Positions 1 through 64,000 of a stretch of 64,000 nucleotides of DNA are shown one piece after another. Made by a program: the position numbers and the translations under genes. Where the stretch lies: the NCBI GenBank assembly GCA_918797485.1, contig CAKKNE010000001.1, positions 4,030,001 to 4,094,000 on the forward strand, given 5' to 3'. This DNA is from Pelagomonas calceolata (taxonomy: Eukaryota). Positions within the stretch are counted from its first letter, which is position 1. Every line of letters starts with the position of its first letter. The notes under the pieces were generated by a model that had not been told where the DNA came from, did not search any database, and was given only the letters and a program-made list of their open reading frames with translations.

Positions 1-1
1 G

Positions 2-904
2 TTGGATAGCGCGCGGACGGGCGCCATTAGTAGGCGGGGGTTCCTTCACGGGGGGCCGTGCCTCCTCGAGGCCTTATTTAGACTCGACGCCGACGCCGAC
101 GTCAACCGCGAGCCGGCCTATTTTAGTTACGAGCACTTCTACGTGATCTACTGCCGGTGGTGGGAGCTCGACGCCGACCGCGACGCGCGGTTAAGGAGAG
201 ACGACTTGCTGCGGTACGCGGGCCACCGCCTCTCGCGGGCCGTCGTCGACCGCGTCTTCGACGCCGCGCCGCGGGCCCTGACCGACGGGCTGACCGGCGC
301 GGCCCTGCGGCGGATCAAACCGGGGGACCCCGACGCCGACGCCCTGACCTACGCGGACTTCTGTTACGTGATGTTGGCGGAGGAGGACAAGACGACGGAA
401 GCGTCGCTGCGGTACTGGTTTGGGATATGCGATGTGGATGGCGACGGCGTCGTCGACGAGCGGGACGCGGCGGCCTTCTACGTTCTCCAAAGGAGGCGGC
501 TGGAGTGCCTCGGCCACGAGGCGGTATCGTGGGGGGACGTGCGCTGCCAGATGGCCGACCTGCTCGACCACGGGCGTAGTGGATTGCGGCTTAGGGTGGA
601 GGACTTTTTGAATGATAAATGTCCCCAGGCGGGCGTCTTCTTCGACGCCCTCTTCGCCCTCGACAAGTTCGTGCGGTGGGAGCAGCGCGACCCGTTCGCG
701 GACCGCATGCGGAAGGACGACCCCTTCGACACGGACTGGGACCGGTTCGCCGCGCAGGAGTACGCGAGGCTGGCGACGGAGGAGGACCAGCTCGAGGAGG
801 CGTACGGCGTCGACTCGCCGGGCGGCGAGGACGCCGTCTCGCCGCTCGACGGCTCGTCGCCCGTCGAGGCCGAGGTCGTGCGCAGCGCGGAGGCGCCGTT
901 TTAA
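2..904 (+). CDS. PP2A regulatory subunit B'' (PR72/PPP2R3 family), 5'-truncated by window edge
   Basis: FSYEHFYVIYCRWWELDAD, EEDKT..SLRYWF..CDVDGDG (EF-hand) and DWDRFAAQEY motifs typical of B'' subunits. Confidence 0.9.
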   Translation: MDSARTGAISRRGFLHGGPCLLEALFRLDADADVNREPAYFSYEHFYVIYCRWWELDADRDARLRRDDLLRYAGHRLSRAVVDRVFDAAPRALTDGLTGAALRRIKPGDPDADALTYADFCYVMLAEEDKTTEASLRYWFGICDVDGDGVVDERDAAAFYVLQRRRLECLGHEAVSWGDVRCQMADLLDHGRSGLRLRVEDFLNDKCPQAGVFFDALFALDKFVRWEQRDPFADRMRKDDPFDTDWDRFAAQEYARLATEEDQLEEAYGVDSPGGEDAVSPLDGSSPVEAEVVRSAEAPF

Positions 905-2879
905 TTTGATAGCTTAGGTTTCTTGGGGCGGCTTTCTGGTCGAGTCCTAGCTACTGCACGACGCCACTGCCACGCCGCGGGCACGCCATCGCCGCGTTGA
1001 CAGCGTCGCAGCGTGTCTAAACGAGCTCCCAAATTCAGAATGCATCATAGTCGGTCGCAGCGACCAAAATTTGACAGTAGTGGCCACACAGAGCCAAACT
1101 CTGAGCTAGCGTAACGACATACTAGCAAATTCAAAGATACGCTTCGATAGCGTCAAAAGAATGACTCAAATTCAGAATACATCCTAGTCGTTCGCCGAGA
1201 CCAAATATTTCAGAGCAGCGGCCCGGGAACATACCCTCGCGCCTCCCGGAAGGCACCGCCAGCGACATTCGCGGATGAGACTTACGGCTTCCCAAAGTAC
1301 ACCAGCGATTGACGCCGCCATCTACCGTCCAGATAGTACATTATATCAACTCCAGCCCAGTTTTCATACGGAATCGACGGAACCGGAGCCGACGGCGCGC
1401 GCTCGGAGGGCGGGAAAAGAATTCTACTAGACAACTCTCGCGTTTATGTTCGTTTCCTTCCGTTTGTTAGTAGTAGAGGCCGTCCAGGCCGCCTGGGCGG
1501 GGATGAGCTATGTTAGAGGATCTGTTGGAGCCGCGCGAAACGGAGATTCCGGGTCCACAAGTTTACACATAGACGGGCACAAAACCTAGACCCGCGAGTA
1601 CCAGCGACGCCACCATCCAGATGGACCATGACGCCGTTGTTCTATTCACGATCGACCGACTTGCCCGTTCTCCGCTGGCGACGGTGCGTACGCGAGGCAC
1701 TGGAAAGGCCCCAGACCCGTGAGTTATGAAATAAATTTGCGTTTCAGGCGCTTTAGTGGTGGGACGGTCCAGAATACCGGCCTGAGCGTGTACTACATTG
1801 AATTATCTCTTCCGAAGGCTCCCGGCGGCTCGGCCATTCCGAGACCCCAGGATCTCGTTTAAACTGGTCTAAGAACTGGACCTGCGGCCATCAGCCCGTG
1901 TACCATCACCATGGACCATAACGCGATCATTTGCTTCATGACCGAGTGACTTGCGCGAGGTCCAGATAAAGATGTTCATGTCCCGAGCGTGGGCAGCCCA
2001 AAGTACCCTTCTCGTGGTGTAGATGCCATATATTTGTAATTGACTATCGGTGGGGTAGTATAGGGTCCAACGAGACCGCTACGGCGACTACTGGGGGCCC
2101 TCGGGTAATTGACGTTTTTGACGGGGACGGGGCGCCATCGGGCCCAAATTATTTACTTTTTTCGGATGTAGATCGGCTCCCGGACGCTCTCCGGGATAGG
2201 TCTAAGGTCGGGTAGTCGCCTAGGCCGCATGCGCCGGCGCTTGGGGCTCTCCAGAGAGCTCTGGATCCAAAACTTTGGGGGACCCCCCCCGGGCTAGGTT
2301 CCTGCGGTTGCGTAGGTCGTTAGGTAGGTGGGGGATCATGGTAGTTGTCCGCAACGTGCTGGGGACCTGTACTGATATGTATCTAACGATCGAAGCGCCC
2401 GCGCATGCGCTGTAGGCGATTGCACGTGTATAATACCGACCCTAAGCGACCTCCGGGAGGCCTCTGGGCCACCTATGGACAGGATTCCACCGGCGCGCCC
2501 GACCCCTTTGGCCCGTCAATATCGCGAATTAAAAAATTATTTTTTTAGAGCCCCAGTAAGTGTTCCATTGATCTCTTTGGACCAGTAGCGAACCGAACGG
2601 TACTCAAGCCGCTGCATGCGCATATGTTTCAATACCTAGTGTGTCTCTCGCCTAGCTGAGGTGCGCCAGCGCGGCCTTTGTCGCTCTCTGGCTTGCCAAG
2701 CACAAGCGTGATTTCCCCAATTGCGCAGCCTACCGCACAACTGCCAGCCGGTGACGCGCGTGCAAGCTCTGCTGTACGCTGCCGCAGCGCGCCTCACAAG
2801 CAAAGGCAAAGGCAGCACGCAGCGACGCCAACGGTTGCCACTGTGCGAGCTGCTTCAAATTACAGTTTGACAGCGATCA

Positions 2880-4400
2880 ATGCGCCGCTTATTAATCCTA
2901 GCGCTCGCCGCCTGCGCCGCAGCGCACGAGTCCTGCTGCGAGAAGGCCACCAAAGCGGAGCCCGAGTTCATCATCGACCCGGACGACGCGCCGCCCGACG
3001 TCTACGAGGGCGAGCCGCGCTACGTCGCGGACCCGGCGGACACGGCGCCCGCCGCGTGGGACGAGGACGAGGACGGGCCGTACGAGCGGCGGTTGATCGA
3101 GAACCCGCGGTACGCGTGGGCGCCGCGGGAGATAGAAAACCCGAGGTACCGACCGCCGGCGTCGCTCGGGGAGCGCTACGCCGACGAGGTGCGCGAGGCG
3201 GCGCCGTGGGTCGCGCTCGGCGCTGTCGTCGCGGCCGTGCTCGACGCGGCGCCCGTGCCGTCGTTCGCGGGGGCGTTGAAAACGCCGGGCGCGGCCGGCG
3301 TCGTGGCCGGCGCGTTGGTCGGCCTCGCGACGCCGCTGTGCTCGTGCGGAGTGCTCCCGGGCGCGGCGGCGCTCGCGGCGGAGGGCGTTCCTCTGGGCTC
3401 CGTCGTCGCGTTCCTCACGGCCGCGCAGTCGTCCGGATTGGATTCGGCGGCGATCACGTACGGCCTGCTCGGCTGGCGCGCGGCGCTGGCGCGGCTCCTA
3501 GGTGCCGTCGTCCTAGCCTGCGCCGCGGGCCTCGCCGTCGGCCGCTCCGCGGCGACGCCGAGGAAGGAGAGCAGCCAGAGAGACGCGCGCCTCGACGCCA
3601 AGCCGCTCAAGGGCTTTGGACCGAAGAAGGTCGACGCCTTCGCCGCGGCCGGGGTCCACACGGTAGCGGAGCTGGCCCACTTCGCCGTGTCGGACCAGGC
3701 CTTGGCCACGAAGACCGGTCTACCCGTGAAGACCGTGAGCAAGTGGCGCGACGCGGCCGGCGACTGGCTCGAGCACAATACCTCGAACGGAGGCGGGCCG
3801 CCGACGAAGCAGCCGACGAACGTGGTGGCGACGGCGCTCCGCGTCGCCGCCGAGGTCTTTCCCAGTGTTTTAGTCGGTCTCGCCGTGTCGACGGCGGCGC
3901 TGCACTACGCGCCGTCCCTCGCCTCGGCGCACGACGCCTACGCCTCGGCGGCAAGCGGCGCGGTCCTGCGCCTCGCCACGCTCGCGGCGACGATTCCGCT
4001 GCAGCTCTGCGAGCACGCGACCGTCACGTTGGCCGCCGGCGTGCAAAAGGGCGGCGGCTCGGCGGGCCTGGCGTTCGCCTTTCTCCTGGCCGCGCCGGCG
4101 ACGAACGCGTCGAGCCTCCTGCTCCTGGCGAAGCAACCGTCGGCCGTCGCGCGCGCCGTCAGCGCGCTGACGGCGGCGGCCCTCGTGTTGTCATACGTCG
4201 TGGACCTGGCCGGCGCCGATTTGCTGGTCGTGGCCGAATCCGAATCGGACGGCGGCGGCGGCGGCGGCCTCGAGCTGCCCGGATGGGTCGAGGGACAAGC
4301 CGACGCGCTCGTCGCCCTACTGGCGGTGACGACGCTGTACCACGCCGTACGGCCGAAGCGCCACGGCGAGGCGTGCGGGGACGGGTGCAAGGACGATTAG
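2880..4400 (+). CDS. DUF318/ArsP-like permease with signal peptide, calnexin P-domain-like N-terminal repeat and internal HhH-like insert
   Basis: TPLCSCGVLP, PLQLCEHAT and FLLAAPATN permease motifs; many hydrophobic segments; IIDPDDAPPD..VADPADTAPAAWDEDEDG. Confidence 0.75.
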   Translation: MRRLLILALAACAAAHESCCEKATKAEPEFIIDPDDAPPDVYEGEPRYVADPADTAPAAWDEDEDGPYERRLIENPRYAWAPREIENPRYRPPASLGERYADEVREAAPWVALGAVVAAVLDAAPVPSFAGALKTPGAAGVVAGALVGLATPLCSCGVLPGAAALAAEGVPLGSVVAFLTAAQSSGLDSAAITYGLLGWRAALARLLGAVVLACAAGLAVGRSAATPRKESSQRDARLDAKPLKGFGPKKVDAFAAAGVHTVAELAHFAVSDQALATKTGLPVKTVSKWRDAAGDWLEHNTSNGGGPPTKQPTNVVATALRVAAEVFPSVLVGLAVSTAALHYAPSLASAHDAYASAASGAVLRLATLAATIPLQLCEHATVTLAAGVQKGGGSAGLAFAFLLAAPATNASSLLLLAKQPSAVARAVSALTAAALVLSYVVDLAGADLLVVAESESDGGGGGGLELPGWVEGQADALVALLAVTTLYHAVRPKRHGEACGDGCKDD

Positions 4401-4658
4401 CGGCTGTGTAAGTGAAAGTTTATATAGCGGAATCCCTCCCGGCGCGAACGCCGTGGCCCGGCGCGTCTCCGGCGCCGCGGCCAAATTGCAAAATTGCGTC
4501 GCGACGCCGCCGCGGCTGTCCCGCGAGCAACGGCGTCTTGGGTGGCGTCGCGGTCGTTTCTTTGGCCCTGCGTCCAGGCGGCGATCGCCACAACGCAAGC
4601 GAGCGGCCGTGTGCGGGCTAGAGTATGCCATAGAGTTACGCCGCCGGGTTCAATGCGC

Positions 4659-4889
4659 CTAGAGGATGCGGAACGTGTCTTTGATGCCGTCCCAGCAGGG
4701 GTAGCCGAAGTTCGTGAAGTCGCGCGCCTGGAGCCTGCAGACCCTTTTGGCGAGGGCGGGCGTGTAGTAGTCGAAGCGCTTGTCGGCGGAGTCGCGCGCG
4801 TGGGCGGTGCGCTGGACCTCGCCGATCCAGCCCTGGAGGCGGAGGACCTCTCGCGCGCGGTCGACGGCGCGTCGCGTGTGCGCCAGTTC
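4659..4889 (-). pseudogene. Orphan C-terminal fragment of a Sulfotransfer_2-like protein
   Basis: Manual translation ...FDYYTPALAKRVCRLQARDFTNFGYPCWDG...*; no ATG, in-frame TGA immediately upstream. Confidence 0.4.
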
Positions 4890-5645
4890 TCAGTGGATAA
4901 GAAACTATATGAGGATTTCTGTCCGGAGCGGGGGAGGGGGGCGCCGCGTACCGATGCTCGGATACCGCCCTCCCGCGACCGGTAACGACGATCTATGAGA
5001 AACGCGCGGGCGGCGGGCGTCGTTGGCACTGCAGTAAACCGCGGAGGACCGAGCAGGGAGCCGTCCATACGCCTCCTTGGGGAATTGGAAGGCCCGGAAG
5101 AATCCGGCGGACAAACCCGCGCAGGCCAAGGCTGAAACGCGCAAATGGACGTCCGGCCGCGGTGAGCGCCGCCCAGAAATCTGGCCAGGGCGGTAGGCCG
5201 AGGCGCCCGCGGGGGGACGTCTATGTGTCGAGCCCGGAGGTTTAGTAGTAATGTGTCAAGCTTGCTAGTGTCTTTCGACCGCTAGCTGTGGCCAACTTGG
5301 CCGACAAACTTGCCCGACACAGAGCAACCCATATACGCTCACAAAGTAGCTCCCCGCGTCCCAGACCCCCTTCAACACTCTGGCCGATCACGTACAACGC
5401 CCACTCGCCGAGAACTTCCGCCGCGCGCGCGCTCGAAGACGCTAAACTCCCCTGGAACATGCCAGAGCAAAACCGAAGCTCACGGCACGCCAAGGGCGCG
5501 GCGGGCGCACCAAAGCCGCGGCGGTTTGCCGCGCGCCGGCGCGCGAGGCCGTGCGAACGGCGGCGGCCAAAAGACATCACACAAAAACATTGGCCAGCGG
5601 CCGGCCGCGGCCGCCTAGGCCGGGCTGTACCAGCCCATCTCGCGG

Positions 5646-5840
5646 ATGACCGTGGCGGCGCTCGACGACCTGGGCGTCTACGGGCCGCTGAACTACGACG
5701 CGGCGGACCCCTACCCGGCCACGCGCCGCAAGCTCGAGGAGGGCCCGGGCTTCGAGGTCCTCACGCCGACCGAGAGCTTCACGCTCGACGGCGACGACGA
5801 GTACGTGGTCGAGGTCGAGCCCGTCCCGCTCGACGCGTGA
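5646..5840 (+). CDS. Small acidic hypothetical protein or terminal exon (frame open from 5619)
   Basis: Coding-like codon usage with GC-rich third positions; preceded by possible acceptor CCTAG ending at 5618. Confidence 0.4.
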   Translation: MTVAALDDLGVYGPLNYDAADPYPATRRKLEEGPGFEVLTPTESFTLDGDDEYVVEVEPVPLDA

Positions 5841-5917
5841 TCGCGCGCACAAGAGTCCCCTCCCCCCCCCCTCTCGCTTCCCGCCTAAAAAAAAAAACAA
5901 ATATATATATATGTATA

Positions 5918-6919
5918 TTAGGCCCAGCTCCGCGGCTTCCTCAGGACGTCCACGAGCCGCGCTTCTGGAGAACCAATCGCAGGCTCGGCCTTGTACTGCC
6001 ACGCTATCAGGGGCGGCGCCGAGACCATGATGCGCTCGATGGCGTCGGGACTCAACCCGAAGCGGACGCCGCGGTCGTTCAGCAAGTTGAACTCGAGGTA
6101 GCGGCCCCGCCTCAAAAGTTGCCACTGGCGCTGCGCCTCCGCCACGGCGTCGCCGCGCCGCCGCGCGACGATCGGCGCCCACGAGGCGATCATCGTCTCG
6201 AGCACCCGTCGCGCCAAAGCGTCCGCGTCCGCGGACGCGTCGTCGTCCCAGAAGACGCCCCCCACTCCGCGGTGCTCCTGTCGCAGGGGCAGGTAGAAGT
6301 ACCCGTCGCACGTTTGCTTCATGTCCTGATATCTCCCCTTGCAGACGTCGCGCCAGTGCGCGTGGAACCCTCGAATATCGTCCTCCACGACGTAGCAGGG
6401 CGTCAGGTCGCAGCCGCCCCCGTACCACGCCTCCCTCGGTTCATCGTTTTCGTCAAACACCACGAAACATCTCGCGTCGCCCCTGAGAGTGGGCACGTGC
6501 GGGCTCTTCGCGTGCAGCACCAGCGACAGCGCCGCGGCCTCGAAGCGGTCGCCCGCCTTGACGTTTTCGCGGCCCCGGCTGCACATGGCCTCGGCCCGCG
6601 CCTTCGTGAGCGTCCCCTGTATGTACGACGTGGAGATGCAGCCCTTCTCCACGAGGGCGCCGTCCGCGATGACTCTCGTGAGTCCGTGGCTGCCGTCGCC
6701 GCGGGTCCACGCGTCCTCGCCGAAGGACGATGTCCCGTCCAGCGCCTCGACGGCGTTGCACATGACCTCCTGCTGCTCGGCTAAAAAGTCCTTGAAGGCG
6801 CCGAAGGCCGTCGCCGACGCGTGCTGCGGCTGTTGTGGCTTACGGCGCACGAGCCTTTTGAGGCTGTTGAGCAGCGCATCGGTCGTAGCGACGGCGAGCA
6901 GTAGCACGGCGAGCCGCAT
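5918..6919 (-). CDS. hemF: Coproporphyrinogen III oxidase (aerobic, HemF/CPOX family), divergent, with signal peptide
   Basis: WYGGGCDLTP, YFYLP.RQEHRGVGGVFWDD, LRRGRYLEFNLLNDRGVRFGL. Confidence 0.9.
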   Translation of the reverse strand: MRLAVLLLAVATTDALLNSLKRLVRRKPQQPQHASATAFGAFKDFLAEQQEVMCNAVEALDGTSSFGEDAWTRGDGSHGLTRVIADGALVEKGCISTSYIQGTLTKARAEAMCSRGRENVKAGDRFEAAALSLVLHAKSPHVPTLRGDARCFVVFDENDEPREAWYGGGCDLTPCYVVEDDIRGFHAHWRDVCKGRYQDMKQTCDGYFYLPLRQEHRGVGGVFWDDDASADADALARRVLETMIASWAPIVARRRGDAVAEAQRQWQLLRRGRYLEFNLLNDRGVRFGLSPDAIERIMVSAPPLIAWQYKAEPAIGSPEARLVDVLRKPRSWA

Positions 6920-7314
6920 GGCTGCTGTCAATGCGCACGGCAGCTTGCTCCTCTGCAGCAGATTGATGCTGCTCGGACGCGTTAACTATAATGCAGGAGC
7001 CGCGTCGAATACGTGTGTCGGCACGGCTGCGATCGCTGGGGTGTGCTGCGTGCGCTGGCGTCGCGCGCTGGTAGATGTCTCAAGCCAGATAACTGCAGCT
7101 TCGTGAGATGCAGCACCCACACGCTGTGCGCCCAGCGTAGCTCGACTAGCGCTGACAGGCTCACAGACAGACCTCAGAAGTCTTCAGAACTTGCATGCGA
7201 CGACCAAAACTCCTCGCAAGCACCATCGCCTCGGCTGCAGCCCTCCGCAGCGCTACCCTCAGCCGGCCGGCCGTGAAACGCAGCAGCGTCGTCGCGACCC
7301 GCGCAAAAGAGACG

Positions 7315-7776
7315 ATGGCAGAGGCCGACCTCCTGAGCTGCATCGTACGAACGAAACAAAAAAAGACGGACTTCAAGGGCAAGCGCGTCGGGCTCTACTT
7401 CGCCGCGGGCTGGTGCCCCATGTGCACGTCCTTCGAGCCGTCGCTCGTGCAATTCGTCGAGGCGACCCGAAGCCCGGAAAGCAATGCCCCGCCGGTGCAG
7501 CTCATCTACGTGAGCTCCGACATGGACGAGGCGGCCGCCGAGACGCGCGCCGCCGCGCTCGGCATGGATCGGGTGGACTTCGCCATGGCCCAGACGCTCA
7601 AGACGACGTTCAAGGTCTGGTCCGGGCGCGAGCGGCCCGAGTTCGGCGACGGGCGCCGCGGCGGCGTGCCGGCGATCGTCGTCGTCGACCGCGACTGCGG
7701 TGAGCTCCAGTACCTCAACGCGGAGGGCGAAGGCGCCGCGGCGCTGGGGAAGTGGAAGGATGAGGGCGCCTGGTGA
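7315..7776 (+). CDS. Nucleoredoxin/tryparedoxin-like thioredoxin
   Basis: GKRVGLYFAAGWCPMC, IYVSSD, GVPAIVVVD; alternative upstream ATG at 7195. Confidence 0.8.
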   Translation: MAEADLLSCIVRTKQKKTDFKGKRVGLYFAAGWCPMCTSFEPSLVQFVEATRSPESNAPPVQLIYVSSDMDEAAAETRAAALGMDRVDFAMAQTLKTTFKVWSGRERPEFGDGRRGGVPAIVVVDRDCGELQYLNAEGEGAAALGKWKDEGAW

Positions 7777-7831
7777 GTCTTAAAGTATTCTTCGGGCGCT
7801 CTGTAGATTTCTTAGGACGCGTTCGTCGCGC

Positions 7832-8183
7832 TCACGCGGCCTCGTCCGCGGCCGCCTCGTCGTCGGCCGCGTCGGCCGCGTCGGCCAGCTCGAACATGTC
7901 GCCCAAATCGAGGTCCATGGCGTCTCCCCCGTCGCCGTCGGCGTCGTCGGCCGCAGCGACGGGCGGCGCCGTCGGCAACGGTGGCGCGGCGCTCGACCTG
8001 TGCGCAAATCAATTGTGAGTCGGGGGCCGTGGGCAAAGAAGCGACGATATATATATGCACTACGGGTCAGTACGAGCTTGTAGGATTGATAAAGTTGGAC
8101 ATGGCCACAGAGCGCGCCGTCAGCGGCTGCGGCGCGAACGCTAGAGCACCACACATCATCGCAAAACACAATACTATCTTCAT
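7832..8183 (-). CDS. Small acidic, putatively plastid-targeted protein; 2 exons (8183-8074, 7997-7832)
   Basis: MKIVLCFAMMCGALA-FAP presequence; GT-AG intron 8073-7998 gives a 276-nt in-frame CDS with Asp/Ala-rich tail; missed by the ORF track. Confidence 0.65.
7998..8073 (-). mobile_element. Decayed introner-like intron (76 nt)
   Basis: 3' end TTGATTTGCGCACAG resembles the family TIR; other TIR and TSD not recognisable. Confidence 0.5.
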
Positions 8184-8560
8184 AGCGCTGGGGCTGCCCG
8201 GTGGCCGTGGGAGAAGACGAAATCTTCTCATCAGAGTAAGCAAATCCACTAATGTGCGGGTGCGGGTGCGCCTGCCGTTCCGAGGGCAGGGAGGACCGAG
8301 GGCCGCCCGAGGACGGTATGCGACGCTTGGGAGGGGAGCCTACTAAAATAATGTGGTACAAGTAATGGCCGCGACGCGCGCTCGGGGTCCGTACTAGAGG
8401 GGCTAGCTCAATCTCACTCATCGCCGCGACGACTTCTGCGCCTCCTTCTAGCGGGAAAAGAACAGTGTAGTGATTTTGTATACTTATGTCCCATCCGGTC
8501 AGTAGCCCGCCGCCGCGGCGCCGCCGCGCAAGGGAAAGGAAAGAATGGTTGATCACGATT

Positions 8561-9409
8561 CTACGGGCCGCAGTCCGCGCGCGCCGCGAGCTCCGTGTCC
8601 TCGACGTCGTTCCAGTCGTACTTGCGGAAGTAGTCCCAGGTGCGCATCTTTTCGGCTCTCATAGTGTTCACGTCGCCGCGCGACATTTTGGTTTCCCGGA
8701 AGTACTGTTTCGACTGGATCGCGTAGTGGTTGAGGTGGAGGGGCGCGGCTTTGAGAAGTTCCTCGGAGATGAGCGTGCGGTGTGGCCCCTCGCGCCCGGC
8801 GACGACGTGCGAGTGAATGACGAACCGCTCCAGCGCCGCGACGCGCGCCAGGCTCTTGCCTGGAATAATCATAGGCTTGTGGTAGGCGCGGCGCCACGTG
8901 AAGCCGCAGACCGTGCCGTTGCGGGGCTGCGCGTCGCGGCCCGACGAACCGAACATCTTCCAGGGCACGGCGACGTCATTCGCTGCGCCCGGGTCGAGGA
9001 CGTCGCGGACGGTTTGCGCGAGCGTCGGCGGCCACCGCCTTCCGGGATCCCGCGCGTAGAGGTACTCGTCCAGGTCGATGACCACCACCCAGTCGCGTGG
9101 GAACTCGCGCTTCAGGAGCGGCAGCGCGTACTTGTTGTAGAGCGCCACCTGGCCGTGCGCGGCGCCGTCCGTCGTCACGCGGACGCGGTCGCCGAACGGC
9201 GCGACCACGCGTTGCCAGTCGTCCGTGCTGCCGTTGTCCACCAGGATCGCGGCCACGGCGCCCTGCGCGTTGAGGTAGTAGTCGAGCCACGGCCCCAGGT
9301 TCGGCGCCTCGTTCTTGAAGATGCCCACGATCACGAGGCCCGGGGGCCGGTCGAGCACGATGCCTTGGGCGGCGCACAAGACGAGGGTCGTTATGAAGGG
9401 AAAGGCCAT
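8561..9409 (-). CDS. GT-A fold glycosyltransferase (GT2/GT92-like)
   Basis: IFKNEAP.L..WLDYY, LVDNGSTD, WVVVIDLDEY (DxD), LNHY. Confidence 0.8.
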   Translation of the reverse strand: MAFPFITTLVLCAAQGIVLDRPPGLVIVGIFKNEAPNLGPWLDYYLNAQGAVAAILVDNGSTDDWQRVVAPFGDRVRVTTDGAAHGQVALYNKYALPLLKREFPRDWVVVIDLDEYLYARDPGRRWPPTLAQTVRDVLDPGAANDVAVPWKMFGSSGRDAQPRNGTVCGFTWRRAYHKPMIIPGKSLARVAALERFVIHSHVVAGREGPHRTLISEELLKAAPLHLNHYAIQSKQYFRETKMSRGDVNTMRAEKMRTWDYFRKYDWNDVEDTELAARADCGP

Positions 9410-10010
9410 CCTGTGTTGGCCCACTGTTGGGACCGGGCGGACGTCTCTATGCGGGGAAGGTGTAGCTGACGTTGGCGCGAAGCCTGCGAGCGGAGCACGC
9501 TTTAAGGGCGGGGGGTGAGTGAGTGGCGGACCACTGGCGGTCGCCGGTCGGGAGTGGTCACTCGGTGGTGTAACACTGGTGTTGCGGTGCCGCGCGACCC
9601 GGCCCGGTTCAGATAGATATTTTTAGGGCCAGAGAGGACTCACCGGCGGGCGTTATCCTCTTTTGTCACTCGCGACGCCCCGTGTCTGCCACGATAGTAG
9701 CTAGTTACGTTTGTCTGCCACGATTAAGCCATGAAAACCCCCCCTCCAAGCTCTTACCCTAGCCCCCAAGATTCCCCCAATAAAACGCGCCAGGAATCGC
9801 GCGCCAGAAAACCCACCCCCCGGCTAGCCAAGCGCCATGATTCAACGCGCGGAGGACGGAGGTGTGGCAGCGGTGGATGTCACCCTCCACGCCACCGAGA
9901 AGACGGACGGCGACAACCGCGTCGACGGTGTGGGCACTAAAGGTGGTTCGAATTTAAGGGGCCCCGCGGGAAGGGACCGGGCGCGGCGGCGGATGGGAGA
10001 CACGGGTCCG

Positions 10011-12121
10011 CTAGTGCAGCTGCGCGACGTCGTGCTCGCGCTCGTGGACGGACTTGAGGAGGTGCGTGAACTCCTGCAGCGAGATGCTCCCGTCCCGGTC
10101 GTGGTCCAGCTCCTCCACGAGGATGGTCATCTCCTCCTCCGTCATGCTGATGCCGAAGCGCCGCAGGCCCTCCGTGAACTCGCTGTGGGCCACGCTCCCG
10201 CTCCCGTCGTTGTCGAAGAGGGCGAACACCTTCTTCGCCGTGTGCTCGATGGACTGGTCGTTCTCCGACGTCTCCGCCTGCGTCGCCATGAAGCTGAGGA
10301 ACTCGCTCCGGCTCACCTGGCCGTCGCCGTCGTGGTCCATGCCGGTCAGCATCGCCGCCGCCTGCGCGCCCGACGACTCCATGCCCAGCGACGCCAGCAG
10401 CTCGCTGAGCTCGTCCGCGTCGAGGTGGCCCGTGCCGTCCGCGTCGTACAGGTCGAAGGTCTGGGCCAGCTGCCGCTGGTCCTCCTCATTCACTCCCGTG
10501 GCCGAGGCGCGCGGCGACAGCGCCTGCTCGGGGCCGCCCGGCGTGGCCGGCGCGGTCACGATCTGCGCCCGGAGGCCGTAGAGTGTCTTCAGGAGCTTCA
10601 CGGCGCGCGAGGCCTTCGTCTCCCGGAGGACCTGGCCGACCAGTTTCCGGTTGCGAAACGTGCCCACCGAGCCGCAGTGGATGGCCAGCGGCACGGCCTC
10701 GCGCGCGACGAGCGCGATGCCGACCGTCGGCGCGAGCGCGAAGAGGACGTAGCCGCCCGTCGCCGGCACCGACGAGTGCTTGCACACGCGCGGCGCGAAG
10801 GTCATCACGACCAGCGACACGTAGACCGCCTGGAGCAGCAGCAGGAGCCGGCAGGCGAAGACGTGCGACTCGTGGCCCTTCTCCTCGAAGAGGAAGAGCC
10901 GGTGCTGCTTGTTCGGCGCGTGCCCGCAGAAGAGCCGCCGCACGTGGTGCCGCTCCGCCTCCTCGATCCGCGCGTCGACGGCGCAGGCCCAGCCCGGGAG
11001 GTCCTGGCCGACGATCGGCGTGAACTCGCCCCTCGTGTCCGCGCCTCCAATGTAATCGCGCGCCGCCGGGTCCATCGTGCCCCGGGCGATCCGGCGCACG
11101 TGGTTCAGGAACGCGAGCGCCAGCGCGAAGATCGCGTACTCGAAGGCGACCCAGCCCGCGGCCAGGAGGAAGGGCCCGTCGTTGACGGCCACGACGCCGC
11201 ACCACGCGACGGCCAGCGCCTCGAGGACGACCCAGGTCGGCCAGTCCACGTCGACCATCTCGACGAGGTCCTCGGACAGCGAGAGCATGAGGTAGCGCGC
11301 GTAGTCGAACGTGGCCGGGAGCCTGTTCCTGGAGTCGGCGTGCGGCGGGAGGAGGCTCCGGTCCCGCAGGAACTCCTGGCGCATGCCCCAGTACGCGATG
11401 ACCTCCTTCTTCGACAGGCGGCCGAGGATCGGCGTGTTTGGTGAAGGCGGCGGCGGCGCGCCCGCGAGCCACGGGTAGGGCACGTTACTGTCCGCGACGG
11501 CCGCGCACCACTTGTCCAGGGCGCGCCACCTTCTCTTCAAGTTGTTGCCCACGCGCACCATGCCCATGACGAGCAATACAAAGACGATCATCACCAAAAA
11601 CAGCGTGTAGTGCGCCGTCTCCACGAGCTCCTCGAGCTCCTCCTCCTCGACCTCCTCGCCGTACAGCACGTGGGCCAGCAGGCCCCAGAGCCCGCACTTG
11701 CCCGCCACCGTCGTCACGATCGACAGGAAGCCGAGCACCGTGACCTCGGCGAACGTCTGCCTCACCACGGGCTTCATGGTCGGCACGCTCGAGTGGATCA
11801 TGTGCTCCTGGGTCCGTTCGAAGAAGATCGTGAGCGCGACGAGGAACGACAGGATGCCGAGCAGCGTCGCGGCCATGGTCACCTGTGTGGAAATCAACCA
11901 GTGCGTCGGGTGCACCCGATAATTCTTCACTAAGTCATTTCTCGGCGATGACGCGGCAGTGCTGGCCCCGTCGAGCGGTGAGGAACCAGCACCGCCACGC
12001 CATCGAGCAGGCATCACGTCGATGGCGTGGAGGTCGACGCTACGATGCAGCACGCAATTTTGATTTCCACACAGATGGTCACCTTGCCCATCTCCGGCGC
12101 CTCCTCGTGGAAATTTTCCAT
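10011..12121 (-). CDS. MLO-family membrane protein with C-terminal four-EF-hand domain; 2 exons (12121-12083, 11882-10011)
   Basis: EVTVLGFLS and TFDYARYL..SL.EDLVEMVDVDW..W match MLO motifs; EF loops DADGTGHLDADE, DHDGDGQVSRSE, DNDGSGSVAHSE, DHDRDGSISLQE. Confidence 0.8.
11883..12082 (-). mobile_element. Introner (200-nt GT-AG intron)
   Basis: TIRs begin 11883 and end 12074; perfect TSD ATGGTCAC at 11875-11882 and 12075-12082; splicing gives MGK|VTM. Confidence 0.95.
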
Positions 12122-12464
12122 GGCCTCGGCTCGTCCGGGCAGCCCGCGCCGCCCGCTGCGACGCGTTTGCCTCCAAGCGGCGCGCTCGATCTCGATGACA
12201 GCGATTTCAGTGGCGGGTTTTGCGGCCGCATAGCTTTCGTCCCTCATGTCTCGCTTGGAGACGCTCCCAGGCGCCCCCGGCGCTCGCATGCCACTGTCCG
12301 ATGCAAGCTCGCATTTCTAGAGGGACTCTACTCTGCCTCTGCCAAACCTGCCCAGAAATCGGCCTCTCCGCGCGTCTCGAAGCTGCCCTTCGCTCGCCGG
12401 GTCTCGGAGCAGTCGATTTCGAGCAGTCCTGCGGCTCGTGGCAAGGGAGCCATCACTGTCTGCG

Positions 12465-12571
12465 GCTGAGCCTCCGCTGGGGGCAGCATAAGCTGTGAGC
12501 TGAGCCTCTGAGCCTCCGCTGGGCAGCATTGCTGGGCTGAGCCTCTGAGCCTCCGCTGGGCAGCATTGCTG
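12465..12571. repeat. Tandem repeat, ~37-bp unit, two full copies plus one partial
   Basis: GCTGAGCCTCTGAGCCTCCGCTGGGCAGCATTGCTG at 12499 and 12536; partial copy at 12465. Confidence 0.9.
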
Positions 12572-12597
12572 CCGCGCGGCGCTGTCGCGGCCAGACC

Positions 12598-13188
12598 ATG
12601 GTGATGATCGCCGTGAAGGTGCCAGCCGGGGCCGTACCCGGGGATAAGGTCGACGCCGTCTACGACGGCCGCCGGGTGTCGTTCGTCGTGCCCCCATCGG
12701 TCCGGCCTGGCCAGTCAGTGCACGTGCCCGTGCCGGCGTCGGACAACAGGAAGGGCTCGCCCGAGCTACAGGCGCGGTTGCAGAAGCTCAGGGCCACGTC
12801 GTCGCGCAAGCTCAAGACGCCGTCGCCCACTACGCCCTCGTCTTCGCCTCTTCTGCTCTTCACGAAGAAGACGCCGCCGGCGAAGCCGGCGCGCCCGTCG
12901 AACGCCGAGCCCGTGGCGTACGCTAGCGTCCCCGGCGAAGCTCCAGACGACATTACCGCGAGCGCGGACCCCCCGCCGCGCCCTCCGCCGCGCCGCGACG
13001 AAAACGGGGCCCGAGCATTCGCCAAGGCGCCGCGCCAATCGCCGCCCGCCGCGGTCGCGGCCGCCATGCCCTACGCCGACGTCGAAGGTGAAAGCGCCGA
13101 CTTCTGCGGCTGGCTCGAGCCCATCCGGAGCATCACGTACGAGGCGTCCGACGACGAGCGGCCGTTCGCGTGCGGGTGCGTCGCGTAG
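12598..13188 (+). CDS. Hypothetical Pro-rich protein
   Basis: N-terminal V.VPAGA.PG..V / FVVPP.V.PG repeat; Cys-containing C-terminus (CGCVA). Confidence 0.6.
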   Translation: MVMIAVKVPAGAVPGDKVDAVYDGRRVSFVVPPSVRPGQSVHVPVPASDNRKGSPELQARLQKLRATSSRKLKTPSPTTPSSSPLLLFTKKTPPAKPARPSNAEPVAYASVPGEAPDDITASADPPPRPPPRRDENGARAFAKAPRQSPPAAVAAAMPYADVEGESADFCGWLEPIRSITYEASDDERPFACGCVA

Positions 13189-13291
13189 CTCTGCCTCGGT
13201 CCCCTACTCATCACTGGCGGCGCGCGTGTATAAGCCATCTTGCAATTATCGCCCTTGGCCGGATTAAATTTAATTGTCACACAACAACCAG

Positions 13292-14288
13292 TTAGTTACA
13301 CGGGCGGTAATGCTCGCACGGCACGGCCACCGCCTGGACGACTGGCATCTCCAGCCCGTCCGCCGATTGCGCGACGCCGACCGGCATGGACGACACAGCC
13401 GTCACCTCGGCGAGGGGCGGCAGGGGTCGGACGCGCATGCGCTCCAGTTGCTTCGCCCGCCGCCGCGCCTTCATGATCGAGTGCGCGAACGTGAGGAGCG
13501 TGCCGCCGCAGATGGTGACCAGCACCGTGATCCAGAAGATGTCTATCGGCCGGCAAAAATCAGTGTTGTCGAGCTCCTTCCGGTGTGCGAGGTAATGCGC
13601 GGAGGGCACGCCGCCCAGTTCCGTGTGCTCGCAGACGCACCCCGTCGCGCAATGGACGCCGCGGTAGCTGCGCGACAAGACACAAGACGTGTCGACCCAG
13701 CGCTTGCTGCCCCGGAAGTTGATGTAGGCGCACTGGCTCATCTTGCACATACCTGTGTTGACGCAGAGCCTCCGATGGCGTGCCGCGATGGTTCCGACTC
13801 AGATGCGCACCCACGTCCGCCGGGTAGCCGCGGCGCCAGGCCGTGAACGAGTGATCGGGGCGCGCCGCGCTCGTCCAGCGCCAGCCCGAATCCGGCGACT
13901 TGTAGGTGCGCTGGTAGGCGCCGATGAGCAAATCGATGTCCTCGCCGACGAAGTGCCGCAGGAGCCGCTGCTGCGCCTGGTCCTCGACGCTTACTAAGGT
14001 ACCGCCGAGGCTGTTGCAGCCCTTCTCGCAGTCGCGGAAGTGCTTCCCCGGCGTGCCGGCGGCGTTGCACATCGACCACATCGTTTTATTACCGATCGTC
14101 GTAGCGCCGCTCGGCGGTACGAGGATGTGCCACCTCCCGACGCGCGCGTCTATCACGCGGTTGCGACCCTCCGGCCACCACTCCGGCCAGGTCGCGTTCG
14201 TCGCGTTCGTCGTTGGTGTCGTCGCGTTCGTTGCCGTCGCGCGGAGCGGTGCCGCGAGCACGACTGCTGTCAGCAGCAGACGCATCAT
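13292..14288 (-). CDS. C-type-lectin-like single-pass membrane protein; 2 exons (14288-13811, 13752-13292)
   Basis: Signal peptide, C...GGTLVSV, IGA..WRW..W..G.P, W.D..C, CVCE, transmembrane helix; 58-nt GT-AG intron joins the frames (939 nt). Confidence 0.75.
13753..13810 (-). mobile_element. Decayed introner-like intron (58 nt)
   Basis: GT plus 6 nt, then TIR-like CTGAGTCGGAACCA; internal CACGCCATCG; ends AACACAG. Confidence 0.45.
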
Positions 14289-14557
14289 GGCACTGGAGTC
14301 TGAGGGGCAGCCTGCACACGCCAGCCGTGCGAGCAGTGCGAGGCAGCCCCGCGGCGGTACGTAGGCGATGCTTGACCGAGGCCTGCGCCTTGAGGCCGCC
14401 ACCGCGCGCCGCTTCCGATGCACTGGTTCCAGCCACCACCACAATGTCATGCACATTTGGCCCAGCCGTTTGGCCTCCCATTGCCAGAGTGCACGGGTCC
14501 GGCTTAAAGTTATTTTCACTGCTCTTTGCACTGGCTGGATGTCTCCTTGACTCGTGC

Positions 14558-14580
14558 AGCTAGCGGCTGTAAGACACTAG
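14558..14580 (-). promoter_or_regulatory. Representative copy of the recurrent intergenic CTAGT...CGCTAGCT motif
   Basis: CTAGTGTCTTACAGCCGCTAGCT; at least 11 related copies in other intergenic regions; function inferred only. Confidence 0.5.
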
Positions 14581-14757
14581 GGATGCCAAGCCTGGAGCCT
14601 GGCTCAGATCATCAAGCCTCTGACAGCTCGCAGAGCGCAGATCGAGGACGCCAAAGGCTTGATTCATAGCGGACCATCTCGAGTCGCACAGCTTAACACT
14701 GCGCAGCGGCAGGGCAGACTCGAGCCCCTCATTTGCAGCAACACGGCCAGCGCAGCG

Positions 14758-15366
14758 ATGGCGCGGCGCGCCCTCCTTGGCCTCCTCGCGGCGGCAGCCG
14801 CCGCCTTCACGGCGCCCCGACGACGGCCAGTCCTCGCGCCCCGGCGCGGCAAGGGCTTCGGCGCCGACGCCGAGAAGCCGAAGAAAAAATCGCGGTCGGC
14901 CGCGCCGACGATCACCGTGGACGAAATCGTGGACGACGACGACGCCCCCGCGCCGGCGTCCGAGGGCGAGATCTTCGCGAAGTACGGCATCGACTCGTCG
15001 GGCCGCGCGCCGACGACGGCGGCGGTGCCCGAGCCCGAGCCGCCGTTCACGCCGCTCAAGGACGTGCCGGACGACGTCCAGGTCGCGGCCGAGAAGATCC
15101 TGCTGGGCGGCGGGCTCCTGTGCCTGGCGGTCTTCGTCTTCATCGGCGGCGCGATCACGGTCGACGCGTTCAGCGTCGCGTCGGGCAGCCCGCTCGAGCC
15201 GGGCATGAAGGCGTTCATCGTGGACGTGCTCGAGCCCAAGTTCACGCCCACGCTGGTCGCGGGCTTCGCGTGCTCGATCTCGCTCGGCGGGCTCAAGGCG
15301 CTGCAGCTCACGTCCGACGACGCGCAGTACAGCGAGGGCGTCCAGTACTCCGAGGAGGACGACTAG
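14758..15366 (+). CDS. Putative plastid-targeted two-TM membrane protein
   Basis: AAA-FTAP presequence, KGFG motif, two hydrophobic segments. Confidence 0.7.
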   Translation: MARRALLGLLAAAAAAFTAPRRRPVLAPRRGKGFGADAEKPKKKSRSAAPTITVDEIVDDDDAPAPASEGEIFAKYGIDSSGRAPTTAAVPEPEPPFTPLKDVPDDVQVAAEKILLGGGLLCLAVFVFIGGAITVDAFSVASGSPLEPGMKAFIVDVLEPKFTPTLVAGFACSISLGGLKALQLTSDDAQYSEGVQYSEEDD

Positions 15367-15493
15367 GCGCGTAAGAGATCGCGCCGCCGTCCGCCGTCCA
15401 CCTCGTTCGAACCCCGCACCTTAGAAAGGCAGCTTTCCAGCTGCGCTCGGGGGCTGCCTTCATCAAACAGCAGAAGCCAGCGGCGCAGCCAAG

Positions 15494-16279
15494 ATGCCCT
15501 TCTCCCTTTTGGCGCACCAGAGCACGATCCTGCCGCTCGCGACGGCGGGTCTGCTGGGCGCGGGCATGGCGCGCCTCAGCTACATCCTGATGGACGTGCT
15601 GGACGACGACAGCAGCGAGGCGCGCACGGACCAGCGGATCCGGCTGCTCGACCGCGTCATGCGCCTCAAGGCGAAGCCGGGCGTCGTGGTCGTCGAGGCG
15701 AGCGACGCGGACGTCGACGGCGGGCTGTACCGGCCCGAGGACTGGCGCAGCGAGCAGATCCAGGACTACGCGGCGCGGACGTGCCAGACGGCGTGCCTCA
15801 CGGCCGACTGCCAGACGTGCGTGGGCGCCGAGCCGGACGAGGGCCGGGTGGCCTTCGTGACGGAGCGGCGCTTCAAGCCGGCGCGGCCCGTGCGGGCGGT
15901 CTCCGCGGCGCCGCTGACGAAGGACGCCGACACGTTGAGGCGGCGGGCGGCGCGGCCCGACGCCGTCGACGCCGTCGACGCGGCGGGCCTGTGCTACATC
16001 TGCTGCGACCGGCCCATGGACTCGGTCCTGCTACCGTGCGGCCACAGCGGCGCGTGCTACGCGTGCGCCGTCGAGAACGTCGCGCGCACGGAGCTGTGCC
16101 CCTGCTGCCGCGGCGCCGTCGACCAGATCGTGGTCTACGACCCGGCGTCGCGGAAGGACGAGGACGGGAACGCCGTGTTCCGCGTCGTGGGCCCGGGCCC
16201 CGTCGAGCGGTCGAAGAGCCGGCTCGACGCGCTCTACGAATATATGGGATGGACGGCGGCGGCGCCCGTCGCGACGTAG
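15494..16279 (+). CDS. RING-HC (C3HC4) finger protein
   Basis: CYICCD...LLPCGHSGACYACA......CPCCR. Confidence 0.85.
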   Translation: MPFSLLAHQSTILPLATAGLLGAGMARLSYILMDVLDDDSSEARTDQRIRLLDRVMRLKAKPGVVVVEASDADVDGGLYRPEDWRSEQIQDYAARTCQTACLTADCQTCVGAEPDEGRVAFVTERRFKPARPVRAVSAAPLTKDADTLRRRAARPDAVDAVDAAGLCYICCDRPMDSVLLPCGHSGACYACAVENVARTELCPCCRGAVDQIVVYDPASRKDEDGNAVFRVVGPGPVERSKSRLDALYEYMGWTAAAPVAT

Positions 16280-16346
16280 GCCCCGGGACTAAACACACCA
16301 CATGTTAGGAGTAGCCGCACCGGTCTTGGCACGGGCGAGCGGGCGC

Positions 16347-17480
16347 CTACTTGGACCGCCTCGCGGCGCACGACGCCGAGCGCGAGGCGCGGTAGCCCCG
16401 GACCGCGTGCTCGCCCAGCAGGTAGTCGTCGATGTTGTCCTCGTCGAGGTGCGCCTTCGAGTACGTCGAGATCAGGTCCGTGACGACGGCGTCGCCGCGC
16501 GCGACCGCGTAGTCGAGCGCGGTGACGCCCTGGAGGTTCTTGGCACCAACAATATCGCGGACCGCCGCGCGCGCGAGCAGCTCCCGGGCGAGCACGGCGT
16601 TGCCCGTCTGCGCCGCGTACATCAGGACCGTGTTCTTCGTGAGCGGGTCGGGCCGGACCAGGTTGGCGTCCGTGAGGTTGGCGAACATGGCGTCGAGGTC
16701 GTCCCGGTTGATCTCGGGCTGGATGACGTCGCGCCACTCGACGAAGTACGGCGCCGCGAGGGGCCGCATGAGCGCGGCCCTATCTAATTTGATCGACGCG
16801 TTCTCGTGGCGCTCGAGGGGGATGGAGTTGTGCCGCTTCAGGCCCTTGAGCTTCTCCCGGAAGTAGGCCGGCACGGGCACGCGCGACTGCTTCTTCTTGA
16901 GGCGCCGCTTGGCGACGACGTCCGCGATGAGCTGGTCGCACTCCGACCGCGACACGCGGCCCATCTCGTTCGTGCCGTGGTCCCGCACGACGCGCCGCGT
17001 GAACGCGAGGGACTCGCCGGGCAGCGCCTCGACCAGCCGCGCGTGGACCTCCTCGACGGTGAGCCCGTACTTCCCGCTCAGCGCCCGCTGGCCCGCGTGG
17101 TCCTCGAAGTGCTTCTTCTGCTTCGTCCGCGACGAGCCCAGCGACAGCAGGCCCATGGTCGCCTGCCGGAAGAGGCCGGGCCGCGGCGTCGGCGCCTTCG
17201 GCGGCGACGGCGGCCGCGCGATCGACGCGACCTTCTTAGGTAGTTCCTCGAAGGACACGGCGCGTTCCGGGGCCGCGCGCGCCACGTCCTTCTTGGACAC
17301 CTGGCGCTTCGCCTTCCGGGGGCTCGGCCGCTTCTTCTTCGGCTTCGTCTTCTTCGTCGGCTCGGCCGCGGGCGCGACCGCGACCTCCTCGACCGAGCCC
17401 TCCGCTTGCTCGTCGTCGTCGTCGGGCGCGCAGCCGAAGTAGGCCGCGAGGTCCGCCGCGCAGTGCCATTCGCCTAGCAT
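16347..17480 (-). CDS. Ankyrin-repeat protein (paralog A, intronless)
   Basis: NTVLMYAAQTGN, GVTALDYAVARG. Confidence 0.75.
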   Translation of the reverse strand: MLGEWHCAADLAAYFGCAPDDDDEQAEGSVEEVAVAPAAEPTKKTKPKKKRPSPRKAKRQVSKKDVARAAPERAVSFEELPKKVASIARPPSPPKAPTPRPGLFRQATMGLLSLGSSRTKQKKHFEDHAGQRALSGKYGLTVEEVHARLVEALPGESLAFTRRVVRDHGTNEMGRVSRSECDQLIADVVAKRRLKKKQSRVPVPAYFREKLKGLKRHNSIPLERHENASIKLDRAALMRPLAAPYFVEWRDVIQPEINRDDLDAMFANLTDANLVRPDPLTKNTVLMYAAQTGNAVLARELLARAAVRDIVGAKNLQGVTALDYAVARGDAVVTDLISTYSKAHLDEDNIDDYLLGEHAVRGYRASRSASCAARRSK

Positions 17481-17849
17481 GGTGCTGGCCGTGGTGGGAG
17501 TGACCCAGGCTGAATTATGTTGTCCCTCCGCTTGGGGCCCGGTCCACTAGCACCAAGGACCTAAATTTCGATGCGTGGGGCTCCGCGCGGGCCTCGGGCT
17601 GGCGGCTACGCCCGGATCCTTCGGTCGGAGATCAGCTCGGGCGCTCGTCGCAGCGAACCCCGCACGCGCACGAGATGGCCGCAGAAACTTCCGTGGGACC
17701 GGAAGTAAGTGGACCTACAAGTATTTTCGTCGCGCGCTGGTTTGAGCGGGCCAGGCTTTGACCGCCGCGGCGTCGTCTCGGGCCCGGGCCCGCGCCCGCC
17801 ACCAGCGACGAGTTGTGACCGTCTCGTACACAAGAACACTTACGCGCTA

Positions 17850-19026
17850 CTACTTCGGCATGCTGCCCCGCGCGGCGCACGACGCCTGCCGCGCGACGCG
17901 GTAGCTCCGCGTCGCGTGGTGCGACAGCATCTTGTCGGCGACGTGCTCGTCGGCCAGGTGCTCCTGGTTGTAGCACGACAGCGTCTGCGCGACGCCGTCG
18001 TGGCCGCGCGCCGCCGCGTACTCCAGGGCCGTGTGGCCCCTGGCGTTCCGCCTGTGCACGATCTGCCGCCCGACGGTCCGCCGCAGCACGACCGCGAGGC
18101 GCTCGACGTCACCGATCTGGGCCAAGTAATGGACGATGGTGTTGCCCGCCGACGTCGCCTCCTGCAGCGTCGCGTCGTTGACCTGGCCGAACAGCGCCTC
18201 GAAGTCGCGGCCGTGCGCGTCGAGCAGCTGGTCCCAGTCGCAGCCCGCGGCCTGTGTGGAAATCAACCAGTGCGACGGGTGCACCCGACAATTCTTCACT
18301 AAGTCATTTCTCGGCGATGACGCGGCCGTCCTGGCTCGGTCGAGCGGTGAGGAACCGGCATCGCCACGCCATCGAGCAGGCGTCGCGTCGATGGCGTGGA
18401 GGTCGACGCGATGATTCAGCGCGAACGCGCCGTAAAATTTTGATTTCCACACAGCCCGCGGCCTTGGGGAGCGGCTTCGCCAGGGCCTTGGCGTCGGCGT
18501 GGATGGCCGACGGCGCGTACAGCTCCTTCGGGGCCTTCGGCGGCTTCTTCGCCCGCCGGCGCCAGAACTTGCGCCGCGACTTTTTGACGAGGCGGTCCTC
18601 CTCGAAGCGCGCGACCATGACCTCGAAGTCGCGGGGCGAGACGCGGCCGTGCTGGTCCGCGCCCACGTCCAGCATCATGCGCTTGGTCTGCGCCGTCGAG
18701 ACGCCCTTGCCGAGGCGCTCCCTGAGCCGGTCGCGCGCCTCCGAGACGTCGTAGTAGGCGGTCACCTCGGCGACGACCTCGACGAGCTTCGGCTCCTTGA
18801 CGACGCTGCGTCGCACCAGGCCCCAGCGGCTCGCGGCCCGGGTCTCCGCCGGCTTCGGCGGCGGGTCCGCGGGCCGCCGCGCCGCGCGGCGCTTGCTCTC
18901 GCGCCGCTTGATCTTGCGCCGCGGGGTCTTCTCGGGCTCCGCCTCGGACTCCTCCTCCGCGAGCGGCTCCCCGCCGAAGCAGGTGAGGAAGGCGTCGTCC
19001 TCGCGGCAGCCCATGCAGGCGAACAT
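17850..19026 (-). CDS. Ankyrin-repeat protein (paralog B); 2 exons (19026-18463, 18251-17850)
   Basis: GNTIVHYLAQIG, GHTALEYAAARG; C-terminus similar to paralog A. Confidence 0.75.
18252..18462 (-). mobile_element. Introner (211-nt GC-AG intron)
   Basis: Perfect 15-bp TIRs spanning 18252-18454; perfect TSD CCCGCGGC at 18244-18251 and 18455-18462. Confidence 0.95.
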
Positions 19027-19510
19027 CGTTACTTGCGTCTGTGGGAGGCTGCCCTCGGGCGGGAGTCTGGGTCGGCGCTGGCGTAGTGCGCAGTTGGACC
19101 GTGCCCGGGCTGCCCAGATATCTCGCGTGCCTGGCGTTTGCCCGGTTGTAGGTAGCTGTTACTCGGGTCTTGGGGGGCTAGCACCTAGGTCTGTCGGCAG
19201 AGGCACAGCGTATACACAACGTTTCACATGCAGCGTTCAGAGGCATGCACCCATTGCATGCCTCGGAAATTCGAACGAACCCGTACGAAACACAAAAAGA
19301 ACCCTAGCCCTCTGACCCCTCTTGGGAATCGCGCAGTAGGTCTGGGCCCGGGAACTCGCACACCTTCAAAAACCCGTTTTGCAGCGGGGAGCTTGCAAGC
19401 TTGGCTCTCTCTGTGCGCTTTCCAATAACCATCTGCATTCGGCGTTACCGCCTCCGCCGCGATTTTAGCCGATTTGTGGAGGCCCTGTGCTGTCGACCGG
19501 TCGCAGCGGT

Positions 19511-20236
19511 ATGCCTCTGGCGGCAGACATCGTCAAGAGCGGCGCGATGCGCCTGCTCGGCTCGGCACGGCGTCCGGCGCCCTCGCTGTTCTCGCTGCCG
19601 GGACTCGAAGCGCGCGCGAACTGGCGCGGCGCCAAAGGTCTTGACGCCGCGGGCTACCGGCCGCTCGCGGACGCCGTGCGAAGGATAGAGGACGCCACCG
19701 ACGCGCTGGCCGACGAATACGTCAGGGCGAAGGCCGCGCGCGCGGAGGCCGGTCGGAAGGCGAGCGACTACGAGGCCGACGCGTCGCTCCACGGCGGGCG
19801 CTGGGACTGGCTGTCGTACGTCGACCGGGGAGCGATCAAACCGAGCTTCGCGCGCGAGGCGCCGGTCGCCGCGCGGCTCTTGGATGCCGTGCCGCGGCTC
19901 ATGACCGGCGTGCCCTTCGGCCACGCCTTCTACAGCGCGCTCGGCGCCGGGGCCGAGATCAAGCCGCACACGGCGCCGATGAACCTGCGGCTGCGGGTCC
20001 ATGTGCCGTTGATGGTGCCGGAGGGCGACGTCGGCATGCGGCTCGCGGGCGAGGCGTTGGCGTGGCGGCGGGGCGAGGCCCTGGTCTTCGACGACTCGTT
20101 CGTGCACGAGACGTGGAACCGGACCGCGGCGGACCGCGTCGTGTTGCTCTTCGACGTGTGGCACCCCGACCTCGGCGACGACGAGATCGGGGCCGTCGTG
20201 GACATGTTCCGGCGGGCCGCCGCGAAGCCGAAGTAA
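19511..20236 (+). CDS. Aspartyl/asparaginyl beta-hydroxylase-family 2OG-Fe(II) dioxygenase
   Basis: IKPHTAPMNLRLRVHVPL, FDDSFVHETWN, RVVLLFDVWHP. Confidence 0.9.
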   Translation: MPLAADIVKSGAMRLLGSARRPAPSLFSLPGLEARANWRGAKGLDAAGYRPLADAVRRIEDATDALADEYVRAKAARAEAGRKASDYEADASLHGGRWDWLSYVDRGAIKPSFAREAPVAARLLDAVPRLMTGVPFGHAFYSALGAGAEIKPHTAPMNLRLRVHVPLMVPEGDVGMRLAGEALAWRRGEALVFDDSFVHETWNRTAADRVVLLFDVWHPDLGDDEIGAVVDMFRRAAAKPK

Positions 20237-20489
20237 TGTAGTTGTTGTGGACGTGTGTAGACCCGCGACACACCCATTCGGCTAGACGAAGCGGTGCGAT
20301 GAAAGCTCGGGGCAAAAACCCGCACCAGTCGAACTGAGATGAAAACACGCACGTCGTGAGCCTTACGCGCAGCGCAGACGGACAGCCGCAATCTCGCGCA
20401 CGCCACATCTATTTCCTCGTCATATTTGGCCAGCCTGTCCGCGGTGCGACAGCCATCTGTACTGCAAAACCGACTCACTCTCGAGGAGC

Positions 20490-22745
20490 ATGGAGCCTCT
20501 CCCAACAACCTTAGACGCACTCCTGGCCCACGACGGAAAAGACGTCGGAACCGCGCTGCCCACGGAGGTGTGGGCGTCCACGTCGCAAGGCACGCTGCGC
20601 TGCTGGTCCGAAGGCGCGAAGCTGCGCCTCGAAAAGGCGACCGACGCGACCGCAGCGCCGGCCGACGCCGTCCTCATCGCATTCAAGTCCGCCGAGGCCG
20701 AGCGCGAGATGATCGATGGCCCGAAAGCACTCGTGGCCGCCGTGGCGGCGGGCAGAATCTCCGTCCGCGGCGACGTCGTGGCCCTGCGGCCGGCCGCCGA
20801 GCGCATCGTCGCGGCGCTGCAGCGGGGCGCGCCCATCGCCGTCGACGCGCCGGAAAAGCGCACGGATGGTGTTTTGGTGTACGCCGTGCGCGACGGCGAC
20901 CGGAGAGCCGCTCGGCGCTACCGAGAGTTCCGCGCGCTGCGCAAGCGGCTCGTCGCGACGGAGAACGGCCACGCGAAGGACGTCCTCAAGATCCCCTTCC
21001 CCGTCAAGGGCCCCGTGCTCCGGCCGGAGCGGCGCCGGCGAGCGCTCGACGCGTGGCTCCGCCGAGTCGCGGCGTTGCCTCTATCCGAGGATGGGGAAGA
21101 CGCGGTGCGCGCCTTCGCGGGCGACGACGACGCCGAGGCGCTGGACGCGCGGCTGGCAGCTTTAGAGAAGCGGGCGTTGGAGCCGGAGCTCGCCGCGGCG
21201 CGGTGCCTCGGCGCCGCGGTCATGTTGTTCTCGCGGGCCTTCGCTTTCTGCTCCTTCGTGGGCGTTTGTTTGCTCGTCGCCTGGCTGGCGCTGCGCGGCT
21301 CGGTCGTATCCGCGGCGGCCACGGCGCTCGCGTGCGGCCTCGCCTACGACTACGTGGGCCTCTACAAGTACTGCTACCGGCTGCCCGCGGCGTTGAGTTG
21401 TCTGTTTTGCTGGAAGCTGGCGCGCTCCTTCGAGGCGGCCCGAGGGAAGGAGGGCGACTTCCTGGACCCGTTCTCGCGCTCCATGCTCGCGTCGACAGAG
21501 CGGCGCTTGGCGGAGCGCATATCCGTGCGCCTCATCGGCGACGTCGTCGTGCGCCTGGCGCGGCTCGACAAGGGCCTGCTGGTGAAGGTCGGCCAAGTGC
21601 TCGCGTCGGGCAAAGGGGCGCTCGCGGACGAGCTCGTCGAGCCCCTGGCGTCTCTGTGCGACGACGTAGGCGCGATGCCCCTCACCAGCGCGAGGCGCAA
21701 GGCCCGGAAGGCCCCGAAGGCCGTCCGTGGTGCCTTACTGGCGAGCGACCTGGCCCGTCCGGTCGCGTCGGCGTCCATCGCGCAAGTCCACCGCGTGGGA
21801 AACGTGGCCGTCAAGATGCAGAAAAACGGCGTGAGGCACGCGTTCTGGGTCGACAAGCTCTGCCTCAAGTTCATCGCGCGGCTCGTCCAACGGTTGGAGC
21901 CGGCGGCGCCGGATTTATGCGACGTCATCGAGAGCCAGTACGTCAATTTCTGTCGAGAGATGCAGTTCGACGAGGAGGCTTCCGCGTTGAAGGATGCGCG
22001 GTCCGTGCTCGCGCACCGGGGCCACGCCGTCGTCGTCCCGGAGCCGCTGCACGAGGAAGGCCTGAGGGAGGGCATCCTGTGCATGCGCTGGGTCGCGGGC
22101 GAGAAGATCTCGGTCGTAAGTCCGCTGCTGACGAAGCGGCCCCGAGTCTTCCGCGACTGCGTTACGGCGCTGGTCGACGCGCACGCGTGCCTGCTGTTCC
22201 ACGGCGGCCTCGTGCACATGGACCCGCACCCGGGCAACGTGCTCATCGACGTCCGCGCCGACGCGGCCGTGCCCGTGTTGTTGGACTGGGGCATGCATCA
22301 ACGCCTCGAGGACTCGCAACGGTTGGGTATCGCCCGCGTCGTCGACGCCGTCGCGCGCGGCGCGGGCGACGAGCTGCCGGCGCTGTACGCGTCGCTGGGC
22401 GTCAAGCTCTCGGAGCACGTGCCGGCGTCGATGATCTTGCATTTCTGGAAATTCGTGCTGAGGCCGGCGACGACGGACCTCGGCAGGGACGTGGGCGCGA
22501 TCGAGAGCTTTCTCGAGGGCCACGGCGACCGCGTCAAAGAGTTACAGGAAGCTCTCGAAAAGGCCGGCGGCAACCAGGGGCCGATTGCTACTGGCCTCGG
22601 CCCGTTGTTGGGAACGGTCCGTTCGTTGGACTTGTTGCACGGCTTCGTCCTCGCGCTGCCGGTATCGGTCGACTTCCTCGGCATCTACGCGCGGCGGGCG
22701 CGCGAGGCCATAGAGGAGGCGCGTGTCGTCAACGACGCGTCGTGA
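20490..22745 (+). CDS. ABC1/UbiB atypical kinase with N-terminal SCP2-like and PX-like regions
   Basis: VKVGQ, PVASASIAQVH, VAVKMQ, HMDPHPGNVL, LLDWG; RRYREFRAL..PFP.K. Confidence 0.85.
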   Translation: MEPLPTTLDALLAHDGKDVGTALPTEVWASTSQGTLRCWSEGAKLRLEKATDATAAPADAVLIAFKSAEAEREMIDGPKALVAAVAAGRISVRGDVVALRPAAERIVAALQRGAPIAVDAPEKRTDGVLVYAVRDGDRRAARRYREFRALRKRLVATENGHAKDVLKIPFPVKGPVLRPERRRRALDAWLRRVAALPLSEDGEDAVRAFAGDDDAEALDARLAALEKRALEPELAAARCLGAAVMLFSRAFAFCSFVGVCLLVAWLALRGSVVSAAATALACGLAYDYVGLYKYCYRLPAALSCLFCWKLARSFEAARGKEGDFLDPFSRSMLASTERRLAERISVRLIGDVVVRLARLDKGLLVKVGQVLASGKGALADELVEPLASLCDDVGAMPLTSARRKARKAPKAVRGALLASDLARPVASASIAQVHRVGNVAVKMQKNGVRHAFWVDKLCLKFIARLVQRLEPAAPDLCDVIESQYVNFCREMQFDEEASALKDARSVLAHRGHAVVVPEPLHEEGLREGILCMRWVAGEKISVVSPLLTKRPRVFRDCVTALVDAHACLLFHGGLVHMDPHPGNVLIDVRADAAVPVLLDWGMHQRLEDSQRLGIARVVDAVARGAGDELPALYASLGVKLSEHVPASMILHFWKFVLRPATTDLGRDVGAIESFLEGHGDRVKELQEALEKAGGNQGPIATGLGPLLGTVRSLDLLHGFVLALPVSVDFLGIYARRAREAIEEARVVNDAS

Positions 22746-23097
22746 GGCGCTGTGTTTGTTATGGATATAAGAGATGTACTCAGGCTCAGGCTAGTTACGT
22801 CGCGGGGTCCCCCGTACCCCTCCCGCTCCCCCCGGGCCCACCCGTCCGGCTGGACTAGGACGCAAGGGCTGAGTCACAGGGTACTATTGCTAGTGCCTTA
22901 CACCCGCTAGCTAAATCACGCGCACGCCCCCGTCATCAACGTGTAACTCACGAGCACTTGCATCGTTTTTGACCGCACTCGGCGAAACGCTCCCACTGGT
23001 TCACGCGTCGAAGGAATCGTTGCAAATTCCACGCGTTCGCTAGCACACAGCTCAAAAATACAGCAAAAACCATCATTGTACTGCATCCCTGAACATA

Positions 23098-24100
23098 ATG
23101 CAGCTCAAAGCCATCAATGGCATCATCGCATTGGCATGCGCCACCAAAGCGCTGCAGCGGCCACGCGTCATCATTGCGCCCGCGCAATTCGGCGTGCCGA
23201 AGGATTACGACGACCTGAGCGCGTTGCTCCGGCAGCGCGGCCACACCGTCGCGTGCGCGCCGCTGAGTCGACTCTCGTGGCTGCGAATCGTGCCATCGGT
23301 TTTCACCGAAGCGTTTTTCAAGGGCGAGCTCAAGCCGCAGGGCACCCTGGACTTCTTCTTCGAGGCGCTCGACGCGGCCGTCGCGGACGTGGGGCCGGAC
23401 GAAGACATAGCAATCCTAGGCCACAGCATCGGCGGCTGGGTGGCCCGCGCGTGGGTCGTCGACCGGGGCGAGCAGCGCGTCAAGCGCTTCGTGACGCTGG
23501 GCACGCCGCACAACGAGCCCCCGGAGGGCCTGTTCTCGAACATCGACCAGACGAGAGGTTTACTGAAATACGTCCGCGCGAACTGCCCGCCGGACGCGTC
23601 CATTTTCACGTGCGTCGCGGGCACGGCCACGTCGACCGCCGCGCTCGGCGACGTCTTCAAGCTCGATGCGTGGGACGAAGAGTTGAGGCGGAGCCCGCTG
23701 CTCGAGGCGCTGGTCTCGTTGCCGTCCTACCTGGCGCTCTCCGGGAAGAACCCGTTCGGCGTCAAGGGCGACGGCCTCATCCCCGTGGCGACGGCCAGTG
23801 CGGAAATCAACTAGTGCGTCAGGCCGGCCTGGAGGTATTATTTGCTATTCTGGCCGCCTCGACGCAGCGCGAGAGTGCTTGGCGTCCTCGCACGAGGCGT
23901 CTTGGGCTTACTCGCCCGAACGTTTGATTTCCGCACAGGCGACGGCCTGCCTCGCGGACTGCCCGTCCATCGAGGTCGACTGCCACCACAGCGACTTCGT
24001 CCCGACGGCGCTGGACTCGATCCGCCTGCCGGAGACGTACCCCTGGTACGGGTCGCCCGCGGTCTTCGAGGCCTGGGCCGACGCCCTAAGCATCAACTAG
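23098..24100 (+). CDS. Alpha/beta hydrolase (PGAP1/lipase-like); 2 exons (23098-23787, 23939-24100)
   Basis: GHSIGG nucleophile elbow, VTLGTPH, GDGLIPV; probable catalytic His lies in exon 2. Confidence 0.85.
23788..23938 (+). mobile_element. Introner of a different subfamily (151-nt GC-AG intron)
   Basis: TIRs CAGTGCGGAAATCAA / TTGATTTCCGCACAG; perfect TSD GCGACGGC at 23788-23795 and 23939-23946; different interior. Confidence 0.93.
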
Positions 24101-24335
24101 GCTTACGCGGCTTCTTCGGCCGGTAGACGGCGCCGTCCCAGTCGGGGTCCCGCCCGACGTCTCTGGACCCGGAGTTCATGAACTGGCCGCGCTGCACCTG
24201 GGACCCCGTCAGCTCGCCTTCTTTGGCCGTCAGCGACCCGCCCATGCGATTCCTGATCCACATCGGCACCGCGAACATCGTGCCGGCGAGTGTTACAACG
24301 CCGACGAGGGTCAGCGCCTTGCCGCGCGCGGACAT
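24093..24335 (-). CDS. Small single-TM protein
   Basis: 80 aa, N-terminal TM, Q.QRG.FMNSGSRDVG.DPDW segment; coding-like codon usage. Confidence 0.7.
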   Translation of the reverse strand: MSARGKALTLVGVVTLAGTMFAVPMWIRNRMGGSLTAKEGELTGSQVQRGQFMNSGSRDVGRDPDWDGAVYRPKKPRKPS

Positions 24336-24754
24336 CGCGTCGGCGGCGTCGGGGGCGGTGCGACTTTTATATGTCGCACGCGTTTAGCCTTTAGTTATCG
24401 CGTCGATAGCGTCGAGCCGGTGTCGCGCCGCGAACGACTGCGATCACTGCGGCTGAGAAGCAGGGTGGTGCTTTGGAGCTTGCCCACTGCGCCCGGTGAG
24501 CGTTCAAAGATCCGAAATTTTCAAGCAGCGCTGCTGCAAGTGCGAGTTTCTTCGCACGTATCGTAGCCAGCCAGCGCGTACAGCTCGAGCGCGACGGCAG
24601 AAAAGCTAGCGGCCTATAAAGGCACTAGGAATAGCTGGGCTGCTTCCGCCTCACGCTGCTGCTGCCCCGGCTGCACCGCATTGGTAGACGAGTCGTGCAC
24701 ATGCATGCCGGCAACGAATAACAAAAAGATTTGAGCGCTATGGCACGTTAAAAC

Positions 24755-26900
24755 ATGAAAGGCCATCATCACCGGCGCCGCAACAGCGCCGTGCGCCTCT
24801 TCGTGGCGACGTGGGTCTTCATCGCGGCGCTATGCACCGCGGCCGTGCTGACCACGTGGGCCACGACGAGCGACGAACCGGTGCACAGCGCGCGGCCGCC
24901 GCCCCCGCGGCTTGACGACACGCGCCGCGCCGTCGCCCTGGCCCTGGCGCCCTGCGCCCCGGAGATGCAACTGTGCACCGCGGTGACGCGGGATCCCTTC
25001 CCGCGAGCGACCGGGACCGCAAAGGACGCCACGGTGACGGCGGAGATGCGATCCGTCCTCGGGCGAACGCTCGCGACGATCCGAGACGACGGCGCGGGCG
25101 ACCTCCGGCCGGCGCCGGCGCCGCGCGCGACGTGCGTCGTGCCGACACGGGACGGCACCTTCGCCCAGAGGTTGGCCGCCTGGGCGGCGCAGCAGGCGCC
25201 CGGCCGCGTCGTCTTCACGGTCGCGGACGCGAACTACGCCGAGTACATGGCCGACGCGCGGCTCGACACCTCCCGGACGTTCGGGACCAATCTCTTAGTG
25301 GTCGCCCTCGACGAGGCCGCCGCGGTCGCCGCGTGCGCCGCGGGCTGCGCCGTCGTCCGGTTCGGCGGCGGCAAGGGCAAGGACGCGATCTACGAGGCCA
25401 AGTACGGCACGCTGCACCTCCTGCTCTCGCTGAAACGGGACGCGACGTTCCGGGAGATGGACGTCTGGCACCTGCGCGACCCGGCGGCGGGTACGAAGGA
25501 GGCGGACGTCGTGTTCAGCGTGCACCAGGACAACCCCTACAACATCAACGCGGGCTGGATCCACGCGCGCGGCGGTGTGGATACGGCGCGTTTGTTTGAG
25601 GACCTCGTGAAATACCTGAAATTAAACCCAAAGGCCTTCGACCAGCAGGTCCTGAACTGCATGGTGTCCGTGTCGTCGGCGCGGGACGAGTGCGACGCCA
25701 AGGGCGTCGCCGCGCAGGATCCCATCCTGCGGCGGTGGACGACGCCGCCGGCGCGGGTGACGCACGCGACCATCGGCCCCGACGTCCTCGTGGCCCACGC
25801 CCGGCCCTACGTCATGGCCTGTGCATAAATCAAATTGTCGAGGCGCGTCTCCGCCACTGCCGAATCATGACCTCCACGCCATCGACGCGACCGCCGGCTC
25901 GATGGCGTGGCGGTGTGGTCTCTTACCGCTCGATTCAGTCATCAAGGTCGCGCGTTCTCGCCGAGAAATGACTTAGTGAAGAATTATCAGGTATCCGACT
26001 CACTGTTTGATTGGCGCACAGGTCATGGCGGCCACGAGGGCGGTGCACGTGCTGACGACGATCCCGCTGACCGACGCGCGGGGCAAGACCGACGTCGCGC
26101 GCGAGCTCATGCTCTGGCCGGGCGCGCGGGACTACTATAGGGTCGGCGCGGGCCACCGCTACCTCGCGGTGCGCGGGGGCGTGCTCTCGACGTCGTCGCC
26201 GCACCACTTCCACGAGTGGCGCTGGGTCAACGCCGCCCTGACGGAGCTGGTCTGGCTGGCGCGGCTGACGGGCCGCGTGCTGGTCTGGCCGCGCATCTTC
26301 GATTTCCAGCAGTACCACCACGCGGCGGACCACGTGGATTTGCGCAGCGTCGAGGAGGTGCTGGGCGGCTGGCGGAGTTGGCGCGAGTCGACGTTCTTCG
26401 CGAACCCGCGGCTCGACGTGGCAGATGACGCGACCTACGCGTCCCTCGCGCTCCGCGGGTCGCGGGCGACGGTCACGCGGCGCAACCACTTCGACGGGCC
26501 GCCCGTCAACGCGCGGTCGTACGTGGTGAAGAAGACCGTTGACACGTGGGCCGTCGCCCTCGCGGACCCCGACCTGCGCGACGCGTCCGTCGTGACGGTC
26601 GACGTCGACGCGGCCGCGTTCCCCCTGAGCGACTGCTTCCACATGCGCGGAAGTTCCTGGTCCTGCGCCTCGTCCGTGAGCGCGGGGCGGGTCCCCCGCG
26701 AGCTCGCCCTGGTCCAGGCCAAGCTGAACTGGTGCCGCCAAAAATTAGGCTTCGACCACGCCAAGGCGCCGAACGGCGACGCCGCGCCCGTGGGCTACCA
26801 GCCCTCGAAGACGTGCGCCGTCCGCCTCGCGACAGGACTGGTGCGGAAGGCGCCGATCGCCCTTCCGGTGCCCGGGCGGAACTCGGCCGTAGAGAGTTAA
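24755..26900 (+). CDS. Nucleotide-diphospho-sugar transferase (GT77-like) type II membrane protein; 2 exons (24755-25810, 26022-26900)
   Basis: LVVALD, EMDVWHLRDP, NINAGW, FDQQVLN. Confidence 0.75.
25811..26021 (+). mobile_element. Introner (211-nt GT-AG intron)
   Basis: Diverged TIRs spanning 25819-26021; perfect TSD GTCATGGC at 25811-25818 and 26022-26029. Confidence 0.93.
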
Positions 26901-26966
26901 TTATTGTGTTGAACAGTTCGTTCGTTCAGTTGTTCAGTTCACAGACATTACTCGCAAAAATTCAAT

Positions 26967-28742
26967 TCACGCCGCCGCCGCGGCCGACTTGTGCTCGCGC
27001 CGCATGCGCTCGAACATGAGATCCGTCTTCACGCCGGAGACGACGTGCGACGGGTCGCGCGGCTCAGTGATGGCGACGTCGCGGCGAGGAGGCGCATCAC
27101 CCCGTACGACGACCTTATTCTTGCCCTCGAAGCGCAGATATTCGAGCGTGGCGCCGGCCTTCGCCGCCAGGTAGTCGCAGAACTCGGCCGTCGTCCGCAC
27201 GGCCGCGGGCCGGTTCGGAAACAGGTCCGCGAAGACACAACAGGGCACGACGGCAAAGGGCTTCCCGTACTTGAGCGCGGCGTCGACGGCGGCCTCGGTG
27301 GCCTCGTCGGCGTGGAGGGCCACGATGGCCGAACAGCTTTCCAGTAACGCGCGACCTGTGTGGAAATCAACCAGTGCGTCGGGTGCACCCGACAATTCTT
27401 CACTAAGTCATTTCTCGGCGATGACGCGGCCGTCCTGGCTCGGTCGAGCGGTGGGGAACCGGCATCGCCACGCCATCGAGCAGGCGTCGCGTCGCTGGCG
27501 TGGAGGACGACGCGATGATTCCGCACGAACGCGCCGTAAAATTTTGATTTCCACACAGCGCGCGACCCTGTTCCGAAGCCTCGAACGCAGGATCCAGCAG
27601 CGCCTCGACGCGTCGCGGATTCCGGGCCATCAGCTGGTCCCGGGGCGACGAGTCCGGAGTGAGCGCCGCGAGCCGCTTCCGCAGGAGCTTCCGCCGGCTC
27701 TTGCGCGGGACCTTGGCCGAGCGCGGGTCGAGCGACACCGCCCGGAGCCCGTGGACGCACTGGAGCTCCCAGGCGAGCTGGCCTCGGCCGCCGGCCACCT
27801 GTGTGGAAATCAAAATTTTACGGTGCGTTCCTGAATCGCCGCGTCGTCCTCCACGCCATCGATGCGACGCCTGCTCGATGGCGTAGCGATGCCGGTTCCT
27901 CACCGCTCGACCGAGCCAGGTCGGCCGCGTCATCGCCGAGAAATGACTTAGTGAAGAATTGTGCACCCGACGCACTGGTTGATTTCCACACAGCCGGCCA
28001 CGTCGAGCACGGGCCCCGCCTCGAGCAGACTCCGTCCAAATCTATGCAAGATCCACGCGCCGAACTCCACGTGCCGCGCCGCGTGCCGCCGCTTACGGTT
28101 GTCGTCGCCGGGCACGAAGCGCCAGGCGTTCTTATTGGCATACTTGTCGTACGCCGCGAACGGGTCCGCCGCGTCCTGCTTGAGGTCGTGGTCCCGCCTC
28201 AATCTTAACCGCCGGCCCCACGTCTCCTCGAACGCGTCGCGAAACGCGTGCCGGTAGGGGCAGTTTTTCGTCGTGCACGCGTCGCCGCGCGCCCACACTT
28301 TACAAAGCACGTCCTTCTTCTCCCTTGTATCCGGGTTCTTCGCCGGCTTCTCCGCCGATGGCCTTTCCGTCAGGACCGCAAGCGCGTCGCAGCGCAACGC
28401 CCGGAGGCCTCGCCGCGAGCACGCGGGCTCTTCCCGCGCCTCGACGACGACGACGTCGGCCCGTTCGGCCGCCGGGGGGAACGTCGCGGCGGCGCACGCG
28501 AGCTGCCACTCGTCGTCCCGGCCCGTCCTCACGACGTCGAGGAACACGAGGTTCTTGCCGAGCCGCCGCCATCGTACTAACTTCGCTTCGAAGCGCTCGA
28601 GTGGTGCTTCGGTAGTTGCGGCGAGCGTGCGCTCCCAGCGCTGGGTCTTGTGGGTTGCAGCAGTGGGGCTCTCTGCGGGCACTGATGCGTTTTTGACGGG
28701 CACAGGCGTGGTGGTCGCCAGCACAGCAGTGGTGGTCGACAT
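26967..28742 (-). CDS. OB-fold-like + CCCH zinc finger + SAM-dependent methyltransferase; 3 exons (28742-28002, 27798-27567, 27355-26967)
   Basis: RRLGKNLVFLDV; CKVW...C...NCPYRH; spliced VLDVAGGRG motif I; LHADEATE, KPFAVVPCCVF. Confidence 0.8.
27356..27566 (-). mobile_element. Introner (211-nt GT-AG intron)
   Basis: Perfect TIRs spanning 27356-27558; TSD CGCGCGAC at 27348-27355 and 27559-27566. Confidence 0.95.
27799..28001 (-). mobile_element. Introner in opposite orientation (203-nt GT-AG intron)
   Basis: Perfect TIRs spanning 27799-27993; TSD CCGGCCAC at 27791-27798 and 27994-28001. Confidence 0.95.
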
Positions 28743-28950
28743 TTTGCACCGCAGAATGGTCGCTTAGAGCAGCTCTTGGCCAGTTGCATGCGAAAACTAG
28801 TGTTAATATCGCTAACACCCAAAAAATAATAAAGCAGACAAGGCCCCTTCAGCGTGGCAGACCGTAGCGTACGGGGCATTGTTTGCCCACCGAACGTCGG
28901 CTGCTGACCTCCTGCGTCCAGCCCGCAGCCGTGTTTGTCTCCCAAACACC

Positions 28951-29631
28951 ATGGGGCAGCGCAAGATCACCATTGTCTGGACTGGTGACGAGAAGCTGAG
29001 GCTCCGTTTTACCATTCCCGCAGGCTGGGACGAACTACGGGCCTGGAAGCTTGCAGAGTTGCTCCTGGAGCGCCTCGAAGGGCAGCCCCGCGCCGTCGAT
29101 GACGTCACGATGTCGCGGCGGGGTGGGGCTCCGCTCCCGCCGGACGCGCTCATCTCTACACTGGCCGAGGGCGAGTGCGTGCGTGTGGCGCCGCGGCCGA
29201 CGGTGACGCAGGCAAAGGAAGAGGCGCCACCGGTCGCGGCGCCGTGCCTGGCGAAAGTCGAGACAAGAGTACCGATGGCCGGCGTAGCCATCGAGTGCGA
29301 CCTCGTGAATGAAAAGGCGCCTGACATCTCCCTGACCGTCGTGGACGAGCTTTCGAAGCAACGGCACGCATTCACGTACAAAGCGGACCAGCCGGTGAGG
29401 GACGTGAAGCGGGATCTCAGAGACGCGGAGGCGCCGCGGTATCGCTTCGAGGCGCACATGGGGTCGCTATTCCTCGAGGTCGACGGCGCGTCGAAGCTGC
29501 TCGACGACTTCGGCAGTCTCTCCGAGCAAGGCGTCGTCTCTGGGTCTACGCTGAGGCACGTCGTCGTCTTACCGACGAAACTCCAAAGGACCGCCGTCGA
29601 CACGTGCCCCGGCCCCTACCCCTCATATTGA
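28951..29631 (+). CDS. Hypothetical protein, possibly with ubiquitin-like domains
   Basis: Clean ORF; V.DVKR.L and LLDD..SL.EQGV..GS.L resemble the Ubl pattern. Confidence 0.55.
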   Translation: MGQRKITIVWTGDEKLRLRFTIPAGWDELRAWKLAELLLERLEGQPRAVDDVTMSRRGGAPLPPDALISTLAEGECVRVAPRPTVTQAKEEAPPVAAPCLAKVETRVPMAGVAIECDLVNEKAPDISLTVVDELSKQRHAFTYKADQPVRDVKRDLRDAEAPRYRFEAHMGSLFLEVDGASKLLDDFGSLSEQGVVSGSTLRHVVVLPTKLQRTAVDTCPGPYPSY

Positions 29632-29698
29632 TTATATTAACACTCAGTTAGATACAGATACGACAGAGGCGACGCAACGCCTCGCTTGCACAGTCCGG

Positions 29699-31048
29699 CT
29701 AGTGCTTCGCCGCCTCGTTGACCTCCGCGGCCCAGCGCACCCACTTCTCCCGCGACTCGGCCGCGTGCGCGCCGTCCATATGAGGCGACACGACGCGCGC
29801 GCCGATGCGCGCGTAGTCCTGGCACGCCTGCATGGTCTTGACGTGCTCGCCCTCGTCGATGGCGATGTTCGTGAAGACGTCGAGCAGCGTCGCGCAGTCG
29901 GGACGGCGCGTCTCCGGCGGCGTCGAGACCTGGAAGTCGTCGAAGAGATACAAGTCGCCCGACGAGTAGTACGACGTCGCGACGGCGGGCGCCGGTAACC
30001 TGTGCGCAATCAATCAGTGAGTTGGGTGGATCCGTCGAGCAGCGCCGCGTTAATGAGAAGCGCAGCGAAATCTGATTTGTGCACTGCCAGTAACTCCGCC
30101 AGCCGCTCGCGGTTTTGGACGACGAACGTGCCGTACGTGTCGACGGCATGCGCCTCTAGCAGTTCCATGAACTGGTACGCGATCCTAGGACTGAAAAAGA
30201 ATACGACGTTGAGGATCCAATAGTACCCAATCGCGACGTGGTAGCCCAGGAAGCGGTCGGACCACAGCGAATTCCCCCCGAGCGCCTCCATGATCAGGAG
30301 GTGGTGCCTGTGTGGAAATCAAATTTGCGGACGCCCCATCGACGCGACGTCGTCCCCGTAACGGCACCACAATTCTCACTGGTTGATTTCACACAGGGCG
30401 GTGCAACTCGTTCCACTCCTCCGCGTTGTGGACCTTGCGTAATTCTGGGCCGCGCCACCACCCGAAGGACTCGTAGAGGTGCAGCATCGAGACGTACGAG
30501 AAGTAGGGAATCCGCGCGATGACCTCCAGGAACCAGAAGCGTTGTATGGGCCGCTCGTCGAAGAGCGTGTCCAAGAACAGGCACCCCACATCATAGAGCT
30601 TGCGCGACACGGGGTGCGCGTCGACGCGGCCGCCCGACGCCTCGCGTTTCCGCTCGGCCTCCGTCACGGCCTCGTTCGACAGGACGAGGCCCAGCGACGC
30701 GGGCACGGCGCCCGGGTCCCGCTTCTGGAGCCCGATGCTTTCGGCCACCTGTCCTAGGATCGTCGCGCCCTGCTTGAGAAAGTTCGTCTGCGCGAGCTCC
30801 CACGCCGGCGCAGGGCGGTCTCCATCAAAATAGTTGGCCTGCTCGACGTAGTTCGGCATCGTTGTGGTCGTCTTGGTCGTCGTCACGGCGTCGGCGTCCG
30901 CGAGCTCGGCCTCCTTCGCGTCGATGAGCTGCGTAATCGTGTCACCGTCGTCGTGCGCTGCGCGGCGCGTCAATGCATGGCGACGGGCCGGCACGACGAA
31001 TGCCGTCGCGGATGCCGATACGGCGACGACGGCCAGGAAACTTCGCAT
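29699..31048 (-). CDS. PTOX: Plastid terminal oxidase (AOX/PTOX di-iron family); 3 exons (31048-30405, 30307-30095, 29999-29699)
   Basis: RFWFLEVIARIPYFSY..MLHLYE, EEWNELHHLLIME.LGG, E.HAVDTY, DEGEH; ATA-FVVP presequence; spliced CDS 1158 nt. Confidence 0.93.
30000..30094 (-). mobile_element. Short, aged introner (95-nt GT-AG intron)
   Basis: Degenerate TIRs spanning 30000-30086; TSD CCGGTAAC / CCAGTAAC (1 mismatch). Confidence 0.88.
30308..30404 (-). mobile_element. Short introner (97-nt GC-AG intron)
   Basis: TIRs spanning 30308-30396; TSD GGTGGTGC / GGCGGTGC (1 mismatch). Confidence 0.9.
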
Positions 31049-31319
31049 GCCAGCCTTGTTGTTCTCACTGTGCACGTGACCGCAGAGCTTCGGAGTCGCT
31101 GTGCTTGACAAGCGTGGCTGTGGAAGTACGTGCAGCTTGCCAGCTGGTTCAGAACGACTTGACAGCGTTCTTGAGGTCAATATGCTTATCTGATGCAAAA
31201 AAAATAATCCTAGTTAATTCCACTAGCCCACAAAAGCGTCAAGCAAGGCAAGCTTGCCTGCGCTGCGTACGGCAGCGCACTGGCCACGCGTACCAAAGGA
31301 ATAAGCAGTCGCCATCGAT

Positions 31320-31799
31320 ATGCTTGCCCGCACCATCCTCGCCACAGCAAGGTCAGCACCTCGCGCCGCAGCGATGGCGCGGCGACGCCAACTAGCAGAC
31401 ACGCCGCAGTTCCGCCTGCTGGACCCGGCCTTCGACGCGTCGCAGATGAGCGAGCCCGTGCGGCGCGTCCTCGCGCTGCAAAACGCGTCGACGGCCGACG
31501 CGACAAAGGCGCGGTCGCGGGCCGTCGCGGCGGCGTTCCGCCAGCACGACGCCGACTGCGGCAGCACACGCGTCCAGGTCGCGCGGCTGACCGTCGAGCT
31601 CGAGGCCTTGGCGGCGCACGTCGCGGCGCACCCTAAAGATAAGCACTCGACGCGCGGCTACCAGCTCAAGATCTCGAAGCGGCGCCGGCTCCTCGCCTAC
31701 CTGAAGCGCCGGAACCCCGGGGACTATGACGCGACGCTCCAGGCGCTTGGTTTGCCCACGCCAAAGGAGGGCAAGAAGCGGCGGCGGGCACGGTTGTAA
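31320..31799 (+). CDS. rps15: Ribosomal protein uS15, bacterial type, probably mitochondrial
   Basis: DCGSTRVQVARLT...H...HPKDKHSTRG......KRRRLLAYLKR; Arg/Ala-rich presequence. Confidence 0.92.
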   Translation: MLARTILATARSAPRAAAMARRRQLADTPQFRLLDPAFDASQMSEPVRRVLALQNASTADATKARSRAVAAAFRQHDADCGSTRVQVARLTVELEALAAHVAAHPKDKHSTRGYQLKISKRRRLLAYLKRRNPGDYDATLQALGLPTPKEGKKRRRARL

Positions 31800-31852
31800 G
31801 GTATCTCTATTATGTCTCCGCCGGGGTTGTAAGGTGTATCTATTATGTCTCC
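31792..31852. repeat. Tandem duplication (33-bp period) of a convergent gene junction
   Basis: GGTTGTAAGGTATCTCTATTATGTCTCC and GGTTGTAAGGTGTATCTATTATGTCTCC. Confidence 0.85.
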
Positions 31853-32976
31853 TCTACCGGCTCGTACCCCGGCTCGTAGTGGCTCGTACCCGGCTCGAAG
31901 ATCCCGGGCGCCGCGCGCATCCGGTCCAGGCGGTGCGACAGGAACTCCATGCGACGCGTCACCGCCTTGTCCGGTTCGGTGAACGTCGGCGGCGGCGCGA
32001 CGTAGGGGCCCAGCGGCACGGGGGCGTTCACGCTCCCGAAGACGACGCCTGGATCCATCGACACCCCGAATCCGCTCTCGTCGATGACGCCCTGTTGGGA
32101 GCCGTAGAAGGCCGCGCCCCCGCCGCCGCGGCCGCCGACGTCGCCCTTCACGTAGATGAGCGGGTCGCCCTCGTCGTCCGAGCAGCCGCCGGTCAGGAGC
32201 GCCCGCGTCTCGGGCGCGAAGTCCCGCGTGTCGATCAGGGGCACGAAGGACGCCTCGCAGACCGTCCGCGGCGCGAGTAGGCGGCCCCGCAGGTCGCGCC
32301 GGATCATCAGATACGCCTGGCGCCGCGTGCCCGTCGCGACGACCGGCATGAGGAGCAGCCCTCCGGGCGCGAGGCGGTCGCAGAGCGCCGCGGGCACGTG
32401 CTGCGCGCACGCGCCCACGCAGATAAACAGGAACCCTCCCTTCTTCTTCGGCGCTTGCCACGCGTCCTCGCGCCGGAATTTCACGGGCAAATCGAGGCCG
32501 TCCGCGGCGTAGTTCTCCCGCCCGAGCCGCACGAGCGTCTCCTCGACGTCGATGCCCAGCACGTCGCCACGAACGCCCTCGTTGTCCAGCAGCGCCGCCA
32601 GCGCCGCCGTCAGGAAGCCCGTCCCGGAGCCCACATCTAGTACACGGAACCGACCGTCGGATGGCGCGCCGCGGCGTATCAGCGTCGCGAGCGCGTGCAG
32701 GCAGAACAAGTGCACCACCGGCTTCGACATCGTCACGGTACTTTGACAATTCGAGCCGATGGTCGGGCAGCGGTGCTCGTACGGACCGCAGTCGTCCGGC
32801 ACGTAGCACCTCCGGTCCGGGACGCGAAACGCATCAATGGCCGCCGCGAGGCAGGCCTCGTCCCAGGCGACGTCCTTGAAGAAGCCGCGGCGGCAGCGTC
32901 CTCCGAGACCGGCGTAGAACTGCTCCTCTTTCGACAGGGCCGCCGCCGGCGCGGGGGCCGCCGCGGGGGCCGCCAT
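31843..32976 (-). CDS. Protein-L-isoaspartate O-methyltransferase-like
   Basis: TMSKP.VH, VLDVGSGTGFLTA, L...LAPGG.L.MPV, FVPL. Confidence 0.85.
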   Translation of the reverse strand: MAAPAAAPAPAAALSKEEQFYAGLGGRCRRGFFKDVAWDEACLAAAIDAFRVPDRRCYVPDDCGPYEHRCPTIGSNCQSTVTMSKPVVHLFCLHALATLIRRGAPSDGRFRVLDVGSGTGFLTAALAALLDNEGVRGDVLGIDVEETLVRLGRENYAADGLDLPVKFRREDAWQAPKKKGGFLFICVGACAQHVPAALCDRLAPGGLLLMPVVATGTRRQAYLMIRRDLRGRLLAPRTVCEASFVPLIDTRDFAPETRALLTGGCSDDEGDPLIYVKGDVGGRGGGGAAFYGSQQGVIDESGFGVSMDPGVVFGSVNAPVPLGPYVAPPPTFTEPDKAVTRRMEFLSHRLDRMRAAPGIFEPGTSHYEPGYEPVEET

Positions 32977-33355
32977 GGATGTCTGTGTGCCACCACCACA
33001 CCCTTGCTCTGCTGTTGCGCTGCTGGCGCGGTAAGTAAACCGTTGCTGCCTTCTTGGCCGGGGCGACACCAATGAGCAAATCCTGGCCCACGCGCGCCGC
33101 AAATTCGTAGCAAAGGCTGCCCAACCCCAACTTGTTGTGAAAGCACTCGGCGCTCCAGCAGACCACCCAGGATGCACCAGGGCGTCCTTCAGGCAACGGG
33201 GAGCTCTGAGCGAGCCCCGAGGACGTCTCGCCGTCGATGCCTAGTGGCCTTAGCTAGCGGACCTACTAGCGGTTGGCCAAAACTGACAGCAAAGCCGAGG
33301 AAGACCAGCAAAGCAGGGACGGGGCAGCCCACCGCTGCCGGGACGACACAAAACC

Positions 33356-34276
33356 ATGGGCAAGGGCGGCGAAGCAAAGCCCGAGCCTGGAGCCTTGAAA
33401 CGGAGGATCGAGCGCCACCCGCGCCTCGAGCCCATCCCCAAGGTGCTCTACGAGGACGCGGCCACGAACGTGCCGTCGACGCCCTACTACGACGCGCTGA
33501 ATCGAAGAGTCGACGAGATCGTGGCCAAGGCCCGGGCCGTGGCCAAGGAACCGGAAATACACATCTTGGTCGCGGGCGACGGCGCGTTAGTCTACCCGAA
33601 TCGGATCGTGTGGCTGCCCTGGGTCATGGGCGCCGTCGCCGGCTATCTGTGCACGACGGCGCCCTCGCTCAGAGCCTTCCTCTGGATGCTGCCGGCCATG
33701 TATCTCGGGTATGATTTCTATAGTGGTGTCTTACATGTGGCTTTGGACGATCCGAAGAACATGCAGGGCGTCAAGTCCTACATTTTGTTCCAGGGGTGCC
33801 TCGAGTTCCAGTGGCACCACGCCATCCCCTACGACGGGGCCTCGAAGCCTTTTATCGCTTGTTGTGCCGACCTGAACATCATCGTCTTGATCCTCATGGT
33901 CCTGAATTGTGGATTGCTGGGCTACACGTCGGGCACGCGCGCGGCGCTGACCGGTCTCAAACTCTTCTTCGCGTACTTCGGGCAGTATTGCCATCGGGCG
34001 GCACATACGCCGAAGTCGAAAAGACCACAGTGGGTCCAGTTCCTCCAGTCCACGGGCTTCATGACGCCGCAAGCCAAGCACAACGGCCACCACCGGCCGC
34101 CCCACGACGAGAACTTCTGTCTGATCGGGAAGATGGACCCGGCCGTGAACGGCCTCATCAAGCTGTGCGGCACGAACGACTGGGTCTGGTTCGGCCTCTG
34201 GCTCGGGCTGTCGTGCTGCGACGTGGCCCTCGTGCACCGGGGCCTCGCGTGCGTGGCGCCGGGGCTGTTCCCCTAA
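33356..34276 (+). CDS. FAD4/CarF/TMEM189-family lipid desaturase
   Basis: His boxes DFYSGVLH..LD, FQWHH, CHRAAH, HNGHH..PHD.NFC. Confidence 0.88.
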   Translation: MGKGGEAKPEPGALKRRIERHPRLEPIPKVLYEDAATNVPSTPYYDALNRRVDEIVAKARAVAKEPEIHILVAGDGALVYPNRIVWLPWVMGAVAGYLCTTAPSLRAFLWMLPAMYLGYDFYSGVLHVALDDPKNMQGVKSYILFQGCLEFQWHHAIPYDGASKPFIACCADLNIIVLILMVLNCGLLGYTSGTRAALTGLKLFFAYFGQYCHRAAHTPKSKRPQWVQFLQSTGFMTPQAKHNGHHRPPHDENFCLIGKMDPAVNGLIKLCGTNDWVWFGLWLGLSCCDVALVHRGLACVAPGLFP

Positions 34277-34397
34277 GATTCTAGAAGCACATTCACCGCG
34301 TATTACTATGGCTCGCCAGGCGGGCGCGGGGCCTGTTTCCCTAAGATTCTAGAAGCACATTCACCGCGTATTACTATGGCTCGCCAGGCGGGCGCGG
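34265..34397. repeat. Tandem duplication (65 bp, 68-bp period) of a convergent gene junction
   Basis: 34265-34329 matches 34333-34397 with one mismatch. Confidence 0.95.
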
Positions 34398-35464
34398 ACC
34401 GCCGCCGTCGTCGCGCGCGCGAGCGCGAAGAGCATCCGGCAGGGCTGGAGGCGCTTCGGCGCGCGGGGCGCCCGGTCCTGCTTGCGCTGGATGAGGCGCA
34501 CGCGGTCGCGGCGGACCCAGAGGCGCCCGGACGACGCCACGTCGCCCACGCAGTAGAGCTCGCCCTCGACGGCCGTGACGACGGCGCGCAGCCACCTGCG
34601 TGGAATCACCGTGAGCGCCGGCGCCGTCGCGCAAGCGTGGCGAGCTAGCGACTCGGGAGCAGACGCGCCCGGCACGGCCGAGCCCGAGCACCAGACCTCG
34701 ACGTCGTCGCCCGACGCGACGACGCCCGTGCGGCCCTCGGGCACGGGCCACCGGAGCTGGTCGCGCGCGACCCACTCGTCCCAGCGCGCGTCCCAGTGGA
34801 CGTAGTGCACCTTGTACTTGCGCGCGCGCCGGTCGTCGAGCGGACAGTCGGGCGCCGCGGCGGCCGCGGCGGCCGCGTCGCGCTTCTCGACGACCTCGGC
34901 GGCCCACCACGCGAGCCCCCGGTAGACCTCGAGGCCCTCGAGCCGGAAGCGGCCGCGCCAGGCGATCTCCACCCGGTCTCCCGGCGCCGGGTCCCCGAGC
35001 CGCTGGCGGAACGACTCGCGGAGGCTCGCGCCGAAGTCGAAGTGCTCCGAGGCGTCGTCCGCGGCGCCGAAGCGCCGCGCGTACTGAGGCCGCCACGCGG
35101 CGTCGCTCGAGGCCGCGCGCCGCGCCGCCCGCGACACGGCCGCCATCGCCGCGAGGTTTTTGACGTCGAGGTTCGCGAGGACCGCGTCCTCGAGCAGCTC
35201 GCGCGGCAGGCCCGCCAGGCGGTCCGGCGGGTAGTAGTGGATGACGAGGCTCACGAGGAGCGCCCGGTTCTCGCGGCTCCAGCCCCGGCCGCGGCGCGCG
35301 ATCGTGTCGAGGCCCGCGCGCGCGGCCGTCCGCTCGCGCGGGTCCGCCTTGTCGAGCGCGCGGGCCACGCGGCGGAGCTGCGCCCGCAGGCGCCGGCCGT
35401 CGTCGACCAGGTTCTGGAGCTTTCTTACTTCCGCCGCGGGGGTGCCGAGGATTGCATGGCTCAT
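34361..35464 (-). CDS. F-box + Tudor/Agenet-like protein; probable in-frame intron 34664-34596
   Basis: LAGLPRELL...L..LD...L...A.VSR (F-box); YKVHYVHWDARWDEWV (Tudor-knot). Confidence 0.8.
   Translation of the reverse strand: MSHAILGTPAAEVRKLQNLVDDGRRLRAQLRRVARALDKADPRERTAARAGLDTIARRGRGWSRENRALLVSLVIHYYPPDRLAGLPRELLEDAVLANLDVKNLAAMAAVSRAARRAASSDAAWRPQYARRFGAADDASEHFDFGASLRESFRQRLGDPAPGDRVEIAWRGRFRLEGLEVYRGLAWWAAEVVEKRDAAAAAAAAPDCPLDDRRARKYKVHYVHWDARWDEWVARDQLRWPVPEGRTGVVASGDDVEVWCSGSAVPGASAPESLARHACATAPALTVIPRRWLRAVVTAVEGELYCVGDVASSGRLWVRRDRVRLIQRKQDRAPRAPKRLQPCRMLFALARATTAAVRARLASHSNTR
34596..34664 (-). mobile_element. Probable decayed introner-like intron (69 nt, in frame)
   Basis: GT...TGATTCCACGCAG end resembles the TIR; removal yields VPGAWLRAVV; no TSD. 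Confidence 0.45.
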
Positions 35465-35689
35465 GGTGCTCTCCAGATTCCCGGAACACGGACGAGCTTG
35501 AGCTATCAAGATCTGCGCGCCCTGGGCGCAGCTGGACGCGAGTGTTCCTTATTGCCCCGCCAGTCCTATAGCGGCCTTAGACACCGTCCCTGGACCCAAG
35601 AAGCTGTGGCAGCGCCGGGACTGGAGCTAGCGAACAAACATACTAGTCTGAGCCTGAGCCTGAAAAAGACATATATCGCACACACATTA

Positions 35690-38600
35690 CTAGGGCCGCG
35701 GCGCCTCCGGCACCCCTCCAGACGCGGGCACGGCTTTCGACCGCCGGCTCCCGCGGCCCTTGCGATGCGTCGACCGCGGGCGGTGCCCCTGGCCCGGCGC
35801 GAGCGGCGCGAGGTCGCCCGCGAGCCGCGCTTTGAGGGCGACGACGTCGGGGTGGTCGGCGGCGAAGTACGCCCCGTAGCCCTCCAGCGCCCGCGCGAGG
35901 AGCGGGCGCGCCTCGTCCCCGCGCCCGAGCTCGACCAGCACCTCGCCGAGGTCGTGGCACGCCGCCGCGGCGTCGGGGTGCGCGCCGCCGACGAGCGCCT
36001 CCAGCCGCTCCAGTACAATCCGATACTCGGGCTCCGCCTCGCCCGCCTTCCCGGCGTCCCACAGCAGCGCCGCGAGGTTCTCCCGGGCGGGCAGCGCGTC
36101 GACGCTCTCGGAACCGAAAGCTTTCTGAGCCAATGCCAAGGCCCGCCGGTATGGCGCCTCCGCCGCGGCGTGCTTGCCGGCGTCGTGGAGCATGGCCGCG
36201 TGGTCCTCGACGCAGCCCAGGAGCGGCAACCCCAAACGCTCGCGGAGCTGGACCACGCGCCCGAGCACGGGCGCCGCCTGCGACGGCTTGCCGTTCTCCA
36301 CGAGGCAGTCGCCGAGGTTCCGCAGCGCGGTCAACGTCGTCTCGGGCGGCGTCCGCGCGTCGCGGTCGAAGACGCCCAGCGCCCGCCGGTACAGCGCCTC
36401 GGCGTAGTCGCGCGCGCCCGACGCGTCGGCGTAGTCGCCCCGGTAGTAGGCGCAGGCGCCGCGCTTCTGGACCACGGCCGCGAGGTTCGAGAGCGACGCG
36501 CCGACGGCCGGGTGGTCGTCGCCGAGGTGCCGCGCCAGGCCGCCGGCCGCCAACCGCAGCAAACTCTCGGCCTCCTGGAGCTGGCCGGCGGCGCCCAGGC
36601 AGCGGCCGAGGAGGTCGACCATCGTCAACGTATTCGGGTGCTCCTTCCCGAGCTCGCTCGCGCGGAGCGCGACGGCCCGGCGCGCCGGCGCGACGGCCTG
36701 CCGCGCGTCCCCGCTCCGGAGGTAGTGCGCCGCGAGGCGCTTCGCGGCGGCGGCGGCGTCGTCGCCAGCAGTTTCCGCGGCGGCGACCGCGACCACCGGC
36801 GCCGCCGGCGTGGCGTCGGAGGCGTCCGACGCCGTACGATCGTCGTCGTACGAAATCGCGTCGTCGTCCGACGGCCCGCCGCCGCCGTCGGGGGGCAGCG
36901 CCGCCGCGTAGGCCGCGACGAGCCGCGCCGCCTCGCGGTCGAGCCGCACCGTCCCCGGGTGGTCGCCGCCCAACGCCGCCTCGGTCACGTCAATGGCGTG
37001 ATGGAGCAGCGGCGCGGCCGCCTCGACGCGCCCCGCCTCGCGCAGCGCCGACGCGAGGTGCGTCTCCGCCGTCGCGGCCTCGAAGGCTGTGGATTGCGTC
37101 CGGTGGACGGCGAGGGCCTCCCGGAGCAGCGGCTCGGCCTCGGCCGCCCGGCCCAGGGCCTGCAATGCCGTCGCCTTCCTATCCAAAGCGAACGCGACGT
37201 GCCTCGCGTCGCCGCCCTTCCGCAGCGCCTCGAGCGCCCGCGACGACAGCTCGAGGGCCTCGACCCAGGCCCCCTCCTCGACCTTGTCCTTGGCAAGGCG
37301 CTCGAGCGGCTCGGCCTGCTCGAGGGACGCCTCGCCGTGCGCCAGCGCGGCGATCGCGATGGCCCGGCGCCGGAACAGGTCGCGCGTCCGGCGCGGCCCG
37401 CGCCGCGCCTCGACGGCGTCCGCGAGCTCGTTCAGCGCCGCCGCCGCGTCGCCCAGCTCCGCCTTCGGCCGCTTCGCGTGGATCGCGTGGCTCCTTTCAA
37501 ACAGTCCGAGGGCCTTGTCCTCGTCTCCTAAGTTGAGGACGACCTGCGCGTACTGGCATAATACCAGAGCGACCTCCACGTGGTCCTCCCCGAAGGCCGC
37601 CAGACTTAGATCCAGCGCGCGCTTCAGGACGCGCGACGCCTCTTCATTTTCACCGAGCGCCGCGAGGCACCGCCCCAGCTTCCGCCGCGCGCCGCAGCAC
37701 GCCGCGTGCTTCGGCCCCAATCTAGTTTCGATCGTCGCGAGGGCCCGGCGGTAGAGCGGCAGCGCCTTCGCCGGCCGATCGGTGGCTCGCAAGAACTCCG
37801 CGAGGCGCGTCACGGCCTCGCTCGTTTGCAAATGGTCCTGGCCTAGTTCTTCAGCATCGAGGCGCACCTCCCGCCGCAACGTGTCCTCGGTGTCGCGGTC
37901 GAGGCGTTTTTCTTCATCCGGCTCAGGCATGTCGTTCAATAAATCGCAGGCGCGGCCCATGGCGATCTGGTAGCGGTGCTCCCTCCCCAAGACATGCCCG
38001 AGGCAGACCGCGGCCCTGGCTTGGTAGTCCCGCGCTCGGTCCGAATCACCGATCCTACGATGCACGTTCGCGAGGCCCTGGAGGGCCAGGCCCAGCCGGT
38101 CGTCGCCCAGCTTCTCAAACAACACAATGCTTTCCTCGTAGCGCGCGACGCACTCCTCGGCGCGCTCGGGGTCCCCGAGGCCCACTAGTATGGACGCGAG
38201 CTCGTAGAGGCCCGTTGCTTTTGTGCGCTTCTCCTTTGTAATATCAAGCGCCTCCCGTATGAAGGGTTCCGCTTCCTTATATTCCTGGGACAGGCGGAGG
38301 CACCGCGCGAGCGCCAGGAGCGTCGCCGGGTTCCTCTGTTCTTTAAGTACCTCCCGCGCGTTCGCCAGCGCCGCGGCCACGTCCCCGGCGTGCAGCAGCT
38401 CCTCCGTGCGCCGGGCGCGCACTTTCATTGCTTTCCCCGCGTTGATGCCCGTGCTGCCGACGTCTTCCCAGGTAGAACACGCGTCCTCCAACGCCGCCGC
38501 GGCCTCCGTATGTCTTTTATGCTTTGCCAGTTCCAAACCTAGATTCGTGAGATGCGTCGCGTGGTCCCGCGACACGGACCCGGCCTTCATGGCCGCCGCC

Positions 38601-39688
38601 AGCGCGGCCCGCTCTCTTATTTCCATACAGGGCTCCCTATCGCCGAGGAACCAGAACAGCTCCGCGAAGTTCCCGAGCTGCTCCGCCGACCGGCCGTGGA
38701 CGTTGAAGCCCCACTTCAGCAGCGCTTCCTTCGTCGCTTCGATCGCCGGCACGCCGAGTATTAACTCGTGCCGCGACGCGCGAAGCATGCTAGTCCTCTT
38801 GGACGGACAACCGGCGAAAAAGTCGGCGAAGGCCGCGTAGCTTTTCAGGCCGCGCCGGTCGCACGCCTCGAATTGTTTCAAAGTGATGCGCAGCTCGCAG
38901 CGGTGGGCCACCGTCGGTTCTTTGGCTACTTTGGACGTGACGTGTCTTTCCAGAGCGTCGTGGTCAAGCTCACCCTTCTCATCGATGAGCGTCGGTAACT
39001 CTTGCTCTACGATGTCATTGGCGTTGCTCGACGGCATGAGCGTCGCCGCAACATTAACGGAGACGGACGCTAGTAAATCGCGAACGCCCGTCGCGCCCGG
39101 CCGCGCGAACCGGTTCTTCGTCCGTACCACTTTCACGAATTCGTCGTCGTCCATGGCGTCGCACAGCGCCGCCAACGACGCCTCCGAATCACAAATTAAC
39201 GTCCCGCGCACGACGTCAAAAACCTTGGACACGTGAGACCGTGACGCTTTCCTTGCGCAGGCGCCGCGGTCTTTTAACGAAGCGCACGCAAAGTGACACG
39301 CTGCCGACGCCTTCCGCAATTCCTCGTCGTCCTCGTAGGCCATGCGCCGCAGGAAACTACTGATAGTCGTCTCGAACAGGTACCGCGCGGGCTCCGCAAC
39401 TTGATAAAGTTCGTCGACCGTCTCCACGGGCGTCCCGTCCAAGCCTAATTGAATACCTTCATCCTTGAAGACGCCCCGTTCGTCCTGGGGCCACCACTTG
39501 AAGTCGTGGGGCAGCCTTTTTGGACACGCGGTGTCCTCGGCGTCGTCGTACAGCTTCCTCACTTCCCTCAGTTCATCAATATCTTTGAAGAATTTTTCAT
39601 AGTTGATGTCTTTCGATGATGGCTCTTGTGGTTCCTCGACGTCGCATTCTAGCAACGCGGCGGCCTCCCGGGACCAGGCGGTGCCCAT
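35690..39688 (-). CDS. Large TPR protein (KLC/NPHP3-like repeats) with N-terminal RelA/SpoT-like nucleotidyltransferase region
   Basis: Many LY.RAL...E..LG..HP repeats; LK......RK, DVVRG, KNRF, G.RD, CELRI in order; MG start. Confidence 0.75.
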   Translation of the reverse strand: MGTAWSREAAALLECDVEEPQEPSSKDINYEKFFKDIDELREVRKLYDDAEDTACPKRLPHDFKWWPQDERGVFKDEGIQLGLDGTPVETVDELYQVAEPARYLFETTISSFLRRMAYEDDEELRKASAACHFACASLKDRGACARKASRSHVSKVFDVVRGTLICDSEASLAALCDAMDDDEFVKVVRTKNRFARPGATGVRDLLASVSVNVAATLMPSSNANDIVEQELPTLIDEKGELDHDALERHVTSKVAKEPTVAHRCELRITLKQFEACDRRGLKSYAAFADFFAGCPSKRTSMLRASRHELILGVPAIEATKEALLKWGFNVHGRSAEQLGNFAELFWFLGDREPCMEIRERAALAAAMKAGSVSRDHATHLTNLGLELAKHKRHTEAAAALEDACSTWEDVGSTGINAGKAMKVRARRTEELLHAGDVAAALANAREVLKEQRNPATLLALARCLRLSQEYKEAEPFIREALDITKEKRTKATGLYELASILVGLGDPERAEECVARYEESIVLFEKLGDDRLGLALQGLANVHRRIGDSDRARDYQARAAVCLGHVLGREHRYQIAMGRACDLLNDMPEPDEEKRLDRDTEDTLRREVRLDAEELGQDHLQTSEAVTRLAEFLRATDRPAKALPLYRRALATIETRLGPKHAACCGARRKLGRCLAALGENEEASRVLKRALDLSLAAFGEDHVEVALVLCQYAQVVLNLGDEDKALGLFERSHAIHAKRPKAELGDAAAALNELADAVEARRGPRRTRDLFRRRAIAIAALAHGEASLEQAEPLERLAKDKVEEGAWVEALELSSRALEALRKGGDARHVAFALDRKATALQALGRAAEAEPLLREALAVHRTQSTAFEAATAETHLASALREAGRVEAAAPLLHHAIDVTEAALGGDHPGTVRLDREAARLVAAYAAALPPDGGGGPSDDDAISYDDDRTASDASDATPAAPVVAVAAAETAGDDAAAAAKRLAAHYLRSGDARQAVAPARRAVALRASELGKEHPNTLTMVDLLGRCLGAAGQLQEAESLLRLAAGGLARHLGDDHPAVGASLSNLAAVVQKRGACAYYRGDYADASGARDYAEALYRRALGVFDRDARTPPETTLTALRNLGDCLVENGKPSQAAPVLGRVVQLRERLGLPLLGCVEDHAAMLHDAGKHAAAEAPYRRALALAQKAFGSESVDALPARENLAALLWDAGKAGEAEPEYRIVLERLEALVGGAHPDAAAACHDLGEVLVELGRGDEARPLLARALEGYGAYFAADHPDVVALKARLAGDLAPLAPGQGHRPRSTHRKGRGSRRSKAVPASGGVPEAPRP

Positions 39689-40020
39689 GCTATCAATACA
39701 AGAGCTGCCCGGCACGTGTCGAAAGCTGCCCCGGTGCACGGAGAGAATGCGTTGGACGTGTCCAGCCGCCCCGCGGCCTCCAGTGCGGCCGCCCGTGGCT
39801 TATGCGTTGTGCAGCCGAGCTAGCGTCATGTAAGGCTCTAGCAAACATCCCGACGTTTTGCGTTTGGTGCCGTGCCGTTCGTCCGTGCGCGCGGCCAGGA
39901 TGACGACGCGATAGTTAAAAGTCAATTAACAGGCTTGGGGCAGCGCGTACGACAGCTGCTGCCAGGGGGGGGCACCGCCACACATACTGGCCCGGGGCAG
40001 CCGCAGCCCTCACGAAGGCC

Positions 40021-42453
40021 ATGTTCAAGGCCCTCGTCTCGCGGGGCTCGAAGGCCCTGCAGCGTCTTGATGAGAGACTGAACGACGAGGGCGAGGAGGA
40101 CGCGTTTGAAGAGGGCTGGGGCGAGGAGGAGCGGAAAGCTCTCGAGCCCGTGTCCATCGATGATGTGGACGTCGACGATCGAGACGCGCTGCGGCGGCGC
40201 ATCAGCAAGCTGCAGGGCATGGTCGTCTCGATGGAGGAGGCCTTGGAGGCGGAGCGGACGTCGTCGCGCGACACGGCGCAGAAGCTGGGCCGCGCGCTGC
40301 AGGACGCCGCCACCGTCGACGGTTTGGTGGATGAGTACGGCAAGCTCGCGTCGGAAGCCTCGCGGTTATCCGAGCGCGACGCGCGGACCATCGCGGAGCT
40401 CGCGGCGCAGCGCGACGCGCAGCAGACGCGTTTGGCGGTCTTCGAGCGGCAATTAAATGATCAGGACGTCCAGTACGCGGCGGCGCCGTCCTCGGACTCG
40501 ACCAAAACCTTCGCGGCGCTGCGGGCGGCCAAGGCGAAGATTTTTGAGTTGGAGCTCGAACTCGTCGACGCGCGCAAGGGCGTCGAGAATGGCGCGGCGG
40601 GGCGGTTGGCATCGATGGACGCGGCGCTCGCTGCTGTAAGTGTTGATGCGGCGCGCGCGCGCCTCGAATCCAAAACGGACCCCCGCCTCGCATCTCGCGT
40701 AAAGGCGCTCGAGGCCGAGCTCGCCGCGCGGCCGGCTTCATCAACACTCCGCGACGCCGAGGCGGCGGCGGATGCACTACGGAGCGAACTGGACGTCCTA
40801 CGACGGCGCGTTGCCGACGCGGAGCGCGACGCCGCGGCGCGGCCGGCGTCCTCATTATACCAGGACGCCGTCGCGGCGCGCGACGCCGCGCGGGCCGAGG
40901 CCGATGCATTGAGGACGAAGTGCGCGGCGGCCGAGGCCGACGCCGCGGCGCGGCCGAGCGCCGGCGCGCTGCGGGACGCGGCGGACGCGCGCGATCGAGC
41001 AACGCGCGACGCGGCGGATCTGAGGAGGCGCCTTGATGAATGCGAGGGCGACCTCAAGGGCTTGCGGATACATAAGGAGGACGCCGCGAAGGCCAGGGAC
41101 GAGGCCGAGCGGAAGCTGCGGGAGCACGACGCGCGCGTGTTGCGGGCGGAGAAGTCGATCAACGACCTCGAGGCGGCCGCGGACGCGCGCGTCGCCGCCG
41201 CCGAGCAGAAGATACGGGAGTTGGAAGCAGAGAACGCGGCCCAGATCGGGGACCGCGTGGCCGCGGCGATAAGAGGAGAGCGGCTGAAGATCGAGCGCGA
41301 GTTCCGGGACGAGCTCGCGGCGGCGCGCGCGCAAGTGAAGGCCGCGGAGCGCCTCGCGGACGAGGAGCGGGACAAGCGGCGCAAGCTCCACAACCGCGTC
41401 ATGGAGCTCCAGGGCAATATTCGAGTGATGTGCCGCGCGCGGCCGCCGCGGGCCGGCGCGCCGTCGGCGCTTTTTCCGAGAGAGGGCTGCGTCAAAATAA
41501 GGCAGCCGGAGTATTGTGATGACGCGGACTTCGAGTTCGACGCGGTCTTCGACCCGACGTCGTCGCAGATTGAAGTGTTTGATAGTGTCCGGGACCTCGT
41601 GACGTCGGCGCTCGACGGGTACTCGGTGTGCATCTTCGCGTACGGCCAGACGGGGAGCGGGAAGACGTACACGATGGAGGGCCCGGCCGACAAGCGGGGT
41701 GTTAATGTAAGAGCCATCGCGCGCGTGCTCGAGGCCGCGTCCATGCGAAGTGACGGTGTCAGTTACGAACCGTTGGAAATAAGCATGCTGGAGATCTACA
41801 ACGAGCAGGTCCGCGACCTGTTGCGGCCGCCCGGCGCCGCCGCGGAGCGGCTCGAGGTCGCGACGGCGACGGGCGAGTCCGTCGTGAAGGGCCTCACGAA
41901 ACAGTCCGTGTTCACGGCCGACGAGATCGAGAAGTTGATCGCGGCCGGCGCGCGGCACCGCGCCGCGGGCGCGCACGCCCTGAACAAGGACTCGTCGCGG
42001 TCCCACTCCATCGTGACGCTGTACATTCGCGGCACGACCGCCGCCGGCGACGCGCTCTCCTCAAAACTGCATTTGGTCGACCTCGCGGGCTCGGAGCGCC
42101 TCGACAAGACGGGCGCCACGGGAGATAGGTTGACCGAGGCCAAGGCCATCAACAAGTCGTTGTCGGCTTTAGGGGATGTCCTGACGGCGCTCGCCTCCCA
42201 AAGGCGCGGCCACGTGCCCTACCGCAATTCGAAACTGACCTATTTACTCCAGGACTCGCTGAGCGGCGACTCCAAGGCCCTCATGTTCGTGAACGTGTCG
42301 ACGGACGCCGACGACGTGCCCGAGACGCTCTGCAGCCTGCGGTTTGCCGCGCGGGCCCACGACGTGGCGCTGGGGCAGGCCAAGAAGAACGTGGCGCCGG
42401 CGCGCGCGGCCTCGCCCATGGGCCGGCCGCCGCGGACGCCCGAGCGGCGGTAA
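40021..42453 (+). CDS. Kinesin-14 (C-terminal motor)
   Basis: ELQGNIRVMCR neck, FAYGQTGSGKT, SSRSH, LVDLAGSER, HVPYRNSKLT; long N-terminal coiled coil. Confidence 0.95.
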   Translation: MFKALVSRGSKALQRLDERLNDEGEEDAFEEGWGEEERKALEPVSIDDVDVDDRDALRRRISKLQGMVVSMEEALEAERTSSRDTAQKLGRALQDAATVDGLVDEYGKLASEASRLSERDARTIAELAAQRDAQQTRLAVFERQLNDQDVQYAAAPSSDSTKTFAALRAAKAKIFELELELVDARKGVENGAAGRLASMDAALAAVSVDAARARLESKTDPRLASRVKALEAELAARPASSTLRDAEAAADALRSELDVLRRRVADAERDAAARPASSLYQDAVAARDAARAEADALRTKCAAAEADAAARPSAGALRDAADARDRATRDAADLRRRLDECEGDLKGLRIHKEDAAKARDEAERKLREHDARVLRAEKSINDLEAAADARVAAAEQKIRELEAENAAQIGDRVAAAIRGERLKIEREFRDELAAARAQVKAAERLADEERDKRRKLHNRVMELQGNIRVMCRARPPRAGAPSALFPREGCVKIRQPEYCDDADFEFDAVFDPTSSQIEVFDSVRDLVTSALDGYSVCIFAYGQTGSGKTYTMEGPADKRGVNVRAIARVLEAASMRSDGVSYEPLEISMLEIYNEQVRDLLRPPGAAAERLEVATATGESVVKGLTKQSVFTADEIEKLIAAGARHRAAGAHALNKDSSRSHSIVTLYIRGTTAAGDALSSKLHLVDLAGSERLDKTGATGDRLTEAKAINKSLSALGDVLTALASQRRGHVPYRNSKLTYLLQDSLSGDSKALMFVNVSTDADDVPETLCSLRFAARAHDVALGQAKKNVAPARAASPMGRPPRTPERR

Positions 42454-42764
42454 GTTTTTTGTGCTCTTTTTTATGTTGTATGGGTGTTCCTAGTCCGAGC
42501 TGACGACTCGTGTGAGCGGTGTTTTTTTTCGCTAGTGTGTCATTGTCGCTAGCCTTTTTTTTTTTGTTGAGGTCTCGAGCCCTGGACCGCATTTGCCGTG
42601 CAGCATTTTAGACATCTCTCGCATCAGCTCATTTGCTCGCATCGCTGGCGAGATTCACGTCGCTGCTTGCTTCAAAGGAGCAGCCCAGCCGCCAGCAGCC
42701 AGTGTGCAGCGGCCACGCGGCGCAAACGCTGTCGACGCGACCATTGCCAAGCAGCACAGACAAA

Positions 42765-44033
42765 ATGGCAGCCCAGCACGACATGTCCGCGGACATCAAG
42801 CTCGCCGAGCAGAACGCGTCGAGCATAATTTTAGGCATCGACGGCGCGCCGCACGACCCGCAGAAGCTCACGGCGATGCTGCGCGAGCACGGCATGGCAC
42901 AAACTGTCATAAGCTGCGAATTGGTCCACGAACTCGCGCAGCCCAACTCCATCACGGGCGCGCTCGACCTCGCATTGGACGACGGTTCCACAAAAAGGCT
43001 CTTCGTGAAGAAGATGACGGCGGCGCAGGTCGCGCACAAGGCCTGGAACGACCGGAGGCGGTCCCTGCTCTATATGAGGAATGAGGTCCGTTTCTACTCC
43101 GAGTTCCCCGAGCTTAAGGAAAGGGGCGTGCGCTACCCTACTGTATATGGCGTCGAGGATCAACTGGAAAAAGTGACAGGTCAACTGGGCGGCGCCGTCC
43201 CCGAGGAGCCATCAGACTTATCAAAGTGCGGCGCGCTGCTCTGGATGGAGCCCGTTCTGGGGTATGACCAGGGCTCTCCGCTACCGGCGGACAAGTCCGC
43301 ATTGATATTGTCTGCCGTCGCGCGCCTGCATTCTGCGTCGTGGGAGGATACGAATCTACTGAAGAGAGCGTCCGAAAGATTGCAGCACCCGGGCGGGTCC
43401 TTCGCCCTCAAGATCCGCAACCCCGCGGAGCTCGAGAAGATCGTGGCGAATTGGGAGACTTTTGTAAAGAACTTCGCCGAGGAGGCGCCGGCCGGATTTT
43501 TTGAGAAGCGGGTCAATTTAGGCGAGCGGCTGCGGCGCGCGGCGCCCTGGGTCGCGGCGCAGCTCGCGCCGGCGCCTTCAGATAAGCACGCGTGCCTCGT
43601 CCACGGCGACCTCAAGGCGATGAACGCGTTCTTGCCGCGAGATAATCCGGACCCCGACGCGCTGCTGATCGACTTCGCGTCCACTGGTGTTGGCTACGGT
43701 ATGGCCGACGTGGCCATGCACCTGACGCACGCGCTGATGCCTGGGGACCTGCGGACGCACGAGGCCGATTTATTACAGCGCTACCTGCGGTTCCTCGGGC
43801 AAGATTATGATTCAAAACTTGCGAGGCGCCACTACGAGCTCGCGACGATCGACTACGGGCGTTTTGTTCTAGGTCGCTTCTGGGGCGCGGCGTCGCCCGA
43901 CTCGTTCTGGGAGAAGCGACACAAGAGCAACGTCGCGCTCGTGCACCGCAACGTGCCGGCGGCTTTGCACTTCGTCGAGCGCCTCGACGCCTACCTCGCG
44001 AAGTACGAAGGGGAGATAAGTTTGATAACTTAA
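42765..44033 (+). CDS. APH/choline/ecdysteroid kinase-like phosphotransferase
   Basis: NEVRFY, ARLH, LVHGDLKAMN, LIDF. Confidence 0.8.
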   Translation: MAAQHDMSADIKLAEQNASSIILGIDGAPHDPQKLTAMLREHGMAQTVISCELVHELAQPNSITGALDLALDDGSTKRLFVKKMTAAQVAHKAWNDRRRSLLYMRNEVRFYSEFPELKERGVRYPTVYGVEDQLEKVTGQLGGAVPEEPSDLSKCGALLWMEPVLGYDQGSPLPADKSALILSAVARLHSASWEDTNLLKRASERLQHPGGSFALKIRNPAELEKIVANWETFVKNFAEEAPAGFFEKRVNLGERLRRAAPWVAAQLAPAPSDKHACLVHGDLKAMNAFLPRDNPDPDALLIDFASTGVGYGMADVAMHLTHALMPGDLRTHEADLLQRYLRFLGQDYDSKLARRHYELATIDYGRFVLGRFWGAASPDSFWEKRHKSNVALVHRNVPAALHFVERLDAYLAKYEGEISLIT

Positions 44034-44480
44034 GGTCCCGGGTTATCCAGCGCGAGCAGGTGCTCTTCAGGTATCGCGAGGGGCTCGCACTTGTATTTGC
44101 CCTTGCCCGTCCGATGGTGGTGCTTGCAGAAGAACTGGTCGCACTTGCGGTCGACCCACTCCTTCTGGCCGTCCGTCTGCCTGCGCGCAATTCAACCAGG
44201 TGAGTCGGGTGCACGTCTGGAAGCGCCGTGAATTTGATTCGTGCGCCGCCGTCTGCAGCGTGCCGAACGAGGTCCCGGGCTTGACGTGGTGCGCGTGCTT
44301 GTTCGAGCGGCACCAGGCCTCGTCGTCGTGCGTCGCCATGGCCGCGAGGTGGTGCGCGGCGCGCGTGCGGGCGTTCAGGCGCCGTCGCTCGCGGTCGTCG
44401 GCCGCGCCGCGGAGGCGCGCGGCGGCGGCCGTCGTGGCCACGATCGTGGCCGCGAGGAGGCACGCGAGGGCGCGTCGCAT
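44030..44480 (-). CDS. Small secreted Cys-containing protein; 2 exons (44480-44257, 44180-44030)
   Basis: Signal peptide; WC....H.VKPG.SFG.L|Q...QKEW...KCDQFFC after splicing (375 nt). Confidence 0.7.
44181..44256 (-). mobile_element. Mini introner (76-nt GC-AG intron)
   Basis: Degenerate TIRs spanning 44181-44248; perfect TSD CCGTCTGC at 44173-44180 and 44249-44256. Confidence 0.88.
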
Positions 44481-44801
44481 CTCTGCTGGGGGCAGCAAGA
44501 TCCGTGGATGTGTTGTGAGCGTCCCCAGCGCCCCGGGCAGCCCCTTAAAACTCGCCCGGCTCGTCCAGGCAGCTGCTCTGACGATGAATCGGAGCCGGCG
44601 GTGTCCTGGCGACCAGTAAATCACCCTCCAAAGCCAAAGCGCCGGCAGCCAAACACTAGCGTGGCGTGACATACTAGGGAAAAGTTGCAAAATTAAATTT
44701 TGTGTCCAGCAGCCTCGTGCATGCCATCGACGGACTGCGCACGGCACAAGACTTTCCTCGGCCAGACATTACTCCTTAGACGCCGTCGACGCTGCCCCGA
44801 T

Positions 44802-46361
44802 ATGATGCGCCTGCTCGCAACCTTGCTGGCCGTGGAAGCGACCTATCCGGGCCCCCACCGCGGCTACCGGGGCATGCCCGAGACGGAGCGCATCGAATTT
44901 TATGAGAGGAACGGGTATCGCTGGCCCCCAACCAAAGCGACGCAGGGCTGGCCGCCCGTCGCACGGAAGGAGTCGGCCGCGTACAAAAAGTCCAGGGACG
45001 AGATGGAGGCGTGGATCCGGCGGAATTTGACGACGTACAAGGCGACCTGGGACGAGTGGTCCAGCATGGTTCAATCTAGGGCGATGCCCCGCTTCACGGA
45101 GAAGGGTTTCGCGGTCGTCGACTATAGTGATACGGAGTTCTACAGAGAGCTCAAGGCGCAGTACGATAAGAACGTGAGGGACCCCGTCGCCTTCTCGCAA
45201 CTACGAAAGGAGAAGATGCAGGGCACGGGGAATGCTCGATTTTATTCACAATCGCAATTGAACGCAAAGTTGTTGGACGGACTGAGACCGAACCTCGAAG
45301 AGTGGAGCGGGATTGAGCTGCAGAACGGCCAGTCCTACGGCGTCCGCGTCTACGGGGAAGGTTCCACATTGGTCAACCACATCGATAGATGTGAAACACA
45401 TGTAATTAGCGCGATCTTCCACATCGACCACGACCTCGACGAGCCCTGGCCGCTGGAGATTGAAGACCACGACGGCAATTGGCACGAGGTCAAACTCTGT
45501 GTGGAAATCAACCAGTGTGTCAGGTGCACTGGTAATTCTTCACTAAGTCATTTTGCGGCGATGACGCGGCCATGCTGGCTCCGTCGAGCGGTGAGGAACC
45601 GGCATCGCCACGTCATCGAGCAGGCGTCGTGTCGATGGCGTGGAGGTCAACGCGACGATTTAGCACGTACGCGCCGTAAAATTTTGATTTTCACACAGGT
45701 CAACCTCAAGCCCGGCGAGGTTTGTTATTATGAGTCCGCGAAGCAGTACCACGCGCGCTTGCAGCCGATGCGGGGCCGCGCCTACGCCAGCGTGTTTTTA
45801 CACTGGTTCCCGGCCCAAAATTGGAACTGGACGATGTGGGACGGCCACGTCATGGTGCCGCCGGACTTTGAAGAGAAGGAGGCGTCGGGCTTCTTCCGGC
45901 GGAGGGCCGTCGCGAACGCGGGGCCGCCGCCCTTCCTGCGGCATTTTGATGCTTATTGGTCGAAAAGGGGGCGGCCTTCCCCATCATTGCCGCGCGGCGT
46001 CGAGAACCCCGTCCAGGAGTACGAGGGCTTCGGCGCGCCGTCGCCGACGCCCGAGGAGACGCAGCGCTTGCGCGTGGTGAATGCGGCGGCGGCGCGCAAG
46101 CACGCGCAGCGGGGGGACGTGGCGGAGCTGCACGCGCTGCTGGACCGCGTGGCCGTCGACTTCTTGGACGACGGCGACGAGAACGGCTGGACAGCTTTAC
46201 ATGAAGCGGCCCGGAGCGGCCACGCCGACGTCTTGAGGCTCCTCGTCGCCAAGGGCGCCGACGCGGCCAAAAGGACGAAGTACGGCCAGAGCGTCCATGA
46301 CATCGCCCGCGACGCGCACGACGCGGACCACCCGGCCATGCGGTTCCTGGGGGAGTTGTGA
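44802..46361 (+). CDS. 2OG-Fe(II) oxygenase-like protein with C-terminal ankyrin repeat; 2 exons (44802-45488, 45699-46361)
   Basis: YGVRVY..GS.L..HID...THVISAI, YESAK..H.R, DENGWTALHEAARSG. Confidence 0.8.
   Translation: MMRLLATLLAVEATYPGPHRGYRGMPETERIEFYERNGYRWPPTKATQGWPPVARKESAAYKKSRDEMEAWIRRNLTTYKATWDEWSSMVQSRAMPRFTEKGFAVVDYSDTEFYRELKAQYDKNVRDPVAFSQLRKEKMQGTGNARFYSQSQLNAKLLDGLRPNLEEWSGIELQNGQSYGVRVYGEGSTLVNHIDRCETHVISAIFHIDHDLDEPWPLEIEDHDGNWHEVKLCVEINQCVRCTGNSSLSHFAAMTRPCWLRRAVRNRHRHVIEQASCRWRGGQRDDLARTRRKILIFTQVNLKPGEVCYYESAKQYHARLQPMRGRAYASVFLHWFPAQNWNWTMWDGHVMVPPDFEEKEASGFFRRRAVANAGPPPFLRHFDAYWSKRGRPSPSLPRGVENPVQEYEGFGAPSPTPEETQRLRVVNAAAARKHAQRGDVAELHALLDRVAVDFLDDGDENGWTALHEAARSGHADVLRLLVAKGADAAKRTKYGQSVHDIARDAHDADHPAMRFLGEL
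45489..45698 (+). mobile_element. Introner (210-nt GT-AG intron, in frame and stop-free)
   Basis: TIRs spanning 45497-45698; TSD GTCAAACT / GTCAACCT (1 mismatch). Confidence 0.95.
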
Positions 46362-46375
46362 GTAAAATCCAAATA

Positions 46376-46774
46376 TTAGCCTTGCGGGGGTATCTGCGAG
46401 CCCCCCTCGCCGGGCGCCGTCGCTCTGCAGCTAATACGCTTGTCCCTCAAAAACTGCATGATCTGCGGCGGCATCTCGCCCTCGAGCCGCATGGCGTAGA
46501 CGCCCGGCAAATTTCGCGAGATGCCCTCCCAGCGCGCGACCCAGGAGTCGTCGGGCTTCATCATCGCGACCATCCCTTCAAAATTGGAGGTCGTGCAGCT
46601 CTGGACGCGGTCCTGCCGCTCGGCCAATTCGAGGAAGGGACAGTTCTCGCAGCCCTCCGCATAAAACTGATCAAAACACTTCACGAGGCCGCACCGGAGG
46701 CAGGCCCGGTGGCCCTTCATCGAGTTCGGCACGTCGGCCATCTCGCGGTCGGCGTCGTCCACTAGAGCGGCCAT
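46376..46774 (-). CDS. SPT4: Transcription elongation factor Spt4
   Basis: RACLRCGLVK..DQF...GCENC, CTTSNFEG, SWVARW, PGVYA. Confidence 0.95.
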   Translation of the reverse strand: MAALVDDADREMADVPNSMKGHRACLRCGLVKCFDQFYAEGCENCPFLELAERQDRVQSCTTSNFEGMVAMMKPDDSWVARWEGISRNLPGVYAMRLEGEMPPQIMQFLRDKRISCRATAPGEGGSQIPPQG

Positions 46775-47295
46775 GGTCTATTTATGCGCTCGCGGCGGCG
46801 GCGTGAGGGCGCGCGCCGCGGCGGCAGCGATGCCGCAGCGGCGGCGAGATTGTAGCTTGGGAGCGTCTACGCGGCGCAGCGATGCGCGCAGCCGGCGTAG
46901 CGGTTTGGATCACAACGTAGCGTACTCCTAGTCAGCTTTTTTGCGCTTCAGTTAAGCTGTATACGACGCGCGAGAGACGCCGCGCCTCGTGCTTTGCTGG
47001 CTAGTGTGTCTTACAGTCGGTAGCTGCGGGATGTCTGCGAGCTGTTGGACGTATTGGAGACGCGTACGGCACATACTAATACTACTAGACCGTCTCTAAG
47101 GCTCAGCTCCAAACAGCCCCAATTATTTCAGGCATCCATCCTCTCCCAAAAGCCGACACGACGTGTACGCTCGCCGCCGACCCCCGTTGCAAGCAAAGCT
47201 GTCGGTGCATCGCTAACACTCTTGCAAGCTGCCAACGCAAGGAAATTGCACGCCGCCACCGCTGCGCATCCAGCACAAACACAAATCGAAAAAAA

Positions 47296-48729
47296 ATGCG
47301 TTTCATCAAGGAGTGTTTTCAGCGCCCGCCCGAGGAGGGCAAGGGCCCCTGGCCCCACCGCGCCGCCGAGCCCTGGCGTAGTATGAACAAAGTAGGAGAC
47401 AGAGAGGGCGTCGACGAGCTCTTCCAGGCCGGCGAGACGTCCGAAGCGCCTCTTGAGCTAGATAGGGATACGCTGAGCGGCGACCTCGGCCCGCTCAAGT
47501 ACAAGAAGTACGACTTGTTGATTGTCGGCTGTGGCTTATCCGGTTGTGTGCTAGCTGAGCGCTGTTCGAGAGAACTGGGAATGACGTCACTCATTATCGA
47601 TGTCAGAGACCACATCGGAGGCAACTGCTACGATTATCTGGACGAAGCAGGCATCCGCTGTAGTAAGTACGGCGCGCACTTGTTCCATACGAAATATGAA
47701 AGAGTGTGGAAGTACGTGACACGCTTTAGCGAGTGGATGGCTAATGATCACAGGGTCAGGGGCATGGTGCCCGACTTCGAGGGCGTGAAGAAGCTGGTGC
47801 CGATTCCGCCGACGCAGGAGACGGTCAACACCCTATTTCCCGACGCCAACATCAATTCAGAGGACGACATGCTGCGGTGGTACGAGGGCCAGCGCGTCAA
47901 GCCGTCAAGTGGTGAAGCGAAGAACGGGGAGGAGGCCGCTCTATCTCGAGTCGGACCTCTCTTATACGAGCGCATCTTCAAGCACTACACGAAGAAGCAG
48001 TGGGACAAGTATCCCGCGGAATTAGACGCCTCGGTGCTGATGCGCTTGCCTTGTAGAACGTCGACGGACGACCGCTACTTCGGCGACGCCTGGCAGGCAT
48101 TGCCCGTTCGCGGTTATACGCGTATTTTTGAAAATATGCTGCTCAGGGACCCCAAAATTACCATCAAGCTCAATGTCGACTTCTTCGCCGCTAGAGAGGC
48201 TGGGCTGTTGCCCGCGCATGGCAAGCTCGTCTTCACGGGCCCCATCGACGCCTACTTCGCGGCCCAGGGCCTCCCGAAGCTCGAGTACCGCTCTTTAAGA
48301 TTTGAGGAGGAGTTCATTGAAGAGCCCGAGGACGGCTTCTACCAGCCCGCGTTCGTCGTCAACCACCCCTCGTCCGACGTGCCCTTCACGCGCATCGTCG
48401 AGTACAAGCACGTGCCGAACCAACCTAGCAATGTCAAGGCAGGTCAAGTCAAGGGCACGCGCATCGCCAAGGAATATAGTTCCGCGGAGGGCGACCCGTA
48501 CTACCCCGTGCCGAACCCGGAAAACCGCGCGTTGTACGAACGTTACAGACAGTTGGCCGAGAAGGAGTCGGACGTCTGCTTCGTCGGCCGGTTAGCGTCC
48601 TACAAGTACTTCAACATGGACCAGGCCATCCTCAACGCGCTGGAGATGTTCGACTCGCTCAAGGAGTCCGGGAAATTGCAGCCGAAGCGGCGGCCCGAGG
48701 ACTTCGGGCCCGGCGACGGGCCGAAGTAG
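47296..48729 (+). CDS. glf: UDP-galactopyranose mutase, bacterial-type
   Basis: IVGCGLSG, RDHIGGNCYD, YGAHLFHT, YTKKQW, TRIVEYKH, PYYP, GRLASYKYFNMDQA. Confidence 0.93.
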   Translation: MRFIKECFQRPPEEGKGPWPHRAAEPWRSMNKVGDREGVDELFQAGETSEAPLELDRDTLSGDLGPLKYKKYDLLIVGCGLSGCVLAERCSRELGMTSLIIDVRDHIGGNCYDYLDEAGIRCSKYGAHLFHTKYERVWKYVTRFSEWMANDHRVRGMVPDFEGVKKLVPIPPTQETVNTLFPDANINSEDDMLRWYEGQRVKPSSGEAKNGEEAALSRVGPLLYERIFKHYTKKQWDKYPAELDASVLMRLPCRTSTDDRYFGDAWQALPVRGYTRIFENMLLRDPKITIKLNVDFFAAREAGLLPAHGKLVFTGPIDAYFAAQGLPKLEYRSLRFEEEFIEEPEDGFYQPAFVVNHPSSDVPFTRIVEYKHVPNQPSNVKAGQVKGTRIAKEYSSAEGDPYYPVPNPENRALYERYRQLAEKESDVCFVGRLASYKYFNMDQAILNALEMFDSLKESGKLQPKRRPEDFGPGDGPK

Positions 48730-49224
48730 GTCCCCATTCCTGCCCTAAGGACCTTTATACGTTCTTTCGCGTCGGCGGCGCGTCCCGAGGGGCCTTATTC
48801 CTGCGCCGCGGCGCGTCGATGGCGTCGGGGGTGGGGACATTCGCGCGGCGTATATTCTCTGTTGCAAGCTCGCACGCGCCAGGACTAGTGGGCAGAGCCC
48901 AGATGCGGAGCCCCGGCGTCCCGCGCGGGTCAGATGCGCGGGTCGTGTCCTCGACGCCGACGCCGGTTGCCGCTCGCACGCGTACCAGTGCGTCACGCAC
49001 GCTGCGAAACGTCGTCATACGCTTCCTGCGCACCGCGCATTTTCGAAACCCGGAGGCTCAGATCCACGGACACGCCATCCAACTTGGCCTCTTCCGCGTG
49101 CGTACAGGGGATCTGGCCGCGAGGCGCAGCCCTTCCCCGCTTGTAATTGGGATCCATCTCACCTGTACTGCGTCTGTGCGCCGGCGCAGCCCGCGCGCCG
49201 CATCGAGAAGGCGCCTCCACAGCC

Positions 49225-50322
49225 ATGACGGGTAAAACTTTTATAGCGCCCCTAGCGCCGGCCACGCCGACCAAGAAGACGCCAGAGGAGGCGCCGGCGA
49301 CGCCGGAGGCCGTGCGCGTCGAGCCCCAGCTGGCCGGCGGCGAGAGCTGGGGCGATGGGCTCGAGGCGATCAAGTCCAACAATGTGGTGGTGGGTTTGAA
49401 TCTGATCCAGCCGGCGGAATCACACGCGTGTCGGCCCGCGCGCGCGTCGGACGAGGACCTGAATGAGAGCCGGGAGGCGGATGTGGTTGTCGAGGCACCG
49501 CTCGGCCCTTTGCTGTTCCGGGGCAAGATGCCCACGTCCAGGATACTCTGCGAACGAGCGGGCAGCAAGGTCTGCGTGGGCAAGTCGCGAGGCAAGAAAT
49601 GTGTGGTCAAGACCTTCTCCCCGAAGACCGCGGCTGCTGGTTGCCGGGAACTCGTGTTACTGAAAGCTGCGCAAGGTCCTAGAATAGTGCAGTTGCTCGG
49701 CGCGGCCTTTGCCCAAACACAGCCGACCATAGTGATGGAGTTTTGTAGCCGAGGAACGCTAGATGACGCTGTGAGGAACTGGCTGGATGTAAGAGGCGCA
49801 AGGAGGGTCGCTGCACATGTCGCGGAAGCCTTGGCGCACTTACACTCGTTACGGCCGGCAATAGTCCATAGAGACGTGAAACCCAAAAACGTGCTGATCT
49901 GTCGGGACGGTTCCGCAAAATTGGCAGATTTTGGACTGGCGCGACCCTTCCCCGGAAGAACAGCCAATGATCAATATGTGATGACGGGCGAGACGGGGAC
50001 CGTACGATGGATGGCGCCGGAAGCGTTTCGAGGCGACCCCTACTCGCTGAAAGTTGATATATACTCGTGGGCCATGGTAGCATGGTTTGCCCTGTGCGGG
50101 CAGGCGCCCTACGCGGAAAAAACTTTGAAGGACCTGCGGCGGACGCACCTCGAGCTGCACGACCGGCCTCCTTTGAAGGGCCGGCCAACCAATAGTGGAG
50201 TGGCGTCTCTGTTGAGCCTGGCGTGGGCCGAGGCGCCCGGCGACCGGCCCGAGGCCGCGTCTCTTTCTAGAGCGCTGGCGCCCTTCTCCGTGAAAAGGCG
50301 GCGGCTCCTGCCGTTCTGGTAG
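49225..50322 (+). CDS. TKL-group protein kinase
   Basis: HRDVKPKN, ADFGLAR, MTGETGTVRWMAPE, DIYSW; Gly-rich loop degenerate. Confidence 0.88.
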   Translation: MTGKTFIAPLAPATPTKKTPEEAPATPEAVRVEPQLAGGESWGDGLEAIKSNNVVVGLNLIQPAESHACRPARASDEDLNESREADVVVEAPLGPLLFRGKMPTSRILCERAGSKVCVGKSRGKKCVVKTFSPKTAAAGCRELVLLKAAQGPRIVQLLGAAFAQTQPTIVMEFCSRGTLDDAVRNWLDVRGARRVAAHVAEALAHLHSLRPAIVHRDVKPKNVLICRDGSAKLADFGLARPFPGRTANDQYVMTGETGTVRWMAPEAFRGDPYSLKVDIYSWAMVAWFALCGQAPYAEKTLKDLRRTHLELHDRPPLKGRPTNSGVASLLSLAWAEAPGDRPEAASLSRALAPFSVKRRRLLPFW

Positions 50323-50469
50323 GAAAACATTCCCGAGTCCTTGTTGTGGACCAAAGACCGCGGGCTGGCGGCGCGCCGGTTTCGTACGCGCGCCCGAGGA
50401 CGTCCAGCTAGCAACTTCCCCTTCTCTTCTGCTGTAAATAAAATTACCTAAAAGCCAACCATACATTTC

Positions 50470-50656
50470 CGGTTATGGTAACCGTACCGACCGTACCGTA
50501 CCTGTACGTACCTGGCTGGTACCTGGCTGGTACCGAGCCACAAAATCCAAAGCCGGCACCGCGTCTATTTATCGAGACGGCGAGACTGGGCGCAACAAGA
50601 GTCAGCGCAGACCAAAAAGGCCGACACCGCGTCGTATCTATCGAGACGGCGAGTCT
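50470..50656. repeat. Intergenic GTACC-rich simple repeat plus ~36-bp imperfect direct repeat (50552-50587, 50620-50656)
   Basis: ACCGTACCG and GTACCTGGCTG repeats; two copies of CACCGCGTC..TAT.TATCGAGACGGCGAG. Confidence 0.7.
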
Positions 50657-50775
50657 CAGACAGGCGCAAAACAGGCTGACTCCTGGCTGAGTCTAATTAC
50701 TAAAAATTCGATTGCCATACGCAAGGCAAGATAAGCACTCGCTCGCGGACAAACAGAGATTGAGTACTTAAACAA

Positions 50776-52234
50776 ATGTCGCCACTTTGTTTCATCCTGG
50801 CCGCGCTTGTCTGCGCGGCCCCGGAGGGACGGGATACGCGGCCTCGGGCACGGACGCCCCCGGGCCCGTCGACGTACTGCGGCCAGGGATACAGGTGCCG
50901 CGGCAGCGGCCGCGAGATGCGGTGCCACCCGGACGTCGCGTGCGACGACAGGGAATTAAGAAGTGGTCCGTGCGCGGTAGCGACCGCGTGCCTCGAAAAG
51001 TGCGTCGCGGACCCGGGGGGCGAGGCCTGCGACATGCCCTGCCACGGATCGCCGCTGCGCTCGCGCGCGACCGGCGCCGCCCCGCCGCCGGACCTGAAGG
51101 TTGCGTATTTTTTGAATCATCGCAAGGTGGCGGGGACGAGCATGCTCGCCGCGCTCAAGCGAGTCGCGGGGCGCGTCGGCGTCGACGGGGGCTCGCTGCT
51201 CGTCGCCAAGGAGGATCTCCGGCCCTTCAACCCGAATTTGTTCTGCAAACCGGAGACCAGCGCGGGCGTGCTCTACGTCACGGTACTTCGGCACCCGCTG
51301 CACCGGCTCGTGAGTTTGTACCACTCCGAGAACAACTTCGGGGACCGGAACCCGGCCGCGAACCGCAACGCAACGGCCTGGGGCGCCTTCCTCGACGGCT
51401 CGTGCACGCGGCACAGGTGCGCGGCGCCGAACTACTACACGCGGCGCTTGCTCGGCTTCGCCCGCGTGACGAAGGCGCCCGCGGACTGCAAACCGCGCGG
51501 GTTGAAGGGGCGGAACTCCGAACAATGCGACGTCGCGGCGCCGGGGACCTGCGCCGAGCCGACGTTCCACCCCCGGTGGCTCCACGACGTCGACCAGGCC
51601 GCGGCGCGGCAGATCGATTGCTGCAACGCCTTCGCGGAGGGCAAGACGCGCCGCGGTCGCCACCTGTGTGGAAATCAAAATTTTACGGCGTGTTCGTGCA
51701 GAATCGTCTCGTCGCCCTCCACGCCATCGACGCGACGCCTGCTCGATGGCGTGGCGATGCCGGTTCCTCACCGATCGACCGAGCCAACACGGCTGCGTCA
51801 TCGTCGAGAAATGACTTCGTGAAGAATTATCGGGTGCACCCGACGCACTGGTTGATTTCCACACAGGTCGCATCGGGTTCGCGTTCTCGTGCGACTGCGG
51901 GCGAGGCGCGGGCCGAGTGCTGAGCGACTTGACGAGCGACGTGGGTATCGCCGTCTCGTCGAGCGAGGTGGCCTTCCAGGTCGCGAAGCGTGTCCTCGAT
52001 GCGTTCGACTTCGCCGTGGCGCTGGAGCGCATGGACGAGCGCGCGGCGCAGAAACTCTCCCAACTCCTCGGCACGACCGTGACGTTCCCACACCACCGCA
52101 CAAGGGCCGGAGGCAGCGGCGGCTTCAACAGACTCGCCGCGGCCATGCCGACCAGCATCCGCGATCGCATCCTGCGGCAACACGACGTGGACGTGCGCCT
52201 CCACGCCTGGCTCGCGGCGCGCCCCCTCCCTTAA
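50776..52234 (+). CDS. Sulfotransferase-like secreted/Golgi protein; 2 exons (50776-51655, 51867-52234)
   Basis: 5'-PSB-like HRKVAGTS and 3'-PB-like LRHPLHRLVSLY; signal peptide. Confidence 0.78.
51656..51866 (+). mobile_element. Introner (211-nt GT-AG intron)
   Basis: Perfect TIRs spanning 51664-51866; TSD GTCGCCAC / GTCGCATC (2 mismatches). Confidence 0.93.
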
Positions 52235-52252
52235 GATTCCTAATTTAAGGTA

Positions 52253-54046
52253 CTATCTCTCCTTCTTCGCCAGCTCCACATCCAAATCCAGCGGCGCCGG
52301 CCGCCGCGGCGCGAAGAGCAGGTAGGCCAGCGCGCCCGCGTGCACGGGCACGTACGCGACGCCGGCGTAGAGGAGCTTGCGGTCCGGCAGGCCCAGCGCG
52401 ACGGCGTCGCGGCTCAAGAGGGAGACGGCCGCGCCCCACGAGCCAACAGTCAAAAACGCAATGAAAGGAGGCGACAGCGCCAGCCAGAGAAAGAAGGAAA
52501 GCGCGACATACAAAAAGCCGTCGGCGCGCGGCCGCAGCGTCGCCAGGACCAGCGTAAGAGGCGCGCCGACCCACAGCAAGACGCATGGCTGCGAGAGGAC
52601 GAGGGGCGTATGCGCGTAGCCCGCCGCGAGGAGTAGCGTCGCTCTAGCTAATCGACGGTCGGAATTTAGTCGTGATACGACAATCACCGCCGCGGCGTAG
52701 GCCAGGCCCACCAAAAGACCGACGAGGTGCGGTGCGCGGAAACACGCGTAGACTGACCCCATACCAAACGCCATCGGCGCCAGCACGTACCAAAAATGCC
52801 GCACGATCGTGTGGGGGATGTCCCTTTGTAGCACAATAGCGTCGAAGGCGTACTCACTAAGTTCTTTGGCGGCCTCGACGCCGAGCGGCAACGCCGTGAG
52901 CATCAGTGGAAACGCCACCTCGTCGAAGGACACGAATTTTGTAGAGTCCATCAACAGATACTGGGAGGCGCCGTGGTGGAGCTCGTGCTCAACGATGTTC
53001 ATTGACCTTATTATGAGTTCGACGCCCGTGCCGACTCTACTCTCATCGAAGGTCTGCCTCGCGTTCGGTAGCGCTTGGGTCGGCTCGAGCGTGACGGCGT
53101 CGATGCCCCGCCGCAAAAAGTGGGCGTGCGGCCCCGACGCGCCGCCCGCCAATCGTTTCGCCCACGTCATTAACGCCCTGGACCGCTCCGAATACGTCGA
53201 GCGGGGCCGCGGCGGCGCCCTAGATTCAAAGCCGCTCTCTGTATGTACGAGTTGGGGGAAGGCCGTCGCCGCGAGGTGGAAAAAGTCCAGGTTCGGCAGT
53301 TCGCCGTCGAAGCCGTGCGCTTTTAGCGTCAAGGCGCCGTACGGCTCCGCCTCGGGCAGGTTTATCAGGACGGCGCCCCGTAATAATCCGCCCCGCTCAA
53401 ACAACAAATCCTCGTCGTCGCCGTTATGGTAGGCCCCGACCCACCGTTGCGGATCGTCCGACGCCACGACCACGATGTTTTTGCCGAGCCACGGCGCGTC
53501 CCTCAGAAACCGCGCCAGCGCCAGCACAATTGGAATAGCGCGTTTATTGGCGGCCACGACCGCGATGGCCTCGACGGCGGCCCAGCCCGACGCCGGGCGC
53601 ACGACGCCCCACGACGCGTTGTACCGTTCCTGGCAGGCAATGTCCAAAGCCATCAGCTCGTCGCAGAACGAGCCGTGGCGCTTCCGGAGGTAGTCGCGGA
53701 ACCCCTCAGAGGTGTGGAGCGTCGCGCGCGCGGCCATGGGCGACAGCGTCGTTTCGTCGAAGTACGTGCCTCTCATTTTGAGTTCTCCTGTCACAATACT
53801 AACGACGGGAAAGCAAAACATCCACGCCACGCCCAACGTAAAGGCTACGATGGACACCATGCGCGACGACACGCGCCTTGCGACGTATCGTTTGAGCTTC
53901 TCTTTCCGCGTGAGGTCCGCGTCCTCGGCGGCGGCGCGCGCGGCGGCGGCGGCGCGCGCGGCGTCGAGGACTGCTGCCACGGCTTCCTCCGTCGTCTCGT
54001 CATCGCTTTCGTCCTGGCGTGTGGCCCGGCGCCGCGTCGTGGGCAT
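52253..54046 (-). CDS. GAA1: GPI transamidase component Gaa1/GPAA1
   Basis: TYFDE..L, WLGKNI, G.DG.LPNLD, H..F....IDAVTL, RS.N...E.ELHH...YL, multi-TM C-terminus. Confidence 0.88.
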   Translation of the reverse strand: MPTTRRRATRQDESDDETTEEAVAAVLDAARAAAAARAAAEDADLTRKEKLKRYVARRVSSRMVSIVAFTLGVAWMFCFPVVSIVTGELKMRGTYFDETTLSPMAARATLHTSEGFRDYLRKRHGSFCDELMALDIACQERYNASWGVVRPASGWAAVEAIAVVAANKRAIPIVLALARFLRDAPWLGKNIVVVASDDPQRWVGAYHNGDDEDLLFERGGLLRGAVLINLPEAEPYGALTLKAHGFDGELPNLDFFHLAATAFPQLVHTESGFESRAPPRPRSTYSERSRALMTWAKRLAGGASGPHAHFLRRGIDAVTLEPTQALPNARQTFDESRVGTGVELIIRSMNIVEHELHHGASQYLLMDSTKFVSFDEVAFPLMLTALPLGVEAAKELSEYAFDAIVLQRDIPHTIVRHFWYVLAPMAFGMGSVYACFRAPHLVGLLVGLAYAAAVIVVSRLNSDRRLARATLLLAAGYAHTPLVLSQPCVLLWVGAPLTLVLATLRPRADGFLYVALSFFLWLALSPPFIAFLTVGSWGAAVSLLSRDAVALGLPDRKLLYAGVAYVPVHAGALAYLLFAPRRPAPLDLDVELAKKER

Positions 54047-54449
54047 TTGTATTTGCAGCGCGTCCACTGCTGCGCGGCCGTGAGCTGTGCCACAATGTCT
54101 GCTAAATGAGCAGGGATGAGCTCTTTGGTTAACAAGCTGCAGCGCTGCGTTGCAAAATCGATTGCGATACGTCGACAGCGATGGAACGTCCACCGCACAC
54201 TGCGATGAGTGGTGCGATCGATTGCGATGCGCGTGCCGCGCGCCGGTACCGCGGTCAAGCATCGATTGCGCGGGTTTCGTGGCTCCCGCAGCTTTCGTGC
54301 CGCGGCAGAGGACTACTACCGCGGACTAATCGGCGTCTTCGGTACGTTTCATTCAAACGCTAGTGGGCCGCTCTCCCTACAACGCGGGGCATTTCCTGAA
54401 AGGGGCAGCGAGAGGCGGGATATAGCGCCCCCGGGGCAGCCCGGCGACG

Positions 54450-56159
54450 ATGGCCGCCCTCCCGGCCCTGACCCAGACCATGACCATCGACCAGCCGAGG
54501 CCACCGCCGCCGGCGTTCCAAGGCAGCGGCCGCAACCAGGGCATCGAGCGGGACCGCCTCCTGAAGCCCGAGGACGTGCCCCACGACCTCATGTGTTCTA
54601 TTTGTCTGGGCGTCGTCGCCGACCAATCCTCAGAAACGCCCTGCGGCCATTTATTTTGCACGGAGTGCATCCGGAGCTCACTACGAAGGAACCCGCAGTG
54701 CCCGCTCGACAAGAAACCGTTGCAGGTGGGCCAGCTGCGATCGATCAGAGAGCACAACCTGCCCATCCGACGCATCTGGGGCGGCATCAAGGTGAAGTGT
54801 CGCTTCGCGGAGCACGGCGAATGCCCTTGGACGGGAGCGCTCTGTGATGCTTCTGCCCATGAAGCTAGGTGTAATGCCCGACACGGCAACCCCAAGGATT
54901 TGAGAATAAGGGAACTCGAAAATGTTTTACGGAAGAACGAAAACTCGTTGCGCGAAGCGGAAGAGCTCAACCAGCACAAGTCAAAACGGATCCAGCAGTT
55001 CGAGGAGGAGCAACGGCGAAGGGAGCACGACTTCGACTTTGAGTTGCAGCGACGGGACGCCGAGGCGCGCCAGAAGATTTCAGAGGTGGAACAGCAAGCT
55101 CAGTCGGAAGCCAATCGGGCGAACAAAGCCGAGCAAAGAGCCCTGCAGGCGGAGGCCGATGCTGGTAGAAGTAGGGAAGCCATCCAGCAGATGCAGAAGG
55201 AGCATAGCGAGGTGGTCCAAGATAGAGAAAGACGCTTAGAAAGTGCAGCGAGGCACGCGGGCGACGCGGAACGACGGGCGGAAGCGGCCGCGGTCGAGAT
55301 CCGGAAGGTGCGGGACGAGGGGAACAAGCGATCGAGGGAGCTCGAAAGCGCGGCGGAGAACAACGCGCGGGCGGCTGCTGCCAATGAACAGAGAGCCAGA
55401 GCCGCGGAATACGAGCTGGAGCGAGTCGCGCGCCACCGCCAGGAGTTCGAAGCGTCGTACCGAGCCCAGGCCGAAGATCTGCAACGTGAAAGAAATGCGG
55501 CGACGATGGAGCGCGACCGAGCTGTGAGAGATCAAAGACAACAAGAACAGGCCGCCTACGCCGCTAGAGGGCAATTAGCTGATGTCGAGGAGCGCTTAGG
55601 TGCTTCGGAATCCTCGAGAAGGGACTTGGGCCTGCGCCTGGACGCTTGTCAGAGGGAGTTGTATCAAGCTAGAGAGGCCGCGAAGCGAGCAGAAGAACAA
55701 TTGCATGGCGCCGAGCGCCACTTCCACAAGCAGTTAGCTGGTGCCAGGGCGCGGAACGTGACGCCGCCGAACGGCGCGCGGACCGATAGCGAGTTCGACG
55801 GGCGCTACAATTATGATAGGTACAACGTCGTGCGCCTGTCGCAGCTCATCACGCGGTCGCTCGAGAACCGCCCGACGGAGGTCTCTCCCAACCGCATCTT
55901 CACGTGCGTCGCCTCGTGCTACGACGACTTCAAGCGGGGCTGGACGGACAACCCGCAGAACTACGCGATCGACGTGCGCATGCTCCTCACCGTCGCGTCG
56001 GCGTCGACGTGGTTCAACGACCAGCAGAACCGCCTGATCGACGGGTGGCTGCGCGAGCAGGGCTGGCTCGGGCACAACCACCGGCTGGCGCAGCAGCCGC
56101 CGTCGCAACTGCCCCCGGCCCAGTTCGGGGCGGCCTACCCGCCCCCGCTCGTCCGGTGA
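54450..56159 (+). CDS. RING finger + TRAF-type zinc knuckle + coiled-coil protein (putative E3 ligase)
   Basis: CSICLGV...PCGHLFCTECI......CPLD; VKC......CPW.G......HE..C. Confidence 0.85.
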   Translation: MAALPALTQTMTIDQPRPPPPAFQGSGRNQGIERDRLLKPEDVPHDLMCSICLGVVADQSSETPCGHLFCTECIRSSLRRNPQCPLDKKPLQVGQLRSIREHNLPIRRIWGGIKVKCRFAEHGECPWTGALCDASAHEARCNARHGNPKDLRIRELENVLRKNENSLREAEELNQHKSKRIQQFEEEQRRREHDFDFELQRRDAEARQKISEVEQQAQSEANRANKAEQRALQAEADAGRSREAIQQMQKEHSEVVQDRERRLESAARHAGDAERRAEAAAVEIRKVRDEGNKRSRELESAAENNARAAAANEQRARAAEYELERVARHRQEFEASYRAQAEDLQRERNAATMERDRAVRDQRQQEQAAYAARGQLADVEERLGASESSRRDLGLRLDACQRELYQAREAAKRAEEQLHGAERHFHKQLAGARARNVTPPNGARTDSEFDGRYNYDRYNVVRLSQLITRSLENRPTEVSPNRIFTCVASCYDDFKRGWTDNPQNYAIDVRMLLTVASASTWFNDQQNRLIDGWLREQGWLGHNHRLAQQPPSQLPPAQFGAAYPPPLVR

Positions 56160-56201
56160 GCTATCCCTGTTACCCGCCGTGTAAATAGAAGAAGAATCGA
56201 A

Positions 56202-57164
56202 CTACTTAGAGAAGAGCCAGCTCCCGACGTCCCCCGCCTCCTCGGCCGCGACCTCGACGGCGGGCGCTTCGTCAGCAGGCGCAGCGGGCGCCGGCGCGGC
56301 GACGTCGCCCACCGCCAATTTCCGCAGCGCGCGCTGCTCGCCGACGACCTTCGAGAGTGATGCGGCCCGCGCCCGCGCGTCCGACGCCGCCGCGGGCGAC
56401 GCGTCCACCCGCACCTTCGGGTCCGCCAAAGCAGAAGCCCAGTCGAACGCGCGCACCGCGTCGACGTCGTCGGGCGCCGGCAGCGCCGCGAGCGCCGCGG
56501 CGCAGCAGTCCGCGTCGCTTTTTGCCGCCGCGTGCGCGTCGCGCGACTGTTGCGCGGCGGCTTCGAGGGCGTCCGCGAGGCCGGCATCGGCCTCGACGAT
56601 GTCTGCCTTGGCGTCCGCGAGCCGGCGCAGGGACTCCTGTAACTCTGGTTCAGGGGTCAGCTTGGCCACCTCCCCCAGCGACGCGGCCAGCTCCTTCTCC
56701 GTGGCGACGCGCGTGCGCTTCGCCGCGGCGACCTCGGCGTAGGTCGTCTCGGAGGCCTTGACTTCCGCCGCACGAGTTGTGCACGCCTCGGCTTCCTGGG
56801 CCAATGCTTGCCGCGCGAGGTCGGCGGCTCGCGCCAACGCCGCGTCGGCCTCGGCTCGCAATCTTTCGGCTGCGGCGAGCTTTTGGGCTGAGGACTGCGC
56901 CATCGTACTCCGCGCGGCCGCGGACGCCTCCTCGGCGACGAGCGCCGCCTCTAACGAGGTCATCAGCGTCTCGTCTTCGGTCTCCGCTGGCGGTGCCACT
57001 GGTGGGGCCTCGACTGGTGGCGCTGCATGGGCTGCCTCGCTCTCGGGCTCTGCTGGCACTGCACTGCTCTCAGAGTGGCATACCACTCGAGCTGTTCGCG
57101 GCAGCGTTGGTACGAAAGCTTGCGTGAGTCGAAGGGCGAGGAGGAGTAAGCATTTGCGATGCAT
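56202..57164 (-). CDS. Putative plastid-targeted Ala-rich coiled-coil protein
   Basis: LTQA-FVP presequence; clean ORF. Confidence 0.7.
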   Translation of the reverse strand: MHRKCLLLLALRLTQAFVPTLPRTARVVCHSESSAVPAEPESEAAHAAPPVEAPPVAPPAETEDETLMTSLEAALVAEEASAAARSTMAQSSAQKLAAAERLRAEADAALARAADLARQALAQEAEACTTRAAEVKASETTYAEVAAAKRTRVATEKELAASLGEVAKLTPEPELQESLRRLADAKADIVEADAGLADALEAAAQQSRDAHAAAKSDADCCAAALAALPAPDDVDAVRAFDWASALADPKVRVDASPAAASDARARAASLSKVVGEQRALRKLAVGDVAAPAPAAPADEAPAVEVAAEEAGDVGSWLFSK

Positions 57165-57635
57165 GTTTGAATGCCGTCCACTTCGATTAACGCGAGTCTG
57201 GGCACTGCAATCGTCATGCGTAATTGAGCTTGCGCTAGTGTCTTTACCGGCCGCTAGCTACGACCCTGCCTAGAACGATCACGTATAGATGGGTGGAAGG
57301 ACCAGACGACTGAGGGCGTCTTCGCAGAAGCCCTCGGCTGGAACGCTGACTGGCGCAGCAACACGTGGCTCGAGGCCGGCCGGCCGCTCTAGGAAGCTAA
57401 AACTGCACAACCGATGGTTAGTACACGGAACTCGAACGGTTCCCACCAGGGGGCCCGGGGCCTTCGCGCCCGATTCACGCCTCAAGAAGAGAGACGGAGC
57501 ACGGGGCGGGATCGACGGGGTGGTGGGGAGACGAAGCGAGGGGGATGATGTTGTGGGAGGGGGTGTCCGCGTTCACGCCGGCCGGCGGGGCACGCGGAGA
57601 AGTCTTGTTGTTGAGAGAGGTTTCAGGAATCCGTT

Positions 57636-59657
57636 TCACGCGAAGCCGCGGGCCAGGGACTCCATGGGGTCGTAGGCCCCGAAGGTCGGCGCGTCGGCTC
57701 TGAGGTCCGACGCCAGCGCGTTCGACTGCACCTCGCGCGCCTCCAGAGGGTTCAGGCGCACGCCGCCGTCCAGCGAGCCGGCGCGATCCCTGGTCGCCGT
57801 GTTCGACACGACGATGCACGACACCGAGCCCCCGCCCGAAAAGAGCTCGGCGCCGTGCGTCTGGAAGGCCGCGGCCACCGCCGCGCTTCGCGTCGCGAAG
57901 TCGACGTAGCCGTAGGGCGCGACGCGGTCGAAGACGACGCGCGCGCCGACGACGCTCGACCCGTAGCGCGCGAAGGCCTCGGCCAGCAGGTCGTCGCCGC
58001 AGTTCGGCGGCACGGGCATGACCTTGACTCTAGCAGCAGCGGTAACGAGAGAGGGCGGCGGGTGCGGCGCCACGACGGGCAGCGACGGGAGCCGCGAGGC
58101 TTCCGGCGACGAGTAGGAGGAGTCGAAGCCCGGCGGCTGGAAGGGCTGGCGCTGGGGCGGCGGCGGCGGCGGGTCCGGCGACGCCCAGACGGAAGCCGGC
58201 GGCGCGACGTGCGGCGTGATCGGCGGCTGCACGGGTTGCGGCGCGGGCGCGACCGGCGGGGGCGGCGGTTGCGTCGCGGCCGCCGCGGCCGCGGCGGCGG
58301 CCTTCTGGGCCGACTTTTCTCTAGCTCGAGCCCTTCGCGAAGGCTTCTTCTCCTCGGTAGCTTTCGGTACTTCTTTGGGTACCTTCTTCGGCTTGAGCGG
58401 GCCTCCTCTTTTAGAACCAGACGCGTCGCGCGCGGACTTCGGCCGAGCGGCAGGTCTAGAGGGCTTGCCGCCTCGTAAAGGTAAATCAGGCATCTCGGCT
58501 TCACTGGACGACGCGTCCGACGCCGTCGCGCTCGGCGAGGGCGACCGCGTCGTCGTGGGCACGCTACTACCGTTCGGCTTCGCGCGCGGGCTTCTCCCGC
58601 GCGGCGTCCGCCCGGTCCTTTTTAGTCTAGCTTTTCTTTCCCTATCGTCTTCCGCTAGGAGTCGCGCCACGGCATCGTCGGCCTGCCGGTCGGCTTGCGG
58701 ACGTCGCGATCGATTCGCCAACGAGCACGCCCGTCGTAGTGCTGCTGACAGCGCGCAGAGCACGCCAAAGACCAGTAAGAAGAAGACGACGTCGATCCAC
58801 AGCTCCACAGAATCGTCGTCGGCCTCGAAGAGCCCGCCCGCACCTAGCCTTTCGAGGAGCATCGTCGCCTCTTCTGGCAAAGCTTCGCCGTAGGGCCTCG
58901 CGGCCGCCATCTCCGCTACCGCCGCTCTTCGCTCTTCCGTCGATAACAGCGCATATCGCAACGCACCTAATTCGACAGCGGCCGTCTCGTAGAAGTCCCC
59001 GAAGTACTCCTCGAGCGACGAGACGAGGCTTTCGCGCGCTTCGGGGGCTAGTGCTCGACACAGCGCGACGACCTCCGGGTCGTCGAACGGCGCCGCGCCG
59101 TGTTCTATCACCAGCAGTACAATCGCTAATGCTGTCGCCTTCTCGACGCCCGCGGCCGCCGCCGCCGCGGCCCGAAAGGCCCCGAACGCGTCGACGTCGC
59201 CGTAGTCCTCGTAGTCGCCGCTACACGACTCGTCGTCGCCGCCGCCGCCGCCGAGCACGAATTCTCTAGCAACAGCTAACGCCGCATCATCAAACGAGTC
59301 GCCGGGGCAGGAACCATCTCCCTCGTCGCCGTACGTGACCAAATCGGCGAAGCGCTCTACCAATGGTAAAGCGGCGGCGTCGTCCGCCCCGACCGGTAGT
59401 ACAGTGGCCAGAGCCACGGCCGTGCTGAGGTGCGGCGCCGCGCGCGTCTGCGTCGTCCTTAAGGCGAGGGCAAGAGCAGACGTGTGCCCCACGCTCGGGA
59501 CGCGCGCCGCGCGCGACCGCGTCGCGAGCGTGACGATGGTGGAGAGGATGGCCGCGGGCCTCGAAATCTGCGCGTGGCCCCGCGGGGCCGCGAGCGGCGA
59601 CACGCACCTCGCCGCCAAAAGCAGGAACAGGCTCATCAGTCGCGGTGGGCCCGCCAT
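57636..59657 (-). CDS. Single-TM protein with C-terminal RRM
   Basis: Hydrophobic N-terminus, TM WIDVVFFLLVFGVL, RNP1-like PYGYVDF; start uncertain. Confidence 0.65.
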   Translation of the reverse strand: MAGPPRLMSLFLLLAARCVSPLAAPRGHAQISRPAAILSTIVTLATRSRAARVPSVGHTSALALALRTTQTRAAPHLSTAVALATVLPVGADDAAALPLVERFADLVTYGDEGDGSCPGDSFDDAALAVAREFVLGGGGGDDESCSGDYEDYGDVDAFGAFRAAAAAAAGVEKATALAIVLLVIEHGAAPFDDPEVVALCRALAPEARESLVSSLEEYFGDFYETAAVELGALRYALLSTEERRAAVAEMAAARPYGEALPEEATMLLERLGAGGLFEADDDSVELWIDVVFFLLVFGVLCALSAALRRACSLANRSRRPQADRQADDAVARLLAEDDRERKARLKRTGRTPRGRSPRAKPNGSSVPTTTRSPSPSATASDASSSEAEMPDLPLRGGKPSRPAARPKSARDASGSKRGGPLKPKKVPKEVPKATEEKKPSRRARAREKSAQKAAAAAAAAATQPPPPPVAPAPQPVQPPITPHVAPPASVWASPDPPPPPPQRQPFQPPGFDSSYSSPEASRLPSLPVVAPHPPPSLVTAAARVKVMPVPPNCGDDLLAEAFARYGSSVVGARVVFDRVAPYGYVDFATRSAAVAAAFQTHGAELFSGGGSVSCIVVSNTATRDRAGSLDGGVRLNPLEAREVQSNALASDLRADAPTFGAYDPMESLARGFA

Positions 59658-60070
59658 CCTGCCTCGGGCGGTGCACCCAGCTCTGCGCCCGTTCCGAGGC
59701 TTCGCCCAGACCAGCCCAGGGCCGCCCTCGCCGGGGCACGCGCCGCAAACAGGCGCGAGTTGTGGCCGCGCGCTGCTGGTGAATAGACAAACTAGAGTGC
59801 TTGCGGCCGCTTGTTTGGCTTCTCGGAGACCCGTCGGACCAGTACAGGCGTCCTCTTCAGGCATTTAAAAAATTTAAAACACCTGGCTCTCCGCCAAGCC
59901 TCTGCCTGGTCGCATGCCCACCCAGCCATCGTGCCGCCGCAAGTGATCAGCACTGTCTGTCAGCAGCTCATACGCACGCCGAGAGTCGCTCTTCAGGTTT
60001 GAACAGCGATTCGTGCAAGTTTTCCTGCAGCACACCACACCTTGCAAGCACTACAGCTGGAGAGGCGTCA

Positions 60071-61432
60071 ATGGACGAGATCCTGAACACCATCATGGGC
60101 AGGATGCCCCGTGTTGACAACCCCTTCGCGTCGCGCCGGTGGAAGCAATTTTCGGTGGCGGACTGGAACGCAAACGAGATGGAGCGCGCTGGCTTGGTTG
60201 AGTGGAAGGAGTGGAAGGACAGGGGCAACGCCCTGTACAAGGAGAAGGATTATGCGGGGGCGCGCGCGATGTACGGCAAGGCCTGCATGCTGGCGTTAGA
60301 CCCCTTCCGGAACGGCGGCGTCAACGCGTTCTTCGACGCGCTCCACGAGGCGCCCGCGCACACGGCGCGGCGGCAGTTCTTCGACATCGAGCCGCTCGTG
60401 GGCCAGGTCCTCAAGTACTTGCCGCATGCGTACTCTCGGAAATCCGCACTTGACGGCAAGACCTACGCCGCGCCGAACAACAATGCCGCGGTCTGCTCAG
60501 CGAACCTCTCAGCGGCCTGGCTCTTGGACGGCGAGCCGAATAAGGCGCTCAGGGCGGCGAAGAAGGCGACGAAGGCGGATCCCGGCTACCTCAAGGCGCA
60601 CCGGCGCGAGCTCAATGCGCTCCAGGCGCTGCATCGCCGCCAGGCCGTGGCGCTCCGGGAGCTGAAGAGCAGACCGGTAGCGCCACCCCGCCAGGCGAAC
60701 CTCGACGCCGGAGCGAAGCTGCTCGCGCGATACGCCAAGGCCATCCAGGAGAAGCGGGATGAGCTCGCGGACTACGAGCAGGCCCGCGCCGCGTACCCCG
60801 CCGAGGCCTTGGCGCTGTTGACGGCCGGCTGGGTCGACTACGAGCGGGCGGCGTGCATCTACGGCCCCATCAGGTTCATGGCGTGCCTTGAAGCATTAAC
60901 TGGTCCGGACGGGCCCCTGGCGGCGTGGAAAAGGTGCGAAGCACGGGCGTCGCTCGTGCCGTTTCAGGGCGGCCAGGTATTGATGCTGTCGTTGTGTTAC
61001 ACGGTGGTGAACGGCATGGACAACGTGATAAACTGTCTGGACTGGATAATGGTCGACGAGTCGAACGGCGATCTGGCGGACAAGCCGCCGCAGGGCGTCG
61101 CGTCGGAGAAGTCGCTGCAGTACGCCCCGATGCGGATAAATATGTATGTGGAGGAACTGACAGAGAGAGGTCTGGAGGTGGTCTCAGTAATGTTGGGACA
61201 GGGTCTGACGGACCAGGTGAACCTGATCGATAAAACCTTGAGGGAAGGAAGTCCAATTATGGAGGTGAAGACGTTCGACGATATACTAGTATATCACGCC
61301 GCGTCGACGGCTGCTTCCGAGGACAACAACGTGCCCATGAACCCGGACCCGCGGTCCTTCGACGCGCTCATGCGGCGCCGGCCGCCCAGGCCGCTCGACT
61401 TAGCCTCGGACGCTCGAACAGGACTAGACTAA
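60071..61432 (+). CDS. TPR-domain protein
   Basis: KDRGNALYKEKDY..A...Y..A; NLSAA.L.......AL..A..A...DP.Y.KA..R. Confidence 0.78.
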   Translation: MDEILNTIMGRMPRVDNPFASRRWKQFSVADWNANEMERAGLVEWKEWKDRGNALYKEKDYAGARAMYGKACMLALDPFRNGGVNAFFDALHEAPAHTARRQFFDIEPLVGQVLKYLPHAYSRKSALDGKTYAAPNNNAAVCSANLSAAWLLDGEPNKALRAAKKATKADPGYLKAHRRELNALQALHRRQAVALRELKSRPVAPPRQANLDAGAKLLARYAKAIQEKRDELADYEQARAAYPAEALALLTAGWVDYERAACIYGPIRFMACLEALTGPDGPLAAWKRCEARASLVPFQGGQVLMLSLCYTVVNGMDNVINCLDWIMVDESNGDLADKPPQGVASEKSLQYAPMRINMYVEELTERGLEVVSVMLGQGLTDQVNLIDKTLREGSPIMEVKTFDDILVYHAASTAASEDNNVPMNPDPRSFDALMRRRPPRPLDLASDARTGLD

Positions 61433-61435
61433 CAA

Positions 61436-62314
61436 TTAATTAGGGTGACCGCGATTGTACCACGCCCTATCCGGAAACGAGTCGTCCTCGAGGCACGTGC
61501 CCGTCAGCTTCCGCAGCTGAATATTCTCGATGCAGTCCCGCCGCTCCGGCGGCAGCTGGAACATGCGCCGCATATCCTTCACCATCGTCCCCGCTCCGAG
61601 GTTATCATGCACGTCGTCCCATGCACTGAAGCATGGGGCATAACTGTCAGGTATGAGGTCCAAAATATCGTGGGACGCGAAGTCGGCCAGGGGGCCCGAG
61701 CCGAGACACTCGTCGAAGAGCGCCCAGTTTTTCACGTGAATGGCGGTGTCGAAGCGGAGCATGACCAGTAGTTTGGGCGGCGTCGCCTCGACGATTGGTC
61801 GCACGCGGCCCAGGAGCTCGTCGATGACCTTGGACTGGGTCATCAGGCCGGGCCGGTCCGCCTGCAGCTCGGCGAGGTGGTTCGACGGCATGCGTAGGCT
61901 GGCCATGGCGTCGCGTTTGTGCTGGGAGTAGGACTTGGCCGAGTGCGGCAGGACATTCCAGTCTGCTTCCCTCTGAAGCCAGGGCGCGTACCACCGCCGC
62001 AAGTCCTCGGTGTAGTTCTGACCGCGACTGCACGAGTATGTTGTTGCTAGGAGACGAGTCGTGCCGAAGCCGCGCGCCGCGAGTTGTTCGATAAATGCCT
62101 TGTGCGACGCGAAGACTTCGCGCTGCCGCGCGTACGAACTTGGGCAGCACGTGTGAATCGTCGCTTGACCGGCGCCGTTGCGGAAGCTCTCGCCGCGCAG
62201 CGCGAGGATGACATTGGCCCGCTGCGGGCGGCGCGCTTGCATTTCTTTGCAGTAGTCGGAGACGTTCTGGCTGACGCCATCGACGAGGGGCAGCAGCAAC
62301 CACAGGGGCAGCAT
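61436..62314 (-). CDS. Secreted hypothetical protein, possibly glycosyltransferase-like
   Basis: Signal peptide, LALRGESFR, MLRFD. Confidence 0.6.
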   Translation of the reverse strand: MLPLWLLLPLVDGVSQNVSDYCKEMQARRPQRANVILALRGESFRNGAGQATIHTCCPSSYARQREVFASHKAFIEQLAARGFGTTRLLATTYSCSRGQNYTEDLRRWYAPWLQREADWNVLPHSAKSYSQHKRDAMASLRMPSNHLAELQADRPGLMTQSKVIDELLGRVRPIVEATPPKLLVMLRFDTAIHVKNWALFDECLGSGPLADFASHDILDLIPDSYAPCFSAWDDVHDNLGAGTMVKDMRRMFQLPPERRDCIENIQLRKLTGTCLEDDSFPDRAWYNRGHPN

Positions 62315-62650
62315 CACTGTCCGAGGAACCAGAAAGGTAATAAAACAACCACCAAAATTAGCAGGTCAGCAAGCGTTTCGCACCAGTGGCGCCGAACCTT
62401 GGGCAGCTCGTTCATCACTGCCCACCAATTGTCCACCAGCAATACAGCACGCCTACCACAACCAGAGCCAACAGGCCTGCCCCGTCGACGCGGCTCCAGC
62501 GGCGTCGGACGTTGGGCAGCTTGATGCGTAGCAGCTTATCTTGCCGTGAGGGCATCGGATCGCGCGTTATGGCAGAAATAATTTCACACCCCGATCACCC
62601 CGCACGAGACGCCATCGACGCACCCCCTACAGATAAGAAATCACACACTA

Positions 62651-63883
62651 CTACGTTAGGAAATTCGAGCCCAAGAGGGCTCGCGCCGTCAGCAGCCCCG
62701 GCGTCGCCCGCCTTCTATCGTTCGCGCCGAGCGCCGTGCCGAGAAACGCCCAACCATCGGAAGTGTCCAGTAATCGGACGACGCCGTCCCAGGCCTCCTC
62801 GTTCGCGCAGTAGTCTCTCAGTTTCAAAATGTCGCAGTCGAAGATGTCGTCGTACAAGCGTTTTAAGGAGTCGCCGTCGCTGACGGGTGGTAATGGGCCG
62901 GCATAATCCTCAGGATACAGCGCGGGCGACAGCAACAGCTCCAACAGCACGTAGCCCAGCGAATTGAGGTCGTCGTTCATGTTCGCCACGCTTGCCGAAT
63001 CCGAGAAGCCGAGGAACTGGAGCCTCACGCGCGATAACGGCGCGTTCTTCGGGACGACGTTTTTGTCCATGCCACTCGAGTCGAGCACGAAGGCCGCGCC
63101 CGACAGGCCCCGGTGGGCGACGCCGGCTTCATGCAAATCCGCGACGCACGCGACGGCGTTCTTTATCGCTCTGAGTACGAACTTTTCCCTTTGGGGATAG
63201 GTCCACCGTTCTCCAACAGCTCTTGAACCAAAGATGCCCCCACCAAAGGGCCTCGGCGGCTCCGCATAAAAGGGGTTCTGCGGGCCCGGTGGTGATGTTA
63301 ATGACGCGAAGGTGCAGGTGCCCGCCCACTCGTAGACCAACCACCTACTATCGGGTTGCGGCGGCTCGCACCGGAGGTTCGCCACCCAGGCCTCGATGAA
63401 TGAATCGTCCAGGACCGCATCCGACGAGAAGAAGCCGTCCTCCGAGTCGTCGAGTGTGCCCAGCAGCTGGCAGACGCTTTTTTTTGGTAAATCGCGGTCG
63501 CGGAACGCGTCGAGCTCCTGGCGCGCCACTTTCGACGCTTTCAACGAGTACTCGCGCACGCAGCACCTTAAATCTTCCCCTCGCGCCCGCGCCGTCGGGT
63601 CCTCCCGCGTCGCGAGGAAGAGTCTTAGTGGTGCACTACCAACTCCGGCGTCGGATTTTGTTCGAGCTGGCTGCGCCGGATCTAATGGATTCACGCCCTC
63701 TCCCGAATATTCCCAGTCCGTGACCTCCGTCACGGAGACCTGGCCCAGGAAGCGTTCGAGCGTGAGGTCCTGGGCGCGAAATTCTCGCATCGCTGCGAGG
63801 CGCGTCGTACGTCGTCGAGCGGTGGTCGGCGCGAGGTAGGCCGTCGCGGCGGCCACGCATAGTGATAGGCAGAGTGGCTGCAT
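62651..63883 (-). CDS. Putative plastid-targeted kinase-like (pseudokinase) protein
   Basis: AATA-YLAP presequence; WLVYEW, LHEAGVAHRGL (no HRD Asp), FLGFS in place of DFG. Confidence 0.65.
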   Translation of the reverse strand: MQPLCLSLCVAAATAYLAPTTARRRTTRLAAMREFRAQDLTLERFLGQVSVTEVTDWEYSGEGVNPLDPAQPARTKSDAGVGSAPLRLFLATREDPTARARGEDLRCCVREYSLKASKVARQELDAFRDRDLPKKSVCQLLGTLDDSEDGFFSSDAVLDDSFIEAWVANLRCEPPQPDSRWLVYEWAGTCTFASLTSPPGPQNPFYAEPPRPFGGGIFGSRAVGERWTYPQREKFVLRAIKNAVACVADLHEAGVAHRGLSGAAFVLDSSGMDKNVVPKNAPLSRVRLQFLGFSDSASVANMNDDLNSLGYVLLELLLSPALYPEDYAGPLPPVSDGDSLKRLYDDIFDCDILKLRDYCANEEAWDGVVRLLDTSDGWAFLGTALGANDRRRATPGLLTARALLGSNFLT

Positions 63884-64000
63884 TGTGCTGGGCCGCTTGC
63901 AAGTACTGCAGCGATGCGAATTCGTGCTTAGCGGTGCCCTGCACTTGTCGCAGAGCCCAAACCTAACCGCGAACGAGTTCTGTCTGTCCAACTTGGCTGC

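What the first reader, a model, noticed from the sequence alone, without database searches (positions are those of the whole stretch)
1104..57259. Recurrent intergenic motif CTAGTRY(N)xCGCTAGCT in gene 5' flanks
Seen, written in motif sense: 1104-1125(-) CTAGTATGTCGTTACGCTAGCT; 2636-2657(+) CTAGTGTGTCTCTCGCCTAGCT; 5265-5287(+) CTAGTGTCTTTCGACCGCTAGCT; 14558-14580(-) CTAGTGTCTTACAGCCGCTAGCT; 22890-22912(+) CTAGTGCCTTACACCCGCTAGCT; 24604-24628(-) CTAGTGCCTTTATAGGCCGCTAGCT; 35625-35646(-) CTAGTATGTTTGTTCGCTAGCT; 39818-39841(-) CTAGAGCCTTACATGACGCTAGCT; 42532-42554(+) CTAGTGTGTCATTGTCGCTAGCC; 44654-44677(-) CTAGTATGTCACGCCACGCTAGTG; 47001-47025(+) CTAGTGTGTCTTACAGTCGGTAGCT; 57235-57259(+) CTAGTGTCTTTACCGGCCGCTAGCT; weaker copy at 28797. 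I found none in CDS or at convergent junctions. Usually there is one per spacer, roughly 70-360 bp upstream of an ATG. Two CTAG half-sites 16-19 bp apart suggest a bipartite protein-binding site. Inference: a lineage-specific core-promoter, nucleosome-positioning or insulator element. Alternatives are a transposon footprint or a Helitron-like CTAG|T end. I know of no description of it.
Basis: partly seen in the sequence, partly recalled or inferred. Interest (0 to 1): 0.8.

Follow-up and report, generated by a model that had tools for sequence, protein, structure and literature searches.

The report
Two-part promoter motif of pelagophyte alga
A roughly 28-base, two-part DNA motif recurs between genes of an abundant marine microalga, only on the promoter side of genes and facing either way, and is likely the binding site of a still unidentified protein that would keep promoters open for transcription in both directions.

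Summary
The motif is real. All 12 copies are at the stated coordinates; a strict pattern gives 9 matches against 0.04 expected. A metagenome scan returned 123 loci (121 kept) and a fuller consensus, (G)CTTG-CTAGTGTCTTACAGGCCGCTAGCT. None of 143 copies lies in predicted coding sequence, none in 58 convergent spacers (length-corrected P about 0.01). Orientation is not fixed. The arms are near-invariant and occur together, while the spacer varies in sequence and length. Most flanks are unique, and the motif survives as an island in a diverged syntenic pair. RNA 5' ends pile up 40-46 bp from the motif centre on either side in 3 of 4 cases. Base composition is mirror-symmetric around it, with T-tracts beside it. 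Helitron end, hairpin and mini-intron readings failed their tests. Best reading: the site of a general regulatory factor, working like yeast Reb1/Abf1 sites. Binding, chromatin effect and the protein are inferred, not shown. My paper searches found no description of it. The host is a pelagophyte, probably Pelagomonas.

The parts
1104..1125 (-). motif copy at the left edge of a 1.5-kb non-coding repeat, facing the 3' end of the gene that ends at 904
   Evidence: (36.8 bits)
1130..2618 (.). multi-copy non-coding repeat (ends approximate), bracketed by two outward-pointing motif copies; long inverted repeats at 2101-2531
2636..2657 (+). motif copy about 220 bp before the ATG at 2880
5265..5287 (+). 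motif copy in a divergent spacer; minus-strand RNA covers position 5253, so that transcript probably starts at or inside the motif
14558..14580 (-). motif copy in a divergent spacer; plus-strand RNA 5' ends at 14612, 43 bp from the centre, on the motif's 5' side; kept in L004 (97% identical locus) with one spacer change
22890..22912 (+). motif copy in a tandem spacer
24604..24628 (-). motif copy in a divergent spacer
28797..28816 (+). weak variant (shorter spacer, right arm ends CGCTAA) in a divergent spacer; below the matrix threshold
33241..33270 (.). weak candidate: three CTAG units 12-13 bp apart in a divergent spacer
35625..35646 (-). motif copy in a tandem spacer, 44 bp past a stop codon; RNA 5' ends at 35590, 45.5 bp from the centre
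39818..39841 (-). motif copy in the divergent spacer between a TPR gene and a kinesin gene
42532..42554 (+). motif copy in a tandem spacer, followed by a T run
44654..44677 (-). motif copy in a divergent spacer; RNA 5' ends at 44626, 39.5 bp from the centre
47001..47025 (+). motif copy in the divergent spacer before the UDP-galactopyranose mutase gene; RNA 5' ends at 47147-47158, 134-145 bp from the centre
57235..57259 (+). motif copy in a tandem spacer of minus-strand genes, pointing against them
59792..59815 (+). weak variant (12.5 bits, within the range of shuffles) in a divergent spacer

Best explanation
The motif is a genome-wide, orientation-free element of promoter spacers and is likely the binding site of a general regulatory factor that would hold a nucleosome-free region open and let RNA polymerase II start on either side. 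Shown: anatomy (two imperfect inverted arms, TGCTAGTG and CGCTAGCT, CTAG units 15-20 bp apart, peak at 18, an asymmetric TCTTAC spacer, T-tracts on the 3' side), location in 5' spacers, usually one copy per spacer, and nearby RNA 5' ends. Inferred: a dimer or two-domain protein with a flexible linker reads the two arms; it acts as a barrier, helped by the T-tracts and a remodeller; nucleosomes are set at equal distances on both sides; one site serves both genes of a divergent pair. The protein is not identified.
For: 0 of 143 copies in predicted CDS; 31 of 60 divergent, 23 of 57 tandem/intron and 0 of 58 convergent spacers carry it (loci were selected for the motif, so the first two fractions are inflated; in the unselected window 6 of 14 divergent spacers by hand count). 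Centre-to-ATG median 190 bp, minimum 57 (n=67). 0 of 26 divergent spacers hold two copies (rough P=0.02). In 31 copies not selected by the scan pattern, CTAGT and CGCTA are 29-31 of 31 per position while spacer positions are 14-24 of 31 (one spacer T 29 of 31) (heterogeneity P=6e-23). 26 of 41 left halves have a right arm; lone halves (15 left, 20 right) are near or below shuffle counts (4-11, 46-71). The motif is an island in the syntenic pair L010/L068, 73-91% identical over aligned stretches, with poorly aligned DNA next to it. RNA 5' ends lie 39.5, 43 and 45.5 bp from the centre, on both sides. CG dip at +/-150-165 and CG peak at +/-300 on both sides (n=144, r=0.72; amplitude 0.0127 against at most 0.0078 in 300 jittered anchors; no such dip or peak in the ATG-anchored profile). 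TTTT is enriched 20-50 bp from the centre (107 seen, 28 expected). Yeast Reb1 sites phase arrays symmetrically regardless of orientation (10.1101/2020.02.28.969618, passages); Abf1/Reb1 sites have polyA tracts 20-80 bp away (10.1101/266072, passages).
Against: No binding, chromatin or reporter data. Only 4 promoters have resolved RNA 5' ends, from one sample of polyA RNA-seq, not CAGE; one lies 134-145 bp away, and at 5265 the transcript seems to start at or in the motif (estimated from depth). Expressed promoters without the motif exist (5' ends at 12171, 12353, 15463). The composition peaks could follow from start-site position and not from nucleosomes; no 10-bp periodicity was found and dyads cannot be assigned. 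The long spacer 901-2880 and L085 each hold two copies. A repeat family ends 14-21 bp 5' of the motif in 4 loci. The conservation evidence is one diverged syntenic pair, found by a scan that required the motif. Read outward from the motif the tracts are mostly T; whether this matches the yeast arrangement was not checked.
Confidence: 0.6

Rival explanations
1. A bidirectional core-promoter element: the bound factor recruits the pre-initiation complex directly (a TATA substitute, or SNAPc-like), fixing starts about 30 bp from either edge.
For: 3 of 4 resolved RNA 5' ends lie 39.5-45.5 bp from the centre, on both sides; the arms form an inverted pair; no ATG is closer than 57 bp.
Against: One start at 134-145 bp and one apparently at the motif; a CA/AG-rich, CG-poor landmark at +/-150 could mark the usual start instead; many promoters lack the motif.
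Confidence: 0.17
2. A transposon end or footprint (Helitron-like or MITE-like) spread by a mobile element, now neutral or only partly co-opted.
For: One dominant full-length consensus including the spacer; T follows the first CTAG in 30 of 31 unselected copies; a repeat family abuts the motif in 4 loci and is bracketed by two copies in the window.
Against: 124 of 145 upstream and 137 of 145 downstream flanks have no homologue among the other copies; no hairpin before the CTAG (-4.39 against -4.12 kcal/mol shuffled, n=144); conservation is position-specific, with few decayed or half copies; position kept in a diverged syntenic pair; putative empty site TGCTAGCT seen only twice in 318 kb.
Confidence: 0.09
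3. A boundary or roadblock site (insulator, read-through barrier, cohesin/condensin anchor or replication-origin signal) that merely lies in open promoter DNA.
For: One copy per spacer, orientation-free; sits as close as about 45 bp to upstream stop codons in tandem spacers; symmetric flanking pattern.
Against: Absent from convergent spacers, where a roadblock would be most useful (0 of 57, P=0.011); one per 5 kb is denser than typical origins (own knowledge).
Confidence: 0.11
4. A structure or RNA-level signal: DNA/RNA hairpin, 17-20-nt mini-intron (GT...TTAC...CTAG) or small RNA.
For: The arms can pair over 5-6 bp with a G-T wobble; the inner sequence resembles splice signals.
Against: No compensatory changes between arms and mean DNA hairpin energy of only -3.2 kcal/mol; no listed joint or deletion at the 9 copies covered (coverage there is low and the tables are truncated); no Rfam or tRNA match; orientation is free.
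Confidence: 0.03

Closest known systems
Yeast general regulatory factor sites (Reb1, Abf1, Rap1)
   Same: Abundant promoter sites that work in either orientation, with symmetric phasing and neighbouring homopolymer tracts. Abf1's site is also bipartite (recalled).
   Different: No sequence likeness (recalled consensus); longer (about 28 bp), spacer length varies over 15-20 bp; factor unknown; barrier function untested here.
Oomycete promoter motifs (Phytophthora infestans; Inr/FPR recalled)
   Same: Stramenopile promoter motifs with position bias in compact divergent spacers (PMC3597505, passages).
   Different: That paper's main text has no CTAG string and about half of its non-palindromic motifs have an orientation bias; Inr/FPR overlaps the start site and is directional (recalled).
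Helitron 3' end (hairpin + CTRR, then T; recalled)
   Same: CTAG followed by T.
   Different: No hairpin, no shared element body upstream, and the conserved part continues past the T.
CTCF / Phaser-type architectural barrier sites
   Same: Long motif that serves as an alignment point for nucleosome arrays (named).
   Different: Here confined to promoter spacers, very dense, two arms with a flexible spacer; insulation untested.
RFX X-box and ApiAP2 TAGCTA sites (recalled)
   Same: Share short GCTAG / CTAGCAA-like words.
   Different: Only word-level likeness; RFX is recalled as absent from stramenopiles; not tested.

Membership tests
General regulatory factor (GRF/barrier) site | Abundant and confined to promoter spacers | tested here: met
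General regulatory factor (GRF/barrier) site | Acts in either orientation, often shared by divergent genes | tested here: met
   10 of 15 and 21 of 34 same orientation, not significant; RNA 5' ends on both sides
General regulatory factor (GRF/barrier) site | Sequence under constraint | tested here: inconclusive
   position-specific conservation and one diverged syntenic pair, subject to ascertainment
General regulatory factor (GRF/barrier) site | Phased nucleosomes on both sides of a depleted region | tested here: inconclusive
   only a symmetric composition profile; no MNase data
General regulatory factor (GRF/barrier) site | Bound by a sequence-specific protein whose loss fills the depleted region | not testable with these tools
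   needs pull-down, footprinting and depletion
Classical core-promoter element (TATA/Inr type) | Fixed orientation to the gene | tested here: not met
Classical core-promoter element (TATA/Inr type) | Fixed distance to the start site | tested here: inconclusive
   39.5, 43, 45.5 and 134-145 bp, one apparently near 0
Helitron 3' terminus | CTRR followed by host T | tested here: met
   30 of 31 unselected copies
Helitron 3' terminus | GC-rich hairpin shortly before CTRR | tested here: not met
Helitron 3' terminus | Shared element body 5' of CTRR and unrelated host DNA after the T | tested here: not met
   21 of 145 share any upstream flank; DNA after the T is the conserved part
Spliceosomal mini-intron | Excised from RNA | tested here: inconclusive
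   no listed joints or deletions at 9 copies, but coverage is low; outside CDS and orientation-free
Structured hairpin element (REP-like) | Stable stem with compensatory changes | tested here: not met

The most novel reading that the evidence does not exclude
One long bipartite site is the promoter seed for thousands of genes in this alga, fixing bidirectional initiation without a TATA box, and was seeded through the genome by a repeat family that carries it at its ends (as at window 1104-2657): a transposon-derived general promoter code in an ochrophyte.
Probability: 0.1. Interest if true: 0.88.

Novelty: new member of a known kind. Interest (0 to 1): 0.62.

Why it matters
My searches found no promoter element described for pelagophytes, which include one of the most abundant oceanic eukaryotes (abstracts). 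An element at roughly 2,500-6,000 promoters (extrapolated from 12 per 64 kb in the window and 19 per 254 kb in locus flanks, assuming a 32-Mb genome) gives direct bait to find the factor that opens promoters in this lineage, a landmark for gene and start-site annotation in environmental assemblies, a part for synthetic bidirectional promoters, and a marker for misbinned algal contigs in bacterial MAGs.

Tried and rejected
No whole genome is held, so genome-wide counts are extrapolations. Rfam and ARAGORN: nothing. Viral contigs: 56 matches to a loose pattern look like chance (spread spacer lengths, 1 of 56 with the TTAC spacer); 0 for the tight pattern; 0 for the end of the adjacent repeat. 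Prokaryote genomes: 0 for the 27-mer, 9 for a looser pattern, of which 7 are in marine MAG contigs with alga-like flanks (inferred misbinning) and 2 look like chance. 10-bp periodicity near the motif: none convincing. Window-wide CG autocorrelation: weak, not used. L023/L044 looked orthologous but the homology does not span the motif in register. L049/L093 are members of a multi-copy family, so not counted as orthologues. Rows dropped before counts: L020 and L024 (judged chance from composition and spacer), L004 (same locus as the window) from then on except. Huff and Zilberman 2014 and Huff et al. 2016 were not held, so linker CG methylation in pelagophytes is recalled only; PMC9860276 passages confirm Introner insertion in linkers in Aureococcus. 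Earlier scan notes: nothing. Whether Aureococcus or other pelagophytes carry the motif could not be tested.
Full report
Observation. All 12 strings are at the stated places. The pattern CTAGTRYN{6,14}CGCTAG has 9 matches against 0.04 expected. A two-arm matrix built from the 12 separates them (27-37 bits) from every other independent site (15 or less); none of 20 local shuffles reached 20 bits (circular for the 12 themselves). The site at 28797 is a weak variant.

Host. The window is a compact, 66% GC eukaryotic region with mostly intronless genes and about 200-nt repeated introns. The nearest named relatives of its coproporphyrinogen oxidase are pelagophytes (57% Pelagophyceae sp., 56% Chrysophaeum), and its proteins have many near-identical members in public metagenome assemblies. 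This fits Pelagomonas calceolata (32.4 Mb, 16,667 genes, intron peak near 210 bp; PMC9481584 section 6 and passages). The species name is an inference. No whole genome was held.

More copies. Positions not fixed by the pattern are strongly biased: T, T, G before CTAG in 92, 99 and 96 of 123; A and C after CTT in 63 and 64 of the 69 24-mers. Consensus: (G)CTTG-CTAGTGTCTTACAGGCCGCTAGCT. CTAG-to-CTAG spacing is 15-20 bp, peak 18 (77 of 148, influenced by the pattern). A matrix trained only on the window found 19 further copies of 18 bits or more in 254 kb of flanks, against 1 in shuffles. Viral and prokaryotic collections gave chance-level or misbinned matches only.

Anatomy. In 31 copies not chosen by the scan pattern (12 window, 19 flank) CTAGT and CGCTA are almost invariant and the spacer is not. 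The arms are an imperfect inverted pair (TGCTAGTG; AGCTAGCG on the other strand), but changes in one arm are not matched in the other and the hairpin is weak, so sequence, not pairing, is conserved. The halves occur together: 26 of 41 left halves have a right arm, and lone halves are near or below shuffle counts. T-tracts start 6-10 and 19-26 nt after the right arm.

Place. With a codon model trained on window genes, 0 of 143 copies are in CDS; 31 of 60 divergent, 23 of 57 tandem/intron and 0 of 58 convergent spacers hold one (loci were selected for the motif). Convergent spacers are short, so the fair test is 0 seen against 4.3 expected, P=0.011. Centre-to-ATG distance has median 190 bp and minimum 57 (n=67). 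Orientation is not significantly tied to the gene (10 of 15; 21 of 34). No spacer under 900 bp has two copies (0 of 41), though the 2-kb spacer at 901-2880 and L085 do.

RNA. Stranded polyA reads of one sample were laid on 34300-48300 and 700-15700, covering 9 of the 12 copies. No listed joint or deletion falls in a motif, but coverage there is low and the tables are cut. 5' ends pile up at 35590, 44626 (3' side), 14612 (5' side) and 47147-47158: 45.5, 39.5, 43 and 134-145 bp from the centre. At 5265 reads cover 5253, so that start is probably at or in the motif. Starts at 12171, 12353 and 15463 have no motif.

Symmetric landmarks. Around 144 copies, CG frequency dips at +/-150-165 and peaks at +/-300 on both sides independently (r=0.72). 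The amplitude exceeds all 300 jittered controls, and the ATG-anchored profile lacks these features. This fits nucleosomes or start sites set at fixed distances on both sides; it does not place dyads, and no 10-bp periodicity was seen.

Conservation and the transposon question. 124 of 145 upstream and 137 of 145 downstream flanks have no homologue among the other copies. L010 and L068 are syntenic on both sides, 73-91% identical over aligned stretches, and keep the motif as a block between poorly aligned DNA; their proteins are 96% and 94% identical to one large cluster, so these are diverged lineages or duplicates, not distant genera, and both were found by requiring the motif. Helitron tests failed except for CTAG followed by T. 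Against a clean dismissal: a non-coding repeat at about 1130-2618 ends 14-21 bp before a motif copy in four loci and is bracketed by two copies here. It may carry the motif or prefer open promoter DNA.

Mechanism. Most likely (0.6) a dimeric or two-domain protein binds both arms and acts as a barrier that keeps the spacer nucleosome-free, with symmetric arrays and initiation on either side. It would work like yeast Reb1/Abf1 sites, which phase arrays symmetrically regardless of orientation (10.1101/2020.02.28.969618, passages) and have polyA tracts 20-80 bp away (10.1101/266072, passages). Membership in that class is unproven: binding and chromatin effect could not be tested. Rivals: bidirectional core promoter (0.17), boundary or origin signal (0.11), transposon relic (0.09), structure or RNA signal (0.03).

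Literature. Four motif strings searched anywhere in the library gave 256 papers; the 30 listed were unrelated by title and abstract and none held the two most specific 12-mers (listing only). Searches on pelagophyte or stramenopile promoters (listings) showed no description. PMC9481584: no 'motif' or 'promoter' in the main text, no 'ctag' in 5 readable supplements (one file unreadable, one cut). 10.1101/2024.10.30.620910 and PMC13284251: no 'motif' or 'promoter' in the main text (supplements not seen). PMC8287931 and PMC5728721: passages, not informative. Two Huff papers on pelagophyte chromatin were not held and could bear on novelty; most subscription papers are not searched.

Verdict. Real, genome-wide, apparently undescribed promoter-spacer element; a new member of a known kind by how it probably works; interest 0.62.

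Noticed in passing
window 1130-2618; L120, L006, L110, L086, L069: Low-GC non-coding multi-copy repeat with long inverted repeats and no credible ORF; RNA reads from other copies map to it; one end sits 14-21 bp before a motif copy in 4 loci.
   Followed up: partly
window 11875-12075, 18252-18457, 25816-26021, 27356-27558, 27798-27994, 45487-45697, 51662-51866: About 200-nt repeated introns of Introner type; splicing seen for 11875-12074 and about 45487-45696.
   Followed up: partly
window 44429 and 46083: 53-132 reads per run join these two places with 35 other letters between; could be a paralogue or repeat elsewhere, unexplained.
   Followed up: no
window 46434-46774 (-): Small expressed gene that looks like Spt4 by eye (recalled likeness, not searched), sharing the 47001 divergent spacer with UDP-galactopyranose mutase.
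   Followed up: no
L180-L184, L187, L188: Contigs in marine bacterial and archaeal MAGs carry the algal motif with alga-like flanks: probable misbinning or chimeric contigs.
   Followed up: partly
L002, L007, L017, L032, L038, L042, L049, L055, L093, L095, L119: A multi-copy gene family (L032 member has a MYND-like zinc finger by eye) whose copies often keep the motif with a conserved 5' block.
   Followed up: no
5' flanks in window and loci: GGGCAGCC-type words recur in 5' flanks; no fixed distance from the motif.
   Followed up: partly
window 2880-4400: Protein joining a calreticulin-like stretch to an ArsP-type permease domain.
   Followed up: no
L010 623-1370 versus L068: About 750-bp insertion in L010 relative to its syntenic partner.
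   Followed up: no

What the first reader, a model, noticed from the sequence alone, without database searches (positions are those of the whole stretch)
11875..51874. Introner family: TIR transposons that become precisely removable spliceosomal introns (11 copies in 64 kb)
Seen: 11 insertions at 11883, 18252, 23796, 25819, 27356, 27799, 30000, 30308, 44181, 45497 and 51664. They share ~15-bp TIRs (CTGTGTGGAAATCAA...TTGATTTCCACACAG) and 8-bp TSDs, and all are inside CDS. In gene sense every TSD starts with GT (7 copies) or GC (4 copies), and the TIR ends in CAG. Removing the first TSD copy plus the element leaves an intact frame in all 11 cases, checked by exon-length arithmetic. Established: introner elements with this logic are described in pelagophytes such as Aureococcus anophagefferens, so the mechanism is known; whether these families are catalogued is not. 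Inference: essentially every intron in this window derives from this source.
Basis: partly seen in the sequence, partly recalled or inferred. Interest (0 to 1): 0.9.

Follow-up and report, generated by a model that had tools for sequence, protein, structure and literature searches.

The report
Pelagomonas introners, spliced out precisely
Short repeated elements that look like jumping-DNA copies sit inside this marine alga's genes and are cut cleanly out of its messenger RNA at the sites checked, a way of making new introns that is already published for this alga and its relative Aureococcus.

Summary
Confirmed and already known. All 11 elements are present, with TIRs and 8-bp TSDs (7 perfect, 3 at 7/8, 1 at 6/8). 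In gene sense 7 start with GT and 4 with GC, and all end in CAG. PolyA reads from one sample skip exactly element+8 nt at 5 of the 8 sites laid. Homologous proteins are colinear across 6 junctions, so 9 of 11 have support beyond frame arithmetic; 44181 and 51664 do not. In marine metagenomes, 75 of 75 further sites with a callable TSD have GT/GC there (32% expected). One spliced product is 100% identical to a Pelagomonas calceolata UniRef protein, and 956 putative introners with GT/GC donors, AG acceptors and TIRs are published for that species. Corrections: only 7 of 11 are ~200-nt copies; two more introns exist (13753 shown, 7998 predicted) whose introner origin is unproven; no empty site and no transposase were found. 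Small extras: GC donors 8 nt before the TIR are used although an in-frame GT lies 3 nt upstream (2 sites); four internally different subfamilies share a ~203-nt length; one in-frame copy is translated as protein in public databases.

The parts
11883..12082 (-). 200-nt GT-AG intron = first TSD copy (12075-12082) + 192-nt element, phase 0, in an EF-hand membrane protein gene
   Evidence: 336 junction reads skip 200 nt; TSD 8/8; EF-hand Pfam
18252..18462 (-). 211-nt GC-AG intron = TSD + 203-nt element, phase 0, ankyrin-repeat gene
   Evidence: 204 junction reads skip 211 nt
23788..23938 (+). 151-nt GC-AG intron = TSD + 143-nt divergent element, phase 0, alpha/beta hydrolase gene; in-frame GT 3 nt upstream
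   Evidence: 55 junction reads skip 151 nt
25811..26021 (+). 211-nt predicted GT-AG intron = TSD + 203-nt divergent-subfamily element, phase 0, nucleotide-diphospho-sugar transferase gene
   Evidence: 30 of 36 junction-spanning homologues colinear, 6 gapped, 32 of 68 do not cover it; not among the 15 RNA joints shown, low depth
27356..27566 (-). 211-nt predicted GT-AG intron = TSD + 203-nt element, phase 1, CCCH-finger/methyltransferase-like gene
   Evidence: 4 of 5 spanning homologues colinear, 9 of 14 do not cover it; not among RNA joints shown
27799..28001 (-). 203-nt predicted GT-AG intron = TSD + 195-nt element in the opposite orientation, phase 0, same gene
   Evidence: 8 of 9 spanning homologues colinear, 5 of 14 do not cover it; not among RNA joints shown
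30000..30094 (-). 95-nt GT-AG intron = TSD + 87-nt decayed element, phase 2, alternative-oxidase-family (PF01786) gene
   Evidence: 157 junction reads; 39 of 39 spanning homologues colinear, of 120
30308..30404 (-). 97-nt GC-AG intron = TSD + 89-nt decayed element, phase 2, same gene; in-frame GT at -3, -12 and +12
   Evidence: 107 junction reads; 75 of 75 spanning homologues colinear, of 120
44181..44256 (-). 76-nt predicted GC-AG intron = TSD + 68-nt decayed element, phase 2, small protein of no known family
   Evidence: TSD 8/8 and ORF restoration only; no RNA laid, no Pfam hit
45489..45698 (+). 210-nt GT-AG intron (in frame, no stop) = TSD + 202-nt element, phase 0, ankyrin-containing prolyl-hydroxylase-like gene
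   Evidence: spliced product 100% identical over 449 aa to P0226; unspliced read-through equals P0238; 28 of 29 spanning homologues colinear, of 63
51656..51866 (+). 211-nt predicted GT-AG intron = TSD (6/8) + 203-nt element, phase 1, sulfotransferase-like gene (weak Pfam hit)
   Evidence: ORF restoration; Pfam E 0.04; no RNA laid
13753..13810 (-).
   Evidence: 24 junction reads; alignment score 40 against shuffle max 37.5 but random-segment max 46.5
7998..8073 (-). predicted 76-nt intron with an introner-type acceptor end; donor-side TIR and TSD eroded; donor position uncertain
   Evidence: TIR matrix score 25.4, nhmmer E 0.036; frame options; no RNA laid

Best explanation
These are introner elements of Pelagomonas calceolata: short TIR-bounded repeats between 8-bp duplications that are spliced out of mRNA together with the first duplicate (shown by reads at five sites), and that were likely spread as non-autonomous DNA transposons by a transposase not found here. 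Either TIR ends in CAG, so an element supplies a 3' splice site in both orientations. The duplicated 8 bp of coding sequence supply the GT or GC donor, and the second copy stays in the mRNA, which restores the coding frame. Insertions into coding DNA would persist only where the target starts with GT/GC (inferred; selection and target preference were not separated). After insertion copies likely shrink by internal deletion while the donor dinucleotide and the acceptor AG are kept.
For: Anatomy. RNA joints of 200, 211, 151, 95 and 97 nt, each element+8, with the strand of the predicted gene; sense-strand depth inside the 11883 element sums to 36 against 333 sense junction reads. Homologue colinearity at 6 junctions. 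75 of 75 unique metagenome sites with a callable TSD start with GT/GC on one strand, background 0.32, and 63 of 75 with GT, background 0.11 (46 of 121 matches had no end called and were left out). The acceptor-side end keeps AG in 32 of 32, the donor-side end in 25 of 30, Fisher p=0.02. 19 of 24 long copies against 25 of 51 short ones have a perfect TSD. Species from P0226. Published IEs in this species.
Against: No DNA-level empty site among 86 junction queries against 120 loci plus the window (low power), and none visible in two DNA runs whose joint table was swamped by repeats. No autonomous element among the loci examined (75 with ends called, 32 of the 46 others looked at by hand), none in two viral-contig scans, and no PF05699 row in the held, truncated part of the species annotation. 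3 of 8 laid sites were not among the 15 joints shown (35 more hidden). The RNA is one sample. 44181 and 51664 rest on frame restoration alone.
Confidence: 0.93

Rival explanations
1. The copies spread through RNA (reverse splicing of an excised intron), as proposed for fungal introner-like elements, and the TIRs are incidental.
For: No transposase was found. The intron RNA folds strongly, z=-5.2.
Against: 8-bp duplications flank the copies (44 of 75 perfect). Copies lie in both orientations relative to the gene (7 and 4 in the window; 32 and 30 in metagenomes). The donor lies outside the repeated unit. Fungal elements lack TSDs and TIRs (passage).
Confidence: 0.03
2. They are ordinary MITEs that fell into pre-existing introns, UTRs or pseudogenes, and splicing is unrelated to their ends.
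For: Abundant unspliced polyA reads come from other copies elsewhere in the genome (loose ends). An earlier survey placed only 40-44% of IEs in genes in two Pelagomonas MAGs (supplement rows).
Against: Joints equal element+8 nt exactly at 5 of 5 element joints shown. Junctions fall inside conserved protein stretches. GT/GC at 75 of 75 TSDs.
Confidence: 0.02
3. In-frame, stop-free copies such as 45497 are translated as 70-residue insertions (exonised) rather than spliced.
For: P0238 (NCBI, UniRef, nr) is the exact read-through. 47 of 283 fetched proteins carry element-like peptides.
Against: P0226 is 100% identical to the spliced form, and 28 of 29 spanning homologues lack the insert. The read-through proteins are likely gene calls on DNA (inferred). 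No RNA was laid on this site.
Confidence: 0.04

Closest known systems
Putative introner elements of Pelagomonas calceolata (Guerin et al., 10.1101/2021.10.25.465678 and PMC9481584; passages and supplement passages seen)
   Same: Same species. Intron length peak about 210 bp (here 203+8=211), GT and GC donors, AG acceptor, conserved TIR, 956 putative IEs.
   Different: The passages seen give no TSD analysis, orientation, subfamilies or decay series. The logo (Fig S3b) and the repeat table could not be viewed, so sequence identity with their families is untested.
Aureococcus anophagefferens introners (Huff et al. 2016; paper not held, known from recall and from passages in 10.1101/2020.10.14.339549, PMC7789003 and 10.1101/2022.06.06.494994)
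   Same: One splice site carried by the element, the other recruited from the TSD; either orientation; TIRs; families of about 199-200 nt with GT and some GC donors (supplement rows).
   Different: Different host (orthologous protein about 60% identical). GC share is higher here (4 of 11; 11 of 62) than in the two large listed Aureococcus families (2-3%). TIR sequence identity untested.
Aureococcus sp. family 4 '+12 nt' introners (Gozashti et al. 2022, Fig. 2F legend seen)
   Same: 8-bp TSD, TIR, pelagophyte host; an in-frame GT lies 12 nt into the intron in 7 of 11 window copies.
   Different: At the RNA-confirmed sites that have this GT (11883, 18252, 30308) the joints shown use the TSD donor and add nothing to the mRNA.
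Polarella glacialis ILE classes 6, 8, 10 (10.1101/2020.10.14.339549; passages seen)
   Same: 8-nt TSD starting with the donor dinucleotide, both orientations, weak extended 5' splice site.
   Different: Dinoflagellate host; GA donors are allowed there and were not needed to explain any of the 75+11 sites here.

Membership tests
Pelagophyte TSD-donor introners | Multi-copy family whose similarity spans the intron | tested here: met
   7 copies of about 200 nt in the window; 75 unique sites in metagenomes
Pelagophyte TSD-donor introners | Terminal inverted repeats | tested here: met
   15-bp TIRs, perfect at both ends in 5 of 11, recognisable in the rest
Pelagophyte TSD-donor introners | Target-site duplication (8 bp) | tested here: met
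   7 of 11 perfect in the window; 44 of 75 perfect in metagenomes
Pelagophyte TSD-donor introners | 3' splice site carried by the element, 5' site co-opted from the TSD, precise removal | tested here: met
   5 RNA joints equal to element+8; 6 junctions colinear with homologues
Pelagophyte TSD-donor introners | Works in either orientation | tested here: met
   7 and 4 in the window, RNA-confirmed for both orientations; 32 and 30 in metagenomes
Pelagophyte TSD-donor introners | Non-autonomous (too short for a transposase) | tested here: met
   68-203 nt in the window, 72-262 nt among the 75
Pelagophyte TSD-donor introners | Empty orthologous sites with a single 8-mer | tested here: inconclusive
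   0 of 86 queries span an empty site, few orthologous loci held; protein colinearity cannot tell an empty site from splicing
Pelagophyte TSD-donor introners | Insertion into nucleosome linkers | not testable with these tools
   feature from a passage; no chromatin data
Published P. calceolata or Aureococcus IE families | Sequence identity with the published consensus or logo | not testable with these tools
   Huff 2016 not held; figures not held; the TIR string gave 0 hits in the supplements searched, parts of which are truncated or unreadable
hAT superfamily (features recalled, from no call) | 8-bp TSD | tested here: met
   other superfamilies also make 8-bp TSDs (recalled)
hAT superfamily (features recalled, from no call) | hAT-type terminus and a cognate hAT transposase | tested here: inconclusive
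   termini start CTGTG; the CAGTG form occurs at 2 of 11 window donor-side ends and 1 of 30 free metagenome ends; no transposase found

The most novel reading that the evidence does not exclude
The element itself tells the spliceosome where the donor is: the GT or GC lying 8 nt before the TIR is chosen with almost no U1 complementarity (2-3 of 11 matches at the three GC sites), even over an in-frame GT 3 nt upstream. This would be element-directed 5' splice-site selection. It would make the 14% GC-AG introns of Pelagomonas a by-product of introner targets, and most of its introns an ageing series of one 203-nt lineage.
Probability: 0.25. Interest if true: 0.65.

Novelty: already known. Interest (0 to 1): 0.22.

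Why it matters
The mechanism is a published route of mass intron gain, and these elements are reported for this species, so the finding is a confirmation. Three details could still be useful. (1) Donor choice without a donor consensus is directly testable in existing P. calceolata RNA-seq and bears on how minimal a 5' splice site can be. (2) A preprint attributes the species' ~14% GC-AG introns to high GC content; co-option of GC-starting targets is a more specific explanation. (3) In-frame copies are being translated into false 70-residue insertions in public protein databases.

Tried and rejected
No whole genome was held, so there is no genome-wide count; summed contig depths are no copy number. 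The first read lay (likeness 90, RNA plus DNA contigs) was swamped by reads from other copies, and its joint table gave neither intron joints nor empty sites. Viral-contig scans with 28- and 21-nt end patterns found 0. An autonomous partner was sought among the 120 loci and not found; copies with no end called mostly proved to be short copies with a decayed TSD or end (32 of 46 viewed). Proteins on 10-52 kb contigs (P0166, P0171, P0272, P0278) are colinear at some junctions but look frameshifted, so they were not used as empty-site evidence. Proteins spliced at one junction and read through at the next (P0135, P0142, P0148, P0283) could be partly spliced transcripts, so they were not used either. 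The idea that CAGTG is an ancestral hAT-like end turned into an acceptor is not supported: 1 of 30 free ends has it. A TIR-TIR RNA hairpin as the general donor-positioning device is not supported: the predicted stem is near 1.0 in long copies but 0.08 at 30000, which splices exactly, and donor pairing varies from 0.03 to 1.0. A special role for a branch-point-like motif in the TIR was inconclusive (small counts). A home-made gene-finding model fused genes and called antisense genes, so it cannot list all introns. The protein atlas gave no result. Two look-ups of earlier findings returned nothing. PMC3033335 was seen only as a search listing.
Full report
Observation. All 11 elements are at the stated starts. 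They are 192, 203, 143, 203, 203, 195, 87, 89, 68, 202 and 203 nt long. The flanking 8-mers match 8/8 in 7, 7/8 in 3 and 6/8 in 1, and both TIRs are the exact 15-mer in 5 of 11. Six copies are 89-97% identical, 25819 is 73-76% identical to them, and the four short ones are 56-79% alike to the others over aligned columns. A strict unbiased TSD+TIR scan gave 6 hits (5 elements and one pair made of two facing ends) against 0, 0, 1, 0, 0 in shuffles; a looser scan gave 27 against 3-14. In gene sense the first TSD copy starts GT in 7 and GC in 4, and all 11 end in CAG. The asymmetric inner ends show 7 copies in one orientation and 4 in the other. Removing TSD+element gives long ORFs in all 11; phases are 0 in 6, 1 in 2 and 2 in 3. 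That argument says nothing at 45497 (210 nt, no stop) and little at 11883 (13 codons upstream).

RNA. Four stranded polyA runs of one sample were laid on 11600-31500, which holds 8 of the 11. First mates read opposite to Pfam-supported genes. Of the 15 joints shown (35 more hidden), five skip exactly element+8 nt: 200 nt (336 reads), 211 (204), 151 (55), 95 (157) and 97 (107), each on the predicted strand. Where the TSD is imperfect (30000, 30308) the retained letters are those of the second copy. At 11883, sense depth inside the element sums to 36 against 333 sense junction reads. The sites 25819, 27356 and 27799 lie in low-depth stretches and were not among the joints shown. One joint is a further 58-nt GT-AG intron at 13753-13810 (24 reads). 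The other nine joints link element interiors and likely come from copies elsewhere in the genome.

Proteins. Spliced products were computed in scripts and aligned to fetched homologues. Alternative-oxidase-family gene: 75 of 75 and 39 of 39 spanning hits are colinear, of 120. 45497: 28 of 29, of 63. 27799: 8 of 9, and 27356: 4 of 5, of 14. 25819: 30 of 36, of 68. So 9 of 11 sites have RNA or homologue support; 44181 and 51664 rest on frame restoration.

Organism. P0226, a UniRef entry named Pelagomonas calceolata, is 100% identical over 449 aa to the spliced 45497 product, and Aureococcus anophagefferens orthologues are about 60% identical. P0238, held by NCBI, UniRef and nr, is the exact unspliced read-through, so a public gene model likely misses this intron. 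47 of 283 fetched proteins carry element-like peptides.

Family. For 75 a right end and TSD were called, and 46 were left out. All 75 have GT or GC at the start of the first TSD copy on one strand (background 0.32), 63 of them GT (background 0.11). In 62 unambiguous cases the donors are 51 GT and 11 GC, and positions +3 to +8 show no donor consensus. The called end keeps AG in 32 of 32 when it is the acceptor and in 25 of 30 when it is the donor side (p=0.02). Short copies mostly align to the 203-nt copy as internal deletions and have fewer perfect TSDs (25 of 51 against 19 of 24). Among 22 metagenome and 5 window copies of 199-207 nt there are five clusters at 80% identity; counting the two singletons as one divergent type (by eye), four internally different types share the TIR and the length. 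No empty site was found among 86 queries (low power). No long TIR-bounded element was found, and no match in viral contigs.

Mechanism. Shown: TIR/TSD anatomy, both orientations, exact removal at five sites, GT/GC at the targets. Inferred: DNA transposition by an unknown transposase, filtering of insertions by splice competence, and decay by deletion. One detail stands out. At 23796 and 30308 the joint uses a GC with 3 and 2 of 11 matches to the recalled donor consensus, although an in-frame GT lies 3 nt upstream. At 11883, 18252 and 30308 the in-frame GT 12 nt downstream is not among the joints shown. Nonsense decay would not hide these in-frame alternatives, but joints under 15% share or among the 35 hidden rows would be missed, and this is one sample. 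Folding gives no uniform explanation.

Every intron? Of 13 introns found or predicted, 11 are clear elements. The 13753 intron has element-like motifs, but it scored 40 against a shuffle maximum of 37.5 and a random-segment maximum of 46.5. The 7998 site has a strong TIR-type acceptor (score 25.4) and scored 46.5 against 33 and 49. The rest of the window has no RNA evidence, and my gene model was too noisy to settle it. The claim stays open.

Known work. Guerin et al. report an intron-length peak near 210 bp and 956 putative IEs with GT/GC donors, AG acceptors and conserved TIRs in P. calceolata, 15% of introns by a 90%-overlap rule (passages; supplement passages; logo and one scanned file not viewable; annotation file truncated). 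Huff et al. 2016 was not held; its model is taken from recall and from passages of 10.1101/2020.10.14.339549, PMC7789003 and 10.1101/2022.06.06.494994 / PMC9860276 (supplement rows; appendix PDF too large). PMC12130899 (passages) states that most introners are non-autonomous. 10.1101/2024.10.30.620910 (passages) reports about 14% GC-AG introns in P. calceolata and attributes them to GC content. Six library searches listed no paper devoted to donor choice in Pelagomonas introners; Huff 2016 and unseen supplements may cover it.

Verdict. Interest 0.22. The most novel open reading, element-directed donor choice, has probability about 0.25.

Noticed in passing
window 22778-22881: A second, intergenic repeat of about 104 nt with short inverted ends, 98% identical to a copy in L057, with very high summed contig depth in a DNA run; possibly a MITE.
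   Followed up: partly
window 1084-2061: A ~1-kb stretch without ORFs of 120 aa or more, 84-85% identical to stretches of L004 and L077; likely a dispersed repeat.
   Followed up: partly
loose ends at window 27352, 27356 and 18436 (reads from copies elsewhere in the genome): Hundreds to thousands of polyA reads retain an element at other loci. One seems to have a first TSD copy starting TT instead of GT in RNA sense (pairing of its two ends is inferred); another flank resembles a light-harvesting-protein motif (recalled).
   Followed up: no
L009, L012, L083, L099 and L008, L111: Element types with different interiors but the same TIR and 203-207 nt length; the first group lies in loci of 68-75% GC, perhaps another pelagophyte.
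   Followed up: partly
window 45489-45698 and the unrelated proteins among P0188-P0221: In-frame element read-throughs appear as ~70-aa insertions in many unrelated database proteins (for example PF00504, PF00705, PF00579 families).
   Followed up: yes
window 30308-30404: Related proteins read into internally different alleles of the same element, so this insertion is shared across populations and varies by indels.
   Followed up: partly
window 34244-34379: A tandem 68-nt duplication between two convergent genes.
   Followed up: no
window 14556-14591 and 47006-47027: A short intergenic motif also found in L021, L047 and L067.
   Followed up: no

What the first reader, a model, noticed from the sequence alone, without database searches (positions are those of the whole stretch)
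27348..28001. Orientation-independent splicing: two copies in opposite orientation within one methyltransferase gene
Seen: in gene sense the copy at 27356 starts with the AAATCAAAATT end and the copy at 27799 starts with the AAATCAACCAG end, separated by a 232-nt exon. Window-wide the split is 7 versus 4. Because both TIRs start CTG, either end reads CAG. The second copy splits SAM motif I (VLD|VAGGRG), so it must be spliced for function. Inference: TTGAT inside the TIR fits a YTRAY branch point, so the TIR alone may carry the whole 3' splicing signal. The inverted pair could also fold into a ~200-bp duplex looping out exon 2, favouring skipping or back-splicing.
Basis: partly seen in the sequence, partly recalled or inferred. 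Interest (0 to 1): 0.7.

Follow-up and report, generated by a model that had tools for sequence, protein, structure and literature searches.

The report
Two-way transposon introns in algal gene
Two small jumping elements sit back-to-back inside an algal gene and RNA data show that both are cut out cleanly as introns, a behaviour already published for this kind of element (introners), while the proposed branch site inside the element's end remains untested and no exon skipping or circular RNA was seen.

Summary
Two ~200-bp elements (27356-27558, 27799-27993) with 15-bp terminal inverted repeats (TIRs) and perfect 8-bp target-site duplications (TSDs) lie in opposite orientation in one minus-strand gene, 232 nt apart. 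Window-wide the split is 7:4, which does not differ from 50:50 (p=0.55). RNA confirms both splices: one contig from each of two studies and 5 raw junction reads. The donor GT comes from the TSD, the acceptor CAG from either TIR. This is the published pelagophyte introner mechanism, two-way insertion included. The speculative parts are unsupported. TTGAT (A at -12) is the only YTRAY near both acceptors, but across 72 copies it is no better conserved at the 3' end than at the 5' end (11 vs 10 changes). The ~200-bp duplex forms in silico (z=-27.5), but it buries both acceptors. No skip or back-splice joint was listed, at low depth in polyA libraries. Verdict: a real, ordinary instance of a known element.

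The parts
28002..28742 (-). Coding exon 1 (ATG at 28742; 247 codons; OB-fold-like part, CCCH zinc finger, ends at ...VLD)
   Evidence: covered by RNA contigs from 28774 and 28781
27799..28001 (-). Intron A, 203 nt, phase 0: first TSD copy (GT donor) plus element in ACCAG-end-first orientation, ending CAG
   Evidence: joint 27789>27993, skips 203, CT..AC at cut +9: 1 raw read, 2 contigs
27799..27993 (.). Introner element copy A, 195 nt; TIRs 27799-27813 and 27979-27993
27994..28001 (-). TSD of copy A, intronic copy (GTGGCCGG), supplies the donor
27791..27798 (-). TSD of copy A, exonic copy, restores V-A-G of motif I
27809..27813 (-). TTGAT in the 3' TIR of intron A; candidate branch A at 27810 (-12); untested
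27567..27798 (-). Exon 2, 232 nt, 74% G+C; carries the rest of motif I
27356..27566 (-). Intron B, 211 nt, phase 1: first TSD copy (GT donor) plus element in AAATT-end-first orientation, ending CAG
   Evidence: joint 27347>27559, skips 211, CT..AC at cut +8: 4 raw reads, 2 contigs
27356..27558 (.). Introner element copy B, 203 nt; TIRs 27356-27370 and 27544-27558
27559..27566 (-). TSD of copy B, intronic copy (GTCGCGCG), supplies the donor
27348..27355 (-). TSD of copy B, exonic copy
27366..27370 (-). TTGAT in the 3' TIR of intron B; candidate branch A at 27367 (-12); untested
26967..27355 (-). Coding exon 3 to the TGA stop; spliced product 453 aa
11883..12074 (-). Family copy, AAATT-first, GT donor (splicing inferred)
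18252..18454 (-). Family copy, AAATT-first, GC donor (splicing inferred)
23796..23938 (+). Diverged copy, ACCAG-first, GC donor (splicing inferred)
25819..26021 (+). Diverged copy, AAATT-first, GT donor (splicing inferred)
30000..30086 (-). Short degenerate copy, AAATT-first, GT donor (splicing inferred)
30308..30396 (-). Short copy, ACCAG-first, GC donor (splicing inferred)
44181..44248 (-). Short degenerate copy, AAATT-first, GC donor (splicing inferred)
45497..45698 (+). Family copy, ACCAG-first, GT donor (splicing inferred)
51664..51866 (+). Family copy, AAATT-first, GT donor (splicing inferred)

Best explanation
Two copies of a short, non-coding element with inverted ends lie in opposite orientation in one gene and both are spliced out exactly, likely because each arrived as a DNA transposon (an introner) whose 8-bp target duplication supplies the GT donor while either of its identical ends supplies the CAG acceptor. 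Shown: boundaries, TIRs, TSDs, both splice joints in RNA, and alleles that lack the insertions. Inferred: mobilisation by a transposase encoded elsewhere, removal by the major spliceosome, and independent arrival of the two copies. Because the second TSD copy stays in the mRNA, the protein is unchanged. The branch point is most likely the TIR's TTGAT adenosine at -12 (about 45%); otherwise it is a weaker adenosine further upstream that differs by orientation. The inverted pair is most likely a by-product of roughly 50:50 insertion. Intron A is predicted to be committed to splicing before copy B is transcribed, so the duplex has little effect on the mature mRNA.
For: Anatomy. RNA: contigs of runs X5 and X8 (two studies) each join the three exons with 0 other letters, and X8's contig begins and ends with the gene (26951-28781). 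Raw polyA reads give 4 joints for intron B and 1 for intron A, on the gene's strand, at GT..AG. Retention of A or B would truncate the 453-aa protein at 264 or 378 aa. Of 71 distinct full copies from marine metagenomes, 70 have GT/GC at the start of the TSD on at least one strand against a 31.6% background (p=5e-34). The longest-frame strand agrees with the donor strand in 35 of 36 testable cases, and orientation splits 27:34 among 61 strand-resolved copies. Of 15 listed members of the gene's 172-member cluster, 6 read through both sites to the C-terminus, 5 read through both and enter an element about 11 codons past site B (one on a 255,746-nt contig), 1 enters an element 2 codons before site A, 2 start in element sequence at site B, and 1 is an uninformative fragment. 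Published descriptions match.
Against: Only 5 raw junction reads, all from one sample. An exactly spliced mRNA cannot be told by sequence from an allele lacking the elements; this was argued away only by the 0 differences over about 1.4 kb of exon. X5 and X8 are RNA by the tool's guess. Retention could not be measured, because reads from other copies cover both introns. No transposase partner was identified. About 7 of the 46 loci dropped before the count are full-length copies without a recognisable TSD.
Confidence: 0.93

Rival explanations
1. The 15-bp TIR alone carries the complete 3' splice signal, a branch adenosine in TTGAT at -12 plus CAG, and this is why orientation does not matter. 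It is an add-on to the best explanation rather than an alternative to it.
For: TTGAT is the only YTRAY in the last 70 nt of both introns; the window has 2.8 YTRAY per kb per strand. Copies shortened to 68-95 nt or internally deleted mostly keep it. In L004 the change TTGAT>TTAAT keeps the consensus, and in L089 the A stays.
Against: In 72 strand-resolved copies the -12 A is changed 2 times at the 3' end and 3 times at the 5' end; the five motif positions 11 vs 10 times. By contrast the A of the acceptor AG is changed 0 vs 4 times (small numbers). L036 has a perfect TSD, a GT donor and an open frame after removal but a T-run in place of TTGAT (could be an assembly error, no RNA test). L049 also lacks it. 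A YYRAY lies at -24 in the AAATT-first orientation. In every single copy the motif and the AG are predicted to pair with the 5' TIR at probability 0.99-1.0. The TIR is conserved for transposition anyway. The species' native branch consensus is not known to me.
Confidence: 0.4
2. The inverted pair forms a ~200-bp RNA duplex that loops out exon 2 and drives appreciable exon skipping or back-splicing to a 232-nt circle.
For: The 846-nt pre-mRNA folds into one long A:B duplex, -607.8 kcal/mol, z=-27.5, 0 of 20 shuffles as stable. The switch to A:B pairing is predicted once about 65 nt of intron B are made. Exon 2 has lower read depth than its neighbours, near zero in X24.
Against: The joint table lists 3 joints: the two normal splices and one short opposite-strand joint inside the repeat; no exon1-exon3 or go-back joint, in 2 raw runs and 2 contig sets. 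Exon 2 has the highest G+C context of 17 exonic bins, and depth falls with G+C (Spearman -0.62, p=0.008; -0.68 within exon 1 alone). The duplex pairs both acceptors and both candidate branch sites, whereas circle-promoting repeats normally flank free splice sites (own knowledge). Skipping 232 nt shifts the frame and removes most of motif I. Caveats: joints in raw reads need 3 reads to be listed, polyA selection loses circles, and frameshifted RNA may be degraded.
Confidence: 0.1
3. One orientation is poorly spliced, or the RNA comes from an allele without the elements, so that orientation independence is only apparent.
For: Intron A (ACCAG-first) has only 1 raw junction read, and sense-strand depth inside it is about 5 in X21. 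Insertion-free alleles exist in nature.
Against: Both contigs carry both joints at depth 31-33 with no other letter, and depth at 27860-27923 inside copy A is 0 in both. Natural alleles differ from the window by about 4-9% of residues in the well-aligned part, the RNA by none. ACCAG-first copies are at least as common as the other orientation in coding frames (34 vs 27). Reads inside introns lie on both strands and are mostly from other copies.
Confidence: 0.05

Closest known systems
Introner elements (IEs) of Aureococcus anophagefferens (Huff, Zilberman and Roy 2016, Nature 538:533; not held, known through citing passages and from recall)
   Same: One splice site carried by the element and the other recruited from the TSD; introns created in either orientation; 8-nt TSD pattern (likens 8-nt-TSD, two-way classes to A. 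anophagefferens); frequent GC donors (22 of 72 here; 39.6% GC-AG introns in that alga, PMC3033335).
   Different: The host gene is only about 50-53% identical to the A. anophagefferens orthologue, whose cluster reads through both sites, so this is another species. I could not compare the TIR sequence with the published one.
Putative IEs of Pelagomonas calceolata (Guerin et al. 2022, PMC9481584)
   Same: Intron length peak near 210 bp (here 203 + 8 = 211), GT and GC donors, AG acceptor, conserved TIRs; 956 putative IEs. Near-identical copies occur in seawater metagenomes. The window is likely from this or a close pelagophyte (inference).
   Different: The passages seen do not mention orientation, TSD, branch point or inverted pairs; Figure S3 was not visible.
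Polarella glacialis ILE classes 6, 8 and 10 (Roy et al. 2020, 10.1101/2020.10.14.339549)
   Same: 8-nt TSD starting with the donor; intron creation in either orientation.
   Different: A dinoflagellate, with separate families; those classes are biased to one orientation, whereas no bias is detectable here (34:38 overall).
Inverted-repeat-driven back-splicing (such as Alu pairs flanking circularised exons; own knowledge)
   Same: An inverted repeat pair flanking an exon, able to form a long duplex.
   Different: Here the repeats are the whole introns and include the acceptors, which the duplex buries; no back-splice joint was seen.

Membership tests
Introner element (TIR/TSD type) | Element plus one TSD copy is removed as an intron, restoring the uninterrupted sequence | tested here: met
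   Joints skipping 211 and 203 nt at GT..AG in raw reads and in contigs of two studies
Introner element (TIR/TSD type) | Many similar copies interspersed in unrelated genes | tested here: met
Introner element (TIR/TSD type) | Short, non-coding, with TIRs and TSD (MITE anatomy) | tested here: met
   15-nt TIR, 8-nt TSD, 195-203 nt; longest stop-free frame 67 codons; no Rfam match at E<=0.1
Introner element (TIR/TSD type) | One splice site carried, the other co-opted from the TSD | tested here: met
   70 of 71 TSDs start with GT/GC on a strand vs 31.6% background; terminal AG intact at all 72 gene-sense 3' ends
Introner element (TIR/TSD type) | Intron creation in both orientations (A. anophagefferens type) | tested here: met
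   Both orientations spliced in this gene; 34 vs 38 among 72 strand-resolved copies
Introner element (TIR/TSD type) | Recent gain: presence/absence among alleles or orthologues | tested here: met
   Alleles without A and B, with B, or with other sites; a 70%-identical orthologue is continuous on a 135-kb contig (P0019). Judged from predicted proteins, not from DNA.
Introner element (TIR/TSD type) | Insertion into nucleosome linkers | not testable with these tools
   No nucleosome data
Introner element (TIR/TSD type) | An autonomous transposase element with the same ends | not tested
   No whole genome held; none among TIR pairs up to 1.5 kb apart in the window
TIR-contained branch point | Lariat branch maps to the -12 adenosine | tested here: inconclusive
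   No lariat joint listed in polyA runs; no 3'-specific conservation, 2 vs 3 changes
Inverted-repeat-driven circRNA or skipping | Back-splice or skip joints over the looped exon | tested here: not met
   None among the 3 joints listed; low depth, polyA libraries
Class I SAM-dependent methyltransferase (host protein) | Rossmann fold with D-x-x-G-G-x-G loop after strand 1 | tested here: met
   D, V, G, G invariant in 84 of 84 homologues; model of the 95%-identical allele P0001, pLDDT 86.7, strand 243-246; the top 10 Foldseek hits are methyltransferase-type enzymes, E 1.5e-5 to 1e-4. Pfam gave no methyltransferase hit on the window's exons and only E 0.17-0.18 on two homologues.
Class I SAM-dependent methyltransferase (host protein) | Methyl transfer activity | not testable with these tools
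   No assay; substrate unknown

The most novel reading that the evidence does not exclude
A 15-bp transposon end doubles as a complete, portable 3' splice signal (branch A at -12 plus CAG), read by the spliceosome although it is hairpinned to the other end. Where two copies land inverted in one gene, which should be about half of two-copy genes, a ~200-bp duplex diverts some transcripts to skipped or circular RNA, making introner pairs a genome-wide source of circles or decay-linked regulation.
Probability: 0.07. Interest if true: 0.6.

Novelty: already known. Interest (0 to 1): 0.15.

Why it matters
As it stands this is a clean worked example of known biology: two-way introner insertion creating exact introns in a conserved enzyme motif, with RNA support and polymorphic alleles. 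It would matter more if lariat mapping placed the branch point inside the TIR, because that would explain how one short transposon end creates working introns in either direction. It would also matter if inverted pairs produced circles. Neither was seen here. The locus is a convenient test case because both orientations share one transcript.

Tried and rejected
No whole genome is held, so genome-wide counts and a transposase search were not possible. Huff et al. 2016 is not held under DOI, PMC id or PubMed id; whether it discusses a branch site is unknown to me. The first read lay at 93% likeness was swamped by reads of other copies, and 109 joints were not shown, so runs X22 and X23 say nothing about skipping. 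Low depth over exon 2 was considered as a sign of skipping and rejected as G+C bias. The opposite-strand joint 27464>27850 (20-nt side) and the 27813>27472 joint were considered as duplex or lariat products and rejected: they are out of register with the duplex, do not touch a donor, and fit shorter family members. 7:4 as an orientation bias was rejected (p=0.55; metagenome copies 27:34, p=0.44). A column-by-column comparison by orientation found no position better kept when 3'. The element's internal 18-mer has no match in viral contigs. No Rfam family. Searches for prior reports of a TIR branch point or introner circles listed nothing on this point; I saw listings only, plus passages of PMC3033335 and PMC11282704. 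The scan's own notes held nothing. The Atlas gave unnamed eukaryotic clusters, one with Methyltransf_32 on 20% of members, a lead only.

Full report
1. Observation. The window is G+C-rich DNA (61-74% per 2 kb), eukaryotic by its introns and protein homologues; no whole genome is held. At the stated place are two copies of a ~200-nt repeat, 27356-27558 and 27799-27993, inverted and 91.6% identical. Each has a perfect 15-nt TIR pair and a perfect 8-nt TSD. On the minus strand the TSDs read GTCGCGCG and GTGGCCGG, so each begins with GT, and each element ends in CAG. Removing TSD plus element gives introns of 211 nt (27356-27566, B, phase 1) and 203 nt (27799-28001, A, phase 0) around a 232-nt exon, and a 453-aa frame from ATG 28742. 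Retaining A or B truncates it at 264 or 378 aa; skipping exon 2 shifts the frame. B starts with the AAATT end and A with the ACCAG end. TIR, profile and TSD scans give 11 copies in the window, 7 AAATT-first and 4 ACCAG-first.

2. Host gene. The downstream half has 587 homologues at E<=0.001 among 7995 candidates scored. In an alignment of 84 of the 120 listed, D and V of VLD|VAGGRG and two of its glycines are invariant, and intron A lies between that D and V. The model of a 95%-identical allele (pLDDT 86.7) matches SAM-dependent methyltransferases best, with E 1.5e-5 to 1e-4 and low whole-chain TM scores of 0.21-0.26. The profile also hits tRNA-synthetase N-terminal domains and CCCH fingers. 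Pfam alone was weak. The label 'methyltransferase' is therefore a supported fold prediction, not a shown activity. A named relative is the Aureococcus anophagefferens protein at about 53% identity, which points to another pelagophyte (inference).

3. Splicing is shown. Laying two raw polyA runs of one sample (X21, X24) and two contig sets from two other studies (X5, X8) at 99% likeness listed three joints. 27347>27559 skips 211 (4 reads, 2 contigs) and 27789>27993 skips 203 (1 read, 2 contigs); both read GT..AG on the gene strand at the predicted cuts. Each contig joins all three exons with no other letter, and X8's contig starts and ends with the gene. The third joint is a 20-nt opposite-strand match inside the repeat. 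Limits: 5 raw junction reads; X5 and X8 are RNA by guess; exact splicing looks like an empty allele, which is unlikely here only because the exons match the window letter for letter while natural alleles do not. The earlier lay of X21-X24 at 93% was dominated by other copies.

4. The family. An internal 18-mer found 121 metagenome loci, and the scan stopped at its limit. 75 passed my filter of two TIRs and a TSD with at most 3 mismatches, 4 were duplicates, and 46 were dropped: mostly cut by contig ends, about 6 chance matches, about 7 full-length without a clear TSD (I inspected 31 of the 46). Of the 71, 70 have GT or GC at the TSD start on some strand against 31.6% of flanking 8-mers (p=5e-34). 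Unambiguous cases split 24:23, and adding frame-resolved ones gives 27:34. The donor strand agrees with the longest frame in 35 of 36 testable cases. Among 15 listed members of the gene's 172-member cluster, 6 are uninterrupted, 5 lack A and B but enter an element about 11 codons past site B, 1 enters an element just before site A, 2 start in element sequence at site B, and 1 is a fragment. The insertions are thus recent and polymorphic, as read from predicted proteins; some uninterrupted ones may come from transcripts.

5. Branch point. TTGAT, with its A at -12, is the only YTRAY in the last 70 nt of both introns, so it is a fair candidate. If splicing needed it, it should decay less at the gene-sense 3' end than at the 5' end. 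In 72 strand-resolved copies (61 metagenome, 11 window) the TIR has 44 changes at 5' and 43 at 3'. The motif has 10 and 11, its A 3 and 2, while the acceptor's A has 4 and 0. The test is weak but gives no support. L036 keeps a perfect TSD, a GT donor and an open frame without TTGAT, though an assembly error in the T-run is possible. A YYRAY at -24 is a rival in one orientation. In silico the motif and the AG pair with the element's own 5' TIR in every copy. No lariat joint was listed, as expected for polyA RNA. I put the TIR branch at 40-45%.

6. Duplex. The pre-mRNA folds into one long A:B helix (-607.8 kcal/mol, z=-27.5). Folding growing transcripts, A's acceptor pairs with its own TIR until about 65 nt of intron B exist and then swaps to B's; in the full fold both acceptors and both candidate branch sites are paired. 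The geometry does bring the skip and back-splice partners together, but it hides the acceptors. No skip or go-back joint was listed. Exon 2's low depth follows its G+C content (Spearman -0.62 over 17 bins, -0.68 in exon 1 alone). With two orientations equally common, inverted pairs are expected, and the window holds a second, degenerate one. Rare circles or degraded skip products are not excluded.

7. Comparison with what is known. The defining paper (Huff et al. 2016) is not held; I rely on citing passages and on recall. [quoted passage not shown] PMC9481584 (passages and supplement file 2 passages) reports 956 putative IEs in Pelagomonas calceolata with a 210-bp length peak, GT/GC donors, AG acceptors and TIRs. 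PMC9860276 and its preprint (passages) describe elements that carry the 3' site and take the 5' site from the TSD, and report that introners are generally spliced more efficiently than other introns. PMC3033335 (passages) gives 39.6% GC-AG introns in A. anophagefferens. PMC11282704 (passages) had nothing on orientation. Searches listed no paper on a TIR branch point or introner circles, but the unread Huff paper may cover the former.

8. Verdict. The element works like, and passes every testable criterion of, a TIR/TSD introner. Orientation-independent splicing is real here and already known. The two new ideas are open (branch point) or unsupported (skipping, circles). Interest 0.15.

Noticed in passing
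window 30000-30086 and 30308-30396 (minus strand): A second inverted pair of short, degenerate copies in one gene, around a 213-nt exon. Removing both opens a 440-codon frame with alternative-oxidase (PF01786) hits on the exons. No RNA was laid here.
   Followed up: partly
metagenome loci L001-L121: TSDs fit GT/GC on both strands in 23 of 70 copies against 17% expected (p=0.001), hinting at a palindromic target preference GY....RC of the transposase. A resemblance to hAT-type 8-bp targets is recalled, not tested.
   Followed up: partly
window 23796, 30086, 44248; locus L004: The second TIR letter is changed only at gene-sense 5' ends (4 vs 0), three times CTG to CAG. This is either release from the AG constraint or a trace of an older subfamily with only one splice-competent end.
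   Followed up: partly
metagenome loci L001-L121: AAATT-first copies are more diverged from the consensus than ACCAG-first ones (mean 0.076, n=27, vs 0.054, n=34; Mann-Whitney p=0.005). Orientation preference or survival may have changed over time. One of several comparisons made, not corrected.
   Followed up: partly
window 26967-28742 (minus strand): The host protein combines an OB-fold-like N-terminal part, a CCCH finger and a methyltransferase fold, with unnamed homologues in algae, oomycetes and fungi: a likely uncharacterised RNA methyltransferase family.
   Followed up: partly
proteins P0004, P0005, P0008, P0009, P0013, P0015: Other alleles of the same gene carry element insertions a few codons from sites A and B, suggesting two local insertion hot zones.
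   Followed up: partly
window 27356-27558 in runs X21-X24: 5,700-8,600 polyA reads per run were laid on the stretch, most carrying element sequence from other loci, on both strands; one flank accounts for over 1,300 reads per run. Some copies stay in mature or abundant RNA.
   Followed up: no
window 7998-8026: A single TIR-like end with an AC-ending flank and no recognisable partner end or clear TSD; perhaps an old, decayed copy.
   Followed up: partly
window 34244-34379 and 40711-40989: A 68-nt tandem duplication, and three 57-nt repeats at 111-nt spacing.
   Followed up: no
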